Part shown: positions 1 through 64,000 of the stretch, in pieces
Numbering within the stretch: the stretch's first letter is position 1
Layout: each line of letters starts with the position of its first letter
NCBI GenBank assembly: GCA_963746845.1
Contig: CAVVCZ010000007.1
Span: 60,488 to 124,487 of the forward strand
Direction: 5' to 3'
DNA length: 64,000 bases
DNA from: an uncultured Chloroflexia bacterium
Lineage (GTDB): Bacteria; Chloroflexota; Limnocylindria; Limnocylindrales; CSP1-4
Notes under the pieces: generated by a model
The model's input: only the letters and a program-made list of their open reading frames with translations
What the model was told of the DNA's origin: nothing
Databases searched by the model: none
Made by a program: the position numbers and the translations under genes

Positions 1-806
1 CGCTCGCGGACCACGACATCACAAACGTGATCCATCTCGCCGCGCTGCAGGTTCCGTCCTGCCGCGCCGACCCACCGCTTGGGGCACGCGTCAACGTTGC
101 CGGCACCGTCAACGTGTTCGAGGCCGTCCGGCGCCGTGGGCCGGGCATGGCCCCAGTCGTCTACACCGGATCCATCGGCATGTACTCGCTGTCGGACGTC
201 AACCCGGTATCCGGTCGTCTCGAGGAGGACGCCGACGCACATCCCGGAAACCACTACGGCGTCTACAAGCGGGCGAACGAAGGCACAGCCAGGATCTATT
301 GGGCCAATTCGGCCGTGCCGAGCGTGGGGATCCGACCGATGACCGTCTACGGTGCGGGGCGAGACCAAGGGTTGACGAGCAGCCCAACAGCGGCGATCGC
401 CGCCGCGGTGCTCGGGACGCCGTTCCGGATCTCGTTCGGCGGGCGGACCCTGTTCCAGTACGCGGGGGATGTCGCGCGCACGCTCATCCTGGCGAGTCGG
501 AGCGCCCCATCAGGGGCCACGGTCTTCAACCTCGGTGGAAACGCCGTCCACATGGACAACTGGGTCCGGGCGATCGAAGACGCGGTTCCCGAGGCGGCCG
601 GGCTCATCAGCGTCGCCTCGACCGAGCTACCGTTTCCAGCCGACATTGCACACGATCGGCTGGCACAGCTCGGTGAGGTGCCGGTCACGTCATATGACAA
701 GGCCATCGCAGAGACGGCTGCGATCTACCGCCGACTTGCCCGCCAGGGTCGACTCGTCGGTGCCGAACACGGGGTCGCCCAAACCCCGGTGCCCGTCGGC
801 AAGTGA
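1..806 (+). CDS. NAD-dependent epimerase/dehydratase family protein, C-terminal part (5' end outside window)
   Basis: Open frame runs in from the window edge. YxxxK motif (YGVYK) and downstream Rossmann/epimerase-like conservation in the translated ORF. Stop at 804-806. Confidence 0.6.
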   Translation, partial: LADHDITNVIHLAALQVPSCRADPPLGARVNVAGTVNVFEAVRRRGPGMAPVVYTGSIGMYSLSDVNPVSGRLEEDADAHPGNHYGVYKRANEGTARIYWANSAVPSVGIRPMTVYGAGRDQGLTSSPTAAIAAAVLGTPFRISFGGRTLFQYAGDVARTLILASRSAPSGATVFNLGGNAVHMDNWVRAIEDAVPEAAGLISVASTELPFPADIAHDRLAQLGEVPVTSYDKAIAETAAIYRRLARQGRLVGAEHGVAQTPVPVGK

Positions 807-830
807 TCCGCGCGCTCTTGACCCGTCGAC

Positions 831-877
831 AGCCTCGCCGTCCCGGCCGGCCTCCTCCAGGTCTGGGCGGCGAGGCT
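831..877. terminator. Inverted repeat (AGCCTCGCCG ... CGGCGAGGCT) in the convergent intergenic region after the epimerase gene; possible terminator/structured element
   Basis: 10-bp perfect inverted-repeat arms at 831-840 and 868-877 seen in sequence. No clear T-tract, which is expected in a high-GC genome. Confidence 0.3.
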
Positions 878-1122
878 CGTTGATCGGCCGGGGCGCCGCG
901 GACATGCCCATTTGAGGCCTCGTCAGGTTTGTTGGTCTGCCGGTCCGGCCTGCCGGATGCGGCGCGGGCGTGCCGCCGCCTCTCAGCACCATGGTCGGTC
1001 GCAGATTTGAGCTCACGGTCCGCGTCGTGACGACTGCGTCGATGCAGGAGCTGCGAGCCTGGGGGCAGGCGACGACCGACCGCCTGCCCGACGTCCCGGC
1101 GGGCGTGCCCTCGCGGCCGGGC

Positions 1123-2223
1123 TCACCCGACCGCGACCCGGCTCTGCTCGGCCCGGAGCCGCGCGTAGCCCGGCTTGACGATCTCGTTGATCAGGCGGAG
1201 GCGCTCGTCGAACGGGGCGAACGCGCTCTTGAGCGCGTTGATCGTCAGCCACTCCATCTCGCCGAGCCCGATCCTGAACGCCTCGTCGAGCGCGGCGAAC
1301 TCCGACGTGAGCGATACACCGCTCATCAGCCGGTTGTCCGTGTTGACCGTGACCCGGAACCGCAGCCGGCGAAGGAGATCGATCGGATGGTCGGCGATCG
1401 TCGCGGCGGCGCCCGTGTGGACGTTCGATGTCGGGCACATCTCCAGGGGCACCCGACGATCGCGGACGAACGCGGCCAGCCGGCCGAGATGGACCGAGCC
1501 ATCGTCGGCGATCGTGATGTCGTCGACGATCCGGACCCCGTGGCCGAGCCGCTCGGCGCCGGCGAACTGGAGCGCCTCCCAGATCGACGGCAGCCCGAAC
1601 GACTCGCCCGCGTGGATCGTGATGTGGAAGTTCTCCCGGCGGACGAGGTCGAACGCGTCGAGGTAGCGCGTCGGCGGGTAGCCCTTCTCCGGCCCCGCGA
1701 CGTCGAACCCGACGACCCCCTCGTCGCGGTGGCGGACGGCGCACTCGGCCACCTCCACGGACCGCGCCGCCTGGCGCATCGCGGTGACGAGCATCTTCAT
1801 CACGATCGGCCGACCCGCCTCCGCCGCGCGCGCCGCGCCGATGCGGAACCCCTCCAGGTTGGCCACGACCACTTCGTCGAGGGTCAGCCCGTGCTCGGTC
1901 GAGAGCTCCGGGGCGTAGCGGACCTCGGCGTAGACCACGCCGTCAGCCGCCAGATCCTCCGCGCACTCCGCGGCGACCCGGATGATCGCGTCGCGCTCCT
2001 GCATGACCCCGAACGTGTGCTGAAACGTCTCGAGATACAGCTCGAGCGACTTGCGGTCGGCGCCCCGCCGGAACCAGGTCGTCAGCTCGTCGACGTTCAT
2101 CGTCGGCAGCTCGTGTCCGTACTCCCGGGCGAGGTCGACGATCGTCGCCGGGCGCAGGCCGCCGTCGAGATGGTCGTGGAGGAGCGCCTTCGGGGCGGTG
2201 CGGATCGTGTCCTGGGTGAGCAT
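1123..2223 (-). CDS. add: adenosine deaminase
   Basis: Translation MLTQDTIRTAPKALLHDHLDGG..., with HxHxDG metal-binding start and the SLNTDDP-like TVNTDN motif. ATG at 2221-2223 identified inside a longer artefactual ORF (565 aa). About 367 aa, typical for Add. Confidence 0.85.
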   Translation of the reverse strand: MLTQDTIRTAPKALLHDHLDGGLRPATIVDLAREYGHELPTMNVDELTTWFRRGADRKSLELYLETFQHTFGVMQERDAIIRVAAECAEDLAADGVVYAEVRYAPELSTEHGLTLDEVVVANLEGFRIGAARAAEAGRPIVMKMLVTAMRQAARSVEVAECAVRHRDEGVVGFDVAGPEKGYPPTRYLDAFDLVRRENFHITIHAGESFGLPSIWEALQFAGAERLGHGVRIVDDITIADDGSVHLGRLAAFVRDRRVPLEMCPTSNVHTGAAATIADHPIDLLRRLRFRVTVNTDNRLMSGVSLTSEFAALDEAFRIGLGEMEWLTINALKSAFAPFDERLRLINEIVKPGYARLRAEQSRVAVG

Positions 2224-2359
2224 GCGTCCTCGACCGCTGCGCGGGTTTGCGGGGATGGTACGACCGCCGCGGCTGGTCGGAGCCATCGTTGACCACGGAC
2301 ACCCCATCGGTTGAACGACCGATGACGCAGCCCATCCCACCGGGCCTACACTGCGCGCC

Positions 2360-5281
2360 ATGAAGCGCGCCGGTTCGATGCTCTGTCCCGTCATCCTCGG
2401 ACGCGACGACTTGCTCGACCTGTTGGACGACTCGATCGCGGAGACACGCCAGGGTCGTGGCAGCACCCTGTTCCTGTCCGCTCCAGCAGGCCTCGGCAAG
2501 ACCCGCCTGATCCGGGCCACCATCAGGAAGGCGGAGGCCGCCGGGCTCCGGGTTGACGGTGGCTCCGTCGCGCCGCAGGACCACCAGGTGCCGCTGGCGT
2601 CGATCCGCGAGATGGCCGTCGGGATGCGCGGCAACGCCGCGTGGGGCACGCTGTCCGAGGACCTCCTCGCCATCGATGGCCACCACGACGGCGATGCGCT
2701 CGGGGCGCGACGGCTGATCGTCCGGGCGGCGGCGGACCGGATCCTCGCGGCGATCGACCGCCCGACGCTGCTCATCTTCGACGACCTCCACTGGACCGAC
2801 GAGATGAGCCTGGAGGTCATCGGCGAGCTCGCGCGCCACAGCGCGGAGCGCGCGCTGTTCCTGCTGGCCGGCTATCGGGCCGACGAGTTCCGGCCGGACA
2901 CGATCCACCGCGAGTGGCGTGCGCGGCTCTTGAGCCAGCGCCATGCGGAGGAGGTCCGCCTCCGGCCACTCACCCGCGAGGAGACCGGAACCGCGACCAC
3001 GCTCATCCTCGGCGGCGAGCTGCCGGCGCCGCGTGAGGTCGTCGACGCGGTCCACGACCGGACAAACGGGATTCCGCTCCACATCGAGGAGCTCCTCGCC
3101 GCGCTGGGCGACGACGAGCGGCGCGACGGTCGGCGCATCCGCGACGCCCATGTGCCGGACACCATCGGCGATGCAGTCCTGGCCCGGCTGGCCCGGCTGT
3201 CCGGCAATGCCCAGCTGGTCGCGCGAGCGGGCGCCGTCATCGGGCGCTGCTTCAGCCCGGACGTGATCGCCGGCCTGCTCGATCGCCCGCTGGTGGAGCT
3301 CGAACCAACGATCGCCGAACTCGTTGACGCCTCGATCCTTTACCCGTTCGACTACATCGACCAGGGCTACTACGACTTCCGTCACCAGCTCCTGCGCGAC
3401 GCGATCTACGGCGCCGTCCCGCCGTCGCAGCTGCGGAAGTTCCACGCCCAGGCCGCCGAGTTCGTGATGACGCTCGAGGGGTCCAGCGTGGTCCACGCAT
3501 CGCGTCATTACGAGCGGGCCGGGCTCCGACCACAGGCCTTCCGCGCGTCGATGACGGCCGCCCAGGCGGCCAGTCGGATCTCCGCGCGGCAGGAGGCCTA
3601 CGAGCTGTACCGGAGGGCCGTCGACAACATGCCGCCGGACCTGCCGATCACCGAACAGGCCCAGCTGTACTCATCGGTCGCCGGAGCCGCGGGGGCGATC
3701 GAGCTGAACCAGGAGTGCTACGACGCCGCGGCCATGGCGCGCGCGCTGTGGCTGGAGGCGGGACGCCCGCTCGAGGCAGCGGAGATGCTTGGCTCGATGT
3801 CCGTTCTCACCGCGCGCGACGGCTCGCCCGCCGATCAGCTCCGCGCGATGGCCGAGCAGGCGCTGGCCGAGATCCAGGACTTGCCCGTGACGCGCGAGCG
3901 GGAGGTCGTGCGGGGATCCCTCCTGAGCTCGGTGGCCGCGAACTTCCTGTGGGCCTCGGATCTCGAGTCTGCCCGGACGACCGCCATGTCCGCGCGCGAG
4001 CTGTCGGACTCGGTCGGCGACCGCGAGACCGCCCTCGAAGCGGAGCTGTGCCTGGCCCGGATCGACATCGCTGCCGGTCGGATCGAGCAGGGCCTGTCGG
4101 ACGGGATGCGCGCGGCTCGGGAGGCGCGCGATGCCGGCTACGAGAGCGTCGGGGTGACCGGCTACCGAAACCTGGCGATCATGGCCGCCCGGGTCATGGA
4201 CCACGGCTCGGCGAAGGTCGCAATCGGAGAGGGCCTCCAGTACGCCGACGCGATCGAGCAATCCCATTGCCGCCAGATGATCGCGACGACATTGGCGATC
4301 CTCGACTGGGCGGCAGGAAACTGGGAAGACGCGGACGCGCGTGCCCGCCAGGAGCTCGTCGACCGCGGCTGCCGTCGGGGGGTCATCGGGGCGCTCGATG
4401 CGATCGGCCTGGTGGCGCTCGGGCACGGCCGATTGGATGAGGCCCGCCGCTGGCTGGACGAGTCGCTGGACACGGGCAAGGGGATCGGCGAGGCGCAGCT
4501 GATCCTCACGCCGTTGTGGGGCCTGGCCGAGGTGGACCTCGCGGCCGGCAGTCCGGCCGACGCCGTCGCCCGCTGCGGGCAGGCGCTCGACATCGTCGGG
4601 CGCGCGGACGAGCGGGCGCTCCTCATCCCATTCGTGGTGACCGGGACCCGGGCGTTGCTCGCCGCCCGGCGGCCGGACGACGCGGAGCGCTGGCTGGCGA
4701 CGATGCGGGACGAGCTGGTGGGCTGGGAGGCCGTGGCGGAGCCGGCCCTCGCCCACGCCGATGGGCTCGTGAAGCTGGCGGCCGGTTCGCTGTCCGCAGG
4801 GCGTGAGGCGTTCGAGATCGCGATCCGCGGCTGGGACGAGCGACGCCGCTTCTGGGAGGCGTCCTGGGCGCGGCTCGACCTGGCCCACGCGCTCATTCGT
4901 TCGAACCGCTACGGCGAGGCGTCGACGCTCGTGGTCCAGGTCCGGACGCGGGCCGAGATCGTCGAGAGCCCCGCCCTCATGGCCCGGGCCGACGAGCTGG
5001 CCCGGATCGGGCGCGGGCGGGGCACGACCGAGGAGCCGTGGCATCCGCTGACCGCCCGCGAATTCGAGGTCGCCCGGCTGATCGCGGAGGGTCTCACGAA
5101 CGGCGAGATCGCCGAACAGCTCGACATCGCGCCGAAGACGGCCAGCTCGCACGTCGAGCACATCCTCGCGAAGCTCGGGGTCACGCGCCGGGCGGAGATC
5201 GCAGCCTGGACGGCGACGGTCAATCGGCCGGTCGCGGCAGACCGCACCGGCGGCGGCACGGCCGTCGCCACCCGCCGCTAG
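2360..5281 (+). CDS. large ATP-binding LuxR-family (LAL/MalT-like) transcriptional regulator
   Basis: 973 aa. N-terminal Walker A (APAGLGKTRL) AAA/NACHT-like domain, TPR-like middle, C-terminal LuxR HTH (LTAREFEVARLIAEGLTNGEIAEQL...TASSHVEHILAKLGV). Confidence 0.8.
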   Translation: MKRAGSMLCPVILGRDDLLDLLDDSIAETRQGRGSTLFLSAPAGLGKTRLIRATIRKAEAAGLRVDGGSVAPQDHQVPLASIREMAVGMRGNAAWGTLSEDLLAIDGHHDGDALGARRLIVRAAADRILAAIDRPTLLIFDDLHWTDEMSLEVIGELARHSAERALFLLAGYRADEFRPDTIHREWRARLLSQRHAEEVRLRPLTREETGTATTLILGGELPAPREVVDAVHDRTNGIPLHIEELLAALGDDERRDGRRIRDAHVPDTIGDAVLARLARLSGNAQLVARAGAVIGRCFSPDVIAGLLDRPLVELEPTIAELVDASILYPFDYIDQGYYDFRHQLLRDAIYGAVPPSQLRKFHAQAAEFVMTLEGSSVVHASRHYERAGLRPQAFRASMTAAQAASRISARQEAYELYRRAVDNMPPDLPITEQAQLYSSVAGAAGAIELNQECYDAAAMARALWLEAGRPLEAAEMLGSMSVLTARDGSPADQLRAMAEQALAEIQDLPVTREREVVRGSLLSSVAANFLWASDLESARTTAMSARELSDSVGDRETALEAELCLARIDIAAGRIEQGLSDGMRAAREARDAGYESVGVTGYRNLAIMAARVMDHGSAKVAIGEGLQYADAIEQSHCRQMIATTLAILDWAAGNWEDADARARQELVDRGCRRGVIGALDAIGLVALGHGRLDEARRWLDESLDTGKGIGEAQLILTPLWGLAEVDLAAGSPADAVARCGQALDIVGRADERALLIPFVVTGTRALLAARRPDDAERWLATMRDELVGWEAVAEPALAHADGLVKLAAGSLSAGREAFEIAIRGWDERRRFWEASWARLDLAHALIRSNRYGEASTLVVQVRTRAEIVESPALMARADELARIGRGRGTTEEPWHPLTAREFEVARLIAEGLTNGEIAEQLDIAPKTASSHVEHILAKLGVTRRAEIAAWTATVNRPVAADRTGGGTAVATRR

Positions 5282-5412
5282 GGACGACCCGCTCCGCCTC
5301 TCGCCGCGACTCGGAATCCGTCGTCCCGAAGACTCCCGCTGCCCGCCCGGAATCGAGATCGGGTGGCGACACCGATGCGCGTCACCACCCGATCCGGACC
5401 CCCCGTCCCCGA

Positions 5413-5661
5413 TCAGACCTCGATCGGGAGCTCGTAGATCTCGGGCGTCGGATGGCCGGCCCGCTCGTGGACGCGCATCACGGCTTCCCTGGACGGGCCG
5501 GTCGCGAGGCAGAACACCTTGCCGGACTCCGGATCGAGCCAGGCTCGCTCGTAGTGCACGCCTTCCTCGCCCTCGAGCTCGAGGTCGCGCTGATGCGCCT
5601 CCAGCAGCTGCTGTCGGGTGACGCCGACAAAGCCGTTGTGGATGTCCATGAACGTCGCCAC
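5413..5661 (-). CDS. DUF4242-family small protein
   Basis: 82-aa ORF MATFMDIHNGFVGVTRQQLLEAHQRDLELEGEEGVHYERAWLDPESGKVFCLATGP..., matching the conserved DUF4242 pattern. Coding-like codon usage. Confidence 0.55.
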   Translation of the reverse strand: MATFMDIHNGFVGVTRQQLLEAHQRDLELEGEEGVHYERAWLDPESGKVFCLATGPSREAVMRVHERAGHPTPEIYELPIEV

Positions 5662-5819
5662 CGCGGATCCTCCGTTCGGTTCAGGCTGATCGACGACCGT
5701 CGATCGATGCCCTGACGATCGCGTCCACCGGGACGTCGGTCATCGGTCAATCGCCCGATGAGCGGTGGGATTCACGCGACCGACGGATGACCGACCGGCG
5801 GGGCCGGTCGCCGTCGGCC

Positions 5820-7274
5820 CTACCCGGCGTCGAGGCGCGCCCGCGCGGCCGCGATCGCCGCCGCCACCCGTCCCGGGGCCGTCCCGCCGGTGATGTCGGC
5901 CGCGGCGAGCGATCCCTCGACGGTCGCCGCGGACAGGAGGCTCGCCCCGATCCCGGGCTCCGCGGCAAGCGTGCGCGCCGTCGCGTCGTCGGAGGCCCCC
6001 AGCAGCGTCTCGAGGGCGGCCGGCGGCAGGTCCGCGAGCCGGCTCACGCCGTCCCGCTCGGCCCCCGCGACCAGCGCCCCCACGACGTGGTGGGCGGCAC
6101 GGAACGGCACGCCGCGCCGGACGAGCGCGTCGGCCAGGGTTGTCGCCGTCGTATAGCCCTCGGCCGCCGCGGACGCCATCGCGGCCCGATCGATCGCGAG
6201 CGTCGTCACAAGCCCGGCCATGACCGCGAGCGATGCCTCCGCCGTCGCGACCGCGGCGAAGAGCGGCGGCTTGTCCTCCTGGAGGTCGCGCTGGTAGCCG
6301 AGCGGCAGGCCCTTGAGCAGGGTCAGGACACCCGCGACGGCAGCGATCGTTGCCGCCGTCCGGCCGCGGACGAGCTCGGCCGGGTCCGGGTTCCGCTTGT
6401 TCGGCATCATCGAGCTCCCCGTCGAGTACGCCTCTGCGACCCGGATGAACCCGAAGCGCGGGTTCGACCACCAGGCGATCTCCTCGGCGAGCCGGCTCAG
6501 GTGGACCATCGCCAACGCGATCGCCGCCAGCGTCTCGACGACGAAGTCGCGGTCCCCGACTGCATCGAGCGAATTCGCGGTGACCCCGTCGAACCCGAGC
6601 TCCGCGGCCGTGGCCTCGCGGTCGATCGGGTAGCCCGCACCGGCCAGCGCCCCGCTGCCGAGCGGGCTCACGTTCAGCCGGCGCCGCGCGTCCGCCAGGC
6701 GTCCGCGATCGCGCTCGGCCATCTCGACGTAGGCGAGCAGGTGGTGGCCGAACAGCACCGGCTGGGCCGGCTGGGTGTGGGTCGATCCGGGCAGGACCGC
6801 GTCCCCGTCGCGCTCGGCGAGCCCGACGAGGGCGTCCTCGAACGCAAGGAGCCCGGCATCGAGCCGGTCGATCGCCCGGCGCGTCCAGAGCCGGAGATCC
6901 GTTGCGACCTGGTCATTGCGCGACCGACCGGTGTGGAGCCGACCGGCGACGGGTCCGATCCGCTCGGTCAGCGCCGCCTCGAGGTTCAGGTGGACGTCCT
7001 CGAGGGCCGGATCCCAGCGCAGCTCGCCGCCGACGACGTCGCGCCGGAGGTCCTGGAGCCCGGCAACGAGCGTCGCCACGTCCGCATCGTCGAGGATCCC
7101 GGCGCGGCCGAGACCGCGGACATGGGCGATCGACCCGTCGAGGTCGTCGAGGGCGAGCTCCGCGTCGACGTGAATCGAGCGTCCGAACGCGGCCGCCCGC
7201 TCGGCGGCGTCGTCGTCGATGCCGTCGCCCCCAGCCGTGAACCGCCCGCCCCACAGTCGCATGGCGGCAATCAT
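5820..7274 (-). CDS. argH: argininosuccinate lyase
   Basis: MRLWGGRF N-terminus, fumarate-lyase signature GSSxMPxKxN (GSSMMPNKRNP). About 485 aa. The ORF track extends 20 codons upstream; the ATGs at 7272-7274 and 7260-7262 are the likely starts. Confidence 0.9.
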   Translation of the reverse strand: MIAAMRLWGGRFTAGGDGIDDDAAERAAAFGRSIHVDAELALDDLDGSIAHVRGLGRAGILDDADVATLVAGLQDLRRDVVGGELRWDPALEDVHLNLEAALTERIGPVAGRLHTGRSRNDQVATDLRLWTRRAIDRLDAGLLAFEDALVGLAERDGDAVLPGSTHTQPAQPVLFGHHLLAYVEMAERDRGRLADARRRLNVSPLGSGALAGAGYPIDREATAAELGFDGVTANSLDAVGDRDFVVETLAAIALAMVHLSRLAEEIAWWSNPRFGFIRVAEAYSTGSSMMPNKRNPDPAELVRGRTAATIAAVAGVLTLLKGLPLGYQRDLQEDKPPLFAAVATAEASLAVMAGLVTTLAIDRAAMASAAAEGYTTATTLADALVRRGVPFRAAHHVVGALVAGAERDGVSRLADLPPAALETLLGASDDATARTLAAEPGIGASLLSAATVEGSLAAADITGGTAPGRVAAAIAAARARLDAG

Positions 7275-7388
7275 GCCGCGATCCGACAGGGTTGGGCGGG
7301 ATGATCGCGTCGAGCCGGTACCGCCGACCTGCAACGGCGGTGCCGGCCGGTGTGTTCCGACGGGTAGAGCGGCCCCTTCCCCTCCGCA

Positions 7389-7414
7389 GGTTGGATCAGT
7401 AGACTAGGCCAACC
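7389..7414. promoter_or_regulatory. Inverted repeat GGTTGG-N14-CCAACC in the argH/eamA divergent promoter region
   Basis: Perfect 6-bp arms at 7389-7394 and 7409-7414, about 20 bp upstream of the eamA ATG (7435) and its GAGGA RBS. Candidate operator. Confidence 0.3.
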
Positions 7415-7434
7415 GCATCGCGAACCGAGGAACC

Positions 7435-8400
7435 ATGACCACGCGCAGCTCCCGGATCGACTGGCTGATCTTCATCGCCCTTGGCTTCTTCTGGGGCAGC
7501 AGCTACCTGTTCATCAAGATCGGGGTCGACCACGGTCTCGAGCCGTTCACGCTGATCATGTTCCGGCTGCTGATCGGGTTCATCCTGCTCGCCTCGGTCG
7601 TCGCGATCGCCCGCCAGCCGCTCCCCCGCGACCCGCGGACGTACGGTCACCTGCTGGTCATGGGCACGATCAACATCGCGATCCCGTTCGCCCTGATCAC
7701 CTTTGCCGAGCAGACGGTCGACTCGTCGCTCGCGTCCGTCATCAACAGCGCCGTGCCGCTGTTCGTGATCGTCCTGGCGGCGATCTTCCTGCCCGGCGAG
7801 ACGATCACCGTCAACCGCCTGGCCGGGCTCGGGATCGGGTTCGTCGGCGTCGCGATCCTCGTCGGGTTCGACGTGTCGGCGCTCGGCGGCTCCAACGTCA
7901 CGGGTGAGCTCGCCCTCATCCTCGCGACGATCTCGTATGCCGCCGGCAACGTCTACGCGAAGCGCAACATCCACGGTCTGCGCCCGATGATCCCGGCCGT
8001 CTTCCAGGTGTTCTTCGGGCTGCTCGTGACGAGCTCCCTCGCCTTCACGACCGAGCGCCCGCTCGCGGTCGACTGGTCGCCCGAGGCCGTCCTCGCCGTC
8101 GTCTGGCTCGGGCTGCTCGGCTCCGGACTCGCCTATCTGTGCTACTTCCGGATCCTCCAGCGATGGGGCGCGACGCGAACCTCGCTCGTCGCCTACCTCC
8201 TGCCGGTCTGGGGGATCGCTCTCGGCTCGATCGTCCTGAGCGAGCCGATCGCCGCGACGACGCTCGTGGGGACGGCGCTGATCATCGGCGGGATCGCGCT
8301 GGTGAACTCCCGGTACGGCACGCGGGCACTCTACGTCCGGGGTGGCCCGGCCGTGCCGGCGACGGCCGTCCACGCTCCGCAGCCGGAGGCGCGGCCCTAG
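7435..8400 (+). CDS. EamA/DMT-superfamily transporter
   Basis: 321 aa, 10 predicted TM segments, two EamA-like repeats (FFWGSSYLFIK ..., ...GLLGSGLAYLCYF). Confidence 0.8.
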   Translation: MTTRSSRIDWLIFIALGFFWGSSYLFIKIGVDHGLEPFTLIMFRLLIGFILLASVVAIARQPLPRDPRTYGHLLVMGTINIAIPFALITFAEQTVDSSLASVINSAVPLFVIVLAAIFLPGETITVNRLAGLGIGFVGVAILVGFDVSALGGSNVTGELALILATISYAAGNVYAKRNIHGLRPMIPAVFQVFFGLLVTSSLAFTTERPLAVDWSPEAVLAVVWLGLLGSGLAYLCYFRILQRWGATRTSLVAYLLPVWGIALGSIVLSEPIAATTLVGTALIIGGIALVNSRYGTRALYVRGGPAVPATAVHAPQPEARP

Positions 8401-8409
8401 CCCGGCCGG

Positions 8410-9552
8410 TCATCCGACCCTGACGATCTCGACGGCCGGTGATTCCCCGCGATCCTCGACCGGGATCGCGCCGAGCGTGGCTCCGCTCGCCTCGGGGATC
8501 GTGTCGTTGATGAACAGCCCGGTCGCGGTCTCGACCGACGCCCGGACCTTCAGGAGGTCGGCGGTCCGGTGGGGCGGGGAGAACTCGATCGAGAGGTGCC
8601 AGTCGTCGGCGCCGTTCGGGGCCTCCTGGACGACCATCAGGTACGGCAGCTCGAACCCGAACAGGCCGTCGTAGCGGAGGACGAGGCGGCGCAGGATCCG
8701 GGCGAGCTCCACGCGCTCGCCGGGGTCCAGGTCGCCGAGCCGGCGGGCGCCGTGCCGGCGGGCCCGGACGTGGACCTCGAACGGCCAGCGCGGGGCGAAC
8801 GGGACGCCCACCGCGAACGCCCCCGAGGCCTCGATCGTCCGGGCTCCGGCGGCCGCGACGTCCGCCTCCGTCTCGCCGGCCGGGCCCGGCTCCGTGAGCG
8901 AACATCCGAGACAGCCGCCCGTCCGCGCCCGGTGACCCGCGAGCGCCTCCACCCGGGCGGCGATGAGCGACGGCACCCGGTCGAACGCGTAGATCTGGCC
9001 GTGCGGGTGCGACAGGGTCGCCCCGACGGCGGCGCCGCGGTTCTCGAAGATCAGGACGAACGCGTGACGCGGATCCGACCAGAGATCGCGCGAGCGGTCG
9101 GCCCAGATCGCGACGAGCCGGGCCAGCGCGTCAGGGTCGAGGGTCGCGAGGGAGCCCTCGTGGCGGTCCGTGTACAGGACGACCTCGCAGCGACCGAACG
9201 ACGGGGCGACGCCGGTCAGGTCCGGCGGCGGCGGCGGGTCCGGCTCGAGCGACGGGAACCGGTTCTCGAAGACCGCGGCGTCGTAGGCGAACGGGACCTC
9301 CGGGCCGCCCGGGCAGAGCGGACAGGCCGGTCCGGAGCCGCCCGGGGCCGCTGAGGCGTCGGGCCGGGTGTTGCGCGCCGGCGAGATCGCGACCCAGCCG
9401 TCCGTCAGCGCGTCGTGGCGCAGGTGGAGGCCGGTCGGGCCCTCCGCTGCGGGCGCGGCCGCCTGGCTCTCGTCGAGCGTGCCGCGAAGGGGGCCGTACA
9501 CGTAGAGGCGGCGTCCGTCCGCATGCCGCAGGAGGTGTCGCTCGACGGTCAC
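8410..9552 (-). CDS. galT: galactose-1-phosphate uridylyltransferase
   Basis: CPLCPG zinc motif and HPHGQIYA (HxHxQ) active-site motif of the HIT-family GalT. Its stop overlaps the galK start. Confidence 0.85.
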   Translation of the reverse strand: MTVERHLLRHADGRRLYVYGPLRGTLDESQAAAPAAEGPTGLHLRHDALTDGWVAISPARNTRPDASAAPGGSGPACPLCPGGPEVPFAYDAAVFENRFPSLEPDPPPPPDLTGVAPSFGRCEVVLYTDRHEGSLATLDPDALARLVAIWADRSRDLWSDPRHAFVLIFENRGAAVGATLSHPHGQIYAFDRVPSLIAARVEALAGHRARTGGCLGCSLTEPGPAGETEADVAAAGARTIEASGAFAVGVPFAPRWPFEVHVRARRHGARRLGDLDPGERVELARILRRLVLRYDGLFGFELPYLMVVQEAPNGADDWHLSIEFSPPHRTADLLKVRASVETATGLFINDTIPEASGATLGAIPVEDRGESPAVEIVRVG

Positions 9553-10763
9553 GTCCCCACCCCGGCCCCGACGGGATCGACGGCGCCCGCCCCACCGGCC
9601 GCGGCCACCACGAAGACTCGCGGGTGCAGCCCGGTCCGCCGCTCGTAGTCGCGCTCGACCGCCTCACGCAGGTCGGCGACCGCGGCGGGCCGCACCAGGT
9701 TGATCGTGCAGCCCCCGAACCCGGCACCGGTCAGCCGGGCCGCGACGACCCCGGGCGTCTCGGTCGCGATCTCGACGAGCGTGTCGAGCGGGATGGACGA
9801 CACCTCGTACAGTCGCCGGAGCGAGTCGTGGCTCTCGGCGAACAGGCGGCCGACCGTCTCCAGGTCGCCGGTGACGAGCGCCGCGCACGTCGCATCGACC
9901 CGCGCGATCTCCCGGACCACGTGCTCCGCCCGGCGCGCGGCCACCCGGTCCGCGGCGGTCAGCTCCGGCAGGACCGCCTCGAGCAGCCCCGGATCGACGT
10001 CCCGGAGCGATGTGATCGCCCGCCCCGTGCCCGCCAGCGCCGCGATCGCCGTCACGGCACGGGCGCACTCCGCCCGGCGATCGTTGTAGGCGGAGCCCGT
10101 GAGGGCACGTGGGGCCCCGGTGTGGCACACGACGAGGACGAGGTCCGCGGGAAGCGGCACCGGGCGCCAGTCCAGCGACCGGCAGTCGAGACGCAGCGCC
10201 GCGCCGGCCACGCCGAACGTGACGGCGAACTGGTCCATCAGCCCGCATTGGACCCCGACGTGCTCGTTCTCGCCGCGCTGCGCGATCCGGGCGAGGGTCA
10301 TCGGGTCCGTCGCCGGCGCCTCCCCGCCGGACAGCGCCCAGGCCGATGCCAGCTCGAGCGCCGCCGACGACGACAGGCCGGCCTGCGCCGGCAGGTCGCT
10401 GCCCACCACGCCAACGAAGCCTCCGACAGGCAGTCCCGCCGCGTCCATCGCCCAGGCGGTGCCCGCCACGTAGTCGATCCAGTGGCCGCGCGCCGGGCCG
10501 AGGTCGTCGAGGTCGATCTCGGCCGTGTCGCCCGCGTCGAGCGAGGTGAGGCGGACGGTCCGCGACACGGTCGGGAGGAGCGCGATCCGGACCTCTCGGT
10601 CGATCGCGGCGGGCAGGACGAGCCCGTCGTTGTAGTCGGTGTGCTCTCCGATCAGGTTGACCCGGCCGGGCGCCCGAACGACCCGGATCGCGTCGCGGCG
10701 CCGGGCCGCGTCGGGCTCGCCGGCGACCAGGGCCCCGATCAACGACCCCGCGAACGCGCTCAT
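9549..10763 (-). CDS. galK: galactokinase
   Basis: GHMP kinase. Galactokinase signature GRVNLIGEHTDYNDG near the N-terminus, GHMP ATP-binding motif (PVGGFVGVVGSDLPAQAGLSSSAA). Confidence 0.9.
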   Translation of the reverse strand: MSAFAGSLIGALVAGEPDAARRRDAIRVVRAPGRVNLIGEHTDYNDGLVLPAAIDREVRIALLPTVSRTVRLTSLDAGDTAEIDLDDLGPARGHWIDYVAGTAWAMDAAGLPVGGFVGVVGSDLPAQAGLSSSAALELASAWALSGGEAPATDPMTLARIAQRGENEHVGVQCGLMDQFAVTFGVAGAALRLDCRSLDWRPVPLPADLVLVVCHTGAPRALTGSAYNDRRAECARAVTAIAALAGTGRAITSLRDVDPGLLEAVLPELTAADRVAARRAEHVVREIARVDATCAALVTGDLETVGRLFAESHDSLRRLYEVSSIPLDTLVEIATETPGVVAARLTGAGFGGCTINLVRPAAVADLREAVERDYERRTGLHPRVFVVAAAGGAGAVDPVGAGVGT

Positions 10764-12150
10764 CCGCGAGCGCCCTGCCCGTCGGCCACCCCGTCCGCGA
10801 CGGAGGCGATGAAGGGCTCGATCGGAGACGCGGCGAGGAGCCGGCGGGTGGTGGTCAGCCCCCAGTCGTCGAGGTCGGCGAGGCGATCGGAGGAGCCGCG
10901 AAGCCCGCCGTAGCGCTCCACGTGCGCCGCCAGGGCTTCACGGTGCTCGACGGCGGGCCGGGCAACGATGCAGTCCGGGTCGTTGACCCAGAACCGGCCA
11001 TGCTGGAACGCCCGCCCGGCGCCTGTCACGACCGCGGACCGGCCCCCCGGCTTCGAGAGGTCGCCGTCGTCCGGCTCCCAGTGCGGACCGGTGTCGGGGC
11101 TGATCCGCATCGCGTCGACGAGCCCGACGCTCGGCAGGATCGGTGCCCCGCAGCCGAGCAGGTACGCGTCACCGATCGCGCCGCGGATCAGCTCCATTCC
11201 GCTCCGGTACGCCTGGATCTCGGTGAGGGACCGATCCTGCCGCCGCCCGGGCATCGCGCCCGCGTACAGGAAGTCGATCTTGAAGTAGTCGAACCCGAGA
11301 CCGCACAGCGTCTCGAACACGCCGGCGAGCCACGCCCGCGCATCCGCGTGGGTGGTGTCGAGAACCAGCAATCGCTGGTCCCAGTTGTGGCCGGCGTCGA
11401 CGGGCGCATCGGTCGCGAGGTCGCGGACCAGCCAGTCGGGATGGAGCCGGGCCGTCTCGGATCGCTCGCCGACGAGGAAGGGCGCCACCCAGATCCCCGC
11501 CCGCCGACCGGCCCCATGGATGCGCCGGACCAGGCCCTCGAGGGACACGAACCGCCCGGACAGCGCCAGCCAGTCGCCGATCTCCGCCTGGTAGCCGTCG
11601 TCCAGCTGGACGACGTCGATCGGCAGGTCCAGCCGGTCCATCGAGGCCAGGTTCTCGTCCATGTCGGCCTCGGTCACGTCCGTGAAGTAGTGGTACCAGG
11701 AGCACCAGACCGTCGGCGCGCGCCGGATCCCCTTCACTCCGGCCCGGACCGCGAACCAGCCGGCCCAGGCGGCCAGGGCGCGATCGATCCCGCCTTCGGC
11801 CGGATGCTGATCGTGGGTCACGTCGCCGTCGGCCCAGACCTGGATCACGTCCCCGTTCTGCTCCAATCGGATCGATGGCACGATCCGGTCCGCGCGCGCG
11901 GCATGGAAGACGTGGATCTGCTCGGAGGGCGTCGGCTGGACCGCGAGCAGGCCCTCGCCCTGGAACACGCCGGGCGGCACGGCGTCCCCCGGTCGGTAGC
12001 CCATGACCCGGCTCACGGCGTGCCTCGGTCGGGGTGGTTGATCCGTGACGGCCCAGGTCGCCGACGGGCTCCACGACTGCCAGCCATGCTCGAACACGCG
12101 CGACGACGCCGGATCCACGTGCAGCTCGGCGATCCGTTCGAAGGCACCCA
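10760..12150 (-). CDS. alpha-galactosidase (clan GH-D, GH36/GH27-like)
   Basis: Translation contains WCSWYHYF, LDDGYQ and DYFKIDFLYAG motifs typical of melibiase-type alpha-galactosidases. ATG at 12148-12150 inside a longer artefactual ORF. Start/stop overlap with galK. Confidence 0.65.
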
Positions 12151-12161
12151 TCCCGGCCACG

Positions 12162-13193
12162 CTATCCGAACGCCAGGAGCAGCGCACCGACCAGGACGAG
12201 CACGGCCGCGCCGATCCGGCGCGCGGCGTCCGCGTTCCCCGTCGCCTCGCGGAGGCGCAACGCACCCCAGCCCGACGCGAGGACGATGGCCGACTCCCGG
12301 AGGGGGACGACCGCCGTCAACGGGGCCACGCCGTAGGCGATCAGGATCAGCAGGTAGGCCGCGAGCGTGATCAGGCCACCGACGGCCGCCCGCGGGACCG
12401 AGAACGCGGGGTCGGGTGGGTCGGGGTCGAGGGCCGGCGTTGCCACGCCGGCCGCCACGCGCGACGCCGCCCATCGGCGATAGATCCACACGTAGCTCCA
12501 CAGGAACGCGACGCAGCTGGCCCAGATCAGCGCGGCGTAGGTCCACGCCTCCGTGCCCCTGACCGCCACCGAGTCCACCGCCGAGTAGCACGCGATCGTG
12601 ACGCCGGTGAGGAGCGCGAAGCCGGCAGCGCCGGAGCCCGCGCGCCCGTCGGCGTGCAGGTACTGCCACGGCCGCTGGAGCGCGAGCATCCCGACGAGCA
12701 GGCACGCGACGCCGAGGAACCCAACGGTGCCGAGACGCTCGCCGAGAATGACGACGCCGATCGCGACGGCCAGCAATGGCGCCGTGCCGCGGGCGATCGG
12801 GTACACGATGGACAGGTCGCCGCGTCGGTAGGCGGACGCGAGGAACGCGAAGTACATCGCCTCGAGCAGGCCCGAGACGACCGACAGCCCGAGCGTCTCC
12901 GCGGGGATCGCGGGCCGGCCGATGACCAGCCAGGCGACGAGCGCCGTCGGACACAGGAGCACGGCGGCGGCCGTCATGCCGACCGCGGCCGCCCGGAGCG
13001 GATCGCCCGCGGTCTTGAGCAGAACGTTCCACGTCACGTGGAGTACGGCCGCGCCCGCGACCAGGACGAAGACGACGGGTCCACGGCCGGATGCTAGCCC
13101 GGCCGACGATCGTGGGACGCGTCCCCGGTCGCAGCTCGTCGCCGGCGCCGGACTCGAAACAGCGGGTGCCGGACGATCCGGCGCCCGCTTCAC
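12162..13193 (-). CDS. DMT/EamA-like membrane transporter
   Basis: The C-terminal ~330 aa of the 710-aa ORF is a 10-TM protein with EamA-like repeats (VSGLLEAMYFAFLASAYRRGDLSIVYPI...). No in-frame ATG; a GTG at 13191-13193 lies 5 nt after the upstream gene's stop. Start uncertain. Confidence 0.5.
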   Translation of the reverse strand: MKRAPDRPAPAVSSPAPATSCDRGRVPRSSAGLASGRGPVVFVLVAGAAVLHVTWNVLLKTAGDPLRAAAVGMTAAAVLLCPTALVAWLVIGRPAIPAETLGLSVVSGLLEAMYFAFLASAYRRGDLSIVYPIARGTAPLLAVAIGVVILGERLGTVGFLGVACLLVGMLALQRPWQYLHADGRAGSGAAGFALLTGVTIACYSAVDSVAVRGTEAWTYAALIWASCVAFLWSYVWIYRRWAASRVAAGVATPALDPDPPDPAFSVPRAAVGGLITLAAYLLILIAYGVAPLTAVVPLRESAIVLASGWGALRLREATGNADAARRIGAAVLVLVGALLLAFG

Positions 13194-13198
13194 GTTCG

Positions 13199-14890
13199 TC
13201 AGCGGGCGATGTCGCGCCGGCTGACCCCCCAGGCGCCGATCGCGATGCCACCGATGGCGATCACCACACAGAGCACCACGCCGACCGGATCCCACTGGCC
13301 GATCATCGGCTGCCCGACATGGGCGGTCAGCGCGAGCTGGTGGACCCAGTCCGGCAGGCCGAGCGGCGGAGCCAGCAGGTCGAGCAGGAACGTCGCGACG
13401 ACGAACAGCGCCGCGATCTCGGCCGCGAGTGAGGTCCGCCACAGCCCGCCGATCGCGACACCGATCCCGACGATGGCGGCGGCATAGAGACCGAGCGATG
13501 CCGAGCCGAGGAGCGCGTCTCCCGCCGTGGAACCGCCGGCTGCGGCGCCGAGGCTGATCCCCAGCGCGAACAGCACGGTCATCAGCGCGACTCCGATGAT
13601 CGCCGCGACACCGCCGGCGACGACCCAGCGCGAGCGAGTCAACGGCGTCGTCAGCACCTCCTCGAGCCGGCCTTCGGTCTCGTCGGACGCCCACTTCGAC
13701 ACGAACGTCGTGGCCGCGAAGCCGGCCGCGATGAAGAACAGCTCGGCGTACAGCTGGAGCCAGCCGCCCGCGGTCGAGAAGTCGTACCCAGGGAAGAGCT
13801 TGCCGAACACGTTCCCCATGTCGGGCGTCTTCGCGATCAGGTCGGAGAACGAGCCCACGAGCGAGCCGAGGAGCGCTCCCCAGAAGGCCATGCCGATGCC
13901 CCAGGACAGCGACCGAGGAAGCTGATCGCCGAACGCCCGCGTGATCGGGCCGCGGACCCCGAGCACGTCCTGCGGGAGCGACGGGAAGGAGAGTCCGGCC
14001 GTCACGCCGAGGTCGCGCCGGTCGAAGACCACGACCCCGAGGGCGAGGAGGACGACGCCGACGATGCCGACGAGCGCGAGGCCGGGCCAGTCGTAGAAAC
14101 CGGCGAGCGGCACGTGGTCGACCGTCCAGTGGAACGGGCTCAAGGCGATCAGCGGTCCCCCGACATCCAGGCCGCTCATCACCCAGAGCGCGATCATCAC
14201 CACACCGGCAACGGCCGCCGAGCCGGCGCGGCCGAGAACCGGAGCCAGCACGAATGCGACGCCGCCGAAGAACATCGCGATGAACCCGACCCACAGCCCG
14301 AATCCGATCGCCGAGCCGAGCGGGATCTGGTCACCCAGCGATGCGTCGCCGAAGGCGTACGAGCTGATCGTGAGCATGATCGCGAGGATGGCCACCGCCA
14401 GCCAGAGCATCGTCAGGTGAGCGGCGAGCTTCTCGACCGCGATCCGGCGCTTGCCGAAGGGCGACGTGGCAACGAGGTCGAGGCTGCCACGGGCCGCTTC
14501 GCCCGCGAGCGTCCCCGACAGCGCGAGGATCGACCACAAGGCCGTCCCGAGGGCAAACGTCGCCCCGTACTTCCAGGTCACATACCCGCCGAGCGTCCCG
14601 AGCTTGGCGCCCATCAGGGTCGTGTTGCCGAAGAGGTTGACCATCTGGGCGGGCATGCTTCCCACGAGGGCGTTCAGGTCGAGTCGGGTCTGCGAGGTCG
14701 GAAACACGGTTCCGATGGCCGCACCCAGGACGAGGGACAGGCCGGCGAGCATGCCGGCCGCGATGATGAAGGCAAGCCGGGAATCGCGGATCGTCTTGCC
14801 GTAGATGCTCCCGAACCCGTAGATCCGGCGCCGGAGCGGGATTGACGGATAGACCGCCGCCCCCTGCGGCGCCTGTGCGCCGGCGCTCAT
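13199..14890 (-). CDS. ABC-2 type transporter permease (large, about 12 TM)
   Basis: 563 aa, highly hydrophobic, with an ABC-2 permease-like repeat organisation. Stop overlaps the start of the downstream ATPase gene (ATGA). Confidence 0.7.
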   Translation of the reverse strand: MSAGAQAPQGAAVYPSIPLRRRIYGFGSIYGKTIRDSRLAFIIAAGMLAGLSLVLGAAIGTVFPTSQTRLDLNALVGSMPAQMVNLFGNTTLMGAKLGTLGGYVTWKYGATFALGTALWSILALSGTLAGEAARGSLDLVATSPFGKRRIAVEKLAAHLTMLWLAVAILAIMLTISSYAFGDASLGDQIPLGSAIGFGLWVGFIAMFFGGVAFVLAPVLGRAGSAAVAGVVMIALWVMSGLDVGGPLIALSPFHWTVDHVPLAGFYDWPGLALVGIVGVVLLALGVVVFDRRDLGVTAGLSFPSLPQDVLGVRGPITRAFGDQLPRSLSWGIGMAFWGALLGSLVGSFSDLIAKTPDMGNVFGKLFPGYDFSTAGGWLQLYAELFFIAAGFAATTFVSKWASDETEGRLEEVLTTPLTRSRWVVAGGVAAIIGVALMTVLFALGISLGAAAGGSTAGDALLGSASLGLYAAAIVGIGVAIGGLWRTSLAAEIAALFVVATFLLDLLAPPLGLPDWVHQLALTAHVGQPMIGQWDPVGVVLCVVIAIGGIAIGAWGVSRRDIAR

Positions 14891-15798
14891 GACTTCACCT
14901 CGACCGCTTGCTGGCCGTACTGCGCCAGGAACGTCTCCTCGAGGCTCGGCTCGCGGCTGACGAAGTCGGAGAGCTCGTAGGCCGCGGCGGCGCGGACGAC
15001 CGGGGTGATCGAGCCGAAGACCCGCATCCGGAGCGTGTGATCCTCGACGGCCACGTCCGAGACGCCGGGGAGGGATCGGAACGCGTCGACAGGCACGTTC
15101 GCACCATCGACGAAGCGAAGCTCGACCTGGTGGTGGGCCAGGTCACGAAGGGCCTCGGTCCGATCGACCTTGACGAGCACGCCGTCGCGGATGATCGCGA
15201 CCCGATCGCAGGTCCGCTCCACCTCGGAGAGGATATGGCTGGAGAGGAAGACGGTGCGGCCTTCCTCCCGCGCTTCACGAACGAGCGCGTAGAACGACTG
15301 CTGCACCAGCGGATCGAGACCCGACGTCGGCTCGTCGAGGATCAGGAGATCCGGACGATGCTGGAGCGCGACGACCAAGCCGATCTTCTGCTTGTTGCCC
15401 TTCGAGTACTCCTTGAACCGGCGGGTCGGGTCGATGTCGAAGCGCTCGATCAGGCTCTGGCGATAGCCGGGGTCCACGCCGCCCCGCAGGTTGCCGAAGT
15501 ACTCGAGCGTCTGGCCGCCCGTGAGGCGGTCGTAGAGCGTGAACTCGCCCGGGATGTAACCGATCCGGCGGTGGATGGCGACCGGGTCGACCGTCGACTC
15601 GATGCCGAAGACGAGGACCCTGCCGGAGGTCGGCCGGATGAGGTCGAGCAAGGTCCGGATGGTCGTGGTCTTGCCGGCACCGTTCGGCCCGAGAAAGCCG
15701 AAGACCTCGCCCTGCTCGACCGACAGGTCGACGTCGATGACGCCGCGATGCTCACCGTAGGACTTGGTCAGCTTCTCGATCTCGATGATGGCGGTCAT
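14887..15798 (-). CDS. ABC transporter ATP-binding protein
   Basis: Walker A GPNGAGKTTT, ABC signature YSKGNKQKIGL, Walker B LLILDEPTSGLD. Confidence 0.9.
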   Translation of the reverse strand: MTAIIEIEKLTKSYGEHRGVIDVDLSVEQGEVFGFLGPNGAGKTTTIRTLLDLIRPTSGRVLVFGIESTVDPVAIHRRIGYIPGEFTLYDRLTGGQTLEYFGNLRGGVDPGYRQSLIERFDIDPTRRFKEYSKGNKQKIGLVVALQHRPDLLILDEPTSGLDPLVQQSFYALVREAREEGRTVFLSSHILSEVERTCDRVAIIRDGVLVKVDRTEALRDLAHHQVELRFVDGANVPVDAFRSLPGVSDVAVEDHTLRMRVFGSITPVVRAAAAYELSDFVSREPSLEETFLAQYGQQAVEVKS

Positions 15799-15847
15799 GC
15801 CTGTCCTTTCGCCGGTTCCGTGCCGGCATCGCGTTCGTGCCGCGTCG

Positions 15848-16336
15848 TCACGCCGACGCTTCGTTGGTGGGGGCGCCGCGCTCGCCGAGGAACCGGTCGA
15901 TCACGCGGGGCACCTCGACCTCGATGAAGGCCATGACGTCGTGGAACTCCTGCATCCGGGCGCGCGCGCTCGGCGAGTCATCCACCGCCTCGAGCCCGTG
16001 CTCCGCGATGATCCGGAGCTGGCGATAGATGACGCTCGCGCTCGACAGCATCGAGTCGAGCGCCTCCGGCGGCGAGCTGAAGTACTCGCGCCGGTCGCCC
16101 CGGCGGGTCGTCCGGCGGATGAAGCCGGCCGTCGTCAGGATCCGGGCGGCACCGCTCACCGCGCCACGGCTCGCCTGGAGCGCCTCGGCGATGTCCGTGG
16201 CCGACTGCTCCGGTGGGTCGCACAGGAGGAGCCAGCCCCACATCCGGCCGGCCATCGGGGTCATCCCGTAGCCACCGAGGAACTGGCCCATCTCCTCGAT
16301 GAACCGGCTCTGCTCGGGGGTCAGGGTCGTCGCCAT
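15848..16336 (-). CDS. GbsR/MarR-type winged-helix transcriptional regulator
   Basis: 162 aa with the GbsR/MarR-like pattern GMTPMAGRMWGWLLLCDPPEQSATDIAEALQASRGAVSGAARIL. It sits at the head of a minus-strand string of ABC-2, DMT and gal genes. Confidence 0.65.
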   Translation of the reverse strand: MATTLTPEQSRFIEEMGQFLGGYGMTPMAGRMWGWLLLCDPPEQSATDIAEALQASRGAVSGAARILTTAGFIRRTTRRGDRREYFSSPPEALDSMLSSASVIYRQLRIIAEHGLEAVDDSPSARARMQEFHDVMAFIEVEVPRVIDRFLGERGAPTNEASA

Positions 16337-16465
16337 GCGCCGATGCTAGTCCGTTCCGAAGTTTCAGTCAATGCTGAATCGGCGTGACGGTCCGCGGCGG
16401 TCGCAGGCGGGTCGATCGGGTGGGCGTGCGCGGCTACGGGCCGCGCAAGAACGGTCGCGCGGCCG

Positions 16466-17356
16466 TCAGACCCCGATGGGGTGCCAGACGGTCTTCATCT
16501 CCAGCCAGGCCGCGATCCATTCCGGGCGCTCGGCGGCGCGGTCGTCCAGCCAGTCGAAGCGAGCGTCGGTCACGCCGGCCGGCCGGCGCGCGATCCGCTT
16601 GATGTCCTCGGCGGCGAGAAGCTCGGTGTCGCGTCGCAGATCCGGGGGAACGCCCCAGACGTCCAGCGCATCGACGTCCTCGTGGGCCGCGAGGACCGGC
16701 ACCAGCTCCGGCTTCCGCCCCGTGAGGATGTTCACGACCCCACCCGGCACGTCGGACGTCGCGAGCACCTCGGAGAGGGTCACCGCGGGCAATGGCCGCG
16801 TCTCGGACGAGAGCACCACGACCGAGTTGCCCGCGACGAGCGGCGGCGCCAGCCGGGAGACCAGGCCGAGGAGCGACGAGGTCTCGGGCGCGACGATCCC
16901 GACGACGCCGGTCGGCTCGGGGATCGTGAAGTTGAAGTACGGCGCCGCGACCGGGTTCGACGAGCCGAGGACCTGGGCGATCTTGTCGGCCCACCCCGCG
17001 TACCAGACCCAGCGGTCGATCGCCCGATCGACGATCGTCTCGGCCTTCTCGGCGCGCAGCCCCTCGGCCGCCGCGACCTCCGCGACGAACTGCTCGCGCC
17101 GGCCCTCCATCAGCTCGGCCACCCGGTACAGCACCTGGCCGCGGTTCATCGCGGTCTTGTCGGCCCAGGGCTGGAACGCCTTGCGAGCGGCGCGGACGGC
17201 CTCGCGGACGTCCTTGCGCGACGCCCGGACGGCATTCGCGATCGGGTCGCCGGAGGCGGACGACACGACGTACGACCGGCCGCTCTCGGAGCGCGGGAAG
17301 GCGCCCCCGATGTAGAGCTTGTACGTCTTGCGGACGTCGAGGCGGTCCGGCGCCAT
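16466..17356 (-). CDS. truncated aldehyde-dehydrogenase-like protein (N-terminal and NAD-binding region only; no catalytic Cys/Glu region)
   Basis: 296 aa. ALDH N-terminus (YKLYIGG..., DVREAVRAARKAF, W..., IVAPETSSLLGLVSRLAPPLVAGNSVVVLSSE) but no ELGGKSP or catalytic Cys block; divergent C-terminal tail. Start 12 nt after the stop of the full ALDH. Confidence 0.55.
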   Translation of the reverse strand: MAPDRLDVRKTYKLYIGGAFPRSESGRSYVVSSASGDPIANAVRASRKDVREAVRAARKAFQPWADKTAMNRGQVLYRVAELMEGRREQFVAEVAAAEGLRAEKAETIVDRAIDRWVWYAGWADKIAQVLGSSNPVAAPYFNFTIPEPTGVVGIVAPETSSLLGLVSRLAPPLVAGNSVVVLSSETRPLPAVTLSEVLATSDVPGGVVNILTGRKPELVPVLAAHEDVDALDVWGVPPDLRRDTELLAAEDIKRIARRPAGVTDARFDWLDDRAAERPEWIAAWLEMKTVWHPIGV

Positions 17357-17368
17357 CAGCGGGCCACC

Positions 17369-18913
17369 TCAGCGGTCATCGAGCCGGACATAGGCATGCA
17401 GGCCGTGCATCCCGCCCTCGCGGCCGAACCCGGACTCCTTGTAGCCGCCGAACGGCGAGGTCGGATCGAACCGATTGAACGTGTTCGCCCAGACGACGCC
17501 GGCCTTCATCCGCTTGACCATCTGGAGAATCCGGCTGCCCTTGTCGGTCCAGATGCCCGCGGACAGCCCGTACGGCGTGTTGTTCGCCTTCTCTACGGCC
17601 TCCTCGGGTGTCCGGAACGTCAGGACGGACAGCACCGGTCCGAAGATCTCCTCCCGAGCGATCCGGTGGCTCTGGGCCACGTTCGTGAAGAGCGTTGGCC
17701 GGAAGAAGCAGCCGCGATCGGGCAGATCGCAGGCCGGCTGGTACATCTCCGCGCCCTCGGCCCGTCCGGCTGCGACCAGCTCCGTGATCTTCTCGAGCTG
17801 GGCCCGGGAGTTGATCGCGCCGACGTCCGTGTTCTTGTCGAGCGGGTCGCCGACCCGGATCGTCGCCAGGCGGTCCTTCAGCTTCTCGATCAGCGGCTCG
17901 ACGATCGACTCCTGGGCGAGCAGCCGCGACCCGGCACAGCAGACCTCGCCCTGGTTGAAGTAGATCCCGTTGACGATCCCCTCGACCGCCTGGTCGAGCG
18001 GGGCGTCGTCGAACACGATGTTCGCGGCCTTGCCGCCGAGCTCCAGGGTCAGCGCCTTGTCGGTGCCGGCGACCCCCTGGAAGATCTTCCGCCCGATCTC
18101 GGTCGATCCCGTGAAGGCGACCTTGTCGACGCCCGGGTGGGTGATCAGGGCCATCCCGATCTCGCCGGGGCCCGGGACGATGTTGACGACCCCCGGCGGG
18201 AGGTCGGCCTGGCGGCAGACGTCGGCGAAGAGCAGGGCGCTGAGCGGGGTCGTCGACGCCGGCTTCAGGACGACGGTGTTGCCGGCGGCGAGGGCCGGGG
18301 CGATCTTCCACGCGAGCATCAGGAGCGGGAAGTTCCACGGGATCACCTGGGCGGCGACGCCGAGCGGCCGGGCGACCCGTCCGGGGAACGCGTAGTCGAG
18401 CTTGTCCGCCCAGCCGGCGTAGTACCAGAAGTGGGCCGCGGCGAGCGGCACGTCGACGTCGCGCGACTCCTTGATCGGCTTGCCCGAGTCCATCGATTCG
18501 AGGACCGCGAACTCGCGCGACCGCTCCTGCAGGATCCGGGCGATCCGGAAGAGGTACTTCGCCCGCTCCTTGCCGGAGAGGGTCCCCCAGCGCCGGCGCT
18601 GGGCCGTCCGCGCCGCCCGGACGGCCGTGTCGACGTCCTTCGCCGCCGCCTTGGCGACGAGCGCGAGCGGCTCCTCGGTCGCGGGGTTGACGGTCGTGAA
18701 CGTCTCGCCGCCGGTCGCCTGGACCTCGCGGCCGTTGATGAACAGCCCATAGCGGTCCTTGATCGTGACGACGTCGCGCGACTCCGGCGCGGGCGCGTAC
18801 TCCCACGGGATCGCGGCACCGTCGCCGAGCCCCCAGCTCGACGGGTGCCCCCTCGACGCGGGTGACCGCGCCGTTCGTCGCCGCCGGATCGGCCGGGCGT
18901 CTTCGTGGCCATC
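17369..18913 (-). CDS. NAD(P)-dependent aldehyde dehydrogenase with apparent frame disruption(s) in the first ~35 codons
   Basis: Catalytic region intact (ELGGKAANIVF, EVCCAGSRL, EIFGPV, PFGGYKESGFGRE). The frame continues upstream of the track's first Met with clear ALDH N-terminal homology (KDRYGLFINGREV...TFTTVNPATEEPLA...DVDTAVRAARTA...RWGTLSGKERAKYLFRIARIL), but there is no in-frame ATG/GTG/TTG back to the stop at 18923-18925. A continuous N-terminus (MA.MATKTP / ADPAATNGAVTRVEGAPVELG / LGDGAAIPWEY...) is recovered only by removing one base from a CCC run and one from a GGGGG run near 18840-18900. Confidence 0.7.
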   Translation of the reverse strand, partial: DGHEDARPIRRRRTARSPASRGHPSSWGLGDGAAIPWEYAPAPESRDVVTIKDRYGLFINGREVQATGGETFTTVNPATEEPLALVAKAAAKDVDTAVRAARTAQRRRWGTLSGKERAKYLFRIARILQERSREFAVLESMDSGKPIKESRDVDVPLAAAHFWYYAGWADKLDYAFPGRVARPLGVAAQVIPWNFPLLMLAWKIAPALAAGNTVVLKPASTTPLSALLFADVCRQADLPPGVVNIVPGPGEIGMALITHPGVDKVAFTGSTEIGRKIFQGVAGTDKALTLELGGKAANIVFDDAPLDQAVEGIVNGIYFNQGEVCCAGSRLLAQESIVEPLIEKLKDRLATIRVGDPLDKNTDVGAINSRAQLEKITELVAAGRAEGAEMYQPACDLPDRGCFFRPTLFTNVAQSHRIAREEIFGPVLSVLTFRTPEEAVEKANNTPYGLSAGIWTDKGSRILQMVKRMKAGVVWANTFNRFDPTSPFGGYKESGFGREGGMHGLHAYVRLDDR

Positions 18914-18922
18914 GCGGCCATG

Positions 18923-20201
18923 CTACGCGAAGAGCGACTGACCGAGGTACCGGGCGGGATCGGGCACGCCAGGCAGGGTGTAGAAAAAGCCACCGCCGAC
19001 GGGGCGGATGTACTCCTCCAGCGGTTCGCCGGCGAGCCGCGCCTGGACGGCCAGGAACCCCGCCGCCAGATCGCGCTGGTAGCAGACGAAGACGAGGCCC
19101 TGGTCGAGGAGCCCGGCTGCGTCGAAGCCCCGGCTGTACGAGTAGCCGCGGCGGAGGATCCGGTTGCGTTCCGTCGCCGGCGTCCGCGGATTCGCGAGCC
19201 GGATGTGGGCGTCGAGCGGGACGACCTTGCCGTCCGGATCGCGTCGCGTAGTCCGGGATCGACTCCTCGCGCGGGCTGCCGAGAACCGCACCGGTGCGCT
19301 TCGTCCGCCCGATGATCCCTTCCTGCTCGCCGAGCGCGGTCCGGTCCCAGCGCTCGACGAACATCCGGATCGGCCGGACGACGAGGTAGCTGCCGCCCAC
19401 GGCCCAGTCCGGCTCGCCGTCCCGAGGCCCGACCCACACCAGCTCGTCGGCCACGGCGTCGTCTCCGACGGGCGGATTGGCCGTCCCGTCCTTGAACCCC
19501 AGCAGGTTGCGCGTCGTCGTGTGGCCCGGGGTCGCGGCCGGGTCCGGGCGCAGGAACCCGTCGATCAGCCAGCGCAGCCGGAGCGCGTCACGGACGCCCA
19601 TCTGGAGGTAGCGCAGGGCGTGGATGCACGCCTCCTGGTCGACCGCGCAGATCTGGATCAGCAGGTCGCCGTGGCTCAGGGCGGGGTCGATGACGTCCTT
19701 CGGGAAGACCGGCATCGGGGCGAGCTGCCGGGGCTTCCGATCGCCGAGACCGAACCGACCGTCGAACAGCGACGCCCCGACGGACACCGTCACGGTCAGG
19801 TCGGCCGGGCCTGTCGTCGCGCCGAGAATGCCGCTCTCCGGCGGCGGATAGAGCGGATCGCCGCCCTCCGGCGACCAGCCTGCGGCGAGGGTCCGGATCC
19901 GCGTCGTGAGGTCGGTCATCGCCCCGGCGAGGGTCGGACGATCCGGCGCCACGACGTCGAATGCGGCGAAGAGCGAGGCGGCCTGCGGCACGGCCGGGCG
20001 GACGATCCCGGCCTGGTGTGCGCCCTCGAAGGCCACGTGCGAGGCCTCGGCGGGGCGTGCCGCCGCGCCGCCCTGGGACGGGTCGACGGTGCCCGAGACG
20101 AGCACGCCGCCGACGCCACCGGCGACGGCCGCCGCGCCTGCTCCCGCCGCCGCAACGAGGAACCGGCGCCGGCTGAGCGCGGGCGTGGTGATCTCGGTCA
20201 T
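18923..20201 (-). pseudogene. efeB: Dyp-type peroxidase EfeB (Tat-dependent), interrupted by one frameshift near 19240-19250
   Basis: N-terminal twin-arginine signal (SRRRFLVAAAGAGAAAV), GFKDGTANP DyP motif, C-terminal HIRLANPR...RRGYSY...GLLFVCYQ...[10 protein letters not shown]. The N-terminal ~320 codons lie in one frame (inside a 1099-aa artefactual ORF) and the last 122 codons in another. The junction ...IPDYATR|[13 protein letters not shown] needs a 1-nt correction in a CGCG run. Confidence 0.75.
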
Positions 20202-20212
20202 GGCCGGGGCGA

Positions 20213-21376
20213 TCAGGCGAACAGGCCGAGCTTGCCGGGGAGCTCGGCGAGGACCTCGGACAGCTTCGCCATCCGGGCCTGGAGCGCGCCCAGGTCGGCC
20301 TTCGTGATCGCCGAGAACGGCTGGTAGCCCGACCCGTCCGCGTAGCGGCCGATGATCTCGTCGACCGCGCCATACGCCGCGTCGACGCCCGAGAGGTACG
20401 TCGGATCGACGGTCTGGATCGTCGGCCGCATGATGTCGACGATCTTCTTCGAGCCGGCCACGTTCCCGGCGATCGACCACAGGTCGGCCCCGGAGTAGCG
20501 GTCCTCCTCCCCGGTCAGCTTCGACTGGGCGACCTCCTCGATCAGCTCGCCGGCGCCGCGGGCCATGACCCGGGGCTCGATGTCCAGGGTCGCGAGCCGC
20601 TTGCCCAGCTCGGTCGCGTCGGCGCCGAGGCCCGCGGCGATCGGTGCGAGCCCGTTCGTCGTGCCGTCCTTCCACAGCCCCTTCTCCAGGCGGTGCCAGC
20701 CGAGGAACGCCGGATCGTCGACGCCGCCCGCGAAGTCCTCCTCGCGGGCGTCCATCCGCGTGTCGAGGTCCGAGAACAGCTCCGCGACCGGCTCGATCCG
20801 CTCCCAGGCCGGGCGCGACGGCGCGTAGGCGGCCTTCGCCGCATCGAGCTTGCCGTCCTCCACGGCGGTGACGAACGGCGCGAGGTTCTGCGTCAGCTCG
20901 GCGGCCTGCTCGCGGACGTACGTCTCGTATGCGGTCCGATAGCCCGCCAGGGTCGCAGCGTCGATGACCGCGCTGGACGGCCGGGGGGCCGAGCCGCCGG
21001 TCACGGCCAGCTGGCCGCGCGGTGCCTGGAGCGAGTAGCAGATCAGGGCGTAGGTGCCACCGTCGAGGCGGGTCGCGAAGTTGATCACGAACCCGGGGAC
21101 GATGTTCTCGACCTCGTCGACGACACGGGTGCCGGACAGGACCTCGAATTCGGCCGCATCCGGGCCGCCGTTCGTCACCTCGAACACGACCCGGCCCGCC
21201 GTGGCGTTGAGGCTGCCGGGCGTACAGCCGCTCGCCGTCAGCGTCACGGGGATCCGCGCCTCGGCATCACCGGCCGCCGTGCCGGATCCCGCCGGTGACG
21301 CGCTGCACGCGCCGACGACGACGGCGACCAGGGCCGAGGCGGCGAGGCGCGTGGAGCGGCGAGAACGGGTCGTCAT
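20213..21376 (-). CDS. efeO: iron uptake system component EfeO (cupredoxin-like N-domain plus imelysin/M75-like domain), lipoprotein
   Basis: 387 aa. N-terminal signal with lipobox-like VVGAC. Overall match to the EfeO pattern, and immediately upstream of efeB in the same orientation. Confidence 0.75.
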   Translation of the reverse strand: MTTRSRRSTRLAASALVAVVVGACSASPAGSGTAAGDAEARIPVTLTASGCTPGSLNATAGRVVFEVTNGGPDAAEFEVLSGTRVVDEVENIVPGFVINFATRLDGGTYALICYSLQAPRGQLAVTGGSAPRPSSAVIDAATLAGYRTAYETYVREQAAELTQNLAPFVTAVEDGKLDAAKAAYAPSRPAWERIEPVAELFSDLDTRMDAREEDFAGGVDDPAFLGWHRLEKGLWKDGTTNGLAPIAAGLGADATELGKRLATLDIEPRVMARGAGELIEEVAQSKLTGEEDRYSGADLWSIAGNVAGSKKIVDIMRPTIQTVDPTYLSGVDAAYGAVDEIIGRYADGSGYQPFSAITKADLGALQARMAKLSEVLAELPGKLGLFA

Positions 21377-21548
21377 GTCGGCGAGCGTGCCTCCGTGGTT
21401 GGTCGCGATCGGGCGGCACTCCGCGCCGCGCCGCGTCGCTCCGGCGGGCGGAATGGTAAGCCAACCTGCCTCAGCAGGGCAAGGGCACTTGCGTTACGAT
21501 ACCAAGTATGCTTGCTGACCAGCCACCAGCCGGCCCGGGACTCCGGGC

Positions 21549-22385
21549 GTGATCCCGGCCTTCCTGATCACCCTCCGCGAGGGGCTCGAGGCGGCCCTGA
21601 TCGTCGGGATCGTCGCCGCGTATGTCGTCCGCGTCGGCCGGCGCGACGCGCTGCCGAAGGTCTGGTTCGGCGTGGCAGCGGCCGTCGGCCTGTCGATCGG
21701 GATCGGGCTCGTCGTCGTCGCCACGATCGAACGCCTGCCGCTCGTCGTCCAGGAGTCGATCGAGGGCGCGACCGCACTGCTCGCCGTCGCGATCCTGACC
21801 TGGATGCTCTTCTGGATGCGCCGCCAGGGCCGAGCGATGAAGGGCGAGCTCGAGCACGGCGTCGATCTGGCCCTCGCGAAGGGCTCGGTCGCGGCGCTCG
21901 TCGGCCTCGCGTTCGTGGCCGTCTTCCGCGAGGGCATCGAGACGGTCCTGTTCATGGCCGTGGTCTTCTCGGCGACGCAGGTGGGTCCCGGCCCAGCGTT
22001 CGGGGCCATCGCCGGTCTCGCGGTCGCGGTGCTGATCGGCTGGGCGATCTTCGTCGCCGGCGTCCGGATCGACCTGCGCCGCTTCTTCTCGATCACCGGG
22101 GTGCTCCTGATCTTCGTGGCGGCGGGCCTGTGCGCCTTCGCCGTCGGCGAATTCGGCGAGGCGGGGCTGATCTCGAACACCGGCGCCGTCTTCGACCTGA
22201 GCGGGGTCCTGCCGGTGACCAGCGCGCTCGGGAGCGTGCTCGCGGGGCTCTTCGGCTATCGAGCGTCCCCCACCCCGCTCGAGCTGATCGCGTACTTCGC
22301 CTACCTGATCCCGGTCCTGACGCTGTTCCTCCTCGGGGATCGCCGGTCGGCACCGCGGGCGAAGCCGGTCGACGCCGGGGCCTGA
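21549..22385 (+). CDS. efeU: FTR1-family high-affinity iron permease (EfeU)
   Basis: 278 aa, 7 TM, two REGLE/REGIE motifs (LREGLEAALIVG and FREGIETVLFMA) diagnostic of FTR1/EfeU. Divergent from efeO. Confidence 0.8.
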   Translation: MIPAFLITLREGLEAALIVGIVAAYVVRVGRRDALPKVWFGVAAAVGLSIGIGLVVVATIERLPLVVQESIEGATALLAVAILTWMLFWMRRQGRAMKGELEHGVDLALAKGSVAALVGLAFVAVFREGIETVLFMAVVFSATQVGPGPAFGAIAGLAVAVLIGWAIFVAGVRIDLRRFFSITGVLLIFVAAGLCAFAVGEFGEAGLISNTGAVFDLSGVLPVTSALGSVLAGLFGYRASPTPLELIAYFAYLIPVLTLFLLGDRRSAPRAKPVDAGA

Positions 22386-22395
22386 TCCGGCTCCG

Positions 22396-23331
22396 TCAAC
22401 CGCGCGTCGAGAGGTCGGCGAGGGTCGGCGGGTCGGCGCCCGCCCGGCCGACCGTCCAGGACGCGACGCGCACCGCGAACCGGACGGCGTCGAGGACGGC
22501 GTCCGCGTCATGGAGGTCCTCCCGTCCCCGTCCCGAGTGCGTCCAGGCCGCCAGGAACCCGGCCGCGAACGCGTCGCCCGCGCCGACGGTGTCGACGAGC
22601 GGGACCCGCGGGACCGGGATCTCGACCGTGCCCGCGGGGCGGACGATCCGGATCGGCGCCGGGCCGTCCGTCAGCAGGACGATCGCCGGCCCCGCTGCGA
22701 CGAGCCCGCGCGCGGCGGCGATCGCGTCGGCGCCGGGGGCGAGCCAGCGGAGGTCGTCGACGCTGACCTTGACGACGTCGGCACGGCGCACGACCGCCTT
22801 CAGCCGCGCCCGGTAGACCGTCTCGTCGAGGATCGCCGCCGGGCGGATGTTCGGGTCGAGCATCACCAGGACGGCCGAGTCGGCCGCCGCGACCAGATCG
22901 GCGATCGTCGTCGCCGTCGGCTCCAGCACGAGGCCGAGCGTGCCCACGTGGAACACCGCCGCGGTCGGCGGCAGCCCGTCCGGAAGGTCGTCAGAGCGGA
23001 GCCCCGCCGCCGCGGAGCCCGGCGGCTCGAACCGGTAGGTCGCCGCGCCATGGGCGTCGAGCGAGGCGATCGCCTGGAGGGTCGGCTCGTCCGTGTCCCG
23101 GGTCAGCGACAGGTCGACGCCGTCGTCTTCGAGGAGTCCGCGGAGAACACGCCCGTCGGGGTCGGTCGAGAGGCGGCCGAGGAACGCCACCCGGCAGCCG
23201 AGCCGGCCCAGGGCACGCGCGGTCGTGAACGGTCCGCCGCCGGGCACGGCATCGACCCGCCCGTCGGTCCGCGCGATCCGGTCGATCAGGCTCTCCCCGG
23301 CGACGACGATCAGGGGTCGGTCATCGGACAT
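22396..23331 (-). CDS. PfkB-family carbohydrate kinase (fructokinase/ribokinase-like)
   Basis: 311-aa protein starting MSDDRPLIVVAGESLIDRI, with C-terminal PfkB signature DTVGAGDAFAAGFLA. ATG at 23329-23331 inside a longer artefactual ORF. Confidence 0.8.
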   Translation of the reverse strand: MSDDRPLIVVAGESLIDRIARTDGRVDAVPGGGPFTTARALGRLGCRVAFLGRLSTDPDGRVLRGLLEDDGVDLSLTRDTDEPTLQAIASLDAHGAATYRFEPPGSAAAGLRSDDLPDGLPPTAAVFHVGTLGLVLEPTATTIADLVAAADSAVLVMLDPNIRPAAILDETVYRARLKAVVRRADVVKVSVDDLRWLAPGADAIAAARGLVAAGPAIVLLTDGPAPIRIVRPAGTVEIPVPRVPLVDTVGAGDAFAAGFLAAWTHSGRGREDLHDADAVLDAVRFAVRVASWTVGRAGADPPTLADLSTRG

Positions 23332-23385
23332 CGCCGAAGCGTAGGGCGGCCGCCGAGCCGGCGTCCGTGCCGGTAGGCTGCCGCG

Positions 23386-24090
23386 ATGGACCGGCTGACG
23401 AGCGTTGCGGAGCTGCTGGACGGGCCACTCGACGACGAGCGCGCGCTGGTCGGCAACCTGCGCGACCTCGCCCGGCTCAACCGGCTGACCGGTGGAGCCC
23501 GCCTGTCTCAGCGGGCCATCGCGTCGTTGGCGCCAGACCGAGGAGCGCCGATCGCGACGCTGCTGGACGTCGGCACGGGCGCCGCCGACATCCCGATGAC
23601 GCTGCTGGCCGCCGCCCGGCGCGCGGGCACGACCCTCACGATCACCGCGACCGACAGCCGGCCCGAGGTGATCGCCGCGGCGCGCACCGCCCGCCCGGCG
23701 ATCGACCGGGTCGACGGGCTGGAGCTCGCGATCGCCGACGGACGCGGCCTGCCCTGGCCGGATGCCGCGTTCGACGTCGCGCACGCGTCGATGGTGCTGC
23801 ACCACCTCGAGCCGGACGACGCGGTCGCCTTCCTCCGGGAGCTGCGGCGGGTGGCCCGGATCGGGATCGTCGCGAACGACCTGGCCCGCGGGCGGCTCAA
23901 CTGGGTCGGGGCATGGGTGCTGATCCACGCCACTGCGACGAGCCGGTTCACCCGCCACGATGGCCCCCTGTCGGTACGGCGCGCGTACACGCGCCGGGAG
24001 CTGGACGAGCTCATCGCGGCGGCGGGTCTGACGCCCATGCGCACGGTCGTGGGCTTCGCCGGGCATCGGGTCGCGATCGCCGCTCGGTGA
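23386..24090 (+). CDS. class I SAM-dependent methyltransferase
   Basis: Motif I LDVGTGAADIP and a post-I acidic residue pattern. 234 aa. Confidence 0.75.
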   Translation: MDRLTSVAELLDGPLDDERALVGNLRDLARLNRLTGGARLSQRAIASLAPDRGAPIATLLDVGTGAADIPMTLLAAARRAGTTLTITATDSRPEVIAAARTARPAIDRVDGLELAIADGRGLPWPDAAFDVAHASMVLHHLEPDDAVAFLRELRRVARIGIVANDLARGRLNWVGAWVLIHATATSRFTRHDGPLSVRRAYTRRELDELIAAAGLTPMRTVVGFAGHRVAIAAR

Positions 24091-24123
24091 GCCGGCCGCG
24101 TTCCAGCGACTACGCTCCGCGCG

Positions 24124-25314
24124 ATGGAGCGACGCGAGGTCCTGATCGTCGGCGGGGGTCCGGCCGGCGCCGCAACGGCGATCGGGCTGGCGCGGCGCGG
24201 CCGCGACGTGCTCCTCGTCGAGCGCGCTCCCGTGTGGCGCTGGCGGGCGTGCGGCGTGTTCACGTCGCCTGCGACGGTTCGTGCGCTGCGGCGTATCGGC
24301 GTCGCGGACGAGGACCTGGCGCGGGTCGCGCGGCGGGTGCCAGCGATGCGCGTCGAGACGCCGGCGGGGACGATGTTCCGCCTGACCTACGGAGACGACG
24401 GCTCACTCGGCTCGGCGGCGGTCGGGCTCGATCGGTCGACGCTGGATCCGTGGCTCCTCGGCCTTGCCCGGGCGGCGGGTGCCGAGGTCCGCGAGGGCGT
24501 GTCTGTCCGTTCCGTCCGGGAGGGCGGGGCGGTGGCGGCGGACGGAGCGGAGATCGAGGCCCGGGTCGTCGTCGGGGCGGACGGGCTGCGATCCGTCGTC
24601 GCGCGGGACGCGGGCGTCGTTCGAAGGCCGCCACTCGGCGATCGTCCGGCGCTCACCTTCCACGTCGAGGATCCCGGGCCGGACGTCGCACGGGACGCAC
24701 GAATGGTCGTCTTCGACGGCGGCTACGTCGGTCTGGCACCCGTTCCTGGTGGCCGGGTGAACGTCGGGATCGTCCTCGCGACCCGGAGCTGGCGCGATCG
24801 ACTGCGGGCGGAGGGCGCCGCCGCCGTCGCGGCCGCGGTCCTGGCGGCGATCCCGCCGGCCGACGACGACCCGGTCCCGTGGGCGGCGCCGCGGATCCGC
24901 GATGGGTTCGAGGGCGCGTCGCCGGTCGGGACACGCGTCGTGACCCGGGCCGGGGCTCGGTGGCTCCTCGTCGGGGACGCGGCGGGCTTCCTCGATCCGT
25001 TCACGGGCGAGGGCCTCCACCGGGCCCTGCGATCGGCGGAGCTCGCGACGGCCGCCACGGACCGATTCCTGACCGGTGACCCGGCCGCGCTCGGCGCGTA
25101 CGACCGGGCGCTCGCCCGTCGCACGCGATCGAAGGATGCTGTCAGCCTGATCGTCCAGGCGTTCCTCGAGGTCCCCGCGCTCTTCGACTACGCGGCCCGC
25201 CGGCTCGCGGCGCGGTCGACGGTCCGTGAGACGATGGGCCTCGTGATGGGCGACCTCGTCCCGGCGTCGACGGCCTTCGACCCGCGCTTCCTCGTCGGGC
25301 TCCTCCGCCCGTGA
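24124..25314 (+). CDS. FAD-dependent oxidoreductase, geranylgeranyl-reductase family
   Basis: N-terminal dinucleotide fold VLIVGGGPAGAATAIGLARRGRDVLLVER, GDAAGF motif (LLVGDAAGFLDPFTGEG) typical of the geranylgeranyl-reductase/MenJ-like family. 396 aa. Confidence 0.75.
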   Translation: MERREVLIVGGGPAGAATAIGLARRGRDVLLVERAPVWRWRACGVFTSPATVRALRRIGVADEDLARVARRVPAMRVETPAGTMFRLTYGDDGSLGSAAVGLDRSTLDPWLLGLARAAGAEVREGVSVRSVREGGAVAADGAEIEARVVVGADGLRSVVARDAGVVRRPPLGDRPALTFHVEDPGPDVARDARMVVFDGGYVGLAPVPGGRVNVGIVLATRSWRDRLRAEGAAAVAAAVLAAIPPADDDPVPWAAPRIRDGFEGASPVGTRVVTRAGARWLLVGDAAGFLDPFTGEGLHRALRSAELATAATDRFLTGDPAALGAYDRALARRTRSKDAVSLIVQAFLEVPALFDYAARRLAARSTVRETMGLVMGDLVPASTAFDPRFLVGLLRP

Positions 25315-25799
25315 CCGAGCCCGGTCATGTGCCGCCGGACGAGGCGAAGCTCCCGCGGCGGACACGCCTGGGCGGCTACGCGCTCTGCACGGACGAGCAG
25401 GACCGGATCCTGCTCGCCCGCCTGTCCGCGATCGAGGTCGACGTGGGCGCGTGGACCCTGCCCGGCGGCGGCGTCGACTTCGGCGAGCACCCGGACCACG
25501 CGGTGATCCGCGAGCTCGAGGAGGAGACCGGCCTGATCGGGGAGATCGACGGCGTCGCGGGCGTGTTCTCGCACGTCTACCGCCAGTCGCGCGCCGTCGC
25601 GGGCGCCGATCTCCACTTCCTCGGGATCCTGTACGTCGTCCGGGTCGTGGGCGGGCAGCTCCGCGACGAGGTCGACGGGACGACCGACGCCGCCCGCTGG
25701 TTCCGCCGGGACGAGCTGGCCGCGGTTCGCCTCGTCGAGATCGCGCGGTTCGGGGTGGATCTGGCGTTCGAGCGCCTGGCGGACCGGGCCGGGGCATGA
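25311..25799 (+). CDS. NUDIX hydrolase
   Basis: Nudix box GGGVDFGEHPDHAVIRELEEETGL. Start overlaps the stop of the upstream gene. Confidence 0.8.
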   Translation: MTEPGHVPPDEAKLPRRTRLGGYALCTDEQDRILLARLSAIEVDVGAWTLPGGGVDFGEHPDHAVIRELEEETGLIGEIDGVAGVFSHVYRQSRAVAGADLHFLGILYVVRVVGGQLRDEVDGTTDAARWFRRDELAAVRLVEIARFGVDLAFERLADRAGA

Positions 25800-26305
25800 G
25801 GAGCACGATCGGGATCGATGTCGCGGCTCCCGCCGAGCTGGTCTTCCGGCTGGCGCACGACGTGGAGCGCTGGCCGCGGCTCCTCCCCCACTACGTCGCC
25901 GCCACCCGCCTCGCGCCCGAGGACGTCGCAGGTCGGCTCGACGTGCGGTTCGTGGCCCGGCGGGCGTTCGTCCCGGTCCTCGGGCTCGGCATCCCGGTCG
26001 CCTGGCGTTCGCTGACCTGGTCCGAGCCGGAGGCCTGCCGGCTGCGGTTCGTCCATCGCGGCGGGGCGACGAACGGGATGGACGTGACCTGGCGGATCGA
26101 GACCCGCGAGGGCGGCGCCAGCCGGGTCGAGATCGACCACGACTTCCGGCCGCGGGTGCCGGGCTGGGCGTGGGCGATCGACCGGTTCTTCACGCGGCCG
26201 ATCGCCGGCCGAACGCTCGCGACCTTCCGGGCGCTGGCCGAGGCGATGGCCGAAACCACGACCGGGACGTCCGAACGGCCCGCCACGACGAACCCATCCT
26301 CGTGA
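25796..26305 (+). CDS. SRPBCC-superfamily protein (polyketide cyclase/dehydrase-like fold)
   Basis: 169 aa MRSTIGIDVAAPAELVFRLAHDVERWPRLLPHYV..., matching the Bet v1-like/cyclase-dehydrase family pattern. ATG overlaps the NUDIX stop (ATGA). Confidence 0.6.
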   Translation: MRSTIGIDVAAPAELVFRLAHDVERWPRLLPHYVAATRLAPEDVAGRLDVRFVARRAFVPVLGLGIPVAWRSLTWSEPEACRLRFVHRGGATNGMDVTWRIETREGGASRVEIDHDFRPRVPGWAWAIDRFFTRPIAGRTLATFRALAEAMAETTTGTSERPATTNPSS

Positions 26306-27567
26306 GCGATCGTCGACGCGTCTGGATCACCGGGATCGGGCTGATCACCGCGATCGGGACCGGCGTCGACGCCTTCCGGGCAGGCCTGCGCGCCGGCTGC
26401 TCGCCGATCAAGCGGATCGACCGGTTCGATCCGTCGCCGTTCCGGAGCCAGGTCGCCGCCCAGATCGACGACTTCGACCCGGCCGCCTGGATGCCCCCGA
26501 AGACCGCCCGCCAGCTCGACCGGTTCAGCCAGTTCGGGCTGGTGGCCGGTCAGCTCGCGCTCGAGGACGCCGGGCTGCGGCCGGGCGAAGGCGGTGCGGC
26601 CGCCCGCGAGCGGATCGGCATCTTCCTCGGCAGCGCGCTCGGCGGGATCGCCTACGCCGAGGGCCAGCACGAGCGCTATCTCGAGCGCGGGATCAAGGCC
26701 GTCGCACCGAACCTCGCGCTCGCGGTCTTCGGTGGTGCGGCGCCCGCCAATCTCGGCATCGCGCTCGACGTCCGCGGGCCGATCCTGTCGACCGCGAACT
26801 CGTGCGCGTCGGGGGCCGTCGCGCTCGGCGAGGCGCTGAACGCGATCCGGGACGGCGAGGTCGACGCCGCGGTCGCGGGCGGGGCGGAAGTGCCGCTGAG
26901 CGCGCTCGCGTTCGGGGCGTTCGACATCATCCGGGCCCTGTCCGACGGCCGGAACGACGACCCGGCCCGGGCCTGCCGCCCGTTCGACGCCGGCCGCGAC
27001 GGCTTCGTCATGGGCGAGGGCGTCGCGCTGCTCGTGCTCGAGGCGGAGGAGATCGCTCGGGCGCGGGGCGCGGAGCCGTACGCCGAGCTCCTCGGCTACG
27101 GCGCGACGTCGGACGCGTTCCACATGGTCCAGCCGCGGGCGGACGGATCGGAGGCCGGCCGCGCGGCGACGATCGCGCTGCGGGACGCAGGCGTCGCGCC
27201 GGACGAGATCGACTGGGTGAGCGCCCACGCGTCGTCGACGCCGCTCGGCGACATCGCGGAGGCGCGGGCGATCCGGCTCGCCCTCGGGGAGCGGGCCGCG
27301 ACCGTTCCCGTCAGTGGCACGAAAGCGCTCTACGGCCACCCGCTCGGTGCGTCCGGGGCAATCGAGGCCGCGATCTGCGCCCTCGCGATCCGGGACGGCT
27401 GGGTCCCTGCGTCGGCGAACCTGACGGCGCCCGAGCCCGAGATCGACGCCCTGCTGCCGGGTCTGCTCCACGCCGGTCGCGACGGCACGTATCGGCGGAT
27501 CCTGTCGACCTCGTTCGGGTTCGGCGGCCTCAACGGGGCTGTGGTGATCGGCGCAACCGGCGGATAA
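26302..27567 (+). CDS. beta-ketoacyl-ACP synthase (KAS II/FabF-like)
   Basis: GTG start overlapping the upstream stop. Ketosynthase motifs, with the active-site Cys in STANSCASGAVALGEA and the two His regions (SAHASSTPLGD, GHPLGASGA). About 421 aa. Confidence 0.85.
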   Translation: MSDRRRVWITGIGLITAIGTGVDAFRAGLRAGCSPIKRIDRFDPSPFRSQVAAQIDDFDPAAWMPPKTARQLDRFSQFGLVAGQLALEDAGLRPGEGGAAARERIGIFLGSALGGIAYAEGQHERYLERGIKAVAPNLALAVFGGAAPANLGIALDVRGPILSTANSCASGAVALGEALNAIRDGEVDAAVAGGAEVPLSALAFGAFDIIRALSDGRNDDPARACRPFDAGRDGFVMGEGVALLVLEAEEIARARGAEPYAELLGYGATSDAFHMVQPRADGSEAGRAATIALRDAGVAPDEIDWVSAHASSTPLGDIAEARAIRLALGERAATVPVSGTKALYGHPLGASGAIEAAICALAIRDGWVPASANLTAPEPEIDALLPGLLHAGRDGTYRRILSTSFGFGGLNGAVVIGATGG

Positions 27568-27615
27568 GCGGTTCGGCGTAGAGTCGGGTCGAACGACAGC
27601 ACCGGAGAACCCGCC

Positions 27616-28344
27616 ATGGCCGTTGCCTCACCCAGCTTCGCCGGCTTCCGACCGGAGGCCATCCAGTTCCTCGCGGACCTCGCCGAGAACAACGACCGGG
27701 CGTGGTTCCAGCCGCGCAAGGCGGAGTTCGAGCGGCTCCTCAAGACGCCGATGGAGGAGCTCTGCGTCGCCCTCGAGGCGGAGTTCCGCGCCCGCGATCT
27801 GCCGCTCCACGCAGACCCGGCCCGGTCTCCGTTCCGGATCTACCGCGACACGCGCTTCTCCAAGGACAAGTCGCCGTACAAGACTCACGTCTCCGCGAGC
27901 TTCGGCTGGGCCGGCGACGGCGTCGGGGCGGCCGAAGGGCGGTCGCACACGGACAACGTCCATGCGAGCGGCGGGTACTTCCACCTCCAGCCCGGCGAGA
28001 TCTACGTCGGCGGCGGGGTCTGGCACCCGGATTCGGCCTGGCTGGCCGGCTTCCGCCGGCGTGTGGCGGGCGATCTCGATGGCTTCAGGGCGATCGCCGA
28101 GGCGCCGGCGTTCACCAAGGCATTCGGGCGGGTCAGCGACGACGGCGAGTCGCTGAAGCGCGTCCCGCCCGGCTATCCCGCCGATCACCCGGCGGCGGAC
28201 ATCCTCCGCCTCAAGAACGTGACCTTCGGTCGACGGCTGTCGGACGACGAGGCGCTCTCCCCGAAGCTCCCGACCGTGATCGTCGACACGTTCGCCCTCG
28301 GGACGCCGCTCATGCGCTACCTCGCGACGATCGGCGCCGGCTGA
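27616..28344 (+). CDS. DUF2461/TIGR02453-family protein
   Basis: 242 aa beginning MAVASPSFAGFRPEAIQFLADLAENNDRAWFQPRKAEFE, matching the conserved DUF2461 N-terminus. Confidence 0.65.
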   Translation: MAVASPSFAGFRPEAIQFLADLAENNDRAWFQPRKAEFERLLKTPMEELCVALEAEFRARDLPLHADPARSPFRIYRDTRFSKDKSPYKTHVSASFGWAGDGVGAAEGRSHTDNVHASGGYFHLQPGEIYVGGGVWHPDSAWLAGFRRRVAGDLDGFRAIAEAPAFTKAFGRVSDDGESLKRVPPGYPADHPAADILRLKNVTFGRRLSDDEALSPKLPTVIVDTFALGTPLMRYLATIGAG

Positions 28345-28352
28345 GCCGTCGG

Positions 28353-29828
28353 TCAAGCGAGGACGGCCTGGCCGATCTCGTCCTCCTCGACCTGGTGACC
28401 GCCGCGCATGGCCGACACGCCGGCCCCGATCAGGCTGAACACGACGCCCACCGCGAACGCGAGCTGGAGCGCCTCAATGAACGGACCGAGGTCGATCCCG
28501 GCCGAGCCGGTCTGCGCGCCGGAGAACACCGCGAGGAGCACCTCGGGATTCACAACGCTCGTCACGAGGCCCAGCGCCAGGGCGATGCTCACCATGAACC
28601 CGACCTGCGTGAGCATCATCCTTGCGCCCGCACCCATCCCGCGTTTGTCGGCCGGGATCGCGCCCATGACGGCACTGGTGTTCGGTGAGGCAAAGAGGCC
28701 CGAGCCGGCGCCCACGATGAGCTGCCACAGGACGAGCTGCCAGATCGGCGTGTCGACGGCGATCGTGAGCGCCAGCCCGGCGAGCCCGACCGCGGTGACC
28801 AGCATGCCCGCCGTGGCGAGCATCCGCGATCCGGAGCGGTCGGCGAGCGCCCCGCTGATCGGCGACAGCACGAGCAGCCCGATCGCCAGCGGGCTCAGGA
28901 GGATCCCGGCCGTGACCGGATCGAACCCGCGCACGCCCTGGAGGTAGAAGACGAGCAGGAACAGGACGCCGTTCCGGGCGATCCCGTTGAGCAGGCTCGT
29001 CAGGTTGCCCATCGAGAAGAGCCGATTTCGGAAGAGCCCGAGGTCGAGGAGCGGATCCCGGCGGTTCCGCTCGACGAGCAGGAACACCGGGAGCGCGACG
29101 AGGAACGTCACGAAGCCGCCGACGATCCACCACGTCGTCCAGCCGTAGATCCCGCCGAACCCGAGCGCCGCCATCAGCCCGGTGAGCCCCGCGATGCACA
29201 GGACGGTGCCGGGGACGTCGAACCGGCGGCGGGTCTGCGGCCGGACCTGCTCGACCAGGAGGCCCGCCGCGGCGAGCGACCCGACGATCCCGATCGGCAC
29301 GTTGAACCAGAAGATCGTCCGCCAGCCGTAGGTCGTCAGCCAGCCGCCGAGGATCGGCCCGAGAATCTGCCCCGCCCCGATGACCATCGCGTTGATCCCG
29401 AGGGCCCGGCCCAGCTCGCGGCGCGGGAACGCGTCGGTGACCAGCGCGGCGGAGTTCGCCATCAGGAGCGCCCCGCCGACGCCCTGGAGCACCCGGCCGC
29501 CGATCAGCAACAGATCGGTCGGCGCGAGCGCACACCCGATCGAGGCGATCGTGAACACGACGAAGCCCGTCGTGTACGAGCGGGCCCGGCCGATCTGGTC
29601 GGCGATGGTGCCGGCGTTCAGGACGAGGACGGTCGCGACGAGCGTGTAGCCGATGACGATCCAGAGCAGCGCGAACAGGGTCGTCTGGAGGTCCCGGAGG
29701 ATGTCCGGCAGGGCGATGATCAACGTCCCGGAGGTCAGCGAGGCGAGCAGCGCGCCCAGGCTCGTGACCGCGAGAACGACCCAGCGGTAGTTGTCGCGGG
29801 TCTCGCCCGCCGCATGCCTAACCTTCAC
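28353..29828 (-). CDS. MFS transporter, DHA2-type (14 TM) drug:H+ antiporter family
   Basis: 491 aa, 14 predicted TM helices, MFS motif A-like GRV.QG.GGAL region. Confidence 0.85.
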   Translation of the reverse strand: MKVRHAAGETRDNYRWVVLAVTSLGALLASLTSGTLIIALPDILRDLQTTLFALLWIVIGYTLVATVLVLNAGTIADQIGRARSYTTGFVVFTIASIGCALAPTDLLLIGGRVLQGVGGALLMANSAALVTDAFPRRELGRALGINAMVIGAGQILGPILGGWLTTYGWRTIFWFNVPIGIVGSLAAAGLLVEQVRPQTRRRFDVPGTVLCIAGLTGLMAALGFGGIYGWTTWWIVGGFVTFLVALPVFLLVERNRRDPLLDLGLFRNRLFSMGNLTSLLNGIARNGVLFLLVFYLQGVRGFDPVTAGILLSPLAIGLLVLSPISGALADRSGSRMLATAGMLVTAVGLAGLALTIAVDTPIWQLVLWQLIVGAGSGLFASPNTSAVMGAIPADKRGMGAGARMMLTQVGFMVSIALALGLVTSVVNPEVLLAVFSGAQTGSAGIDLGPFIEALQLAFAVGVVFSLIGAGVSAMRGGHQVEEDEIGQAVLA

Positions 29829-29876
29829 GTTGACGTGAAGGATAATCCGACGTCTCGATCCGTGCTGTCGATGGCC

Positions 29877-30872
29877 TCAGTCGATCGGCTTGCGGAAGGT
29901 CGCGCTCCGGCCGACGACACGGAACCCGCAGCCCTCGTAGACCCGGAACGCGCCCGACTCGTTCTCCGAGTCCACGTTGAGCGCGGCCTCGGTCATCCCG
30001 CGGGCCCGGAGCAGGGGGAAGCTCGCGGCGATCAGCGCACGCGCCAGGCCGCGTCGGCGCCACGGCGCGCGGACGCTGATGTTCTCGACGTAGCCGCGCT
30101 TGCGGCGAAACTGCTCGTTCTGCTCGTCGTGGATGAACGAGCGGACCTGGCCCGCGACCTCGTCACCGTCCCAGGCGATCCGCCACAGGGTGGTGTCGCT
30201 CGTGACCGGATCCGTCCGGAACCGCTCGAAGTCCGCCTCGTCGCCGGGCTCGTTGCCCCACGTCCCCGCGAACGCCTCCTGTCCCGCGTCCCAGATCGCG
30301 CGGAGGTGCTCCGGCTGGACCTCGCGGATCTCGAGACCGTCGGGCAGCGGCGCGTCGGGCAGGTCGTCGACCGACGGCCGGACCATCGCGAACCAGTACC
30401 GGATCGGGGTGTAGCCGCGCTCGAGCAGGATCGCGCTCCGCTCGGGCGCCTCGTCGCCGCCGAACGTATCGAGCACGTTCCGCCCGGGCTCCCGCTCGGC
30501 CGCGATCTCCCGCGCCCGCGACTCGAGTGTCTCGATCAGCCCCCGGAGGACGGCACCACCCGCCTCGTCGGCGGACGCGAACGGGTTGAGCTCGTACCGC
30601 CCCAGCCCGTCCGGATCGCGACGGAACCCGACCCGGCCGTACGCGACAAGCCTGCCGTCCCGCTCGGCGACGTACACGTCGCGCGCAGGGTCGGAGTCCG
30701 GCAGGTGGTCGTAGAACGCCGCGAACTGCTCGTCGGTGGTCGTGAAGTTGTGGCCCTCGGCCCGCCGGATCGCGTTCGCGATCGCGTTCATCGCCGGGTA
30801 GTCCTCCGGGGCCCGAAGCCGACGAAGCACGACACCGACCGCAGGGTCGTTCGTGGCCGACGGGCTCGTCAC
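29877..30872 (-). CDS. two-domain GNAT-family N-acetyltransferase (MshD-like architecture)
   Basis: 331 aa with two GNAT folds; the second carries the acetyl-CoA binding motif RRRGLARALIAA. Assignment to mycothiol synthase is only by architecture. Confidence 0.6.
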   Translation of the reverse strand: MTSPSATNDPAVGVVLRRLRAPEDYPAMNAIANAIRRAEGHNFTTTDEQFAAFYDHLPDSDPARDVYVAERDGRLVAYGRVGFRRDPDGLGRYELNPFASADEAGGAVLRGLIETLESRAREIAAEREPGRNVLDTFGGDEAPERSAILLERGYTPIRYWFAMVRPSVDDLPDAPLPDGLEIREVQPEHLRAIWDAGQEAFAGTWGNEPGDEADFERFRTDPVTSDTTLWRIAWDGDEVAGQVRSFIHDEQNEQFRRKRGYVENISVRAPWRRRGLARALIAASFPLLRARGMTEAALNVDSENESGAFRVYEGCGFRVVGRSATFRKPID

Positions 30873-30873
30873 G

Positions 30874-31872
30874 TCAGTCGATCGTGAAGTGGTCCGGGCC
30901 CTGGTAGCGGCCGGTCCGCTCCTTCTCGATCTGCATGAGGACGTCGTTGAGCAGCGATGACGCCCCGAACCGGAACCAGTCCGGGCTCATCCAGCGCGGC
31001 CCGAGGGTCTCGTACAGGACGACGAGGTACTGGATCGCCTCCTTGGCGACACGGATCCCGCCCGCGGGCTTCATCCCGACCTGGCGGCCCGTCTGGCGCT
31101 CGAAGTCCCGGATCGCCTCGAGCATCACCAGCGTCACGGGGAGCGTCGCGGCGGGTACGACCTTGCCGGTCGAGGTCTTGATGAAGTCGGCGCCGGCGGC
31201 CATCGCCAGCACGGAGGCCCGGCGGACGTTGTCATAGGTCTCGAGCTCGCCCGTCTCGAGGATCACCTTCAGGTGGGCCTCGCCGCAGGCGTCCTTGACG
31301 TCGACGATCTCCTCGAACACGGTCAGGTAGTCGCCCCGGAGGAACGCCCCGCGGTCGATGACCATGTCGATCTCGTCGGCGCCCGCCTCGGAGGCCGCCC
31401 GGGTCTCGGCGATCTTGATGTCGCGGAAGGTCTGGCCGGACGGAAAGCCCGTCGCGACCGAGGCGACCTTGACGGTCGAGCCCTTCAGGGCGTCCTTCGC
31501 GTCCTCGATCATCGTCGGGTAGACGCAGATCGCCGCGACCGAGGGGATCGTCGGGTCACCCGGCTGGGGGTGGATGCCCTTTGCGCAGAGCGCGCGAACC
31601 TTGCCCGGGGTGTCCTTCCCCTCGAGGGTCGTCAGGTCGATCATCCGGATCGCGAGGTCCAGCGCCCACAGCTTCGAGGCCTTCTTGATCGAGCGCTTCT
31701 TTAGGCTGTCGACCCGCTCCTCGACGCCGACCTGGTCGACGCTGCTGACCCGTCCGAGGAGGCTGCCGAGCGCGCCCGGCCGGCCGTCCCACGAGCGGAC
31801 GAGCTCATGGGCGCGTTCGCGGGCGAGCGTGTCCGGGCGATGGACCGTGGCCATGGGACGGTGAGGATACAC
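30874..31872 (-). CDS. deoC: deoxyribose-phosphate aldolase (long form)
   Basis: DeoC motifs SVATGFPSG and FIKTSTGK (Schiff-base Lys region), with an N-terminal extension. 332 aa. Confidence 0.75.
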   Translation of the reverse strand: MYPHRPMATVHRPDTLARERAHELVRSWDGRPGALGSLLGRVSSVDQVGVEERVDSLKKRSIKKASKLWALDLAIRMIDLTTLEGKDTPGKVRALCAKGIHPQPGDPTIPSVAAICVYPTMIEDAKDALKGSTVKVASVATGFPSGQTFRDIKIAETRAASEAGADEIDMVIDRGAFLRGDYLTVFEEIVDVKDACGEAHLKVILETGELETYDNVRRASVLAMAAGADFIKTSTGKVVPAATLPVTLVMLEAIRDFERQTGRQVGMKPAGGIRVAKEAIQYLVVLYETLGPRWMSPDWFRFGASSLLNDVLMQIEKERTGRYQGPDHFTID

Positions 31873-31907
31873 CGGCCCCGACGAGCCTCAGGGACGGGCC
31901 CGCGCCC

Positions 31908-34082
31908 TCAGCGGCCGGCCCGGATCTTCGGCAGCGGCGGCAGGGCGCGCTTGCCCTCGACCAGGAAGTGCCGGAACCAGTCCCGGACGACCTTCAGGTT
32001 CTCGGCCCGACGGAACGGCGTGCCGGAGCGCGTCAGCTCGTGGGTCTCCTCGGGAACCCGGAGCAGGCGGACCGGCCGCTTGTGTGAGCGGAGGACCGTG
32101 AACAGCTCCTCGGCCTGGCCGATGGTCGTCCGGATGTCGTTCTCGCTGTGCTGGATGAGAAGCGGCGTCGTGATCCCGTCGGCATGCGTGATCGGCGAGA
32201 TCTCGCGGAAGTACGCCGCGTCGTCCCATGGCACGGCCTTGAACTCGTAGCGCGGCCAGAACCCGCTGCTGATGTCGCCGGTCAGGAACAGGAGCGACAT
32301 GTCGCTCACCGATCGGCAGGTCATCGCCGCGGCGAACCGGCCGTCCTGACCGAGGATCCAGTTCGTCAGGTAGCCGCCGTACGAGCCGCCGGTCAATCCG
32401 AGCCGGGCCGGGTCGGCCAGACCGTCGGCGACCAGCGAATCGATCCCGGCGAGGACGTCTCGCATTGGTCCGGGGCCCCAGTCGCGGATGTTCGCCTCGT
32501 TGAACGCGCGACCGTAGCCCTCGGAGCCGCGTGGGTTGCAGAAGAAGACCCCGATCCCGGTCGCGGCGAGCAGCTGGAACTCGAGCATCGGCGACCAGCC
32601 GTACAGGGTGTGCGGCCCGCCGTGGATCTCGGTGACGAGCGGCGCGGGTGCGGGGCGACGCCGACCGGTCCCCTTCGAGCCGTCGGTCGTCGCCGGGGCC
32701 GGCGCGAGGTACCACCCCTGGATCCGCCGGCCGTCGACGGTGACCCAACGCTCGACGGGCTCGCGCAGCTCGACCTCCGCGTGGAACTCGTGGTTCAGGT
32801 CCGTGACCCGGCGCGGCTCGCCCCGGGCGCCGTCGCGGACCCACACGTCGCTCAGCTCCGTCGGCGACGACTGGAGCCAGGCCGTTCGAGTGCTCCCGGA
32901 CCCGGTCGACTGATCGAACGCGCTGATCCCGTGGTGGCCGGTCGTCAGCCGCTCGACGCGGCCGTCCGCGGCCGACACGCGATACAGCTCCTGGCTCCCC
33001 TCGGCGGGTGCGAGGAACGTGATCCAGGCCCCGTCGGCGGAGGCGACCAGCCGCGCCGGCTCACCGGGGACGATGTCGCTGTTGAGGGTCGACGCCGGCA
33101 TCAGGTCGTGGGCGCCGGTCAGGTTGCGCCCGCCGCGTGGCACGGCGGCATCCGACCCGTCGGCGGCGATCAGCCAGACATCACTGCGGTAGAAGTTCCC
33201 GGGCAGGTACCCGCCGAGCGCCGCGACCGCCGAGCCGTCGGGCAGCCAGGTCGGGTTGAACAGGATCGCGGGGTCGCCGGTCAGCCGGGTGCGCCGGCCG
33301 TCCGCGATGTCCAGGGCCACGAGATGCGAGCGGGTCTCGAGATCGTGGTCGCGGCGGAGGTTCGTTGCGTAGACGATGCGGCGGCTGTCGGGCGACCAGG
33401 CCGCGCCCCCGACGCCCGCGTGCTCGGACGTGAGACGGCGCGCCTCGCCCGTTCGCGCGTCCACAAGCCACAGCTGGGCGATCGTGTGGTAGACGAAGCC
33501 CGCCCCGTTGAACAAGTAGCCGAGTCGGTCGACGAAGTGGTAGTCGGACTCGGGCTCGTCACCCGGCTTCGGCGTCGGGGTCGTGCCGCGCAACCGGCGG
33601 TCCTCGACGCGCGTCGAGCCGCGGGACGAGCTCGACGCCAGGAGCCAGCGACCGTCCGGCGACCACTCGAAGCTGTCGACGCCGCGCGGCAGGTCCGTGA
33701 GCCGGCGCGCCTCGCCGCCGTCGAGCGACAGCAGGTGCACCTGCTGGGCATCCTCGCGCGTCTTCGGGTCGCCGGCCGTCGGCTCCTCCTCGACCTGGAG
33801 CCGTCGATCCGACAGGAACGCGAGCGTCCTCCCGTCGGGCGAGAAGCGGGGCGACCGATCGTGCCGGGATCCGATCGTCAGACGACGCGGCTCGCTCGCC
33901 CCGTCCGCCTCGACGGCCCACAGCGCGTGGCGGTAGCCGTCCATCGTCGGGGCGACGGTCTGGACCGTGAAGACCGCCAGCCGGCCGTCCGGCGAGAGAC
34001 GCGGCTCGGTCGCGATCCGGAAGCGGTACAGGTCCTCCGGCCGGAACGAACGCCGTACGGGCTTCGAGGTTCGGGTGGACAC
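31908..34082 (-). CDS. S9-family serine peptidase (prolyl oligopeptidase/acylaminoacyl-peptidase type) with N-terminal beta-propeller
   Basis: 724 aa. Repeated WSPDG/FSPDG propeller motifs, C-terminal catalytic GGSYGGY (Ser nucleophile), and the Asp/His region. Confidence 0.85.
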   Translation of the reverse strand: MSTRTSKPVRRSFRPEDLYRFRIATEPRLSPDGRLAVFTVQTVAPTMDGYRHALWAVEADGASEPRRLTIGSRHDRSPRFSPDGRTLAFLSDRRLQVEEEPTAGDPKTREDAQQVHLLSLDGGEARRLTDLPRGVDSFEWSPDGRWLLASSSSRGSTRVEDRRLRGTTPTPKPGDEPESDYHFVDRLGYLFNGAGFVYHTIAQLWLVDARTGEARRLTSEHAGVGGAAWSPDSRRIVYATNLRRDHDLETRSHLVALDIADGRRTRLTGDPAILFNPTWLPDGSAVAALGGYLPGNFYRSDVWLIAADGSDAAVPRGGRNLTGAHDLMPASTLNSDIVPGEPARLVASADGAWITFLAPAEGSQELYRVSAADGRVERLTTGHHGISAFDQSTGSGSTRTAWLQSSPTELSDVWVRDGARGEPRRVTDLNHEFHAEVELREPVERWVTVDGRRIQGWYLAPAPATTDGSKGTGRRRPAPAPLVTEIHGGPHTLYGWSPMLEFQLLAATGIGVFFCNPRGSEGYGRAFNEANIRDWGPGPMRDVLAGIDSLVADGLADPARLGLTGGSYGGYLTNWILGQDGRFAAAMTCRSVSDMSLLFLTGDISSGFWPRYEFKAVPWDDAAYFREISPITHADGITTPLLIQHSENDIRTTIGQAEELFTVLRSHKRPVRLLRVPEETHELTRSGTPFRRAENLKVVRDWFRHFLVEGKRALPPLPKIRAGR

Positions 34083-34117
34083 GACGGCGACGAGTCTAGC
34101 GCTACCATCCCTCGACG

Positions 34118-34888
34118 ATGCGCGACCAGCTGTCGCTGCCGCTGGAGCCCGACGTCCAGCCGCTGCCGAACCTTCCCGACGGGCTGCGGCCGATGCTCCC
34201 CCGGATGATCGCCGAGCCCTTCGACTCCGCGGTCCACCTGTTCGAGCCGGCCTGGGGCGGGACCCGGGCGCTGGCGTTCATCGGGCCGGCCGAGGACCCG
34301 GGCGCCGGCGAGGTCCGGATCCTCGACGGCGAGGGTCGCGACCTGGGCCCCGCCCTGCCGGAGCTCGCGGGGATGGCGGTGCGCGTCGACGCGCGGTCCG
34401 CGGTGCTCGACGGGGAGCTCGTTGCGGTCGACGAGGCGGGCCGCGCGGACCCGGCCGAGCTGGCACGCCGGATCGGCGGAGGCGCCGGCCGGCCGGTGGC
34501 GTTCCTGGCATTCGACCTCCTCCACATCGATGGGCGGTCGCTGCTCTCGACGCCGCTCCACAAGCGACGCAACCTCCTGCGCCGGATCCTGCACCCGGGC
34601 GACGAGGTCCTCGCGGTGCCCGCGATCGCCACCGAGGGCCGGGCCCTCCACGCCGCGGCCGCGGCGCAGGGGATCGCCGGGGTGATGGCGCGCCAACGGA
34701 CGAGCCCGTACCTCCCGGGCACGATCTCGCGGCTGTGGCGGTTCATCGCAACGGAGCCCAACCCGACCCCGGCGGCCGCGGCGAACCCGGATCTGGGCCT
34801 GGGGCTGGAGCTGACCGAGCCGAGCGCGACGGCCGCGGCCCCGGTGGTCGCCTTGATCCGGAGACTCCCCCTGCTCTTCGACGAGTAG
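34118..34888 (+). CDS. ATP-dependent DNA ligase adenylation-domain homologue lacking the motif I lysine
   Basis: 256 aa. Ligase motifs III (AVLDGELVAV), IV (FDLLHIDG) and a V-like motif (GIAGVMARQ) are present. Motif I reads FEPAWGGTR instead of EPKxDGxR (K to A, D to G). No OB domain. Confidence 0.55.
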   Translation: MRDQLSLPLEPDVQPLPNLPDGLRPMLPRMIAEPFDSAVHLFEPAWGGTRALAFIGPAEDPGAGEVRILDGEGRDLGPALPELAGMAVRVDARSAVLDGELVAVDEAGRADPAELARRIGGGAGRPVAFLAFDLLHIDGRSLLSTPLHKRRNLLRRILHPGDEVLAVPAIATEGRALHAAAAAQGIAGVMARQRTSPYLPGTISRLWRFIATEPNPTPAAAANPDLGLGLELTEPSATAAAPVVALIRRLPLLFDE

Positions 34889-34964
34889 CCCGTTTCGCAC
34901 TCGACTGCGTTCGTCGCGCATGGGCGTCGCTGGCAAGGCGGCGGGGAGGACAGAGCGAGCGCCT

Positions 34965-36344
34965 TCAGGGTGCGTGAGCGAGGACCGCAGCCGCCAACGC
35001 AGTCCAGCGGCGTTCAGGCGCGACAGCGCTATCCCCGGCGGGCGCCGTCACGTAGGCGCGGATCCCGGGGCGCTGGCCGTAGAGGAGCACGCCGGCGCCG
35101 TAGATCCGGACCGCGATGACCGCGGTCACGAGGATCGTCAGGACGAGGATCGAGATCGAGACGACGAGCTCCATCGGATCGACCCGCCCGACGGCCAGCC
35201 GGGTGAGCATCACGAACGGGCTCCAGAACGGGATGTACGAGGCGAGGCGGATGAACCAGGTGATCCCGCCGGTCAGGGCGAGGATCGCCTGGAGGTAGCC
35301 GAGGATCGCGATCAGGCTGAGCGGCAGGGCGATGATCTGGAGGTCCTCGGGCCGGCTCACGAGGGACCCGGCCGCCGCGTAGATCAGCGAGTACAGCGCG
35401 AAGCCCAGGACGTAGTAGACGGCAAACGCGGCGAGGAGTGTCGGCGTCAGGGCCGCGAGCGACGGCGCGATGCCGGCCGACGGACCGAGGACGGCGTTCG
35501 CGATCCGATCCTCGAGGAGCAGCACGAGGATCGCCGGCGTGAGCACGATCGCGACCTGGGTCGCCCCGGCCAGCCCGATCCCGAGCGCCTTCCCGATGAC
35601 GAGCTGGCGGGGCGACGCGGCGCTGATCAGCAGCTCCATGACCCGTGACGACTTCTCCGCGACGACGCCCGCCGCGACCCACATCCCGTAGATCACGATC
35701 GTCAGGAAGATCAGGATCCCGAAGACCGCGCCGACGATCAGCCGGCTGGCATACGCCGAGGCGCCGATTGTCGAGGTCCCGCCGCCGCCGGCGGCGCGCA
35801 GGATCTGGGTGTCCGGCAGCTCGAACCCGCTCGCCGGGTTGCGACTCGCGTAGTCGAGAACCGCGACGCCGAACATCCCGAGCGTGAGCTGGGTGAGCGT
35901 GTCGTTGCCCATCGTCTCGCCGAGCTGGACCTGGGTGACGAGCTGGCCGTTCGGCTGGCGGGTCGTGATGATGGCCGCGTCGTACTGGTGGTCCCCGACG
36001 CCGTTCACCGCCTCGCCGCCGCTCGGGACGCGGACGACGTCGAAACGGGTGCCACCGTTCTGGTTGAGGATCGCCAGCAGCGTGGAGGCGGTCCGCTCGG
36101 CGAGCGCCGGGTCCGTGGCGACGACGGCGATCCGCGTCGAGCCGCCGCGCTCGACGAAGCGGGCCGCGATCGGCAGCAGCGCCACGATCAGGGCGATGAT
36201 CGTCAGGGTCACCGTCGACACGTGGAAGATCCGCGAGCGGACGAGCTCGCGGTACTCGCGCGTCGCGACGTGGGTCGTGTTCGGGAAGGCCGGCTCGTCG
36301 CGCTCCGGGACGTCCCCCGTGCTCGGCGTCGACGTGCCGTTCAT
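34965..36344 (-). CDS. ABC-2 family transporter permease
   Basis: 459-aa protein starting MNGTSTPSTG..., with an N-terminal TM plus large extracytoplasmic loop and a C-terminal 5-6 TM ABC-2 core. ATG at 36342-36344 overlaps the ATPase stop. Confidence 0.75.
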   Translation of the reverse strand: MNGTSTPSTGDVPERDEPAFPNTTHVATREYRELVRSRIFHVSTVTLTIIALIVALLPIAARFVERGGSTRIAVVATDPALAERTASTLLAILNQNGGTRFDVVRVPSGGEAVNGVGDHQYDAAIITTRQPNGQLVTQVQLGETMGNDTLTQLTLGMFGVAVLDYASRNPASGFELPDTQILRAAGGGGTSTIGASAYASRLIVGAVFGILIFLTIVIYGMWVAAGVVAEKSSRVMELLISAASPRQLVIGKALGIGLAGATQVAIVLTPAILVLLLEDRIANAVLGPSAGIAPSLAALTPTLLAAFAVYYVLGFALYSLIYAAAGSLVSRPEDLQIIALPLSLIAILGYLQAILALTGGITWFIRLASYIPFWSPFVMLTRLAVGRVDPMELVVSISILVLTILVTAVIAVRIYGAGVLLYGQRPGIRAYVTAPAGDSAVAPERRWTALAAAVLAHAP

Positions 36345-37333
36345 GCTGCGTCCTCCGCGGTCGACGGCCGGGCGGTCGCGGGGTCCGTCGCCGCGCGCCC
36401 GGCCGCCTCGACCGGCGGCTCCTCGGCGTCGACCGGCCGACCGACGTGGTCGATGAAGATCTGCTCGAGCGACGGCTCGGCGACCTCGAAGTGGCTGACC
36501 CGCGTCCCGGCGGCCATCGCCGCCGCGAGGATGGTCTCCGGCTCGACGCCGGCGTCCAGCTCGATCTCGGACCGATCGATCCCCGGTCGCAGGATCCGCG
36601 CGCCCGGGACGCCGGCCAGCCAGCCGAGGCGATGGTCGCCGTCGACCGAGAGGCGGACCAGGCGCCGGCCGCCGGCTCGCTTGATCTGGCGGAGGGGCCC
36701 GCCCACCACGACCCGGCCGTGATCGACGATCGCGATCAATTCGCACATCGCCTCGACCGTCTCCATCTGGTGGGTCGACAAGATCAGCGTCCGGCCGCCG
36801 TCGCGGAGCTCGAGCAGCGCCTCCCGCAGCAGCGCGACGTTGACCGGATCGAGCCCCGTGAACGGCTCGTCCATCAGGAGCACGGGCGGCTCGTGGAGGA
36901 CCGCGGAGATCAGCTGGATCTTCTGCTGGTTGCCCTTGGACAGCTCCTCCGCCCGTCGCTCGGCGAGGTCCGAGACCCGCAGCCGGCGCAGCCAGTCGAG
37001 AGCCGCCTTGCGCGCGACGTCGCGGGTCATCCCGTGGAGCGACGCGAAGAACACGAGCTGGTCGAGGACGACCATCCGCGGGTAGAGCCCACGCTCCTCG
37101 GGCAGGTAGCCCCAGGTCCGGCGCGGCAGCCCGCGCGTGTCGGCGCCGTTCCAGTCGATCCGGCCGTGATCCGCGGCGAGGACGCCGAGCGCGATCCGCA
37201 TCGTCGTCGTCTTGCCGGCGCCGTTCGCGCCGAGGAACCCGAAGATCTCGCCGCTCGGGACCTCGAACGTCAGCCCGTCGAGGGCCACGACCGAGCCGAA
37301 GTGCTTGTGCAGATTCTCGATGCGCAGGCTCAC
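36341..37333 (-). CDS. ABC transporter ATP-binding protein (with C-terminal extension)
   Basis: Walker A GANGAGKTTT, signature LSKGNQQKIQL, Walker B LLMDEPFTGLD. 330 aa. Confidence 0.9.
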   Translation of the reverse strand: MSLRIENLHKHFGSVVALDGLTFEVPSGEIFGFLGANGAGKTTTMRIALGVLAADHGRIDWNGADTRGLPRRTWGYLPEERGLYPRMVVLDQLVFFASLHGMTRDVARKAALDWLRRLRVSDLAERRAEELSKGNQQKIQLISAVLHEPPVLLMDEPFTGLDPVNVALLREALLELRDGGRTLILSTHQMETVEAMCELIAIVDHGRVVVGGPLRQIKRAGGRRLVRLSVDGDHRLGWLAGVPGARILRPGIDRSEIELDAGVEPETILAAAMAAGTRVSHFEVAEPSLEQIFIDHVGRPVDAEEPPVEAAGRAATDPATARPSTAEDAA

Positions 37334-37496
37334 CGCGCCTCACCGATCCGGACGCTCACCGGCGGAGGATAGCCCGCGATCCCCCCGACCGTCCCCGGAC
37401 GATGGTCCCGGGCCATGCGATGATGACCCGGTGACCGCGCAGCGTGAAACCACCGAATCACCCGCCGGGAGCGGCTCGCCGACGGCGCCCGTCCGG

Positions 37497-37841
37497 ATGC
37501 ACGCGGATCGCGCCGCCCGCACGTTCGCGATCGACTGGGCGGACGGCCACACGACCGTCTACGACTTCACGCCGCTGCGCTGGCTGTGCCCATGCGCGTA
37601 CTGTCGGGGCGAGGCCGGGCTGCCCGGCTGGCTGGACTCCGCGCCGACCCTGACCGACGAGCAGACACGGATGACCGACATCCATCTCGTCGGCAACTAT
37701 GCGGTCTCGCCGCACTGGGGCGACGGCCACTCGACCGGGTTCTACACGTTCCGCCTGCTCCGCGACCGCTGTCCGTGCCCGGAGTGCACGGCCCGCCGCG
37801 CGGCCGACACCGAGCAGGGCGTCCACCACCAGCACGCATGA
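37497..37841 (+). CDS. DUF971-family protein
   Basis: FAIDWADGHTTVYDFTPLRWLCPCAYCRGE ... IHLVGNYAVSPHWGDGHSTGFYTFRLLRDRCPCPEC, matching the DUF971 pattern including two Cys clusters. Start could also be the GTG at 37431. Confidence 0.6.
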   Translation: MHADRAARTFAIDWADGHTTVYDFTPLRWLCPCAYCRGEAGLPGWLDSAPTLTDEQTRMTDIHLVGNYAVSPHWGDGHSTGFYTFRLLRDRCPCPECTARRAADTEQGVHHQHA

Positions 37842-37851
37842 GGGAGCTCCG

Positions 37852-38199
37852 ATGATCGTCGCCACGACCCCGTCCATTGCCGGCTACCGCGTCGTCGAGA
37901 CGAAGGGCCAGACGTTCGGGCTCGTCGTCCGCAGCCGAGGCTTCTCCGGCAACCTGATCGCCGGGCTGCGCTCGCTCGGCGGCGGCGAGATCCACGAGTA
38001 CACGTCGCTCCTCGAGGACACCCGACGCCAGGCCCTCGACCGGCTCGTGAAGAACGCGACGCTGATGGGCGGCAATGCCGTCGTCTCGATGCGCTTCGAC
38101 AGCTCGGAGCTGGCCGGGACGATGTCCGAGATCGTCGCGTACGGCACGTCCGTGGTGATCGAGCCCGATTCCGCCGCGCCCCAGGCGACGGCCGAGTAG
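37852..38199 (+). CDS. YbjQ/UPF0145-family protein (heavy-metal-binding domain fold)
   Basis: MIVATTPSIAGYRVVETKGQTFGLVVRSRGFSGNLIAGLRSLGGGEIHEYTSLLEDTRRQALDRLVKNATLMGGNAVVSMRFD..., the classic UPF0145 sequence. GAGGGA RBS upstream. Confidence 0.75.
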   Translation: MIVATTPSIAGYRVVETKGQTFGLVVRSRGFSGNLIAGLRSLGGGEIHEYTSLLEDTRRQALDRLVKNATLMGGNAVVSMRFDSSELAGTMSEIVAYGTSVVIEPDSAAPQATAE

Positions 38200-38221
38200 C
38201 GGGCCGCCCGCAGAACGCCCG

Positions 38222-38563
38222 ATGCTCAGCCCGACGGTCCGGATCGTCGCCGCGGCGATCGCGGTCCTGCTGCTCCTCGGCGGCCTGATCGCGACGCCGT
38301 TCGCGGGGTTCAGCGGGATCTGGGCAACCGTGATCGGCGCGGTGATCCTCATCGCCCTCGTGATCGAGCGGAACCGCTACCGATCGGAGGCGGCCGATCG
38401 ATCGTTCGACGGGGCCGGTCCGGGCGGCGGCGAGCCGATCGGCACGCTCGAGCCGCGTTTCCGGCCGACCGAGGAACGGTTCGTCGACCCGACGACGCGT
38501 CGCCGCATGCGCGTCTACCTCGACAACCGCTCCGGCGAGCGGCGCTACGTGGCGGAGGATTGA
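38222..38563 (+). CDS. small hypothetical membrane protein (2 TM)
   Basis: 113-aa ORF with two hydrophobic helices followed by a charged tail. Co-oriented with ppk1 immediately downstream. No recognisable family. Confidence 0.35.
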   Translation: MLSPTVRIVAAAIAVLLLLGGLIATPFAGFSGIWATVIGAVILIALVIERNRYRSEAADRSFDGAGPGGGEPIGTLEPRFRPTEERFVDPTTRRRMRVYLDNRSGERRYVAED

Positions 38564-38673
38564 GGGAGGGACAGGACGTTCGACCGGGTGGTTTCCGAAC
38601 AGGGGCGTGCTATCCTCGCCCGCCCGAGCGAGCCGCTGAGGCCCGCCGCCCACGGGAGTCCGACTCCGTCCCG

Positions 38674-40899
38674 ATGACCGCGCTCCCCGCGTCCTCCGCC
38701 AGCCCCGAACCGTCCGAAACCCGACGGTCGGGTGCGGTCGCCACGGGCAGTGCCCCCGCGGCGAAGCCACGGACGCCCCGCGAGAGCCGACGCGCGACGA
38801 AGACCGCGTACGTCAACCGCGAGCTGTCCTGGCTGGACTACGCGGGCCGGGTCCTGTACGAGGCGCGCGACGAGCGGAACGCGGTCCTCGACCGGGTGAA
38901 CTTCCTGACGATCTTCGCGAGCATGCTCGACGAGTTCTTCCAGATCCGGGTCTCGGGGCTCCGCCAGCAGGTCCACGCCGGCTCGACCACCACCTCCCCG
39001 GACGGCCTGACCGCCGGCGAGCAGCTCGCCGCGTCGCGGGAACAGGTCCTCGCGCTCGTCACCGAGCACAGCGCGGCATGGGCGGACGTCCGACGAGCCC
39101 TGGCGGCGGCCGGGATCGAGATCGTCAAGTACAACTCGATCCCCGAGCACCACGAGAGCCTCCGCCAGCGGTTCATCGACGAGATCTATCCCGTGCTGAC
39201 CCCGCTCGCGGTCGATCCGGGCCACCCGTTCCCGTACATCTCGACGCTGAGCCTGTCGATCGCGGTCGGGCTGCGCAACCCGGAGACCGGCGACCTGCAG
39301 TTCGCCCGGGTCAAGGTGCCGCAGATCCTGCCGCGGCTCTACCAGGTGGAGCCGAACCGGTTCGTCCTCCTCGACTCGATCATCGGCGCGAACCTCGACC
39401 TCCTGTTCAGCGGCATGGAGGTCGTCGAGCACCACCTCTTCCGGGTCACCCGCAACGCGGACCTGGCGCTCGAGGAGGACGAGGCCGACGACCTGCTGCT
39501 CGCGATCGAGGAGGAGCTCCGACGGCGGCGCTTCGGCGAGGCGGTCCGTCTCGAGGTCGAGCGATCGATGCCCGCCGGAACCCGGGCGATCCTTCTGAAC
39601 GGGCTCGGCCTCGGCGAGGACGACGCCTACGAGGTCCGGGGCATGCTCGACCTGACGGGTCTGCGTGACCTCGTCGACCTCGATCGCCCGGACCTGAAGG
39701 GCGAGCCCTGGACCCCGGTCACGCCGCCCCGCCTGGTCCCGCCCGACGAGGACGAGCCGGCCGACGTCTTCGCCGCGATCCGTCTCGGTGACCTCCTCGT
39801 CCACCACCCGTACGAGAGCTTCTCGGCGTCCGTCGAGCGGTTCATCGGGCAGGCCGTCGACGACCCTGAGGTCCTGACGATCAAGATGACGCTCTACCGG
39901 ACGTCGGGCGACTCGCCGATCGTCCGGGACCTGATCCGCGCGGCGGAGCGCGGCAAGCAGGTCGTCGTCCTCGTCGAGATCAAGGCCCGCTTCGACGAAG
40001 AGGCGAACATCGTCTGGGCCCGCCGACTGGAGCAGGCGGGCGCCCACGTCGTGTACGGCCTCGTCGGGCTGAAGACGCACTCGAAGGTCTGTCTCGTCGT
40101 CCGGCGCGAGGGCTCCGGGCTCCGCCGGTACGTCCACATCGGGACCGGCAACTACAACCCGAAGACCGCCCGCCTGTACACGGATCTCGGCCTCCTGACG
40201 ACCCGGCCGGAGCTCGGCGCGGACGTGACGGACCTGTTCAACGTCCTGACCGGGCTGTCGCGCCAGCGGACGTTCCGGCGGCTGCTCGTCGCGCCGCACG
40301 GCCTGCGGTCGCGGTTCCTCGAGCTCGTCGACCGGGAGATCGAGCACGCCAAGCTCGGCCGCGAGGCGCGGATCGTCGTGAAGCTCAACGCGATCGTCGA
40401 CCAACCCTCGATCGAGGCCCTCTACCGCGCGTCGCGGGCAGGCGTCGCGGTCCAGGTGATCGCCCGCGCGGCGTGCTCGCTCCTGCCCGGTGTGAAGGGC
40501 CTGTCCGAGACGATCTCCGTCCGCTCGATCCTGGGTGAGTTCCTGGAGCACTCCCGGATCTGGGGGTTCGCCAACGGCGGCGACGCGGACTGGTACATCG
40601 GCTCGGCCGACCTGATGGACCGGAACCTGGACCGGCGGGTCGAGGCGATGGTCCCGGTCGAGGATTCCGACGCCCGCAACCGGCTGGCCGAGATCATCGA
40701 GGTCATGCTCGCCGACGACCGGCGCTCCTGGCAGCTCGGACCCGATGCGGTCTGGCGCCGGACCGAGGACATCACCGGCCATCCGGGGACGTGCGACACG
40801 CACCGGGAGCTGAAGGCGCGAGCGCTCGGCGCGGTGCAGGTCGCGACCACGCCGCATCGACCGCGCGCCGGTGTCGGGTCGCTGGACCCACGCGCCTGA
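38674..40899 (+). CDS. ppk: polyphosphate kinase 1
   Basis: PPK1 N-terminal motif RELSWLDYAGRVLYEA...RVNFLTIFASMLDEFFQIRV, two PLD-like HKD regions, about 742 aa. ATG at 38674 inside the longer tracked ORF. Confidence 0.9.
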   Translation: MTALPASSASPEPSETRRSGAVATGSAPAAKPRTPRESRRATKTAYVNRELSWLDYAGRVLYEARDERNAVLDRVNFLTIFASMLDEFFQIRVSGLRQQVHAGSTTTSPDGLTAGEQLAASREQVLALVTEHSAAWADVRRALAAAGIEIVKYNSIPEHHESLRQRFIDEIYPVLTPLAVDPGHPFPYISTLSLSIAVGLRNPETGDLQFARVKVPQILPRLYQVEPNRFVLLDSIIGANLDLLFSGMEVVEHHLFRVTRNADLALEEDEADDLLLAIEEELRRRRFGEAVRLEVERSMPAGTRAILLNGLGLGEDDAYEVRGMLDLTGLRDLVDLDRPDLKGEPWTPVTPPRLVPPDEDEPADVFAAIRLGDLLVHHPYESFSASVERFIGQAVDDPEVLTIKMTLYRTSGDSPIVRDLIRAAERGKQVVVLVEIKARFDEEANIVWARRLEQAGAHVVYGLVGLKTHSKVCLVVRREGSGLRRYVHIGTGNYNPKTARLYTDLGLLTTRPELGADVTDLFNVLTGLSRQRTFRRLLVAPHGLRSRFLELVDREIEHAKLGREARIVVKLNAIVDQPSIEALYRASRAGVAVQVIARAACSLLPGVKGLSETISVRSILGEFLEHSRIWGFANGGDADWYIGSADLMDRNLDRRVEAMVPVEDSDARNRLAEIIEVMLADDRRSWQLGPDAVWRRTEDITGHPGTCDTHRELKARALGAVQVATTPHRPRAGVGSLDPRA

Positions 40900-40930
40900 T
40901 GGCCCAGCGCCGGACCGCGAGCCCGCGCCC

Positions 40931-42850
40931 GTGAGCACGACCTCGCGCGAAGGGCGGCCGGTCGAGATCGAGCTGAAGTACCGCGTCATCGATCGGCCGG
41001 CGGGTGATCACTACCTCGGCGCGGACGACGTCGCCGGGTTCGTCCCCGCGTCGGCGGTCCGCTCGGCCCAGGTCGAGGATCGCTACATCGACACGGTCGA
41101 CGGCGCCCTGGCCCGTGCCGGATTCGCGGCGCGGATCCGCCAGACGGCCAAGACGACGACCGTCGCGGTGAAGTCCGCCATCCGCCGGCGTGACCGGGGC
41201 GGCCTCCATCGGCGCGAGGAGCTGGAAGGTCCCGCCGACCGGACCTCGCCGCCGCGCGACTGGCCCCCGTCCGATGCCCGCTCCCTGATCCTCGAGCAAT
41301 GCGGCGACGCGCCGCTCGTCGAGGTCGTCACGATCCGTCAGCTTCGCCGGAAGCGGATCCTCGAGCGCGACGGGACGGCCGTCGAGGTGAGCCTCGACGA
41401 GGTGGATGCGGTCACGCGGAGCCGGGTCGTCGGCCGGTTCGTCGAGCTCGAGTTCGAGCTGGTGCGCGGCGACGAGGCCGCCCTCGTCGACATCGAACGG
41501 ACCCTCGCCGCCGACCCCGGGCTGGCACCGGCCGATTCGTCGAAGCTGGAGTCCGCGCTCCGCGCGGTGACCTCGACCGAATCACGCCGCGCCCGGAAGG
41601 GCGACCGCCTCCTGCCCCCGGTCGACGTCGACGACGCCGACGGCGAGGCGGATGCGGACGGCGAGCGCTTCGACGACGGCCAGGACGTCGGCCGGATCGT
41701 CGCGGCGGCGCTGGGCGAGGCTGCCCGTACCGCCGAGCCCGCCCCTCCCGCGAGCGGCGGAGCCACGCCGGCGGCGGCGGCGGCGAAGCGACGCACGGCA
41801 CCACGGACGGAGCCGGACGTCACACCGGTGATGGCGGGCGCATCCGTGCCCGAGGCAGCCCCGCCGAAGCCGGTCGCGACGACGCCGGACGATCCGGACG
41901 AGCGGCCGCGCCTCGTCGTCGGCAAGACGCCGGGCGTCCTCGCCGACGACCACCTCGCCGAGGCAGGCCGGAAGGTGCTCCGCTTCCACCTGGCCCGGAT
42001 GATCGCCCGCGAGGCCGGCACCCGGACCGGTGACGACCCCGAGGACCTCCACGCGATGCGCGTGGCGACCCGTCGCCAGCGGGCCGCGTGGCGGATCTTC
42101 GGCGAGGCGTTCCGCGACCGGCGCACGAAGGCCCATCGACGGCGCCTCCGCGAGGTCGCGTCGCGACTCGGGGCGGTCCGCGATCTCGACGTGCTGCTCG
42201 AGGCGATGGACGTCTATCGGGCGGACCTGCCGGTCGTCGAGCAGCGCGCCCTCGAGCCGCTGGTCGCGGCGTGGCGCGTCCACCGCGACGACGCGCGGGT
42301 GCTCCTCCTCCGCGAGCTCGATTCCGACGGATACCGTCGCTGGCTCGACGACTACGCGGAGTTCGTCCGGCACGAAGGCCTGGGCGCGCGACCGGTCGCC
42401 CCGACCGAGCCGCATCGGGTGCGAGACACCGCCGCGTCACGGGTCCAGGCCGCCTACGAGCAGGTCCGGGCCTACGAGCCGGTCCTGCGCTGGGCGGATG
42501 TCGACACGCTCCACGAGCTCCGGATCGCCGGGAAGTGGCTGCGCTACACGCTGGAGTTCGTGCGCGAGGCGCTCGGGCCGGACGCGGACGCCCTGATCGG
42601 CCGGGTCACGGCCCTCCAGGACCATCTCGGGCTCATGCACGACGCCGACGTCGCCGCGCACCTGGCGCGCGACTTCCTCCTTGACCACGCAGGCGACCTC
42701 AGCGACCTCGAGAGCGGCGCGATCGGGCGCTACCTCGTGAGCCGCGAACGGGAGGTCAACCGTCTGCGCCGGACCGTCGGCCCGACCTGGCGCGGCGTGA
42801 GCGGGATCGGGTTCCGGCGCGGCCTCGGACGGGCGCTCGCGGGTCTCTAG
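40931..42850 (+). CDS. CYTH-domain plus CHAD-domain protein
   Basis: N-terminal CYTH (EIELKY...E.E.E acidic pattern), C-terminal CHAD (HAMRVATRRQRAAWRIFGEAF...LREVASRLGAVRDLDV). Start is the GTG at 40931 or the upstream GTG at 40871, which overlaps the ppk1 end. Confidence 0.8.
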   Translation: MSTTSREGRPVEIELKYRVIDRPAGDHYLGADDVAGFVPASAVRSAQVEDRYIDTVDGALARAGFAARIRQTAKTTTVAVKSAIRRRDRGGLHRREELEGPADRTSPPRDWPPSDARSLILEQCGDAPLVEVVTIRQLRRKRILERDGTAVEVSLDEVDAVTRSRVVGRFVELEFELVRGDEAALVDIERTLAADPGLAPADSSKLESALRAVTSTESRRARKGDRLLPPVDVDDADGEADADGERFDDGQDVGRIVAAALGEAARTAEPAPPASGGATPAAAAAKRRTAPRTEPDVTPVMAGASVPEAAPPKPVATTPDDPDERPRLVVGKTPGVLADDHLAEAGRKVLRFHLARMIAREAGTRTGDDPEDLHAMRVATRRQRAAWRIFGEAFRDRRTKAHRRRLREVASRLGAVRDLDVLLEAMDVYRADLPVVEQRALEPLVAAWRVHRDDARVLLLRELDSDGYRRWLDDYAEFVRHEGLGARPVAPTEPHRVRDTAASRVQAAYEQVRAYEPVLRWADVDTLHELRIAGKWLRYTLEFVREALGPDADALIGRVTALQDHLGLMHDADVAAHLARDFLLDHAGDLSDLESGAIGRYLVSREREVNRLRRTVGPTWRGVSGIGFRRGLGRALAGL

Positions 42851-43797
42851 CTGATCCAGCCGTGGGCCAGCTCCTCGAGCCGGTCCCGCCAGCCCGTCCC
42901 GGCCCGGTCCGCCGCGATGATCGCGCCCTCCCGGATGCCGGTGTCGACGACGCGACCGGACGGCACGCCGACCCGGTCCAGGATCGCCTCGATGATCGCG
43001 GCGCCTCCGGCGAGCAGCCGGATCCGCGCCTCGCGCAGGCCGTACGTGGCCGCGAGCAGCTCCGCCGGGCCGGACGCCACGATCTCCCGCGCGGTCTCGA
43101 GCGCCGCGCGGTCGAGGACGTCGTTCCGCTCCGGGTCGCGGGCGCGGCGCAGCAGCTTCAGCAGGTTCGTCGCGGTGCCCCCGACGAAGATCACCTCGGT
43201 CGGCGGCCGACTCGGCGTCCAGTCGAAGGCCTCCGCGGCGGCCACGTTCAGCGCCGTGAACTGCTCCAGCGTGGGCGGGTCGCGATCGACGACCCGACGG
43301 GAGAGCCGACCCGCCCCGAGCTGGATGCCGGCGGCGCGAGCGAGACGTCCCGGGCCGATCTCCACGAGTTCGCTCGAGCCGCCGCCGATGTCGACGACGA
43401 GGAGATCGCTCTCGACGGCCCGACCGGCCGTCAGTCCGACGAGCGTCAGGAGCGCCTCCTCCTCGTGCTCGAGGACGCTCAGGGGCGTCCCGGTGCGCGA
43501 CGAGACCTCGGCGACGATCCGGGTCGCGTCGGCCAGGCGGCGGAGCGGCTCGGTGCCCATGACGATCGGCTCGCCGACCCCGAGGTCGCGGGCGAGGTCG
43601 ACATAGGCGCCGACGGTCGAGGCGAGGGTCGCCCGTCCGGCGGGCCCGAGCGATCCGGAGCCGTCCACGGCGGCGCCGAGCCCGAGGAATGTCGATTCGT
43701 CGTCGAGGACGACCAGCCCCGCCCGCTCCGGCCGGGCGATCAGCAGGTGGACGGACGTGGAGCCCAGGTCGATGGCGGCACCGGGACGCCGGGACAC
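42847..43797 (-). CDS. ppx: exopolyphosphatase / guanosine pentaphosphate phosphohydrolase (Ppx/GppA family)
   Basis: ASKHA-fold motifs AAIDLGSTSVHLLIA and DIGGGSSELV. 316 aa. Confidence 0.85.
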   Translation of the reverse strand: MSRRPGAAIDLGSTSVHLLIARPERAGLVVLDDESTFLGLGAAVDGSGSLGPAGRATLASTVGAYVDLARDLGVGEPIVMGTEPLRRLADATRIVAEVSSRTGTPLSVLEHEEEALLTLVGLTAGRAVESDLLVVDIGGGSSELVEIGPGRLARAAGIQLGAGRLSRRVVDRDPPTLEQFTALNVAAAEAFDWTPSRPPTEVIFVGGTATNLLKLLRRARDPERNDVLDRAALETAREIVASGPAELLAATYGLREARIRLLAGGAAIIEAILDRVGVPSGRVVDTGIREGAIIAADRAGTGWRDRLEELAHGWIS

Positions 43798-43812
43798 GGG
43801 TGGGCTGCCCCC

Positions 43813-44262
43813 TCAGGGGGTGGTCCGGGGACCGAACGCGGCGGCGTGCGCGCTCAGGACGAGCTGCTCGTGCCGCCGGCCGAGCGTCGTCGGCCGGTCG
43901 CCGCCGGGGCCGGGGCCCGCTTCCCCATCGGGACCCTCTTTGCCGCCGGGGCGGCCTTCGATGCTCGCGGTCGCGCCGCCGGAGCGCGCCGGCCGGGCCT
44001 GCAGCTCGCGGATCGCGTCGAGCAGCGCGCTGAGCTCGGTGATCTCGTCCCGGACCTCCGCCAGCCGGGTCGCCCGCTTGTCGCGGTTCCGTTTCGTCGC
44101 CTTCTCGAGTCGCGATGCGCGCCAGGTCTCCTCCGATCGGGCGGCGCCGAGGGCGAACTCGAGCCACTCGACGTGACGGGCGAGCGCCGCTGCGGGCGTC
44201 ATCACGGGCGCCGGCGCGGCGGCTGCGGTCTCGGATGCCGGCGTCGCCGGTTGCTCGGTCAT
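43813..44262 (-). CDS. hypothetical protein (coiled-coil plus Gly/Pro-rich segment)
   Basis: 149-aa ORF MTEQPATPAS... immediately upstream of ppx on the same strand. ATG at 44260-44262. No family recognised. Confidence 0.35.
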   Translation of the reverse strand: MTEQPATPASETAAAAPAPVMTPAAALARHVEWLEFALGAARSEETWRASRLEKATKRNRDKRATRLAEVRDEITELSALLDAIRELQARPARSGGATASIEGRPGGKEGPDGEAGPGPGGDRPTTLGRRHEQLVLSAHAAAFGPRTTP

Positions 44263-44360
44263 CGTGCCTCCTCGTCGGGCCCCCTGCGCATTCTCGCCGA
44301 CCGGGCGCCGCGGAGTCTCGGGCGCCCGGGTTAACGCGAGGTTATCGGCACGGGACACCC

Positions 44361-45068
44361 CTACAGCGCCAGGAACACCCCCATGACGATGAGCCAGAGC
44401 GACCAGGCGATGTAGGCGATCGGCACGATCGTCCCGGCCAGCGGCCAGCCATCGCGCTCGTTCGGGCCGACGAACTCGAGCGTGCCGACGAGGAGCGCGA
44501 GCCCGATCGGGACGGCCAGCCAGCCGAGCCATGCCGGCAGCGGTGTCGTCGTGACGATCGAGGCGGCCACGGCCAGGGTCCACAGGCCGGTGAACAGGTA
44601 CCCGAGGTGCTCGCCGATCCCCACGCCGAGCAGGCGATGGAGCGTCGCGAAGATCGTCTCGACCGTCCGGCGCTCCGCCGCGGCGTCAGCGGGCGATCGA
44701 TCGGGCGCGTCCGCCGCAACGTACCGTCGCGCGAGCTCGGGGACCGCGAACGGCCAGCGCACCAGTCCGAGCGCCTGGACCAGGGCCGCGGCGGCGCCGA
44801 GCGTGATCGCGAGGGCCGTCCAGACCGGCGCGGCGCCGAGCGCCACCGCGAGCAGGACCGCGAGCGGCAGCATCGCGAGCGCGCTCACGAGCAGCGCCTC
44901 CCAGCGGAGGATCAGCCCCGACCCGCCGGCATGGAACCGGCGAAGGATCTCGTCCGGTGCGCGACGGAGGATGTCCGGGTAGTCGAACGCCCGGCCCAGC
45001 GAGAAGAACGCCAGGTTGAACGCGATCGGCACGACGATCAGCAGGACGGCGGTCACGGTCTCGACCAT
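44361..45068 (-). CDS. DUF4386-family membrane protein
   Basis: 235 aa starting MVETVTAVLLIVVPIAFNLAFFSLGRAFDYPDILRRAPDEILRRFHAGG, matching the DUF4386 N-terminus. 6 TM. Confidence 0.5.
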   Translation of the reverse strand: MVETVTAVLLIVVPIAFNLAFFSLGRAFDYPDILRRAPDEILRRFHAGGSGLILRWEALLVSALAMLPLAVLLAVALGAAPVWTALAITLGAAAALVQALGLVRWPFAVPELARRYVAADAPDRSPADAAAERRTVETIFATLHRLLGVGIGEHLGYLFTGLWTLAVAASIVTTTPLPAWLGWLAVPIGLALLVGTLEFVGPNERDGWPLAGTIVPIAYIAWSLWLIVMGVFLAL

Positions 45069-45280
45069 CGCGGGAGTGTATCGGCCGGCCTCGGCCCCGT
45101 GTTGTTGACCCGCTGCAAACATCGCGGAAATCCGCGCCCTCGACGCTCTCGGGGGACCTCGATTCCGATCCGGCGGTCGTGCTCGGAGCGACGGCCGGTC
45201 CCTCCTCCTGGCCGGTGTGCTGCTCGGGCACACCGGCCAGCCTCGTTTCCGGGTAAGCGGACGTCGCGGAACCCCCGACC

Positions 45281-45372
45281 TGTTAATCGATGCTTAACAC
45301 CGTACAAAGCGACGGTTGACCCACGCTCGGCACGGTTCAGCCGTTGTCACGAGGCCGAGTCACGCCGTGACC
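45281..45372 (+). promoter_or_regulatory. pst promoter region: palindrome TGTTAA-N7-TTAACA (45281-45299) followed by PHO-box-like direct repeats (GGTTGAC, GGTTCAG, TGTCACG, AGTCACG; 45314-45364)
   Basis: Seen in sequence. Repeats resemble actinobacterial PhoP PHO-box units (GTTCACC-like at roughly 11-nt spacing). Located 40-130 bp upstream of the pstS TTG/RBS (GGAGAGGAGG). Confidence 0.4.
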
Positions 45373-45412
45373 GAACACCGTCGGCTCCCCAGGCCGGCGG
45401 AGAGGAGGACAC

Positions 45413-46652
45413 TTGATCGCGAGATCCCGCGTCGGCGCCGCCCTGACCGTCGCCAGCCTGTTCGTCGTCGCCGCCTGCAGCGGCGGTACCCTCAGTCCAT
45501 CACCGTCCGCCGCAGCCCCGTCGACGGTAGCAAGTGCTCCCGCAGACACTGGCGCTCCCTCTGGAGGAGCTCCCTCCGCATCGGTGGCAGCGCCGTCGGC
45601 CCAGGCAATCTCCTACCGCTGCTCGAAGGGCGACGGCCAGCTGAACGGCGCCGGATCGACATTCATCTTCCCGCTCATGCTCGAAGTGGGGCGACGACTA
45701 CAACACCAAGTGCGGCGTCAAGACTCAACTACCAGTCGATCGGCTCCGGCGGTGGCGTCGAAGGGCTGGACGCAGAACACCGTCGACTTCGGTGCCTCCG
45801 ACGCCTACCTCCAGGACGAGCGAGATCGCGGCCGCGGCCAAGAACGGCGAGCCGGTCGAGATCCCGGTCACCTTCGGGGCGGTGGTGGTCGCCTACAACC
45901 TGAAGGGCCTGTCGGCGCCGCTCAAGATGACGCCGGACATCGTCGCGAACCTGTTCCTGGGCAAGATCGCGAAGTGGAACGACCCTCGATCGCCGCGGCG
46001 AACCCGGGCGTGAACGCTGCCGGACATGGATGTCAGCGTCGTCCACCGCTCGGACGGGTCGGGCACCACGAGCATCTTCACCAACGTACCTGACGAAGGT
46101 CGAGCCCGGACTGGGTCACGACCGTCGGGGCCGGCGACCCGAAGAAGTCGGCCGGGCAAGACGGTCGGAATGGCCGACGGGTCTCGGGCGCGAGCGGCAA
46201 TGAGGGCGTCACCCAGGGGATCACCCAGACCGAGGGCGGGCGTCGGGTACATCGAGCTCGCGTACGCTCTGAAGAACAAGATCCCGTTCGCGGATGTGGC
46301 GAACAAGTCCGGCGCGTTCGTCACGCCGTCGCTCGACTCGGTCGAAAGCGGCCGCCGACCTGCCCGAGCTACCCGGCCGACCTGCGGTTCGACCTGGTCG
46401 ACACTCGACTCCCCGCACGGGCTATCCGATCACCGGGCACGACCTGGCTGATCATCTACAAGGACCTGTCGAAGGTGCTCAAGACCCAGGATCGAGCGAC
46501 CTCGTTGGCCGACTTTCTCTGGTGGGCGATCCACGAAGGCCAGGACAGTGCCGCGCCACTCTTCTATGCGGCGATCCCGGCAGGCCTGCTTCCGCAGGAC
46601 GAGGCGGCCGTGAAGTCGCTCAACTGGGGCGGCCAGGCGCTGCTGCCATAGT
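45413..46652 (+). pseudogene. pstS: phosphate ABC transporter substrate-binding protein PstS, broken into at least 4 frames
   Basis: N-terminal signal plus lipobox (VVAACSGG) and LNGAGSTFIFPLM in the first frame. Recognisable PstS segments then appear in shifted frames (SIGSGGGVEGL..., EIPVTFGAVVVAYNLKGL...KWNDP, VVHRSDGSGTTSIFT..., C-terminus ...KSLNWGGQALLP). Apparent stop at 46650-46652. Confidence 0.7.
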
Positions 46653-46761
46653 CTTCGATCCTCCTGTCACGACGCCGGCCCCCGGCATCCCGCGACGCCC
46701 GGGGCGGCGTCATCATTCCGGGAACCTACCCACTACATCGGGACGTGAGACGCTGCCGCAG

Positions 46762-47729
46762 ATGACGACCGTCGGTCAGGGCTTCGAGCAACGGCGATTG
46801 ACCAAGCGTTCCGTCGTGACCGGGGACCTCGTGTTCCGCGTGTTCACCGCCGCGCTGACATTCGCGGTTGTGCTCTTGATCAGCTTGATGGTCTACAAGA
46901 GCGTCGTGACCACCGTCCCGGTCTTCGACAAGTTCGGCGTTGTCGGCTTCGTCACCGGGACGCGATGGTCCCCGTCATTCGGAATCTACGGGGCCTTGCC
47001 GTTCATCTACGGGACGGTCCTGACCAGCGCAATGGCGCTCCTGATCGCAGTTCCGATCGCGCTTGGGATTGCGCTCCTCGTCACGGAGATGCTACCGCGA
47101 CGGATCGCCGGGCCCGTGGCCGTCGCCGTTGACCTGCTGGCCGCCATCCCGTCGGTCGTCTGGGGCCTGTGGGGGCTGCTCGTGCTCGTCCCGTTCCTGA
47201 GACCAATCGAGACGGCGATCGCCGGAAGCATCGGCCAGCTCATCCCGTTCCTTGGACCGCCCACGCCGGGACCCAGCTACTTCGCCGCCGGCGTCATCGT
47301 CGCGTTCATGATCATCCCGATCGTCGCCGCCGTCACCCGGGAGGTCTTCGCGGCCACCCCGCGGCTCCAGCGGGAGGCAGCCCTCGCCCTGGGCGGGACT
47401 CGCTGGGACGTCATCCGCCACGTCGTCGTCCCGATCGGGCGAACCGGCATCCAGGCGGCGGTGATCCTCGGGCTCGGACGGGCGATCGGCGAGACCATCG
47501 CGGTCACGCTCGTGATCGGGAACTCAACGAAGATCGGACCTCGATCTTTTCGCCAGGATTCTCGCTGGCCTCGGTCATCGCCAACGAGTTCAACGAAGCG
47601 ACCGAGCCGCTCCATCCGGAGTCGCTCATCACGCTGGGGGTCGTTCTGCTCGCGATCGCGGTGATCGTGAACGGTGCAGGTGTCGCCGTGCGTAGGCGCT
47701 TCGAGCAAGGTTCTGGCCGTGCTGGCTGA
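46762..47729 (+). pseudogene. pstC: phosphate ABC transporter permease PstC with a frameshift near 47530
   Basis: PstC TM core in one frame up to ...TLVIGNSTKIGP. The conserved C-terminus (IFSPGFSLASVIANEFNEATEPLHPESLITLGVVLL...) continues in another frame to the stop at 47727-47729. Confidence 0.7.
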
Positions 47730-47757
47730 TCCGACGCTCGTGTTCCGGCCGACGGGC

Positions 47758-48620
47758 CGCAGTCGCCTGGCAAGAGCCCGGCTGGTCTAGGTTCTCGCCG
47801 TCATCGCGCTGGTCGCTGCCCTGATCCCTCTGGTTTCCATCTTGACATTCCTCATCAGCCAGGGCATTGGCGTCATCCGGCTCGAGTTCCTCACCGAGGA
47901 CCCGCCAGGGCGATCTGAGCCAGGTCGGCGGCGGGATCCGGAATGCGGTTGTCGGCTCGCTCATGATGACCGGGCTTGCGACGATCTTCGCAGTGCCAGC
48001 CGGGATCCTCATCGCGGTCTTCAACCGGGAGATTGGAGGACGGCCGGCCGTCGCCATCCGCTTCCTGATGGACGTGCTCGTGGCGCTGCCGTCGATCGTG
48101 GTCGGGATCTTCGTCTACGAACTCGTCGTCGTCGCCCAGGGCCACTTCTCGGGGTTTGCCGGCTCGGTCGCTCTCGCGATCATCATGCTTCCGATCATCG
48201 TCATCTCGACCGAGGAGATGCTGCGCCTCGTTCCCGGCCCGGTTTCCGAAGGCGTCCGCGCCCTTGGGCTGACACGCTGGCGTTCGTACCTCGTCGGTGA
48301 TCATTCCGACGGCGCTGTCGGGGATCTTCACGGGCATCCTGCTCGCGGTCTCGCGCGCCATCGGCGAGACGGCGCCGCTGATCTTCACGGCGCTCGGCAA
48401 CAACTTCTTCACCCTGGACTTCAGCGAGCCCATGCAGGCGTTGCCGCTGTTGATCTATCGGAATGCGCTCAATTCCGCATTCCCGCGGCGCGCGACCGTG
48501 CGATGGGCGCTGCCCTTGTCCTCGTGGTGATCGTGCTCATCTTCAATCTTGTTGGCCGGTGGCTGGTGAGCAGACGTCTCGCCGAGCGACCGGCGCCAGT
48601 GAGCGGAACTGAGGTGCAGA
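47758..48620 (+). pseudogene. pstA: phosphate ABC transporter permease PstA with at least 3 frame breaks (approximate bounds)
   Basis: PstA segments alternate between frames: ...FLISQGIGVIRLEFLTEDPPG / ...GIRNAVVGSLMMTGLATIFAVPAGILIAV...ISTEEMLRLVPGPVSEGVRALGLTRW / IIPTALSGIFTGILLAVSRAIGETAPLIFTALGNNFF... / ...AMGAALVLVVIVLIFNLVGRWLVSRRL. Confidence 0.6.
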
Positions 48621-49470
48621 TGATCGCCGAGCTTGAACCCGATCCCGCTGACGTGTCCGCCGCCGTCCCGCAGGCGGCCATCGAGGTGGCGCCCAGGGAT
48701 ACGGACAATGTCCTGACCCTCGAGCATCTCGATGCCTATTACGGCAGCCGAAAGGTCGTCCGTGACGTGACGCTCGGCGTTCGGACGAACGCGATCACGG
48801 CGATCATCGGCCCGTCAGGAAGCGGCAAGTCCACGATGCTTCGATGCATCGACCGGATGCACGAAGTCATTCCGGGAGCCAGCGCGACCGGCACGATCCA
48901 GTATCGCGGAATCGACTCTATGGAGATGGGATCGATCCTGCAGCTGTTCGCCGGACGATCGGCATGGTCTTCCAGCAGCCGAACCCGTTCCCGACAAGTC
49001 GATCTTCGACAATGTCGTGGCCGCTCGGTTCAACGGCCTGGTCAAGGGCAAGACAGCGCGACGAGCTCGTCGAGACGAAGCCTTCGTCAGGCCGCCCTCT
49101 GGGACGAGGTCAAGGACAAGCTCAAGCAGAGCGGGCTCTCCCTGTCGGGCGGACAGCAACAGCGTCTCTGCATCGCGCGCGCGATTGCACGGAGCCGGAG
49201 ATGCTCCTGATGGACGAGCCGTGCTCGGCCCTCGATCCGCGCGCCACGCTTCAGATCGAGCAGCTGATGACCGAGCTCAAGGCCCGCTACACGATCGTCA
49301 TCGTGACCCACAACATGCAGCAGGCTGCCCGTGCATCGGACCGGACGGCGTTCCTGACGATGGGCGAGGATCGAGCAGGCTACGTCGTGGAGGAGGGTCG
49401 GACGGCCGACATCTTCACGAACCCGAAGCACCAGCTCACCGAGGACTATGTGTCGGGCCGATTCGGATGA
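48609..49470 (+). pseudogene. pstB: phosphate ABC transporter ATP-binding protein PstB with at least 3 frame breaks
   Basis: Walker A IIGPSGSGKST, TIGMVFQQPNPFP, signature LSGGQQQRLCIARAIA, Walker B MLLMDEPCSALDP and the C-terminus ...TEDYVSGRFG are all present but spread over alternating frames. Start is probably the ATG at about 48609 (MIAELEP...). Confidence 0.65.
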
Positions 49471-49627
49471 GCGAACGAGAGGCTGAGGACTGACCCATGA
49501 CCGACGATCCGAACGCCCAACGCTCGTCCCATGCATCTCCCGTCATCGCGGCGGCGATGACGGTTGTGCGGAAGCGGCCGATTCATACAACGAAGCCCAT
49601 CCGCCGCGTCCGAGCCTCGACCTGGAC

Positions 49628-50257
49628 ATGCGCGAGATCAAGGACGACATCCTCCGGATGGGCTCCTATGTGGAGGAGGCGATTCGAGCCGCGATGGCCG
49701 CCCTCGTTGCGCACGACGCGGCGTCCGCGACGGCCGTCATCGTCGCCGACGCGAAGATCAATGAGATGCAACGGGAAGTCACGGGCCTGATCACCCGGAC
49801 GATCGCGATGCAGTCGCCCGTCGCGCGCGATCTCCGGTTCCTGCTCGCGCTCGACCACGTCAGCTACGAGCTCGAGCGGATGGGCGACCACGCCGCTTCT
49901 GTCGCGAAGCAGGTCCGCAAGCTCGCCCCCTACCCGCCCCTGAAGCGCTATGTCGACCTCCCGGCAATGGGCGACCTCGCCGCGACGCTCGTCGGCAACA
50001 TCCTCCTGGCGCTGGTCGACGTCGATGTCGATGCGGCACGGCGCGTCGCGGCGCGCGACGACGAGATCGACGACCTCTACCACAGGACCTTCGCCGAGGT
50101 CGTCGAGCTGATGCGGGCGGACCCGGACAACGTCGAACGCGGCACCCGGATCCTGTTCGCCTCGCACTACGTCGAGCGGATCGGCGACCGGGTCACGAAC
50201 ATCGCCGAGGACGTGGTCTTCCTCGCGAGCGGCGAGATCGAGGACCTCAATCCATGA
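49628..50257 (+). CDS. phoU: phosphate signalling complex protein PhoU (5' end uncertain)
   Basis: Two PhoU repeats (PVARDLRFLLALDHVSYELERMGDHAASVAK and HYVERIGDRVTNIAEDVVF). In-frame homology extends about 10 codons upstream of the first ATG (...EAHPPRPSLDLDMREIKDDILRMG) with no canonical start, so the true start may lie upstream or be affected by another indel. Confidence 0.75.
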   Translation: MREIKDDILRMGSYVEEAIRAAMAALVAHDAASATAVIVADAKINEMQREVTGLITRTIAMQSPVARDLRFLLALDHVSYELERMGDHAASVAKQVRKLAPYPPLKRYVDLPAMGDLAATLVGNILLALVDVDVDAARRVAARDDEIDDLYHRTFAEVVELMRADPDNVERGTRILFASHYVERIGDRVTNIAEDVVFLASGEIEDLNP

Positions 50258-50700
50258 CGGAACCGACCAGGGTCCTGTTCGTCTCGACCGGCGGTGCCTG
50301 CCGGGCGATCTTCGCCCAGGCCCTCCTCCGGCACGTCGGCGGCGGGGCCTTCGACGCCTGGGCGTGCGGGACCGATCCGGCCCCGATCGATCCGCTGACG
50401 ATCCAGGTCCTCCAGGAGGCCGGGATCGACGGTTCCGGGCTCGAGCCGAGGGCCCTGAGCGAGGTGCTCGGCAAGCCGTTCGACTACGTCATCACGGTCT
50501 GCGACGACGCCCGGCTCGCCTGTCCGGTCTTCCCCGGCGCCGACCACTCGATGCATTGGGGCTACCCGAGTCCGGCGAAGGTCCAGGACCCCGCGGAGCG
50601 CAGGGCGGCGTTCGAGCGCGTCTTCATCCTCCTCGGCGAGCGGATTCGCCAGTTCGTTCTGCTCACCGAGCGGATCCAGCCCGCGGCCGCGGCGCACTAG
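50254..50700 (+). CDS. LMW-PTP/ArsC-fold protein with Ser in place of the nucleophilic Cys (variant paralogue)
   Basis: P-loop reads VSTGGACRAI instead of CTGNSCRS. The distal Cys pair of Trx-coupled ArsC (ITVCDDARLACPVFPG) is retained. Start overlaps the phoU stop. Confidence 0.55.
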   Translation: MTEPTRVLFVSTGGACRAIFAQALLRHVGGGAFDAWACGTDPAPIDPLTIQVLQEAGIDGSGLEPRALSEVLGKPFDYVITVCDDARLACPVFPGADHSMHWGYPSPAKVQDPAERRAAFERVFILLGERIRQFVLLTERIQPAAAAH

Positions 50701-50703
50701 GCG

Positions 50704-51144
50704 ATGGGGCCGGTCGCCGCCGATCCGGTCCGGATCCTCGTCCTCTGCACCGGGAACTCGTGCCGGTCGATCCTCGCCGAGGCGCTGTTCCGCGAGCTCG
50801 GCGGGGCCCGGGTCGCGGTGGAGTCGGCGGGAAGCCATCCCGCCGGCCGCGTCGACCCGCGCACGATCCGCGTCCTCGATGAGGCGGGCATCGATCACGC
50901 CTGGGCCCGATCGAAGTCGATGACCGAGCTCTTCGACCGGCCGTTCGACCATGTGATCACCGTCTGCGACGACGCAGCCGAGGCATGCCCCGTCTTTCCG
51001 GGCCCGGCCGTGCGGACCCACTGGAGCATCCCCGATCCCGTCGACGCCACCGGGAGCGACGAGGAGCAGCTCGCCGTCTACCGCGCGACGATGGCCGATC
51101 TACGCGAGCGGATCACCGCGTTCGTCGCTACCCTCGACACGTGA
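50704..51144 (+). CDS. arsC: arsenate reductase, LMW-PTP family (thioredoxin-coupled type)
   Basis: Canonical P-loop LVLCTGNSCRSILAEA plus the second and third Cys (ITVCDDAAEACPVFPG). Confidence 0.75.
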   Translation: MGPVAADPVRILVLCTGNSCRSILAEALFRELGGARVAVESAGSHPAGRVDPRTIRVLDEAGIDHAWARSKSMTELFDRPFDHVITVCDDAAEACPVFPGPAVRTHWSIPDPVDATGSDEEQLAVYRATMADLRERITAFVATLDT

Positions 51145-51641
51145 GCTCCGATACGCTCCAGCTGTACCTCCTTCGCCACGCCGACGCGGGCGATTCGGCG
51201 GCGTGGGATGGCGACGACGCCCATCGGCCGCTCAGCCCGAAGGGCGAGGCCCAGGCCGAGCGCCTCGCGACGTTCCTGCACGGGATCCGGTTCTCGACCG
51301 ACGCCCTGATCACGTCGCCCAAGGTGCGGGCGCTGCGCACCGCGGAGATCGTCGCCGACGGTCTCGGCGCGACGGTTCGGGTGGACGATCGCCTGGGGCT
51401 GCCGTACGAGCTGGCCACGATCGACGAGATCCTCGCCGATGCCGGATCGCCTGAGCGGCCCGTGCTGTCAGGCCACGACCCGGAGTTCAGCCACGTGCTG
51501 TCGGTCCTGGCCGGCGCCGGTGACCTGATCATGAAGAAGGGCGCGTTCGCGCGAATTGACGTCCGCGGCCGGGTCGCCGACGGGCGCGGCACGCTGCGCT
51601 GGCTGATCCCACCGGACCTGCTGAATCGGGACCGCCGCTGA
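51141..51641 (+). CDS. sixA: histidine phosphatase family protein (SixA-like phosphohistidine phosphatase)
   Basis: GTG overlapping the arsC stop. RHA motif LYLLRHADAG with a following His region. 166 aa. Confidence 0.65.
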   Translation: MSSDTLQLYLLRHADAGDSAAWDGDDAHRPLSPKGEAQAERLATFLHGIRFSTDALITSPKVRALRTAEIVADGLGATVRVDDRLGLPYELATIDEILADAGSPERPVLSGHDPEFSHVLSVLAGAGDLIMKKGAFARIDVRGRVADGRGTLRWLIPPDLLNRDRR

Positions 51642-51971
51642 GGGTCGACCGGACTCGACGGATGTCCATGCCGCCGTGAACCCGCGTCCATGTCCCGCGC
51701 CACCCCTCGGGACGACGATGGCCCCACCAGTTGCCATTCGCCCAGAGGATCGTGACCGTCATGCAGCCACTCGCCGCCTACTACGTCTTCCTCGCGAACG
51801 AGGAGGCCCGCCAGGCCGACGCTCGTCCGCATTACCGCACCCAGACGCCGCGCCGCTCGACCCGATCCCGGTTCAGCGCCGCCGTCGCCACCCTCGCCCG
51901 GCCCGTTCGCCGGAGCGCGGGATCACCCGCCTGACCGCCCCTCCGATCCGCCGGCCTGATCCGTTCCGCGG

Positions 51972-53227
51972 TCAGCCGGCTCCCGTCGGGACGACGAGCG
52001 GCTCGTCGTCCTCCGCGTCGATCGGGAACGGCAGCGCGATCGGATCGGTCGCCAGCCGGCTCCGGCCGGCGGCATCGAACCGATCGAGGCCGAGATCGCC
52101 GACGTCGACGACGTCCGTCGATCCGGTCATAGCCAGGTCCGCGGCGACGCGCGCCACGCCCGGTCCCCACATCATCCCGTGACCGCCCGCCGAGGCGATC
52201 GTCACGCCCGAGATCCGCTCGCCGGCCGCCGACAGGCCCGGCCCGAGGATCGGCAGATGGTCGGGCGTGAAGTCGATCGTCGCGGCCCAGATCTTCCGGA
52301 GGCCGAGCCCGCGGGTCACCGGCACGAACCCCGCCAGGCGATCGCGCATCGCCTCGTACATCGCCCAGTCGATGGCGCGGGCCTCGCCGGGCCGATCGCT
52401 CGGGTCGCTCCAGCCGAACAGCAGCCCGCCCTCCTCGAGGCGCCAGTACAGGCCCGCCCCGATGTCGAACACCATCGGCTGGCGCTCGACGGCGAACGCC
52501 TCGTGCGGCTGCGAGGACCGCGACCGTGTGGCGGACGGCGCCCGCCGGGATCCGGATGCCCGCCAGCCGGCCGACGGCTCGCAGCCCGGGACCGCCGGTG
52601 AGCAGCACCCGCTCCGCCGCGATCGGTCCGTGGTCCGTCACGACCCCGACGACCCGTGACCCGCCACCGGGGAGCGGCTCCGTCCGGAGACCCGTGAACG
52701 CGGTGTGCTCGCGCAGCTCGACGTCGGCGCGGTCCATCGCGAGCGAGTAGGCGCGGACGTTGCGGGGCGGGTCGATGTGGCCGTCCGTCGCGAGGTAGCT
52801 GCCGCCGCGATGCCCGTCCGGGCTCAGGGTGGGGTTCAGGGCGACGGCCTCGGACGGCGAGACCCAGCGGACGTCGAGGCCGGCCGCTCCGCTGCATCGC
52901 GACGCGCTCGCGACCGGACCGCTCGTCCTCGTCGGTGACCGCGAGGATCAGGTAGCCGAGCTCGCGGAAGCCGCTGTCGGTGCCGAACGTCGCCGACTGA
53001 CGACGGTAGAAGTCGATCGACCAGCGGCCGAGGGCGACGGTTGTCGGCGTCCCGCCCTGGGCCCGGACGATCCCCGCCGCGCGGCTGCTCGCGCCCTGGC
53101 CCGGCGATCGCCGCGCTCGACGACGACGACCCGCCCGGCGCCGTCCATCGCGGCGAAGGTGCTCGCCCAGCCGCCGATCGTGCCCGCGCCGACGACGACG
53201 AGATCCGCGCGTTCCGTGCTGCTCACG
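51972..53227 (-). pseudogene. DAO-family FAD-dependent oxidoreductase (glycine/sarcosine-oxidase-like) with at least 2 frame breaks
   Basis: N-terminus VSSTERADLVVVGAGTIGGWASTFAAMDGAGRVVVVERGD in one frame, the middle part (...DVELREHTAFTGL...VVGVVTDHGPIAAERVLLTGGPG) in a second, and the C-terminus (...IASAGGHGMMWGPGVARVAADLAMTGS...) in a third. Confidence 0.6.
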
Positions 53228-53982
53228 TCGGGAGGATAGGCCGGGGCCGGGCGCCGCCGGTCGGCGCGTCGCGATGGTCGGGCCGGGTGAGCCGTCGAGG
53301 ACCGATCAGCCGTCGAGGGCCGCGGCCTCGCGCAGATCGCGACGACGCCGAGACGCTCGAAGCGCCGGTAGGTCGCCCGGCGGCGGACGGTCCAGGTCGC
53401 GACCTCCAGGCCCGCGTCGCGGGCGCGCCCGATCCCGGCCGGATCGAGCGCGTGCCACTCGATCGAGACGCCGCGGCACCCCAGGTCGACGGCACGGCCG
53501 ATCGTGTGCGGCGAGGCGTCACGAGAGTTGAGCCAGCGCGGCCAGGTCGGCGCCCAGTCCGCGATCCGCGCGAGCGTGGCGTCCCAGAAGGACGACACGA
53601 CGGCTCGCTCGAGACCCGGACCACGGCCGGCGACGATCGTCTCGAACGCGCCGCGTCCGGGGTCACCCTTCAGCTCGATGTCGAGGAACGCTCGGCGCGG
53701 GGCAGTCGCGAGGACCTGCTCCAGGCTCGGCACCCCGAGCCGCTCCAGCTCGTCGGCCGTCAGGTCGGCCACGCGGTCATGCAACCCATGGACCCGTAAC
53801 AGCGTGTCATCGTGGTAACAGACGGCCACGCCATCGCGGGACGCCCGCACGTCGAACTCCAGGCCGTCACAGCCCGGAACGTCCAGGGCGGCCAGGAACG
53901 CGGCGATCGTGTTCTCGGGGGCGCGTCGCCAATCGCCGCGATGGGCGAGCCGGAGCGCCCGCGGCGACAGGGGCTCGATCAT
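53228..53982 (-). CDS. glycerophosphodiester phosphodiesterase (GDPD family); 3' end unclear (no in-frame stop before the DAO-like N-terminus)
   Basis: ATG at 53980-53982 (overlaps the stop of the upstream EEP gene). GDPD motifs LAHRGDWRRAPENTIAAF and DGLEFDVRASRDGVAVCYHDDTL. After about 220 residues the frame becomes Arg-rich with rare codons and runs without a stop into the DAO-like GxGxxG segment. Confidence 0.65.
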
Positions 53983-54728
53983 CCGCCCACCGAGAGCCGG
54001 GCGGACAGCCCGAAGTGGTCGGACGGATAGAGCGTCGGATCGCCGACCGCCGGCCGATCGAACGCCAGCCGGCAACGCTCCACCCGGACCGGGCCGCGGA
54101 CCCAGATGTAGTCGAGGCAGCCGTCGAACCCGTCGTCGTCCTTGGCCGGCGCATCGAGGCCTGACGGCCACGTGACGGGGGGCTCGAACCCGTTCGCCTC
54201 GAGGTGGGCGGAGCGGAACCCGGCGTCGGTCATCCGCGCGTAGGTCGGCTCGTCCGGCTCGGCGTTGAAGTCACCGACGACGATCAGCGCGTCGGTTCCA
54301 TGCGCCGTGTCGAGCCACTCGATCAGCTGGCGCGCCTGGTCGTCCCGGTGGGCCTCGTGGGCCGTGACGTGGTGGAGATGGGTCACGACCATCCGGACCG
54401 CCTGGCCGCCGGCAAGCCGCACCGTGGTTCGGAGGGCGGAGCGGGCGATCCCGAGGTCCAGACGCTCGGGTTCGGCGGCCGCGAGTGGCTGACGGATCAG
54501 AAGCGCGTTCCCGTATTCCGGTCGCCCGGCCCACGCCCGGACGCTCTCATAGCGACCCTCGCCGGCCGCCCCGATCAGGCGGTCCTGCTGGAGCGGGTAG
54601 ACAACCTCCTGGAGCCCCAGCAGGTCGGGCTGGAGTGCGGCCATGTCGGCGAGGAGCAGTGGCAGGCGCTCGTCCCAGCGGTCGGCCAGGTTCCGGATGT
54701 TCAGGGTCGCGACGTGGACGGATTCCAT
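53979..54728 (-). CDS. endonuclease/exonuclease/phosphatase (EEP) family protein
   Basis: 249 aa. EEP signatures (ATLNIRN..., LLGLQEV, VVGDFN, SDHFGL). Confidence 0.75.
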   Translation of the reverse strand: MESVHVATLNIRNLADRWDERLPLLLADMAALQPDLLGLQEVVYPLQQDRLIGAAGEGRYESVRAWAGRPEYGNALLIRQPLAAAEPERLDLGIARSALRTTVRLAGGQAVRMVVTHLHHVTAHEAHRDDQARQLIEWLDTAHGTDALIVVGDFNAEPDEPTYARMTDAGFRSAHLEANGFEPPVTWPSGLDAPAKDDDGFDGCLDYIWVRGPVRVERCRLAFDRPAVGDPTLYPSDHFGLSARLSVGG

Positions 54729-54772
54729 GGGTGCAGTGTGCCGTGCGGGCGACGGATCGTCCGCGGCGCGCG

Positions 54773-56182
54773 TCAGCTGGCGCCGATCGGCGACGCCGCT
54801 CGCGACGACACGGGAAGGGCGAAGGTGAACGTCGAGCCTCGACCCTCCTCGGACTCGACCCAGATCCGGCCGCCGTGCTGCTGGATGACGTGGCGGGCGA
54901 TCGCCAGCCCGAGACCCGTCCCGCCGCCGCGCACGCGCACCCGATCGACCTTGTAGAAGCGCTCGAAGATCCGGTCCTGGTCGCTCGTCGGGATCCCGAC
55001 ACCATGGTCTTCGACGGAGAGCGTGATCTCGTCGCCGTCGTTGCGCACCGTGACGCGGACCTCGTCGGGCGTCCCGTCGCCCCGATCCGATCGAACCGTC
55101 ATGGGCTCGTCGTCTTCGAGGCCGCCCGGGCGGCCGAACTTCAGCGCGTTGTGGACCAGGTTGACCACGACCTGACCGAGACGCGCCTCGTCGCCGCGCA
55201 GCGCCGGCACGCGTGGCGGCACGTCGACGACCAGCCGCAGGCCCTGTCGATCCGCGAACACGCGGAGACGGTCGGCGGCCTCGATCGCGACCCGCCCGAG
55301 GTCGACCTCCTCCAGCAGGAGCGGCCCGCCGCCCTCGATCCGGGCGAGATCCAGCAGCTCGTTGACCATCTGGACGAGGTGCCCGGTCTCGACCTCGATC
55401 TTCCCGATCCGGTCGCGCATCTTCGGTGGGACGCCGTCACCTGCCGCCTCGGCCTCCCGGACGAGCGTCTCGGCGAGAAGGCTGACCGTGGACAGCGGCG
55501 TCCGCAGCTCGTGGGACAGGTTGTCGACGAACTCGGTGCGGATCTGCTGGAGCCGCCGGAGCTCCGATACGTCCTCGAGGACGACCCACACCCCGAGCGT
55601 CGGCGAGTGACGTGCACGGATCACGAGGATCGGTCCGTCCGGCCCCGGCAACCGGTACTCGCCGGACGATCCGCCGGTTCGCCCGGCGATGGCGATCAGA
55701 TCCTCGACCCGGGCGTCGACGAACGCCTCCAGCGCGGTCCTGCCTCGGAGCGAGCGGGGCGGGCGCCGCAGGAGCGCATGCGCTGCGGCATTCGCCAGAT
55801 CGATTCGGCCCGATTCATCGAAGCGGAGGATGCCGACGCCCATCAGGTCGGCCAGGTACGACGCATTGCGGACCTGCTGATCGAGCTCGAACTCCGACGC
55901 GGCCAGGCGATCGCGTAGACGGCGCGCGAGCGTCGGCAGATCGGCCTCCGCATCACCGTCGACGGGAGCCGGAACCAGAGAGCGTCCTGCGGCGACCGGC
56001 TCGCTGGCGTTGGAGACCGGGATGGCGCGTGTGGTCGTTCCACCGGCCCGGACCAGAGCGTCGCGTGCGGCCCTGATCTGGCGGCCCCGATCCAGTGCGA
56101 CCCCGACCGCGATCGCAAGGGCGATCCCGAGGAGGGCGACGAGGGCGACGGCGATCCCATCCATGCCGCCCGAGCATCGCAC
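54773..56182 (-). CDS. sensor histidine kinase with PAS domain (SenX3-like architecture); no adjacent response regulator
   Basis: N-terminal TM, PAS-like region, H-box FVDNLSHELRTPL, and a C-terminal HATPase_c domain (conserved Asn, NxxxNAxK, in VVNLVHNALKFG; G1/G2 box region in DHGVGIPTSDQDRIFERFYKV...GGTGLGLAIA). GTG start at 56180-56182; the inner ATG at 56162-56164 is an alternative. Confidence 0.8.
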   Translation of the reverse strand: MRCSGGMDGIAVALVALLGIALAIAVGVALDRGRQIRAARDALVRAGGTTTRAIPVSNASEPVAAGRSLVPAPVDGDAEADLPTLARRLRDRLAASEFELDQQVRNASYLADLMGVGILRFDESGRIDLANAAAHALLRRPPRSLRGRTALEAFVDARVEDLIAIAGRTGGSSGEYRLPGPDGPILVIRARHSPTLGVWVVLEDVSELRRLQQIRTEFVDNLSHELRTPLSTVSLLAETLVREAEAAGDGVPPKMRDRIGKIEVETGHLVQMVNELLDLARIEGGGPLLLEEVDLGRVAIEAADRLRVFADRQGLRLVVDVPPRVPALRGDEARLGQVVVNLVHNALKFGRPGGLEDDEPMTVRSDRGDGTPDEVRVTVRNDGDEITLSVEDHGVGIPTSDQDRIFERFYKVDRVRVRGGGTGLGLAIARHVIQQHGGRIWVESEEGRGSTFTFALPVSSRAASPIGAS

Positions 56183-56216
56183 ACGCGGCGACCGTCGGCC
56201 GCCGCGTGGCGTCCCG

Positions 56217-57209
56217 CTAAGGCGTCAGCCAGACCCGGTAGTCGCGGATCGACTGGGGCGAGCCGTCCTTCTCGGACGGGTCGTAGACGTGGAGGGTCCC
56301 GTACTGCGCCTTTGAGACCGTGTAGGCGATCGACGTGTCGAACGTGCCGCGGCAGCCGCTGCCGCACGTCGCCATCACCGGCTTGTCGGCGATCGCCTTG
56401 CCGGACCCGTCGAGGATCGAGATCCGGAACTGCGCCTCGAACACGTCCGCCGACCCGGTGACGTGCGCGGGGTTCCCGATCGCCGCGTTCCACGCGGGCC
56501 GGTCGACCCAGATCGCCGGGAGGAGCGAGACGAAGTCGGCCCGCCCGAGCGCCTTGGCCGGGGCAACACCCTCGACCTGGATCGCGACGGACTTCACCGT
56601 CGGGAACTGGGTGAGCGTGTAGACGACCTGGCCCGCACGGGTCTGGACGCCGCTCGCGTCGCCCCCGGCCGCGAACTCGCTCGAGAGGTTGACGGTCGCG
56701 ACTCCGCTCGCGATCGACAGGCCGAGGAGCTGCGTCCCCGACGGCACGGCCGTCGAGATCGAGTTCCGGGTCTCCATCGCGGTGGGTCCGGCCAGCAGGG
56801 CGTTCAGGGCTGCCGTCGCGACGGCCTTCGTCGAAGGCACCTCACGGAGCGTCGCCACGAGTCCCGCGCTGCCCTCGCCGCCACCGAGCCAGAAGTAGGT
56901 GCGGAGGATCGTGGTCCCACCCGGTGCGGGCGTTGGAGACGGGGTGGCGAACGGCGTCGATGGCTCGGTCGTCGGCTGACCGGTCGGCTCGCTCGATGGG
57001 GTCTCGCTCTGGCTCGGCGACGGGGCCGGCGTGACGTCCGGGCTGCCGAGCGCGACCGACGGCTCGGGCGAGGCCGAGACCACCGGCACGGAGCCGAGCG
57101 GGCCGCTGCCGCCGCACGCGACGGCGAGTGCCGCGATCACGAGAAGGACGAGGATGGTGGGCGCTGAGCGTCGGGTCGTCATCGGGATGGCCCTCGGATA
57201 CGGGTTCAT
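56217..57209 (-). CDS. GerMN-domain lipoprotein (short LpqB-like)
   Basis: Signal plus lipobox (LAVACGGSG), Pro/Ser/Thr-rich linker, GerMN-type domain. Immediately downstream of the mtrB-like kinase with start/stop overlap. Confidence 0.65.
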   Translation of the reverse strand: MNPYPRAIPMTTRRSAPTILVLLVIAALAVACGGSGPLGSVPVVSASPEPSVALGSPDVTPAPSPSQSETPSSEPTGQPTTEPSTPFATPSPTPAPGGTTILRTYFWLGGGEGSAGLVATLREVPSTKAVATAALNALLAGPTAMETRNSISTAVPSGTQLLGLSIASGVATVNLSSEFAAGGDASGVQTRAGQVVYTLTQFPTVKSVAIQVEGVAPAKALGRADFVSLLPAIWVDRPAWNAAIGNPAHVTGSADVFEAQFRISILDGSGKAIADKPVMATCGSGCRGTFDTSIAYTVSKAQYGTLHVYDPSEKDGSPQSIRDYRVWLTP

Positions 57210-58639
57210 CGACCTTCAGCGTCGGCGTTCGGGGTCGCAGGGGCATCGCCGAGCGGTAACGGTATGGTCACGGGCAGGACGAGATCGAGCGCGAGGCCGC
57301 CGCTGTCGCGGTTGCGGGCATGGAGCACCCCGCCGATCAGGGCCGCGTGCTCCGCGGCGATCGCGAGGCCGAGGCCGCTCCCCCCGCGACGCGACGGATC
57401 GGCCATGTAGAACCGATCGAAGATCCGCTCCAGGCGGTCCGGCGGAACGCCAGGCCCACGGTCGGCGACGGTGATCTGGACGCGGTCGGCCGAGGCACGC
57501 ATCGCCACGACCACGAGGGCGCCGGGCGCGTGCTCGCGGGCGTTGTCGAGCAGGTTGCCGAGGATCCGCTCCAGACGCCGAGGATCGGTCTCGATCACGA
57601 CCCGTTCGTCCGGCAGCTCGAGGACAGCGTCCCGATGGCGGGCCCCGGCGGTGTCCCGGATCAGCCGGTTGAGGTCGACCGGCTGGCTGCGGACCTCCTC
57701 GCCGGCCGCGTCGAACCGCGACAGCTCCATCAGGTCCTCGACGAGCACCCGCATCCGTCCGACGTCCTGGACGACCAGCTCACCCGCTCGCCGCGCGTCC
57801 GGTGGCAGCGCGTCGAGGTGGTCCCGCAGGATCGAGACTTCCGCGACGAGCGCGGCGACCGGCGTCCGCAGCTCGTGGCTGACGTCGGCGACGAACCGGC
57901 GGTTCTGGGTCTGGGCGGACTCGAGCCGGACGATCGTCTCCTGGAGCGTGTCGACCATCTCGTTGAACTGCTGCGCCCAGACCCCGAACTCGTCGTCGGA
58001 GGTGAGCGGAACGCGCGCGGCGAGGTCACCGTGGGCGATCCGCTGCGCGGTCCGGGCGGCCTCGTCCACGGGCGCGAGCACGCCCCGGGCGACGACCCGC
58101 GACGCGACGAGGGCGATGATCACGAGGACGATCGTGCCGGCGGCGAGCGCATACCGGAGCTGGAGCAGCGTGTCCTCGATCGCGGTTTCGTCGCGGATGA
58201 ACCAGATGGCGGGACCCGTGCCGGACACGCGACCGCCGACGATGAGGCTCGACCGTCCGGTCACCGGCTGCCACGAATAGGCGATCTGGCCCTGGTCGAC
58301 GAGCGTCCGTACGTCGGCCGGGATCGTCTCGAGGGTGCCGCGCAGGGTCGCCGGACTGTAGAAGGCGTCGCCGCCCTGCGGGACGATGATCGTGTCGAGA
58401 CGGCGGCGCTGGAACGCGTCGGCGAGGTCCTGGACCTGGGCCCCGGTCGGCGGCTCGTCGAGCCGGCCCGGAGCGAGGATCGACAGGTCGAACGCGGCCT
58501 GATCGGCGGCCTCGTGGAGGGCCTGCTCGTGGAGGCGGCTGTCGACGAAGACGTAGGCCGCGACCCCGAGGACGACGGCGGTCAGGACGACGAGGGCGAC
58601 GATCGTGACCGTCAGCCGGCCGCGAACGCCGCTCAGCAT
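57206..58639 (-). CDS. mtrB: sensor histidine kinase MtrB-like (HAMP plus HisKA plus HATPase_c)
   Basis: Two TM, HAMP (FNEMVDTLQETIVRLE), H-box FVADVSHELRTPVAAL, G-boxes (ADRGPGVPPDRLERIFDRFY...GGSGLGLAIA). Confidence 0.85.
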   Translation of the reverse strand: MLSGVRGRLTVTIVALVVLTAVVLGVAAYVFVDSRLHEQALHEAADQAAFDLSILAPGRLDEPPTGAQVQDLADAFQRRRLDTIIVPQGGDAFYSPATLRGTLETIPADVRTLVDQGQIAYSWQPVTGRSSLIVGGRVSGTGPAIWFIRDETAIEDTLLQLRYALAAGTIVLVIIALVASRVVARGVLAPVDEAARTAQRIAHGDLAARVPLTSDDEFGVWAQQFNEMVDTLQETIVRLESAQTQNRRFVADVSHELRTPVAALVAEVSILRDHLDALPPDARRAGELVVQDVGRMRVLVEDLMELSRFDAAGEEVRSQPVDLNRLIRDTAGARHRDAVLELPDERVVIETDPRRLERILGNLLDNAREHAPGALVVVAMRASADRVQITVADRGPGVPPDRLERIFDRFYMADPSRRGGSGLGLAIAAEHAALIGGVLHARNRDSGGLALDLVLPVTIPLPLGDAPATPNADAEGR

Positions 58640-58667
58640 CCGGCTCGTCGATCGTCCGGCGGCCGGG

Positions 58668-59357
58668 TCACCGGACGGCCTTGTAGCCGGCGCCTCGGAC
58701 CGTCTGGATCAGCTCCGGCGTGGCCGGGTCCGCCTCGACCTTCGAGCGGAGGCGCTGGATCGCGACGTCGACGAGCCGGGAGTCGCCGAGATAGTCGTAG
58801 CCCCAGACCCGATCGAGCAGGACGTCTCGCGTCAGCACCTGGCCGGCATGCCGGACGAGCTCGAGGAGGAGGTCGAACTCCGTGCGGGTCAGCGGGACGT
58901 CGGCGCCGTCCCGGGTGACGGTCCGGCCCGCGACGTCGATCGCGAGCGGGCCGAGCCGCAGGGCCGCCGGCTCGTCCACGCCCGAGCCGGCACGCCGCAG
59001 GGCGGCGCGAAGCCTGGCAATCAGCTCCGGCAGGTCGAACGGCTTGCGGACGTAGTCGTCGGCGCCGGCCTCGAGCCCGACCACGACGTCCATGGTGTCG
59101 GCGCGGGCGGTGAGCATGACGATCGGGATCGTCGAGACCTTCCGGATCTGGCGGCAGACCTCGTAGCCGTCGAGCCGCGGCAGCATGATGTCGAGGAGGA
59201 CGAGGTCGAACGGCCCGGCCCGGAAGCGCTCCAGGCCCTCGACGCCATCGGCGGCGGTGACGACCTCGAAGCCCGCGGCGCCCAGCCCGATCGCCGTCAC
59301 CTCGCGGATCGACGGGTCATCCTCGACGAGCAGGATGCGAGCGTCGGGGGGTGGCAT
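58668..59357 (-). CDS. mtrA: OmpR-family response regulator MtrA-like
   Basis: Receiver domain (ARILLVEDDPSIRE...LVLLDIMLPRLDG) plus winged-helix output (GAGYKAVR C-terminus). ATG at 59355-59357 inside a longer tracked ORF. Confidence 0.85.
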   Translation of the reverse strand: MPPPDARILLVEDDPSIREVTAIGLGAAGFEVVTAADGVEGLERFRAGPFDLVLLDIMLPRLDGYEVCRQIRKVSTIPIVMLTARADTMDVVVGLEAGADDYVRKPFDLPELIARLRAALRRAGSGVDEPAALRLGPLAIDVAGRTVTRDGADVPLTRTEFDLLLELVRHAGQVLTRDVLLDRVWGYDYLGDSRLVDVAIQRLRSKVEADPATPELIQTVRGAGYKAVR

Positions 59358-59505
59358 CCGGACGTCCACCACGGCGTGCGCTGCCTCCGGTCGTGACGGC
59401 CGGCCGGTCGGCCGGGCTCGGCCGCAGGATACCGCCGGGCCGACACGCGATGAACAGGGCGCGGAGCCGGATCGGGTCACCGTTGTGTCGCAACGTCCCA
59501 TCTCC

Positions 59506-59545
59506 CACTAGGCTATTGACATTAGCCTTCAAGGCTATACCATGT
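59506..59545 (+). promoter_or_regulatory. Putative promoter plus palindromic operator (AGGCTA-N7-TAGCCT overlapping a TTGACA -35 box; second AAGGCTATA copy at the -10 region) upstream of the DUF4260-tetR operon
   Basis: AT-richer island ...CTAGGCTATTGACATTAGCCTTCAAGGCTATACCATG... about 35-70 bp upstream of the ATG at 59579. Inverted repeat arms aggcta/tagcct seen directly. Confidence 0.45.
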
Positions 59546-59578
59546 AGCCATCATCCCTGGTTGCACGAGGAACACGCC

Positions 59579-60025
59579 ATGACCACGCCCACAAGCACCT
59601 TCCAGAACTCCGCCGTCGGCACGACGACGGCTCCCCTCCCCGCGGCCGGCATGACGTACGGGGCCGTCCGCACCTGGCTGCGGCTCGAGGGCGTCGCGGC
59701 GTTCTTCTCCGGACTCGCCCTGTTCGCCCTGACGGGCGGGAACCCCCTCTTCGTGATCCCGCTCCTGCTCGTCCCGGACATCTCGGCCGTCGGGTATCTC
59801 GGCGGACCACGGATCGGAGCCTTCACCTACAACCTGGTCCACAACTGGTCGTCGGGCCTGTTGGTGCTCGGACTCGCGGTCGCGGCCGGATCGCCGGGCC
59901 TCCAGCTCGCGGCCGCGATCCTGATCGCCCACGTCGGCATGGACCGAGCGGTCGGCTATGGACTGAAGCTACCGACCTCGTTCCAGGACACGCATCTCGG
60001 GCGCATGGGACGATCGAAGGCGTGA
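59579..60025 (+). CDS. DUF4260-family membrane protein
   Basis: 148 aa, 4 TM; sequence pattern (...WLRLEGVAAFFSGLALFAL..., ...AHVGMDRAVGYGLK) matches DUF4260. Confidence 0.55.
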   Translation: MTTPTSTFQNSAVGTTTAPLPAAGMTYGAVRTWLRLEGVAAFFSGLALFALTGGNPLFVIPLLLVPDISAVGYLGGPRIGAFTYNLVHNWSSGLLVLGLAVAAGSPGLQLAAAILIAHVGMDRAVGYGLKLPTSFQDTHLGRMGRSKA

Positions 60026-60612
60026 GCCCAGCCCGAGCCCGGACCTCGCTGCCCGAGATCGTCGCCGCCGCGCGAGACCTGCTCGAAGCCGACGGCCCCG
60101 AGGCCGTCACGATGCTCGTTGTCGGGGAGCGGGTCGGCGTGCGGGGTCCGTCCCTCTACAAGTGGATCCCGAGTCGCGGAGCGCTGCTGGCCGAGATCGG
60201 CGCCGCGACGCTGGACGACCTCGCGCGGGAGATCGACCCACTGAGCCGCAATCCGGATCCCGCAGCCGGGCTCCGCGCGATCGCCACCGCGTACCGGGCA
60301 TTCGCCCACGCCCATCCCCGGTCGTACGAACTGCTGTTCCTGAACCAGCCGACCGGCGCTCGACCACCAGTCGAGCGCTTCGCGATCGCCGCCGACCCGG
60401 TCATCGCACTGGCGGCGCAGCTCGTCGGGACCGAACGCGCCCTCGAGGCCGCGCGCCTGATCACGGCGTTCGCACACGGGTTCGTCTCGATGGAGCTCAC
60501 CGGGGCGTTCCGACTGGGTGGCGATGTCGACCGGGCATACGACTACGGCGTCAGCGTCCTGGTCGAAGCCCTCGTGAGAGAAGGTTCGAGCGGTCGACCG
60601 TCATCCGGCTGA
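60022..60612 (+). CDS. TetR/AcrR-family transcriptional regulator
   Basis: N-terminal TetR HTH (LPEIVAAARDLLEADGPEAVTMLVVGERVGVRGPSLYKWIPSRGALL). Start overlaps the DUF4260 stop (ATGA). Confidence 0.8.
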   Translation: MSPARARTSLPEIVAAARDLLEADGPEAVTMLVVGERVGVRGPSLYKWIPSRGALLAEIGAATLDDLAREIDPLSRNPDPAAGLRAIATAYRAFAHAHPRSYELLFLNQPTGARPPVERFAIAADPVIALAAQLVGTERALEAARLITAFAHGFVSMELTGAFRLGGDVDRAYDYGVSVLVEALVREGSSGRPSSG

Positions 60613-60627
60613 TCGCGACGACGCGCG

Positions 60628-62253
60628 TCAGTCGCGGCGCTCCGCACGGGCGAGTCGCTCGCCGGGAAGCGCCTGGACGCCTCGTGGACCCGCGTCCGAG
60701 GGGCGGCCCTGGCCGGAGCCGGGATTGCCGCCCGGGCCACGGCCGCGGTCGTCGCGCGGGCGGTCGCGGCGGACGCGCGGATCGCCGTAGCGGTCCGTCC
60801 GCTCGCCGCCGCCGGCCCAGCCCGAGCGGGCTCCCGCGCCGTTGCCGATCCCCACCCCGACCGGAGCCGGACGACGAGGCCCGCTCCGGCCCGGTCGCGG
60901 GCCGTGATTGGCGGGGATGGGGGTGCGATCGCGATGGGCGCCCGGGCCGCCGCGAAACGCGGACGGGATCGGTCGCGACCCGACGCCGCGCGCCGGACTC
61001 GCGAAGCGCTGGCCGCCCGAGCGCTGGCGGATCGGCTCGGGGCGGATCGACCGGTCAGGCTCGAAGCCGGCGATCACCTCGGTCGGGATCGGGTGGCCGA
61101 GCAGCCTCTCGATCTCGCGAAGGAGCGGCGCCTCGTCGACGCAGACGAGCGAGATCGCGTCGCCGGTGGCGCCGGCGCGGCCCGTCCGTCCGATCCGGTG
61201 GACGTAGTCCTCGGCGACCATCGGCAGCTCGTAGTTCACGACGTGGGGCAGGTCCTCGATGTCGAGCCCGCGCGACGCGACCTCCGTCGCGACGAGGATG
61301 TTCGCCCGGCCGGCCTTGAAGTCGTCGAGGGCCCGGACCCGCTGGCCCTGGCTCTTGTTGCCGTGGATCGCGGCGGCCTTGATCCCGTCGCGACCGAGCT
61401 GCTCGGCCAGGCGGTTCGCACCGTGCTTCGTTCGCGTGAACACGAGCGCCTGCTCGATCCGGCCGCTCCGGATCAGCGTGCTGAGGAGATCCCGCTTGCG
61501 CTCACGATCGACCGGGAAGACGACCTGGGTGACGAGCTCGACCGCGGAGTTGCGCGGGGTGACTTGGACGGTCGCCGGGTCGCGCAGGATGCCGCCGGCG
61601 AGCTGCCGGATCTCGTTGGAGAACGTCGCGCTGAACAGCAGGTTCTGCCGGTCGACCGGGAGCAGCGCGATGACCTTGCGGATGTCGCGGATGAAGCCCA
61701 TGTCGAGCATCCGGTCGGCCTCGTCGAGGACGAGGATCTCGAGCCGGGACAGGTCGATGTGGCCCTGGGTGATGTGGTCGAGCAGCCGGCCGGGCGTGGC
61801 GACGACAATCCCAGGACCGGCCCGCAGTGCCCGGTTCTGGGGCTCGTAGCCGACGCCGCCATAGATCGCGACGGACCGGATCCGGCGATGGGCGCCGTAG
61901 GTCCGGACGCTCTCCTCGATCTGGAGGCAGAGCTCGCGGGTCGGGGTGAGGATCAGGGCGCGGACCGGCGAGTGGGCGGAGCGGCGCGGATCACGCTGGT
62001 CGCGTTGGTCGCGGCCGGGCTCCGTGGCGCCATTGGACTTCCAGCCCGGCGTTCGCTCGGCATTGAGGAGCTGGAGCATCGGCAGGACGAACGCGGCGGT
62101 CTTGCCGGTGCCGGTCTGGGCGCCGGCGAGAATGTCGCGACCGGCGAGCACCAGGGGGATGGCTTCGCGCTGGACGGGGGTGGGCTCGGTGTAGCCCTGG
62201 TCCGCGACGGCGCGGAGCAACTCGGGCGTCAGCCCGAGATCAACGAAGGACAT
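60628..62253 (-). CDS. DEAD-box ATP-dependent RNA helicase with C-terminal Arg/Gly-rich tail
   Basis: Q-motif, motif I AQTGTGKT, motif II DEAD ([13 protein letters not shown]), [16 protein letters not shown] at 62251-62253 inside a longer tracked ORF. About 541 aa. Confidence 0.85.
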
Positions 62254-62421
62254 GGGAGACGGAACTCCTGACGGGGCCCTCCCGCACGCTTGCGGGGCCC
62301 GGTCAGGGCACGAGTGGATCGGGTCGTCGGTTTCAGGGACCGGGGCGCTGACCGGAGCGCCCATCGAACACGAGAGACCCATCCTATCCGATGCGGAGGG
62401 GTTTCGTCGCCACGCGTGTCG

Positions 62422-63501
62422 TTATCGGCGCGGGTGCGTGTCGGCCCGGATGCCCGCACGCGGCTCGGCGGCAACGTGGAGTGCGGCCCGCCACGGCCCC
62501 ACGAGTGTCTCGAACTGGGCGGGCGCGAATGCGTGCCGGAGGACGATCGCGTGGATCGCGCGATCAAGCGACCGCCGCGCGGCCGGCGGGATCGGACCAG
62601 GGAGCGCGGCGGTGGCGTCACGCCGGGCGAGCTCCGAGGACACGCGGAGCGCATCGTTCTCGTCGGGTCGGAGGCCGGGTGGCCACGGCGGTCCGCCGCG
62701 TCCGGCCGGGGTCGCTGCCGCGAGCATCCCGATCCGGCGGAGCTCGTCCGGGGCGAGGCGGGGGAGCGCCTGGATGGCGGCCGCGACGGCCTGGCCGTTC
62801 GGACCGTAGCGGGGCTGGTCCACGGCCGCCATCCAGCCGCGGGTCAGGCGCTCCTGGACGCGCTCGCGGAAGTCGCCGGAGAGATGCTCGTCGAGGAATG
62901 CCGCGAGCACGATCTCCTGGCCGTACCCGACGGCGGAATCCCGGACACCCGGGTTCCAGCGGACCGCCCGGGGCAGCCGCTCGTGGACCCGCCGTTCGAC
63001 GGACTCGAGTGATGCGAGGAGCTCCGGCGAGAGGAACCGGGCAATGGACGCGACGAAGGCGATCGGCGGCGTCTCGGCGAGGGTCAGGCGGTCGATCTCG
63101 TCGGGCGTGAGCCGCTCGATCCGATCGAGGTGACGGGCAAGGGCCTCCTCGGCGTCGACCGGCCGGCGACGATGGACACGCGCCGGGGATGGCCGCGGCC
63201 GCCCGTCGGTCGGTGGGTGCCAGCCGCCCTGGCCGCGCGGACCCGAGCGCGAGGGCCGGGCCGGTCGCGCGCGTCGCTCGCGGTCGTAGCGAGCGCGGAG
63301 CTCCGGGTCCGACAGCCAGTCGTGGGCGACATTGATCCGCTTCGCCCGCTCGTCGGCATCGGCGCCACCGCCCGCGACGTCCGGGTGGTGGCGCTTGAGC
63401 AGGGCCCGCCAGGCGACCTCGACCGCCTCGAACGACGCGTCGGCGGGCAGCTCGAGGCGCGCGTACAGATCGTCGGTGGGAAGGAGCGGACGGGCGGGCA
63501 T
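62422..63501 (-). CDS. J-domain (DnaJ-like) protein with uncharacterised C-terminal region
   Basis: N-terminal J domain with HPD motif (DLYARLELPADASFEAVEVAWRALLKRHHPDVAGG...RAKRINVAHDWLSDPELRARYD), followed by about 270 aa without a recognisable family. ATG at 63499-63501. Confidence 0.65.
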   Translation of the reverse strand: MPARPLLPTDDLYARLELPADASFEAVEVAWRALLKRHHPDVAGGGADADERAKRINVAHDWLSDPELRARYDRERRARPARPSRSGPRGQGGWHPPTDGRPRPSPARVHRRRPVDAEEALARHLDRIERLTPDEIDRLTLAETPPIAFVASIARFLSPELLASLESVERRVHERLPRAVRWNPGVRDSAVGYGQEIVLAAFLDEHLSGDFRERVQERLTRGWMAAVDQPRYGPNGQAVAAAIQALPRLAPDELRRIGMLAAATPAGRGGPPWPPGLRPDENDALRVSSELARRDATAALPGPIPPAARRSLDRAIHAIVLRHAFAPAQFETLVGPWRAALHVAAEPRAGIRADTHPRR

Positions 63502-63530
63502 CGCCGGCCCATCGTATCGGCCGGTCGCGC

Positions 63531-64000
63531 CTACGAGCCGCGGATCAGCGCCTCGACGTCCTCGATCGAGCGGGTGGAGCGCTCCCCGGTCGCCCGGTTC
63601 GTGACCTCGACCCCGCCGGCCGCGAGCGAGCGGGGCGACACCGTCAGGATCCACGGCATCCCGAGCAGCTCGGCGTCGGTGAACTTCACGCCGGGCGACT
63701 CGTCCCGGTCGTCGTACAGGATGTCGCGCCAGTGTCCAGCGCCCTGGGCGACGTCGTGCAGGCGCTCGGCGACCTCCGTGACCCGCGGCTCCTTCGCCGC
63801 GCCGATCGCCACGAGATGGGCGGCATACGGCGCGACCTCCTCGGGCCAGACGATCCCCTTCTCGTCGTGGTTGGCCTCGACGACGCAGGCGACGTTCCGG
63901 CCGACCCCGATCCCGTACGAGCCCATGATGATCGGGTGCTCGGCGCCGTCCTCGCCCAGGTACGTCGCGCCGAATGCGTCGGTGTACTTCGTGCCGAGCT
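63531..64000 (-). CDS. proS: prolyl-tRNA synthetase, C-terminal (anticodon-binding) part; gene continues beyond the window end
   Basis: MGSYGIGVGRNVACVVEANHDEKGIVWPEEVAPY...ILYDDRDESPGVKFTDAELLGMPWILTVSPRSLAAGGVEVTNRATGE, matching the class II ProRS C-terminal domain. The frame is open to position 64000. Confidence 0.7.
   Translation of the reverse strand, partial: LGTKYTDAFGATYLGEDGAEHPIIMGSYGIGVGRNVACVVEANHDEKGIVWPEEVAPYAAHLVAIGAAKEPRVTEVAERLHDVAQGAGHWRDILYDDRDESPGVKFTDAELLGMPWILTVSPRSLAAGGVEVTNRATGERSTRSIEDVEALIRGS

Follow-up and report, generated by a model that had tools for sequence, protein, structure and literature searches.

The efeUOB iron-uptake locus and the two aldehyde dehydrogenase (ALDH) genes that directly follow it are likely to be two unrelated modules lying side by side, namely an efe locus and a split ALDH16 with a deoC-linked role, and their adjacency is probably meaningless. 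Within the window, the whole stretch of 64,000 nucleotides that was analysed, efeU/efeO-efeB is an ordinary iron-uptake locus, probably unrelated to the ALDH pair beside it. As judged from sequence comparison and structural modelling, the ALDH gene and the short gene behind it appear to be a conserved two-gene version of ALDH16, an autonomous module in Chloroflexota and Actinomycetota.

The iron-uptake genes and their flanks

The gene order is efeU, divergent from efeO-efeB, followed by the ALDH gene and a 296-aa ALDH-like gene, which is the arrangement placed by the first-pass annotation and is borne out by Pfam matches and by equivalog scores for EfeU and EfeO. efeU (21549–22385, + strand) encodes an FTR1-family iron permease (Pfam FTR1, 3.9e-52) that reaches 293 bits against the NCBIfam EfeU equivalog NF041756 (cutoff 255). 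Two REGLE motifs had been reported earlier; the protein does carry two REXXE motifs, of which only that at residue 10 is literally REGLE, the other being REGIE at residue 127. efeO (20213–21376, − strand) encodes a cupredoxin domain (PF13473) and an M75/imelysin domain (PF09375), and scores 354 bits against the EfeO equivalog NF041757 (cutoff 270). efeB (18923–20201, − strand) encodes a Tat-exported DyP-type peroxidase with the Tat motif SRRRFLV and both DyP domains, and ends with the TAG stop at 18923–18925. Both the Tat motif and the stop had been correctly recognised, but the gene is not one open frame: it is split into an N-terminal part of 319 codons (from ATG 20201) and, in another frame, a C-terminal part of 105 codons. 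Alignment against two relatives, L003 and L004, locates one extra base, and thus a +1 frameshift, near 19241. When that base is removed, efeB encodes 424 aa and matches the EfeB equivalog TIGR01412 from profile position 7 to 419 of 420, with 449.7 bits (cutoff 428).

The locus resembles the EfeUOB systems for ferrous and haem iron of E. coli and B. subtilis (YcdNOB/YwbLMN) in an EfeU with two REXXE motifs, an EfeO composed of cupredoxin and M75 and an EfeB that is a Tat-dependent DyP peroxidase, all three of which reach the NCBIfam equivalog cutoffs, EfeB once its frameshift is corrected. It differs from them in that efeU is divergent from efeO-efeB, whereas the known system is a single operon with efeU first, in the frameshift of efeB as assembled, and in having no recognisable Fur or IdeR box.

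In the divergent intergenic region, a putative efeO promoter (21453–21482, − strand) consists of a −35 element TTGCCC (21482–21477), an 18-nt spacer and a −10 element TACCAT (21458–21453), overlapped by GCAAG direct repeats. L003 and L004 share TTGAC[CT]-N17/18-TAGCAT at the same position in the alignment, which suggests that the element acts as a promoter. The iron-responsive motif that was to be looked for in 21377–21548 was not recovered, as the best matches to the IdeR (11/19) and Fur (10/19) boxes lie within the random-window background, bearing in mind that Chloroflexota regulators may differ, and the efeU-efeO intergenic region contains no inverted repeat.

Next to efeU lies a gene for a PfkB-family sugar kinase (22396–23331, − strand; NCBIfam and Pfam matches, and synteny). 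At the other end, a MarR-family regulator gene (15848–16371, − strand; Pfam MarR), with ABC transporter genes next to it, marks the downstream limit of the ALDH transcription unit, and this MarR/ABC synteny downstream of the pair is kept in L001–L004. The MarR gene has a putative leaderless-type promoter of its own, TTGACT-17-TAGCAT-6-ATG (16371–16343; the promoter scan gives 1 site versus 0.2 expected). The TAGCAT hexamer of the ALDH start recurs before MarR in the window as TAGCAT-N6-ATG, there with a TTGACT −35 element.

The catalytic ALDH gene and the short gene behind it

The first gene of the pair (17369–18912, − strand; stop codon at 17369–17371) encodes an ALDH16-type catalytic aldehyde dehydrogenase of 513 aa after correction (Pfam Aldedh, 5e-161). 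The catalytic Asn (18334–18332), Glu (18043–18041) and Cys (17941–17939) are present, with the motifs PWNFP, LELGGK and VCCAG, so that the earlier description of a full ALDH with its catalytic Cys stands. The best PDB match of the protein is 6MVR, residues 12–476, with 566 bits, the next PDB family reaching 418 bits, and it attains none of the NCBIfam equivalog cutoffs for other ALDH types. The frame had been described as contiguous with efeB, and from the efeB stop onwards the main ALDH frame does stay open; yet it contains no ATG, GTG or TTG upstream of 18493, and the start used in relatives (MATKTP...), ATG 18912–18910, lies in a different frame. Two extra C's, at ~18895 and ~18843, cause +1 frameshifts within codons 7–24, and the N-terminus consequently runs over three frames, MATKTP / ADPAATNGAVTRVEGAP / SSWGLGDG...WEYAPAPES, as reconstructed by comparison with L001.

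The second gene (16466–17356, − strand) is the 296-aa ALDH-like frame noted before; it begins 12 nt past the ALDH stop, with its own ATG behind a GAGGTG Shine-Dalgarno sequence. Its product matches only positions 5–214 of the 461 of the Pfam Aldedh profile (PF00171), lacks the equivalents of Cys302 and Glu268, and ends ~60 residues past the Rossmann fold. To this extent it does stop before the catalytic domain, as had been stated, but a conserved C-terminal strand, E.KT.WHP, the counterpart of the ALDH16 beta-flap, is kept. In alignments, Thr159 takes the place of Asn169, Leu182 that of Lys192, and VWGVP stands for FTGST. The best match of the short protein is residues 499–765 of 6MVR (E=4e-57; next match 5.6e-32), and its AlphaFold model (pLDDT 88.9) has the ALDH16 structures 6MVU, 6MVR and 6MVS as the top three Foldseek matches, with TM 0.85 over 296 residues. 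The short protein consists of a degenerate Rossmann fold and a beta-flap, has no catalytic domain, and is a homologue, on a polypeptide of its own, of the C-terminal domain of ALDH16.

Of 72 genomic loci with the short gene, 71 have a full ALDH gene immediately upstream of it on the same strand. Since natural fusions of the two parts occur (814–833 aa), the pair can be read as a split ALDH16, a form that is the rule in Limnocylindria and in many Actinomycetota. ALDH16 is defined as one polypeptide of ~770–800 aa. The window's genes share with this cd07111-type family a catalytic module closest to ALDH16, the Asn/Glu/Cys triad and a non-catalytic extra domain; here, however, the stop codon at 17369–17371, the 12-nt spacer and the independent ATG with its Shine-Dalgarno sequence separate two genes, and the pair is therefore a split variant rather than a canonical member. 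Among solved structures, ALDH16 (Loktanella, PDB 6MVR/6MVS/6MVT/6MVU; human ALDH16A1) is the best relative of both genes, in matching order. The window ALDH has the catalytic triad, as has the bacterial enzyme, and the short protein, like the ALDH16 extra domain, has a Rossmann-like fold in which the nucleotide-binding residues are degenerate (PMC12041015). 6MVR itself is the Loktanella ALDH16; its C-terminal domain is similar to NAD-binding domains, does not bind a nucleotide and brings about oligomerisation (PMC12041015, PMC8160307). No description of a split ALDH16 was found in the searchable literature.

Another non-catalytic Rossmann-like extra domain is known from type B/C PutA, in which a C-terminal domain of the ALDH-superfamily fold is NAD-free and replaces the second ALDH protomer in oligomerisation (PMC12041015). 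In PutA, this domain is joined to the P5C dehydrogenase of a proline catabolic enzyme, and PutA does not appear among the top matches of the short protein. Going by the Loktanella ALDH16 structure, and in view of the fusion proteins and the invariable adjacency, ALDH and short protein may form a heteromer. The short gene is translationally coupled to ALDH through the 12-nt gap and the GAGGTG Shine-Dalgarno sequence, and the short subunit would pack on the catalytic subunit in the place that a second protomer takes in classical ALDH dimers, giving a heterodimer. Two such heterodimers would then assemble into a pseudo-tetramer (alpha2beta2) with two active sites. Of the options raised at first pass for the short gene, that of a non-catalytic partner is thus favoured, presumably as a partner subunit.

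Decay, accessory function or chance adjacency

The other option raised for the short gene, that it is a functionless, decaying remnant of a tandem ALDH duplication, draws on its ~31–33% identity to the N-terminal half of the adjoining ALDH and on the loss of the whole catalytic domain and of the Asn169 and Lys192 equivalents. Purifying selection nevertheless acts on the gene (dN/dS 0.08–0.22, beside 0.07–0.15 for the full ALDH gene); its homologues hold a length of ~275–300 aa and align over the full query across at least 634 clusters (E<=1e-30) in two phyla; 44 positions are invariant among members down to 40% identical; the AlphaFold model is confident; and the same domain is kept, as a fusion, in ALDH16. 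The proposed check of whether the gene is conserved and selected thus comes out positive, and a remnant, rejected on these selection and conservation data, is close to inconceivable. Decay of a more recent kind has more in its favour. If the frameshifts were real, efeB and the ALDH16 catalytic gene would be recent pseudogenes and both modules would be decaying, and the three single-base insertions do fall within ~420 bp (~19241, ~18895, ~18843), while spacer and promoter upstream of ALDH are also changed relative to L003 and L004. On the other hand, each frameshift consists of one extra base, the frames after correction are free of secondary stops or other decay and keep their full-length family matches, corrected EfeB clears the cutoff of its equivalog over the whole length, and the ALDH shares 96% identity with that of L001. 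In addition, the essential-looking pstCAB operon elsewhere in the window (46.7–49.5 kb) shows the same kind of clustered frame breaks, and genes are fragmented in sister contigs of the same project, as is the FAD-monooxygenase of L003, which is spread over four calls. The related contigs bear Flye-style names and come from MFD MAGs. Genuine pseudogenes are therefore unlikely, and all three frameshifts were probably introduced by a noisy long-read MAG assembly.

The first-pass annotation had further seen the pair as an extension of EfeUOB. As a functional accessory, it would share the transcript that starts at the efeO promoter and would clear aldehydes formed by the DyP peroxidase or have some other link to iron. 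A single nucleotide separates the efeB stop from an in-register ATG, and 10 nt separate it from the conserved ALDH start; there is neither spacer nor terminator between the genes in the window. Adjacency of efe genes and the pair is also kept in three related Limnocylindrales MAGs (L003, L004 and L086, each with a 26-nt gap) and has lasted through a dS of ~0.5–0.7 in the four genomes; moreover, an independent co-directional efeUOB-deoC-ALDH-short cluster occurs in L027, a Pseudonocardiaceae MAG. These points favour an accessory role, as does the weak −10 element of the window's own ALDH. Against it, the nearest relatives, L001 (ALDH identity 96%) and L002 (94%), lack efeUOB but retain the pair, on which purifying selection is just as strong. 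In L001, a PfkB-family sugar kinase gene directly precedes ALDH with an 8-nt gap, and efeUOB therefore occupies a variable slot between the PfkB gene and ALDH. No other Limnocylindria locus compared has efeUOB next to the pair, and the pair is absent from the efe loci L087–L089 (60–74% EfeO identity) as well as from 36 more distant metagenome efe loci. Outside the window's clade, efe genes lie near the pair in only 2 of 80 genome loci, one of which, L009, is the same contig as L004, and a single chance co-occurrence among ~60 actinobacterial loci is not significant. EfeB and ALDH would also work in different compartments, since EfeB has a Tat signal and is periplasmic and ALDH has no signal peptide.

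Promoter-like sequences bear on the same question. In 11 Limnocylindria loci, NATAAT or TATGAT is followed, after 7–8 nt, by ATG or GTG, the form at the ALDH start being TGn(C/G/A)ATAAT-N7-ATG in 9 relatives and TATGAT in 2, independent of the upstream gene. This pattern suggests that the ALDH pair normally has its own leaderless-type promoter, and the conservation of the element between efeB and ALDH in L003, L004 and L086 argues against dependence on efeO. The window has in its place TAGCAT (18920–18925, − strand), a −10-like hexamer 7 nt ahead of the start ATG 18912. This hexamer includes the efeB stop and lacks both the TG extension and a −35 element. A separate promoter or terminator between efeB and ALDH, named earlier as evidence against a joint unit, is accordingly present in relatives as a promoter-like element, which is degraded in the window, where no terminator (and no intergenic space) follows efeB. 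Because the element is weakened, read-through from efeOB may contribute to expression, and the pair may be co-transcribed with efeOB in this window. Taken together, an accessory role in iron uptake is very improbable. The synteny comparison proposed at first pass found the direct efe-ALDH adjacency only in the window and L003, L004 and L086, and the alternative considered then, a fortuitous or lineage-specific adjacency, is preferred. On this fortuitous reading, the adjacency would have arisen once, in the variable slot of one Limnocylindrales subclade, and would be without functional meaning.

The deoC context of the pair

The usual partner of the ALDH16 pair is deoC, not efe. In Actinomycetota, 56 loci have deoC as the gene immediately before the pair (median gap 18 nt), and other genes near the pair encode a PGM/PMM mutase (19 loci), adenosine deaminase (13) and PNP (12). 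Together with L001, L002 and the efe loci that lack the pair, this partnership speaks against an extended EfeUOB system; as the pair normally goes with deoC, its efeUOB neighbourhood is probably a lineage-specific accident of gene order. The window does contain a gene of the deoxyribose-phosphate aldolase family (30874–31872, − strand; Pfam DeoC, 7.4e-21), on the same strand and 12 kb upstream of the pair rather than adjacent to it, in which it differs from the deo-like clusters of Actinomycetota, where the pair comes right after deoC and is accompanied by PNP, adenosine deaminase and a phosphopentomutase-like PGM/PMM gene. The classical deoCABD operon of E. coli is not known to include an aldehyde dehydrogenase gene.

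The Loktanella ALDH16 is reported to accept medium-chain aldehydes, hexanal among them, as substrates (PMC12041015), which counts against a role in acetaldehyde oxidation. The gene context in Actinomycetota, i.e. deoC with PNP, adenosine deaminase and the PGM/PMM-type mutase, nevertheless points to acetaldehyde as the substrate of the pair. Acetaldehyde is made by DeoC, and the split ALDH16 would oxidise it upon its release in deoxyribose and deoxynucleoside catabolism.

The efe region and its reading frames

In this G+C-rich region (~72%), efeU (21549-22385, plus strand) and efeO (20213-21376, minus strand) are identified by NCBIfam equivalog models, with scores of 293 against a cutoff of 255 and 354 against a cutoff of 270, respectively, and EfeU carries one REGLE and one REGIE motif. 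On the minus strand, efeO is followed by efeB (20201-18923, stop at 18923-18925), a full aldehyde dehydrogenase (ALDH) gene running from ATG 18912, a start placed by comparison with the related Limnocylindrales locus L001, to 17369, and, after a gap of 12 nt, a 296-aa ALDH-like ORF (17356-16466). A MarR gene (16336-15848, minus strand) and ABC-transporter genes come next. The coordinates of the first-pass annotation, including the efeB stop and the 12-nt gap, are all correct, and its observation is largely right, except that three frameshifts in the region were overlooked.

The first of these lies in efeB, which is spread over two frames by one extra base near 19241, seen as GACTACGCGACG-C-GATCCGGAC in alignment with two relatives. 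With this base removed, efeB encodes 424 aa and matches the EfeB equivalog model TIGR01412 end to end (449.7 bits vs a cutoff of 428). The other two are extra C's at about 18895 and 18843, by which the ALDH N-terminus, compared with the 513-aa L001 orthologue, is distributed across three frames as MATKTP, ADPAATNGAVTRVEGAP and SSWGLGDGAAIPWEYAPAPES. The ALDH frame described as contiguous with the efeB stop is indeed open from that stop, but its first start codon does not come before 18493, and the real start, ATG 18912, is in another frame.

Codon-usage Viterbi segmentation, by which frame switches were located across the window, reveals comparable stop-less switches elsewhere, with at least 8 in the pstCAB operon at 46.7-49.5 kb. 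This pstC/pstA/pstB-like phosphate ABC transporter operon (46745-49456, plus strand) falls into at least 8 frame segments with a protein sequence continuous across frames, which looks like clustered single-base assembly errors. Moreover, the related contigs, from MFD MAGs with Flye-style names, contain fragmented genes too. Because of these stop-less switches and fragmented genes, the three efeB/ALDH indels are probably assembly errors. The frameshift sites are not enriched in GATC or homopolymer context, GATC being present in 51% of all 50-nt windows. A database look-up returned no contig for the short ALDH of the window, and for EfeO only a 2.3-kb Logan contig that stops short of the efeB frameshift. 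As a result of the high G+C, the N-terminal frame of efeB stays open for 1,099 codons (17376-20675, minus strand), running through the ALDH gene, and automatic gene callers could report a spurious giant ORF there; in practice, clustered single-base frameshifts in the window would mislead such programs. At 38794-42847, a polyphosphate-kinase-like ORF (38794-40851, plus strand) abuts a CYTH/CHAD-like ORF (40856-42847, plus strand) in a different frame with no stop seen at the junction, which points either to a frameshift or to two genes that are fused or overlap.

The short protein and the ALDH16 family

The short protein had been labelled a truncated paralogue, possibly a remnant of tandem duplication, and its conservation and selection were proposed as a check. 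It proves instead to be a conserved protein family under purifying selection. All of the top 120 database relatives fall within 295-310 aa, at 86-100% identity, and an exhaustive search at E<=1e-30 recovers at least 634 clusters (50% identity), mostly of 275-300 aa, with the query covered end to end. Against five orthologues, its dN/dS is 0.08-0.22, similar to the values of the full ALDH (0.07-0.15) and EfeO (0.11-0.27). Among members down to 40% identity, 44 positions are invariant, including the motifs RSESGR, SRKD.R, AG..DK and E.KT.W.

Among ALDH families, ALDH16 is considered the one least understood: the role of its extra domain has been rationalised from structure only, and its human member, ALDH16A1, is a gout-linked pseudoenzyme (PMC8160307, PMC12041015). 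The best solved relative of the short protein is the bacterial ALDH16 structure 6MVR/6MVU at residues 499-765 (E=4e-57; next match 5.6e-32), and that of the full ALDH is the 6MVR chain at residues 12-476 (566 bits vs 418 for the next). In addition, the short protein as modelled with AlphaFold (pLDDT 88.9) retrieves three ‘bacterial ALDH16’ entries as top Foldseek hits, with a TM of 0.85 over all 296 residues. 6MVR is the Loktanella ALDH16, in which the additional domain at the C-terminus looks like an NAD-binding domain, does not bind nucleotide, and gives rise to a dimer mimicking the classical ALDH tetramer (PMC12041015, PMC8160307). In alignments, the short protein has Thr159, Leu182 and VWGVP in place of the equivalents of Asn169, Lys192 and FTGST, while the full ALDH retains Asn and Glu along with the catalytic Cys already recognized in the first-pass annotation.

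One fused polypeptide is the defining feature of ALDH16, and fused relatives of 814-833 aa exist, whereas the window holds two separate genes. Because both parts match 6MVR but the fusion is absent, the pair is, as judged from alignment and predicted fold, a split variant of ALDH16. The efeUOB locus that it abuts is an ordinary one. No description of a split or heteromeric ALDH16, or of deoC-linked ALDHs in Actinobacteria, was found in the literature searched, and the two-gene form of the family is, as far as searched, undescribed. The family search also yielded a high-G+C fused ALDH16-like protein of 833 aa (P0384), with a long proline-rich linker and a degenerate catalytic Cys motif, which may be a bacterial ALDH16 pseudoenzyme.

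Adjacency to efeUOB and transcription signals

The ALDH genes had been viewed as an extension of the iron-uptake system, to be judged by synteny. In the pair-centred comparison, efeUOB stands beside the pair only in the window, in the related loci L003 and L004 (the latter on the same contig as L009), and in L027 from a distant Pseudonocardiaceae MAG. L001, identical to the window at 96% in the ALDH, 92% in the short protein and 93% in MarR, and the similar L002 are closest by every shared protein; both lack efeUOB here and have PfkB directly before the ALDH. With EfeO as the reference, the arrangement is present at 83% (L003), 77% (L004) and 75% (L086) identity and absent at 74%, 71% and 60% (L087-L089), and a scan with the corrected EfeB found no ALDH16 pair after efeB in 36 more distant metagenome loci (relatives at <=62% identity). 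A functional extension of EfeUOB by the pair is unsupported. The content of the slot that separates the methyltransferase gene from the ALDH differs between genomes, with PfkB, an M74 peptidase, a hypothetical 296-aa gene and efeUOB in varied combinations. Together with the restricted distribution, this argues on gene order that the efe adjacency is one lineage-specific event, some descendants having lost this adjacency with the ALDH pair unaffected.

Beside this slot, a block at 23386-28344 (methyltransferase, FAD monooxygenase, NUDIX, SRPBCC/polyketide-cyclase-like, ketoacyl synthase and DUF2461 genes) is kept in all four relatives L001-L004. L027 (480-7885) reads efeU-efeO-efeB-(216 aa)-deoC-ALDH-shortALDH, all co-directional, and is an independent second juxtaposition, which as 1 in ~60 actinobacterial loci is not significant. 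In L092, L093, L094 and L097, from compost and other metagenomes, a generic single ALDH (~40% identical to the window ALDH) lies 2-2.6 kb downstream of efeB; it neither adjoins efeB nor forms an ALDH16 pair.

efeB and the ALDH lie too close together for a terminator to fit between them, and none was detected. The terminator scan returned 3 sites against 1.5 expected, and the candidate at 19007-18993, a weak 5-bp stem within conserved efeB coding sequence, was rejected. Exactly at the ALDH start, 11 Limnocylindria relatives share a conserved element independent of the upstream gene, TGn(C/G/A)ATAAT-N7-ATG in nine and TATGAT in two. We read this element as the mark of an extended -10 promoter that yields a leaderless mRNA, as for leaderless genes in high-G+C Gram-positive lineages. 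The TAA stop of the upstream gene sits within GATAAT in L001, and the efeB TAG stop within TAGCAT, 7 nt before ATG 18912, in the window, where TAGCAT has neither the TG extension nor any -35. Read-through from a putative efeO promoter (TTGCCC-N18-TACCAT), conserved in L003 and L004, may contribute to ALDH expression in the window. MarR in the window is preceded by the same TAGCAT-N6-ATG, there with a good TTGACT -35 (TTGACT-17-TAGCAT; 16343-16371, minus strand). The position of this textbook promoter only 6 nt from the ATG indicates a leaderless transcript and makes it a helpful reference, from the organism itself, for how promoters are built there.

An IdeR/DtxR or Fur box, for which the efe intergenic region (21377-21548) had been singled out, did not emerge: both consensus scans of this interval score within background. 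No inverted repeats were found there, and Rfam gathering thresholds gave no match in 15000-24000. GCAAG-type direct repeats, spaced by ~23 nt, lie beside or across the putative efeO -35 box (21465-21515) and are conserved in three genomes (window; L003 and L004, each at 7870-7925); they may form a regulator binding site that is neither Fur- nor IdeR-like.

Linkage to deoC and significance

With one genome scanned per species, the loci number 80 and come both from Limnocylindria/Chloroflexota and from numerous Actinomycetota, among them Streptomyces, Amycolatopsis, Kribbella, Nocardioides and Modestobacter. Where the flank sufficed, the next gene upstream, in the same orientation, is a full ALDH (70-93% identical) in all but one of the loci (71/72), and the split form occurs widely and shows strong conservation. 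When neighbouring ORFs were clustered and then annotated with Pfam, 56 loci had a co-directional DeoC gene immediately before the pair, at a median gap of 18 nt, and the other recurring neighbours were a PGM/PMM-type mutase (19 loci), adenosine deaminase (13) and purine nucleoside phosphorylase (12). In the window, deoC is located at 30874-31872, on the minus strand like the pair. The pair stands as a module of its own that is mostly linked to deoC, and the conserved context points to deoxyribose catabolism. Since the DeoC reaction releases acetaldehyde, gene context makes acetaldehyde oxidation the most likely role. The Loktanella enzyme has been assayed with hexanal-type substrates (PMC12041015).

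A tentative reading, possible rather than probable, is that the two proteins form an obligate heteromer, an aldehyde dehydrogenase equivalent to an unfused ALDH16, in which a catalytic subunit and a dedicated pseudo-subunit would remove acetaldehyde during deoxyribose catabolism. For iron biology, the bearing is modest and the result deflationary, the ALDH neighbours not being part of an ordinary efeUOB; for ALDH enzymology it is moderate, as the extra ALDH16 domain also occurs naturally as a separate, strongly conserved and widespread protein. If the heteromer is real, it would represent a quaternary form undescribed for the ALDH superfamily and would show how a tandem gene pair, through fusion or fission, led to the ALDH16 architecture, and from the near-universal deoC linkage in Actinomycetota the ‘enigmatic’ ALDH16 family would gain a physiological role for the first time. 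Streptomyces, Amycolatopsis, Kribbella and others can be cultivated and carry the pair in a deoC operon, which offers a tractable system for finding out what the extra domain does for the catalytic subunit, be it stability, activity or regulation, and which substrate the family uses.

Follow-up and report, generated by a model that had tools for sequence, protein, structure and literature searches.

Clustered frame breaks in the efeB-ALDH, pst and DAO-GDPD loci of an uncultured Chloroflexota genome: probable local consensus errors of the assembly

The frame breaks described here are very probably local consensus errors of the assembly and not mutations of the organism. Approximately 34 frame-disrupting indels were placed, by a frame HMM together with frameshift-aware and nucleotide alignments, in the window (the whole stretch of 64,000 nucleotides that was analysed). 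They fall into three patches that make up 7% of it and hit efeB, ALDH, pstS, pstC, pstA, pstB, DAO and GDPD, all of them otherwise well conserved. The window most likely belongs to a MAG built from long reads only (Nanopore-type), judging by the technology used for its relatives. In three kb-scale stretches the polisher would have lacked clean reads of sufficient depth from a single strain and would have emitted single-base indels there, mostly an extra G or C, leaving a sound consensus elsewhere.

Location and extent of the frame breaks

Three concordant methods locate the breaks: a GC3 frame-HMM, frameshift-aware protein-to-DNA alignment with intact orthologues, and an alignment at the nucleotide level with the syntenic locus of a relative, L081, where the genes are intact. 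Placement by plain blastx or tblastn was dropped, since gapped HSPs smear across out-of-frame stretches in DNA of 72% GC, and was replaced by a frameshift-aware dynamic-programming aligner. The features concerned are the following.

17369 to 18921, minus strand: aldehyde dehydrogenase (ALDH), two breaks (extra bases) within the first 26 codons
18843 to 19241, minus strand: patch A, three extra bases in about 400 bp, in the 3' part of efeB and the 5' end of ALDH
18923 to 20201, minus strand: efeB (DyP-type peroxidase), a single break, one extra base at about 19241
45413 to 46651, plus strand: pstS, 16 events (45680 to 46433), namely 14 of +1, one of +2 and one of -1
45680 to 49190, plus strand: patch B, 26 frame-disrupting indels in pstS-pstC-pstA-pstB, three spacer indels and one nonsense codon
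46762 to 47729, plus strand: pstC, one -1 event at 47540
47719 to 48610 (end approximate), plus strand: pstA, four events (47911, 48292, 48485 and 48580), three of +1 and one of -1
48620 to 49470, plus strand: pstB, five events (48916 to 49190), three of -1, one of -2 and one of +1
49628 to 50257, plus strand: phoU, control gene, unbroken
51972 to 53232, minus strand: DAO-family FAD oxidoreductase, four +1 events (52511, 52888, 53100 and 53110)
52511 to 53330, minus strand: patch C, five events in 0.8 kb, in DAO and the 3' end of GDPD
53306 to 53982, minus strand: GDPD phosphodiesterase, one base missing at about 53330, nine codons ahead of the stop

In patch A, removal of one base turns efeB into a 425-aa DyP with a Tat signal, matching Dyp_perox_N (1-145 of 146) and Dyp_perox_C (1-165 of 166), in agreement with the single break that a first-pass annotation of this DNA had set at about 19245. 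The same annotation had proposed two early breaks in ALDH, and two are found. One extra base lies in a CCCGG stretch at about 18895, as had been suggested; the other lies within GCACCCGTCG at about 18844, and not in the GGGGG run at 18830-18834, according to N-terminal alignment with homologues of 516-522 aa. The N-termini of these homologues place this shift about 14 nt upstream of the GGGGG run, which is thereby ruled out, and a shift in the run at 18849-18853 was also rejected, as it would yield GHP against the conserved AP of the homologues. Without both bases ALDH reads as 516 aa from an ATG at 18921, with 90-92% identity to the homologues over 100% of its own length.

The densest part of patch B corresponds to the pstS events, 16 per 0.75 kb. 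The corrected PstS is 89% identical to the intact 408-aa protein P0001 over 100% of the length and covers positions 7-262 of 267 of PBP_like_2. Indels also occur in the spacers, at 46677, 46740 and 48603. In addition, pstA carries an in-frame TAG at 47788-47790 where L081 has CAG, and this C-to-T nonsense codon could be a genuine mutation. All four pst genes had already been recognized as broken, with an estimate of about ten breaks that falls well below the indels now placed; a further break suspected at the 5' end of phoU is not there, given that relatives match residues 1-209 with identities reaching 90%.

In patch C, the DAO gene holds four insertions where at least two had been expected. 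Once corrected, its product covers the Pfam DAO model from 1 to 353 of 353, and its orthologues are 75-78% identical. The cluster extends into GDPD, whose break had been overlooked: as assembled, the GDPD ORF continues into DAO, whereas the GDPD of all relatives finishes in '...AICVEAAALDG*' and the window holds 'EAAALDG*' in the next frame. Skipping single bases restores full-length conserved proteins, and all frame-corrected products cover their Pfam models end to end.

Outside the patches the frames are clean. With L081 as the reference, 31 of 31 non-triplet gaps lie inside pstSCAB, DAO and GDPD (5.8 kb) and none in ten other genes (7.6 kb), a distribution with a binomial probability of about 5e-12. 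By Pfam, the LuxR/LAL regulator, the S9 peptidase, the DEAD helicase, a CYTH-CHAD protein and two histidine kinases are full-length and intact, as is PPK1 with all four of its domains. Hence, the first-pass view of clustered rather than uniform breaks beside clean long neighbours holds, and its breaks are real; its count of at least 12 was too low, and a few of its placements were off.

Codon-level divergence and the indel spectrum

Taken as genuine pseudogenes, the pst operon, efeB, ALDH, DAO and GDPD would be inactivated and decaying, for instance if life in fertilised soil made high-affinity phosphate uptake unnecessary. The many disruptions among functionally related phosphate-scavenging genes, the in-frame TAG of pstA and the existence of broken pst operons in several long-read relatives would be in line with this notion, which we nevertheless regard as highly unlikely. 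In this regard, the patches straddle gene borders, from the 3' end of efeB into the 5' end of ALDH in patch A and from the 3' end of GDPD into DAO in patch C, and end inside genes; they are therefore stretches of DNA and not traits of particular genes.

A comparison with orthologues, which had been proposed earlier as a check, points in the same direction. The L081 locus is syntenic, with 85% nucleotide identity, and its PstS, PstC, PstA, PstB, PhoU, DAO and GDPD are all full length. Between 64 and 76% of the mismatches of the broken genes to L081 are at third codon positions, like in the intact neighbours, and divergence at positions 1+2 amounts to 0.025-0.092 in broken genes versus 0.039-0.118 in intact neighbours; for the densest patch (pstS) it is 0.041, compared to 0.059 in ppk. 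Relaxed selection, sought as an excess of change at codon positions 1+2 of the broken genes over their intact neighbours with L081 as reference, was not found; only the indels set the broken genes apart. The low GC of pst, for its part, is intrinsic, as it is also present in the intact operon of L081.

In natural decay, substitutions far outnumber indels. The pst genes show the contrary, with an indel-to-substitution ratio of at least 1: they carry 26 indels versus about 16 excess deviations at invariant columns plus one stop. In another relative, L035, there are 16 breaks, yet only 2 of 628 otherwise invariant columns deviate.

Bacterial mutation is biased toward deletions and toward AT. The events in the window run in reverse: insertions make up 26 of the 34 (+1 in 25 cases, +2 in one) and deletions the other eight (-1 in seven, -2 in one). 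The bases gained are almost always C or G and those lost almost always A or T, so that the events enrich GC. The pstB patch differs from this pattern, being dominated by deletions of A or T. No multi-base deletions were found in the broken genes, where all events span 1-2 nt. Many of the insertions look as if the two versions of a synonymous third-position C/G variant had been placed in tandem, e.g., GTCG where an orthologue has GTG. As to the local context, the first-pass annotation had located several breaks in homopolymer or simple-repeat runs. Of the skipped bases, 22-33% lie in runs of at least 3 identical bases, versus 13% expected, and none of them is in a long run; simple-repeat tracts longer than 5 nt, as phase variation would involve, were absent from the break contexts.

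The perfect conservation of the proteins once single bases are skipped could also be taken to mean that the frameshifts are real and that programmed ribosomal frameshifting, transcriptional slippage or RNA editing restores the products. This is extremely improbable, considering that up to 16 sites would have to be read through in a single gene, that +1 and -1 events are both present and that events occur in intergenic spacers too. Neither the break contexts nor the placement against L081 revealed a common slippery or heptamer motif among the break sites. An apparent TCGA or methylation motif proved to be an impression from alignment-dependent placement, and no single motif emerges once the breaks are placed exactly against L081. 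Moreover, the closest relatives do not have their breaks at the same positions, which argues against inherited pseudogenes as well: L081 has none and L014 has others. Recurrence of positions between MAGs is not above chance (p 0.18-0.64), and same-site recurrence was accordingly discarded as a sign of systematic context errors or programmed sites; the pstB break ATCGAC-TCTAY, common to the window and L014, is within chance expectation.

Assemblies of relatives and origin of the patches

At least ten pst breaks occur at 6 of 34 loci from Nanopore-only MFD MAGs and at none of about 44 short-read loci (one-sided p of about 0.005). Within the clade, these bursts are present in long-read-only assemblies and absent from short-read ones, a further point against pseudogenes, and those of relatives are nearly all +1. 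Breakage of pst is strong in four relatives, DAO patches appear in L021 and L023, and related long-read MAGs contain such patches about once per 20-40 kb. The MFD MAGs were produced with metaFlye and one round of Medaka, without short-read polishing, at a read N50 of about 6 kb (PMC12313526). More frameshifts have been reported in Nanopore than in HiFi assemblies of soil (PMC13087279), and a near-finished consensus requires about 40x depth (PMC9262707). Locally poor consensus, one of the alternatives offered by the first-pass annotation, is thus the one favoured by the unchanged selection signature, the GC-enriching insertion bias and the restriction of bursts to long reads, and the same evidence, together with L035, tells against the true pseudogenisation that it had offered beside it.

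Two routes to such consensus errors are compatible with the data. On the one hand, reads of co-occurring strains with diverged alleles may have been polished together, in which case the consensus would keep both alternatives of a SNP in tandem (GTG/GTC giving GTCG). Such mixing would explain the insertion-rich, G/C-rich spectrum of the pstS patch and fits the condition of pstSCA as a swapped, hypervariable cassette in the clade. The A/T-deletion-dominated pstB patch is not predicted by it. On the other hand, local depth may have dropped by chance in a genome of low coverage, and with reads of about 6 kb the resulting patches would be of kb scale. The insertion-dominated, substitution-free profile is unlike what is expected of a simple, raw-read-like consensus at low depth.

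Some observations on relatives bear on the first route. The relatives closest in the flanks carry another pstSCA cassette, and protein identity between cassette types is just 28-38%; phosphate-acquisition genes are known to be mobile, and swapped cassettes inside conserved flanks fit this. The flanks of L023 and L026, which stem from a single sample, share 89-90% identity, as against about 66% over the stretch that is broken in L026. Two ALDH alleles are fused in tandem on another, related Flye contig. P0121 was considered as a second assembly of the window's organism and rejected; it represents another organism and contains a tandem duplication of alleles. Neither does pst stand out as a special error hot-spot, its per-kb rate not being clearly above that of patches elsewhere in the long-read relatives, and the link to the hypervariable cassette is weaker because those other patches are about as frequent per kb.

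Collapse of paralogues, in which a second pst operon of the same genome, or additional copies of DAO or ALDH, would have contributed reads to one merged consensus, is treated here as a variant of the consensus-artefact explanation, separable from the mixing of strain alleles only by reads. The several pstSCA cassette types of the clade, and the capacity of two similar sequences to produce tandem-allele insertions when merged, would speak for it. We consider it quite improbable: cassette types as distant as those above would hardly co-align, the window's operon is colinear with that of L081 at 85-86% identity without mosaic jumps, and patches A and C do not lie in genes repeated within the window. 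The pst operon sits in the fully conserved ppk-ppx-pstSCAB-phoU synteny, and is hence the resident copy and not the collapsed second operon contemplated earlier.

There is, finally, a slim chance that the indels are real or report something real, be it an extremely recent, insertion-only mutational burst aimed at a small number of loci, the hypervariable pstSCA cassette among them, or an unknown DNA modification, locally dense, that derails base-calling in these patches alone. Either would mean that uncultured soil Chloroflexota have a locus-targeted process not yet described.

Implications and comparison with known systems

The evidence points to an ordinary phenomenon and not to a real biological feature, yet to one that is relevant for annotation. 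At face value, the window would describe an organism that lacks functional versions of the high-affinity phosphate transporter, DyP peroxidase, aldehyde dehydrogenase and glycerophosphodiester pathway. Such a reading would skew both metabolic reconstructions and counts of pseudogenes in a soil lineage that is abundant and uncultured. The host is not an actinomycete but belongs to high-GC Chloroflexota (Ca. Limnocylindrales), a lineage mostly known from MAGs. Recognizing kb-scale patches of consensus error is thus of value for quality control, and no gene loss should be concluded from such genomes until they have undergone frame-aware annotation or strain-aware re-polishing. Of modest biological interest is the occurrence of different pstSCA cassettes in the conserved flanks of very close relatives.

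Like the pseudogenes of reductive decay in Mycobacterium leprae and Rickettsia, the broken genes of the window have several disruptions each beside intact neighbours. Unlike them, they display neither relaxed selection, nor a deletion or AT bias, nor larger deletions; nonsense codons are almost nil and the breaks are not inherited by relatives. The likeness to errors of Nanopore-only MAGs (metaFlye and Medaka) is closer in kind, comprising ORF-truncating single-base indels, restriction to long-read assemblies within the clade, patches on the scale of read length and recovery of the proteins by skipping one base. Nanopore errors of the classical kind are deletions within long homopolymers; the window differs in its mostly G/C insertions outside long homopolymers, in the lack of a detectable excess of substitutions and in the confinement to three patches. 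Polishing artefacts from mixed haplotypes or strains, for which two diverged alleles would have to co-occur, would not account for the A/T deletions that dominate the pstB patch; what these artefacts share with the window are the tandem-allele-like insertions and the position of the largest patch, on the cassette whose make-up is hypervariable from one close relative to the next.

Position and extent of the frame breaks

Reading frames were called over the whole window with a GC3 frame plot and a seven-state frame HMM. Stable, gene-length frames cover nearly all of it, and the frame switches match stop/start junctions, with three exceptions:

about 19.24 kb, frame switch in the GC3 plot and the HMM
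45.1-49.6 kb, so scrambled that the HMM calls much of it non-coding
52.5-53.1 kb, frame switch in the GC3 plot and the HMM

Ordinary BLAST could not position the breaks, and these were placed by a purpose-written frameshift-aware protein-to-DNA aligner, with intact orthologues of relatives as queries. The frame-corrected PstS shares 89% identity over 100% of its length with P0001, an intact PstS of 408 aa. The 21-kb locus of P0001, L081, is colinear with window positions 35.0-56.8 kb at ~85% nucleotide identity. All genes of L081 are intact, the pst orthologues included. A MAFFT alignment of the window to L081 gave the definitive list of non-triplet gaps.

Non-triplet gaps of the window relative to L081
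45680-46433, plus strand, pstS, 16 gaps
47540, plus strand, pstC, 1 gap
47911, 48292, 48485 and 48580, plus strand, pstA, 4 gaps
48916-49190, plus strand, pstB, 5 gaps
52511, 52888, 53100 and 53110, minus strand, DAO, 4 gaps
about 53330, minus strand, GDPD, 1 gap

The remaining breaks lie on the minus strand in efeB and the ALDH gene. The efeB gene is interrupted by a single surplus base at about 19241; without it, the gene encodes a 425-aa Tat-signal DyP in which both Pfam DyP domains are covered completely. The ALDH main frame has no start codon for 143 codons; removing two extra bases (about 18895 and about 18844), whose positions are fixed by the N-terminal alignment (MAAMATKTP...GAVTRVEGAPSSWGLGDG), joins the ATG at 18921 to the main frame, and the corrected protein (516 aa) is 90-92% identical, along its entire length (100%), to dozens of homologues of 516-522 aa. 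The tail 'EAAALDG*' that ends GDPD in all relatives sits in the next frame in the window, so the assembled GDPD ORF continues into DAO. In addition, the pstA codon at 47788-47790 reads TAG, in frame, against CAG in L081. This is a single C-to-T change within GTCCAGG; CCAGG is a Dcm-type motif, and the TAG could be a methylation-related miscall. The whole tally is about 34 frame-disrupting events and one nonsense codon. They occupy three patches, 0.4, 3.5 and 0.8 kb long, and two of these extend across gene borders. Once corrected, the proteins all span their Pfam models end to end.

The clustering of the breaks, already claimed in the first-pass annotation together with the intactness of the long neighbouring genes (here full length by Pfam), is real and extreme. 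For all 31 events to land in the broken genes (5.8 kb) and none in the intact genes (7.6 kb), the probability is about 5e-12. No non-triplet gap relative to L081 was found in ppk, ppx, ABC_tran, three small genes, both LMW phosphatases, His_Phos or the histidine kinase. ABC2mem, CYTH-CHAD and ExoEndo have four together, which were discounted because they sit where alignment segments end or within a low-complexity linker. In the CYTH-CHAD linker (41735-41790), a -1/+4 gap pair falls in a poorly aligned GGC/GCG-rich low-complexity stretch, and looks like natural divergence rather than an error pair. The break suspected at the phoU 5' end did not materialize, as PhoU is free of any break. It is called at 252 aa in L081 and 209 aa in the window (stretches compared: window 49470-49628 and L081 14071-14200); the 43 extra codons are not conserved and contain indels of 8 and 16 nt, and the longer call is probably an over-extended start.

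Selection signature and indel spectrum of the broken genes

Several observations bear on whether these genes are real pseudogenes. Compared with L081, 64-76% of the mismatches in the broken genes are at third codon positions, and divergence at positions 1+2 is 0.025-0.092, no higher than in intact neighbours (0.039-0.118); the densest patch, 0.75 kb with 16 indels, has 0.041 and ppk 0.059. The broken genes keep an unchanged selection signature, which argues against pseudogenes. In natural decay, substitutions far outnumber indels. At columns of the Pst proteins invariant among eight orthologues, the window deviates at 29/655 and intact relatives at 13-14; L035, a relative with 16 breaks, deviates at 2/628. 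Indels without accompanying substitutions likewise speak against decay.

The spectrum points the same way. Insertions make up 26/34 events, every event is 1-2 nt long, and with few exceptions the bases gained are C or G and those lost are A or T. Mutation in bacteria favours deletions and AT, and such a spectrum, wrong for biology, argues against pseudogenes. Finally, the GC content of pst is lower (65-67%; window ~72%), likewise in intact L081; it is therefore intrinsic, and this also argues against decay. Elsewhere, a strong AT skew of +0.29 on the plus strand at 12000-14900 falls where genes for ABC-2 type membrane proteins lie on the minus strand, and is probably mere membrane-protein codon composition.

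Gene neighbourhood and frame breaks in relatives

The intact PhoU (49628-50257), searched against species-representative genomes, yielded 80 loci, 34 of them from Nanopore MAGs of the Microflora Danica (MFD) long-read catalogue. Matches, at up to 90% protein identity, are exclusively Chloroflexota/Ca. Limnocylindrales MAGs, which disagrees with the actinomycete-style annotation initially given. Relatives share the order ppk1, CYTH-CHAD, ppx, pstSCAB, phoU, two LMW phosphatases, His_Phos, DAO, GDPD. Since this surrounding order is conserved, the pst operon of the window is the resident one and no extra copy, contrary to a proposed collapse of a second operon. The phosphate-related neighbourhood kept in L081 comprises, at 38.5-56.2 kb:

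ppk1, CYTH-CHAD, ppx, pstSCAB, phoU and two LMW-phosphatase/ArsC-like genes
His_Phos_1, DAO-family oxidoreductase, GDPD, Exo_endo_phos and histidine kinase

The same frameshift-aware aligner was run on the pst operon of each of the 80 loci. Bursts of at least 10 breaks occur in six (L014, L026, L035, L072, L079, L080), all Nanopore MFD MAGs, and in none of roughly 44 short-read loci, which have at most two doubtful calls per gene (one-sided p about 0.005). In relatives, too, almost every break is a +1 insertion of G or C. Different MAGs share break positions no more often than chance predicts (p 0.18-0.64); this rules out programmed sites that are conserved, as well as errors dictated strongly by context, and disfavours recoding.

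Under uniform settings, breaks in pst versus flanks number 11 vs 1 (L014), 9 vs 0 (L026), 15 vs 0 (L035) and 20 vs 2 (L072). The per-kb patch rate in long-read relatives is, however, not clearly higher in pst than in flanks, and since patches also lie elsewhere, a special role for pst is weakened. L021 and L023, both with intact pst operons, have 3 and 2 breaks in DAO, respectively, and the phoU match of the long-read L052 (10001-10628) takes 628 nt for 209 aa, a frame break elsewhere. The three patches of the window (64 kb) agree with a base rate of roughly one patch per 20-40 kb.

Candidate causes of the patches

In a strain mixture, a polisher fed two alleles could prefer keeping both in tandem. 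Many insertions resemble tandem alternatives of a synonymous C/G variant (e.g. GTCG vs GTG in L081). The relatives nearest in the flanks (PhoU 83-90%, Ppk 77-86%) have a different pstSCA cassette, at 28-38% protein identity; L014, L081 and genomes further away share the type of the window. L023 and L026, from one soil sample, are 89-90% identical over flanks of 6.3 and 11.5 kb and about 66% across the cassette (6441-9081), the broken stretch of L026. Judging from these comparisons, pstSCA (45.4-48.8 kb) behaves like a laterally swapped cassette within conserved flanks. The efeB/ALDH patch sits on a synteny breakpoint, since the gene upstream of ALDH differs in a short-read relative. In L083 (10001-12589; ENA ERZ25039576 contig_80977, Flye), the 862-aa 'ALDH' ORF P0121 fuses in frame two slightly different versions of one gene (residues 12-406 and 467-861), and resembles a tandem assembly of two strain alleles.

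Alternatively, depth may fluctuate by chance in a low-coverage genome, and patches would then take the length scale of reads. For a genome covered 5-6x on average, 6-12% of positions would have <=2 reads; a near-finished consensus takes about 40x (PMC9262707). Both causes are compatible with the patches. Strain mixing is favoured by the pstS patch, whose profile is insertion-only and free of substitutions, but does not account for the pstB patch, which is rich in deletions.

The most likely cause is that the assembly consensus failed locally, rather than pseudogenisation, a collapsed second operon or recoding; the sequencing technology and the local cause are inferred. Of the two options first put forward, locally poor consensus agrees with the selection signature, the odd indel spectrum and the Nanopore-only bursts, and pseudogenisation is disfavoured by that signature, the lack of substitutions and the non-biological spectrum. 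The frame breaks are not real as a biological feature, and are useful as a caution for annotation. MFD MAGs were built with metaFlye and one Medaka round, without short-read polishing, at a read N50 of about 6 kb, and the catalogue authors noted Nanopore-associated errors in lower-coverage MAGs (PMC12313526); in soil assemblies, frameshifts are commoner in Nanopore than in HiFi (PMC13087279).

Follow-up and report, generated by a model that had tools for sequence, protein, structure and literature searches.

The hidABC, srsABC and pkqABC operons are responsible for the formation of methyl ethers and quinones derived from alkylresorcinols (PMC6836626, PMC9927152, PMC10896814). These phenolic-lipid or polyketide-quinone operons are found in Cyanobium and Planctomycetota (hid), in Streptomyces griseus (srs), and in Mycobacterium smegmatis and Streptomyces (pkq). 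Each couples a PRK06202-type methyltransferase directly to an FAD-dependent oxidoreductase of the geranylgeranyl-reductase (GGR) superfamily (PMC6836626, PMC9927152, PMC10896814), and all are defined by a type III PKS, which builds the ring. The locus described here is a Limnocylindria-type copy of a widespread cassette that has the same tailoring pair followed by an SRPBCC protein and a ketosynthase (KAS), to which a lineage-specific NUDIX gene has been added. No description of a ketosynthase and polyketide cyclase in place of a type III PKS was found in the literature.

Gene layout of the locus

The window, i.e. the whole 64-kb stretch of DNA that was analysed, is 72% GC. Its closest relatives are Chloroflexota (Candidatus Limnocylindria) and not the Actinobacteria or Thermoleophilia towards which the original prediction had pointed. 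All six ORFs of that prediction were found where it had placed them, on the plus strand, and their third-position GC (0.88-0.95) is usual for coding sequence in such a window. Domain scans bear out the labels it had given them.

23332..23385, no strand: divergent intergenic region of 54 bp between the PfkB kinase and methyltransferase genes (limits from gene calls)
23386..24090, plus: SAM-dependent methyltransferase, PRK06202/NF004851 type, 234 aa (Pfam Methyltransf_11/25/12; class I)
24124..25314, plus: FAD-dependent oxidoreductase of the GGR superfamily, 396 aa (FAD_binding_3, TIGR02032)
25311..25799, plus: NUDIX hydrolase, 162 aa (PF00293)
25796..26305, plus: SRPBCC protein, 169 aa (Polyketide_cyc/Polyketide_cyc2)
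26302..27567, plus: FabF-like beta-ketoacyl synthase, 421 aa (ketoacyl-synt N and C domains)
27616..28344, plus: DUF2461/TIGR02453 protein, 242 aa (PF09365, TIGR02453)

Since the PfkB kinase gene upstream (22396-23331, minus strand) is divergent, the operon starts with the methyltransferase gene. The intergenic region 23332..23385 is presumed to act as its promoter; a promoter/terminator scan found no sigma-70-like site there, and the region has no Rfam match. The compact junctions can be read directly from the sequence, as had been reported. A gap of 33 nt separates the methyltransferase stop (24090) from the FAD ATG (24124), and three start/stop overlaps of 4 nt each follow: GTGA at FAD/NUDIX (25311-25314), ATGA at NUDIX/SRPBCC (25796-25799) and GTGA at SRPBCC/KAS (26302-26305). 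Another 48 nt lie between the KAS stop (27567) and the DUF2461 ATG (27616). Because of the overlaps, the operon is probably expressed as one transcript with translational coupling.

The conserved core and its neighbours

The synteny check shows that the operon is real and conserved, as originally proposed. Its gene order is kept in related Limnocylindria-like Chloroflexota genomes with differing flanks (L001, L003, L004 and L063), and in 99 of the 104 informative loci, which span eight phyla or more, the gene directly downstream of SRPBCC and on its strand is KAS. The pair occurs in Chloroflexota, Gemmatimonadota, Eremiobacterota, Verrucomicrobiota, Armatimonadota, Nitrospirota, Nitrospinota, Elusimicrobiota, Bacteroidota and Paenibacillus, the hosts being mostly uncultured soil phyla. 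The methyltransferase and FAD genes are found upstream in most non-verrucomicrobial loci; Paenibacillus glycanilyticus has the bare four-gene operon. In Verrucomicrobiota neither gene is nearby (0/15), so that supplying these tailoring enzymes is not a necessary role of SRPBCC-KAS. The conserved core is thus methyltransferase-FAD-SRPBCC-KAS, reduced to SRPBCC-KAS in Verrucomicrobiota. A functional link among the genes is supported by natural fusions: one of FAD and SRPBCC (P0172), with KAS after and ferredoxin before it, and one of ICMT and SRPBCC in three Thermomicrobiales MAGs. A ferredoxin or flavin reductase gene adjoins the cassette in other phyla, and a DUF92 membrane protein, of a family that includes a phytyl-phosphate kinase, is encoded upstream in 10 Gemmatimonadota loci.

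The original prediction had treated all five or six genes as a single pathway. The two remaining genes are, however, confined to the Limnocylindria-like subclade of the window. The NUDIX protein has an intact Nudix box and generic MutT/NUDIX proteins as PDB matches. Its gene was inserted between FAD and SRPBCC in this lineage alone: it is present only in L001-L005, L029, L048 and L063, and lacking in other Limnocylindria loci (e.g. L023 and L054) and in all other phyla. The DUF2461 gene (PF09365, 205 bits; TIGR02453, 187 bits; no solved relative of the protein found) follows KAS in L001-L004 and L063 alone, and in L001 an RraB gene separates the two; it is a neighbour in this subclade only, and its membership of the pathway is without support. 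The conserved unit is hence smaller, and far more widespread, than had been supposed.

Neither a type III PKS nor an ACP was found in the 64-kb window or in more than 120 cassette loci (8-20 kb per genome). The cassette is also devoid of a chain-length factor; it has no conserved ketoreductase or hot-dog dehydratase, and no prenyltransferase or men/mqn gene recurs.

The cassette proteins

The best NCBIfam match of the methyltransferase is NF004851 (137.5 bits, below the cut-off of 243), a model that type III PKS-linked methyltransferases match as well. A tblastn search of plasmids with this protein returned only 21 records, and in 9 of the 9 inspected genes for both a type III PKS and an FAD monooxygenase adjoin the homologue. 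Since type III PKS genes adjoin in all nine, these homologues are of the srsBC/hidAB/pkqBC type. The cassette methyltransferase is homologous to those of type III PKS phenolic-lipid operons. The FAD enzyme (TIGR02032, 121.6 bits, plus FAD_binding_3) has the motifs GxGxxG, R-x-x-C-G, GADG and GDAAGFxDPFTGEG in common with its type III PKS-linked homologues, and the same GG-red-SF/QhpG match pattern. Like SrsC/HidB, it probably hydroxylates an aromatic ring, and its electrons probably come from an external donor. In Paludisphaera, where overlapping genes run in the order methyltransferase, FAD, type III PKS, the PKS sits in the position that SRPBCC-KAS occupies in the window. Neighbour-joining trees, which carry no support values and include few outgroups, place the cassette methyltransferases and FAD enzymes on branches mostly separate from the type III PKS-linked ones, and the cassette KASs in a clade monophyletic with respect to three FabFs.

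When compared with PDB, the SRPBCC family profile retrieves BexL (3.5e-23), WhiE (1.5e-13) and TcmN (5e-11), but the Coq10-like 1t17 only at 2.5e-4. On profile evidence, the aromatase/cyclases (ARO/CYCs) of type II PKSs are thus the closest solved relatives. The AlphaFold2 model (pLDDT 94) has the uncharacterised TTHA0849 as its top Foldseek match, just ahead of TcmN, ZhuI, BexL and WhiE; of the solved proteins with a known function, ARO/CYCs come nearest to it by predicted fold. Fourteen residues are invariant (W26, P27, L30, P31, H32, Y33, R56, W70, H87, G94, M95, W99, H115 and E149). W28 and Y35 of WhiE align to W26 and Y33, whereas the residue aligned to the catalytic Arg69 of TcmN/WhiE varies. 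The protein is proposed to be a cyclase/aromatase and release factor.

The KAS has T. thermophilus FabF as its best PDB match and is nearer to FabF than to the actinorhodin KS-alpha (332 vs 260 bits). Its catalytic triad is complete, and the Cys-His-His-Lys-Phe catalytic set is conserved in the clade: Cys163, His303, His340 and Lys335 are kept in 97/97 members, and Phe400 in 95/97. Twelve conserved signature substitutions mark the clade, among them I108L, at a chain-length residue, and A162S, beside the catalytic Cys. The acyl pocket is remodelled. A role as chain-extending condensing enzyme is proposed.

The proposed pathway, its alternatives and known systems

We give a probability of about 0.45 to the reading that the four-gene cassette forms methylated, hydroxylated alkyl-aromatic lipids or quinones in a type III PKS-free manner. 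The sequences themselves establish the homologies, a conserved gene order, catalytic residues that are intact and the replacement of the type III PKS in position; the substrates, the number of condensations and the product are inferred as follows. The FabF-like enzyme would draw on primary metabolism for a fatty acyl-ACP, which it would condense one or more times with malonyl-ACP, without reduction. The resulting beta-keto chain would be folded, cyclised, aromatised and released by the SRPBCC protein, and the ring methylated by the PRK06202-type methyltransferase. Hydroxylation by the GGR-superfamily flavoenzyme, reduced by ferredoxin or flavin reductase, would yield the hydroquinone or quinone. 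The proposed product is a membrane alkyl-aromatic polyketide, i.e. an alkylresorcinol, alkylpyrone or alkyl-(hydro)quinone. The original suggestion that the operon tailors an alkyl-aromatic lipid or quinone was right in direction; KAS and SRPBCC, however, are probably the scaffold-building part and not add-ons to the tailoring pair. Type II-like aromatic PKSs normally depend on a chain-length factor as well as on an ACP of their own. As a counterpoint to the pathway model, it must be noted that the cassette has neither. The nearness of its KS to FabF, the unconserved Arg69 position and the solitary SRPBCC-KAS of Verrucomicrobiota also speak against the model.

An unlikely alternative to an aromatic polyketide is fatty-acid modification. 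A specialised FabF paralogue would elongate a particular acyl-ACP, the methyltransferase and the flavoenzyme (as a reductase) would add a methyl branch or reduce a double bond, and SRPBCC would be a dehydratase or lipid-binding partner, the product being an unusual membrane fatty acid or ketone. This is consistent with a FabF-like KS that retains all catalytic residues of FAS together with the Phe400 gate, with GGR motifs and an adjoining ferredoxin/flavin reductase as for true reductases, and with the solitary SRPBCC-KAS of Verrucomicrobiota; the lack of an ACP or chain-length factor gene implies that the primary FAS ACP is used. However, the annotated methyltransferase and flavoenzyme homologues are tied to type III PKS and not to fatty-acid genes, the methyltransferase falls outside the Cfa/BfaB type, and both the polyketide ARO/CYC matches of SRPBCC and the absence of a conserved ketoreductase or hot-dog dehydratase from the cassette argue against it. 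That the operon tailors menaquinone or another isoprenoid quinone, an option of the original prediction, is quite unlikely. It would need a UbiE/MenG-like methyltransferase, an accessory KAS, a flavoenzyme that reduces the side chain like MenJ or hydroxylates the ring, and SRPBCC as a Coq10/RatA-like quinone-binding chaperone. The methyltransferase weakly matches UbiE/MenG models (18-24 bits for UbiE, cut-offs >200), as the FAD enzyme does those of MenJ (67 bits, cut-off 700) and UbiH. JGI labels many SRPBCC homologues RatA, i.e. COQ10-like, and 1t17 is a distant match, but the profile favours ARO/CYCs by 9-19 orders of magnitude. The upstream DUF92 gene of Gemmatimonadota would also fit, yet no prenyltransferase or men/mqn gene recurs with the cassette, and the invariant SRPBCC-KAS coupling is left unexplained.

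It is distinctly improbable that KS and SRPBCC do no more than supply a special acyl starter, as the ACP-KAS pair beside the type III PKS does in sphingomonads, with ring formation left to a type III PKS whose gene lies in another part of the genome. Sphingomonad plasmids do indicate that a type III PKS can draw on a KAS, and the search for such a PKS spanned 8-20 kb per genome; it was nevertheless negative throughout, the sphingomonad KAS is not orthologous, no ACP stands beside the cassette KAS, and an ARO/CYC-like protein has no obvious role in starter synthesis. Chance juxtaposition of a housekeeping FabF with unrelated neighbours is largely refuted. High similarity to FabF and a PRK07314 score above the subfamily cut-off (425.7 vs 387) are offset by a TIGR03150 (fabF equivalog) score below it (432.9 vs 493.75), by the separate KAS clade, and by a Paenibacillus copy nearer to that of Chloroflexota (50% identity) than to Listeria FabF (42%). 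The gene order kept in relatives despite differing flanks, the SRPBCC-KAS recurrence across phyla and the fusions also argue against chance. The original view that KAS is not simply the housekeeping enzyme is thus upheld, with no acpP, fabD or fabH nearby.

With the type III PKS-free aromatic route preferred, the cassette can be set against four known systems. The mycobacterial Rv0560c/MenJ (Rv0561c) pair, with which it had originally been compared, likewise has a SAM methyltransferase beside a GGR-superfamily flavoenzyme. The analogy fails, however: the cassette flavoenzyme does not pass the MenJ model, the closest annotated relatives are type III PKS-linked and not menaquinone-linked, and no polyprenyl or menaquinone genes are associated. 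The sphingomonad ACP-KAS-type III PKS-methyltransferase-FAD clusters (Novosphingobium pentaromativorans pLA3 and Sphingobium yanoikuyae pKN1, considered here from annotation alone) combine a stand-alone KAS with the same methyltransferase and FAD families, but they keep the type III PKS and ACP, have no SRPBCC, and their KASs are only 31-38% identical to those of the cassette. Type II PKSs, with mono- or di-domain aromatase/cyclases such as WhiE ORFVI, TcmN, ZhuI, BexL and StfQ, also have a discrete KS of the FabF/KS-alpha superfamily beside an SRPBCC ARO/CYC. In contrast to them, the cassette has no chain-length factor, dedicated ACP or ketoreductase, its KS is nearer FabF, the Arg69 position is not conserved, and its hosts belong mostly to uncultured soil phyla and not to the actinomycetes. 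The hid-type operons share with the cassette a compact arrangement in the order methyltransferase, FAD, then scaffold-forming enzyme(s), and the srs/hid/pkq type holds all the inspected annotated homologues of its methyltransferase. Where these operons have their defining type III PKS, the cassette has a KS resembling FabF and an SRPBCC protein resembling ARO/CYCs, and its product is proposed to be of the same kind.

Gene layout of the operon and its surroundings

The GC content of the window is about 72%, and real genes were singled out by frame-specific GC3 analysis. The original prediction described a tightly coupled five-gene operon with a DUF2461 gene behind it. Both the gene set and the compact junctions are borne out, and all of the proposed domain labels agree with Pfam and NCBIfam. 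The junctions comprise a 33-nt gap, three overlaps of 4 bases each (GTGA, ATGA and GTGA) and finally a 48-nt gap, and GC3 lies between 0.88 and 0.95 in all six genes.

Genes of the operon region (GC3 and Pfam/NCBIfam) and the two flanking genes
22396-23331, minus strand, PfkB-type kinase, divergent, upstream neighbour of the operon
23386-24090, plus strand, methyltransferase (MT)
24124-25314, plus strand, FAD enzyme
25311-25799, plus strand, NUDIX hydrolase
25796-26305, plus strand, SRPBCC protein
26302-27567, plus strand, beta-ketoacyl synthase (KAS or KS)
27616-28344, plus strand, DUF2461 protein
28353-29828, minus strand, DHA2/EmrB-family MFS efflux gene, downstream, convergent to DUF2461

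The MFS gene is likewise convergent to DUF2461 in the related contig L004 (9811-11316), and in Methylobacterium oryzae (L139, 1707-3347) a DHA2 MFS gene overlaps the start of an operon encoding a type III polyketide synthase (PKS), an MT and a FAD enzyme. Export of the lipid product may be the role of the DHA2 protein. Promoter/terminator, Rfam and tRNA scans added nothing informative.

Several other features of the window were recorded. Just upstream of the PfkB gene, positions 20213-22385 hold an EfeUO-type iron uptake locus, a divergent pair in which one gene encodes an FTR1-family iron permease and the other an EfeO-like protein (cupredoxin plus imelysin/Peptidase_M75). The stretch 46294-50700 has a GC content of 0.63-0.67, as against 0.72. 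Its genes specify a phosphate ABC transporter with two BPD_transp_1 permeases and one ABC ATPase, as well as PhoU and a phosphotyrosine phosphatase of low molecular weight; the ORF at 47867-49210, in which permease and ATPase domains are joined, may be mis-joined or frameshifted. AT skew reaches +0.29, an unusually strong value relative to the rest of the window, at 44500-45000 and at 12000-14000, the latter stretch being situated around a minus-strand region for an EamA-like/ABC-2 membrane protein. One tandem duplication of 43 bp, an imperfect one (34359-34445; 2 copies, 78% match), falls within a high-GC3 reading frame on the plus strand (34100-34888).

Distribution, neighbours and fusions of the cassette

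Metagenomes contain thousands of relatives of the SRPBCC protein, with identities of 70-86%. Those that are named belong to Candidatus Limnocylindrales or Chloroflexota rather than to the Actinobacteria/Thermoleophilia in which synteny had been expected. The family is narrow (375 clusters at 50% identity) and its motifs are sharp, e.g. W-P-x-x-L-P-H-Y and G-M-x-V-x-W. Back-translated into a degenerate DNA pattern and validated on both the window and loci already known, these motifs were then used to scan one genome per GTDB species. At least 120 loci were obtained, and gene presence around the loci listed was scored by tblastn with the window proteins.

Conservation of gene neighbours among the loci listed: SRPBCC followed by KAS; same-strand upstream MT and FAD enzyme, among loci with room upstream
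All loci: KAS adjacent in 99/104 with room downstream
Chloroflexota: KAS 21/24; MT 8/9; FAD 9/9
Gemmatimonadota: KAS 33/33; MT 14/19; FAD 17/19
Eremiobacterota: KAS 13/13; MT 4/5; FAD 5/5
Verrucomicrobiota: KAS 24/25; MT 0/15; FAD 0/15
Others (Nitrospirota, Nitrospinota, Elusimicrobiota, Bacteroidota, Bacillota, unclassified MAGs): KAS 6/6; MT 5/6; FAD 4/6
Armatimonadota (4 loci, counted in the all-loci total): KAS 2/3

The full order MT-FAD-NUDIX-SRPBCC-KAS-DUF2461 is kept in four related contigs (L001, L003, L004 and L063), whose flanks vary. Among the loci listed, NUDIX and DUF2461 are confined to the window's own subclade; in two other Limnocylindria loci (L023 and L054) the FAD gene is followed directly by the SRPBCC gene. 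Since the NUDIX gene sits inside the operon with overlapping codons it is probably co-expressed, and it is a recent, subclade-specific insertion. A PDB search with its product retrieved generic MutT-like relatives only, and no functional lead. The DUF2461 protein belongs to its family by both PF09365 (205 bits, cut-off 22.8) and TIGR02453 (187.3 bits, cut-off 105.4). In the window it follows after 48 nt, while an RraB gene intervenes in L001; the PDB search again gave no functional lead, and the loci compared provide no evidence that it is a pathway member. A bare MT-FAD-SRPBCC-KAS operon is found in Paenibacillus glycanilyticus (MERTA38), the sole cultured carrier among the loci listed, at about 865.0-868.7 kb of NZ_JAMBNP010000002.1. 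Complete genomes with the cassette also include OY969695.1, OZ255718.1, OY970334.1 and CAWCHT010000002.1.

All-versus-all ORF clustering of these loci revealed no further family common across phyla, only clade-specific additions. A flavin reductase (PF01613) is present in 20 Gemmatimonadota loci, a DUF92 membrane protein in 10 loci, often upstream of the Gemmatimonadota cassette, and a B12-binding radical SAM enzyme in three (L078, L120 and L132). The Gemmatimonadota order is FAD, flavin reductase, MT, SRPBCC, KAS (L013, L018, L020, L025, L030, L036, L044, L067, L074, L078, L082, L096, L101, L104, L107, L111, L114, L120 and L125). This suggests a requirement of the flavoenzyme for an external reductant, and additional tailoring steps in this phylum. 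In L136 and in seven Eremiobacterota loci (L014, L019, L042, L043, L059, L099 and L122), the gene immediately preceding the cassette encodes a small 2x[4Fe-4S] ferredoxin.

Two gene fusions link the SRPBCC protein with tailoring enzymes. On a 2.18-Mb contig (L136, 7741-10798), a 520-aa FAD+SRPBCC fusion is preceded by the ferredoxin and followed by KAS with a 4-nt overlap. In three Thermomicrobiales MAGs, on short contigs, an ICMT/PEMT-type membrane methyltransferase is joined to SRPBCC (L137, 296-1339; proteins P0248, P0390 and P0391). ICMT-type methyltransferases are the other methyltransferase class of bacterial type III PKS operons.

In Chthoniobacterales (L012, L017, L034, L051, L075, L100, L103, L106 and L117-L119) the SRPBCC-KAS pair has no MT or FAD gene nearby and is preceded, on the same strand, by genes for a RibD_C reductase, a flippase-like LPG_synthase_TM protein and a xylose-isomerase-like TIM barrel. 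RibD_C, LPG_synthase_TM, AP_endonuc_2, DUF92, a sigma factor and an ABC ATPase are clade-specific neighbours; none is conserved across phyla, and they were not counted as members of the system. The 253-aa gene after KAS in L136 does not encode a methyltransferase. In one Chloroflexota-like locus (L133, 4621-11223) a carotenoid glycoside-ester cluster (IDI-2, crtB, crtI, glycosyltransferase, cruF-like gene, acyltransferase) comes right after the cassette; these genes recur in no other locus, and the carotenoid link is probably a coincidence.

Relatives of the four cassette proteins

The window MT has NF004851/PRK06202 as its best NCBIfam match (137.5 bits, below the cut-off of 243), a model that type III PKS-linked MTs also match at 151-232 bits, and it classes as a HidA/SrsB-type methyltransferase. 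A tblastn search with this protein against 72,556 annotated plasmids returned 21 records, nine of which were inspected (Novosphingobium, Paludisphaera, Paenibacillus cellulosilyticus, Microvirga, Paracoccus, Falsirhodobacter, two from Sphingobium, and Methylobacterium). In all nine a type III PKS lies within one or two genes of the MT homologue and an FAD/NAD(P)-type oxidoreductase adjoins, the Microvirga copy being annotated as a truncated 'NAD-binding protein'. The three-gene unit of MT, FAD enzyme and type III PKS is the known hidABC, srsABC or pkqABC operon. The products of these operons are alkylresorcinols, which methylation and hydroxylation then convert to hierridins, alkylquinones or polyketide quinones (PMC6836626, PMC9927152, PMC10896814). 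Paludisphaera has overlapping genes in the order MT-FAD-type III PKS, so that the PKS sits exactly where (NUDIX-)SRPBCC-KAS sits in the window.

The FAD enzyme scores 121.6 bits against TIGR02032, the geranylgeranyl reductase family, below the subfamily cut-off of 158.8. It is a superfamily-level relative, with the Cys and GDAAG motifs in common. The analogy with MenJ drawn in the original prediction is not supported, the score against NF045655 being 67.1 bits for a cut-off of 700. The protein classes as a HidB/SrsC-type oxidoreductase adjacent to the MT. It gives the same match pattern (TIGR02032, QhpG) as type III PKS-linked flavoenzymes, has motifs in common with those of Paludisphaera, Paracoccus, Falsirhodobacter and Novosphingobium, and is 29-31% identical to the two for which identity was measured, from Paludisphaera and Novosphingobium. 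A flavin-dependent halogenase, CmlS, is the top PDB match, yet the position of the halogenase motif WxWxIP reads GYVGLAP, and this assignment was rejected.

In neighbour-joining trees, which carry no support values, the MT and FAD proteins that accompany type III PKSs are basal or sister to those of the cassette. The MT of the P. glycanilyticus cassette clusters in such a tree with cassette MTs and not with the type III PKS-linked MT of P. cellulosilyticus. Sphingomonad megaplasmids (L126, 680-4754; L138, 2456-6775) carry (DUF2147-)ACP-KAS-type III PKS-MT-FAD clusters, a third architecture, in which the same two tailoring genes accompany a stand-alone KAS; no characterisation of this cluster was found.

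The best matches of the SRPBCC family profile in the PDB are the aromatase/cyclases (ARO/CYCs) of type II PKSs: BexL (3.5e-23), WhiE (1.5e-13) and TcmN (5e-11), and also ZhuI and StfQ. In an AlphaFold2 model (pLDDT 94) the top Foldseek matches are TTHA0849, of unknown function, TcmN, ZhuI, BexL and WhiE, with TM-scores of about 0.65-0.76 to the four ARO/CYCs. By profile and by modelled fold, the protein is thus a putative aromatase/cyclase. The invariant W26 and Y33 align with W28 and Y35 of WhiE, and R56, H32, H87, H115 and E149 are likewise invariant in the family. No conserved family residue occupies the position aligned with the catalytic Arg69 of the ARO/CYCs.

The best solved relatives of the KS are true FabFs (332 bits for that of T. 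thermophilus, 260 bits for the actinorhodin KS-alpha). It exceeds the cut-off of the broader subfamily PRK07314 (425.7 bits, cut-off 387) and stays below that of the fabF equivalog TIGR03150 (432.9 bits, cut-off 493.75). The possibility, raised at the outset, of a housekeeping FabF is countered by the latter score and by the lack of acpP, fabD or fabH, on tblastn searching, in the window or any cassette locus. The 97 cassette KASs are monophyletic by neighbour-joining, to the exclusion of the E. coli, Thermus and Listeria FabFs, with a mean identity of 54% among themselves and 41-46% to the FabFs. The copy in Paenibacillus shares 42% identity with Listeria FabF and 50% with the Chloroflexota window copy. 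All 97 retain the Cys-His-His triad, with Cys163, His303, His340, Lys335 and Glu314 invariant; Asp311 is kept throughout save for Glu in four, and Phe400 is present in 95. Twelve positions are clade-specific, among them I108L, G107A, A162S and a run at 134-140; these positions line the FabF acyl pocket. Because the catalytic residues are kept and these positions differ, the KS is predicted to be a competent condensing enzyme, a paralogue of the housekeeping FabF with an altered substrate pocket.

A proposed aromatic pathway independent of a type III PKS

Alkylresorcinol-derived phenolic lipids and polyketide quinones reinforce the bacterial envelope and, in mycobacteria and Streptomyces, also act as alternative electron carriers in hypoxia or dormancy. 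To our knowledge, they have so far been ascribed to type III PKS operons. Neither of two type III PKS queries found a match by tblastn in the 64-kb window or any of the 120+ cassette loci. We propose, with a probability of roughly 0.45, that the cassette is a phenolic-lipid/polyketide-quinone operon in variant form, one that dispenses with a type III PKS. From the homologies, synteny and positional replacement observed we infer a chemistry in which the KS would use malonyl-ACP to lengthen a fatty acyl-ACP. Cyclisation and release of the product would fall to the ARO/CYC-like SRPBCC protein, and tailoring of the ring to the MT and the flavoenzyme, the latter fed by ferredoxin or flavin reductase.

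Several observations argue against this model. Neither a chain-length factor (CLF, KS-beta) nor an ACP accompanies the cassette: each locus has a single KAS, with no second KAS match in the loci or window, and tblastn with E. coli AcpP and a Novosphingobium ACP found no dedicated ACP there, although short divergent ACPs could escape such a search. The SRPBCC family does not conserve the ARO/CYC arginine, the KS strongly resembles FabF, and Verrucomicrobia have SRPBCC-KAS without MT or FAD. A specialised fatty-acid modification system is an alternative that we consider unlikely, the ARO/CYC resemblance and the tailoring pair standing on the other side. Tailoring of an isoprenoid quinone with a Coq10-like SRPBCC protein is less probable again. 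The Coq10-like structure 1t17 does match the family profile, but at E = 2.5e-4 as against 1e-11 to 1e-23 for the ARO/CYCs, and among solved structures the ARO/CYCs, not the Coq10/RatA START proteins, are the nearest. The search for type III PKSs spanned the loci and the window, and a remote copy could exist; supply of starter units to such an enzyme we rate slightly lower still. Chance juxtaposition of genes that remain neighbours across phyla is very improbable.

The type III PKS-free model can be carried further, more tentatively. A two-protein aromatic PKS, in which a homodimeric FabF-derived KS and an ARO/CYC-type SRPBCC protein borrow the ACP of primary metabolism, may have non-homologously replaced the type III PKS of the phenolic-lipid/polyketide-quinone pathway. 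Such a synthase would have a wide distribution among soil phyla that are abundant and mostly uncultured (Chloroflexota, Gemmatimonadota, Eremiobacterota, Verrucomicrobiota and others), supplying membrane alkylresorcinols or alternative respiratory quinones. If so, the capacity escapes genome mining keyed to type III PKSs in several uncultured phyla that rank among the most abundant in soil. A minimal aromatic PKS with neither CLF nor dedicated ACP would be of interest to enzymology and engineering, and the cassette would offer a clear example of a conserved tailoring operon in which non-homologous replacement has taken place. The hypothesis is directly testable because a cultured carrier exists, P. 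glycanilyticus MERTA38 with its four-gene operon.

In the literature covered, which is incomplete and may miss a prior description, we found no account of an SRPBCC+KAS cassette with these tailoring genes. Compared with srsABC, hidABC and pkqABC, the cassette has MT and FAD enzymes of like type, whereas the type III PKS of the known operons is absent from it. Compared with type II PKSs, it has the SRPBCC-type ARO/CYC but not their CLF and dedicated ACP.
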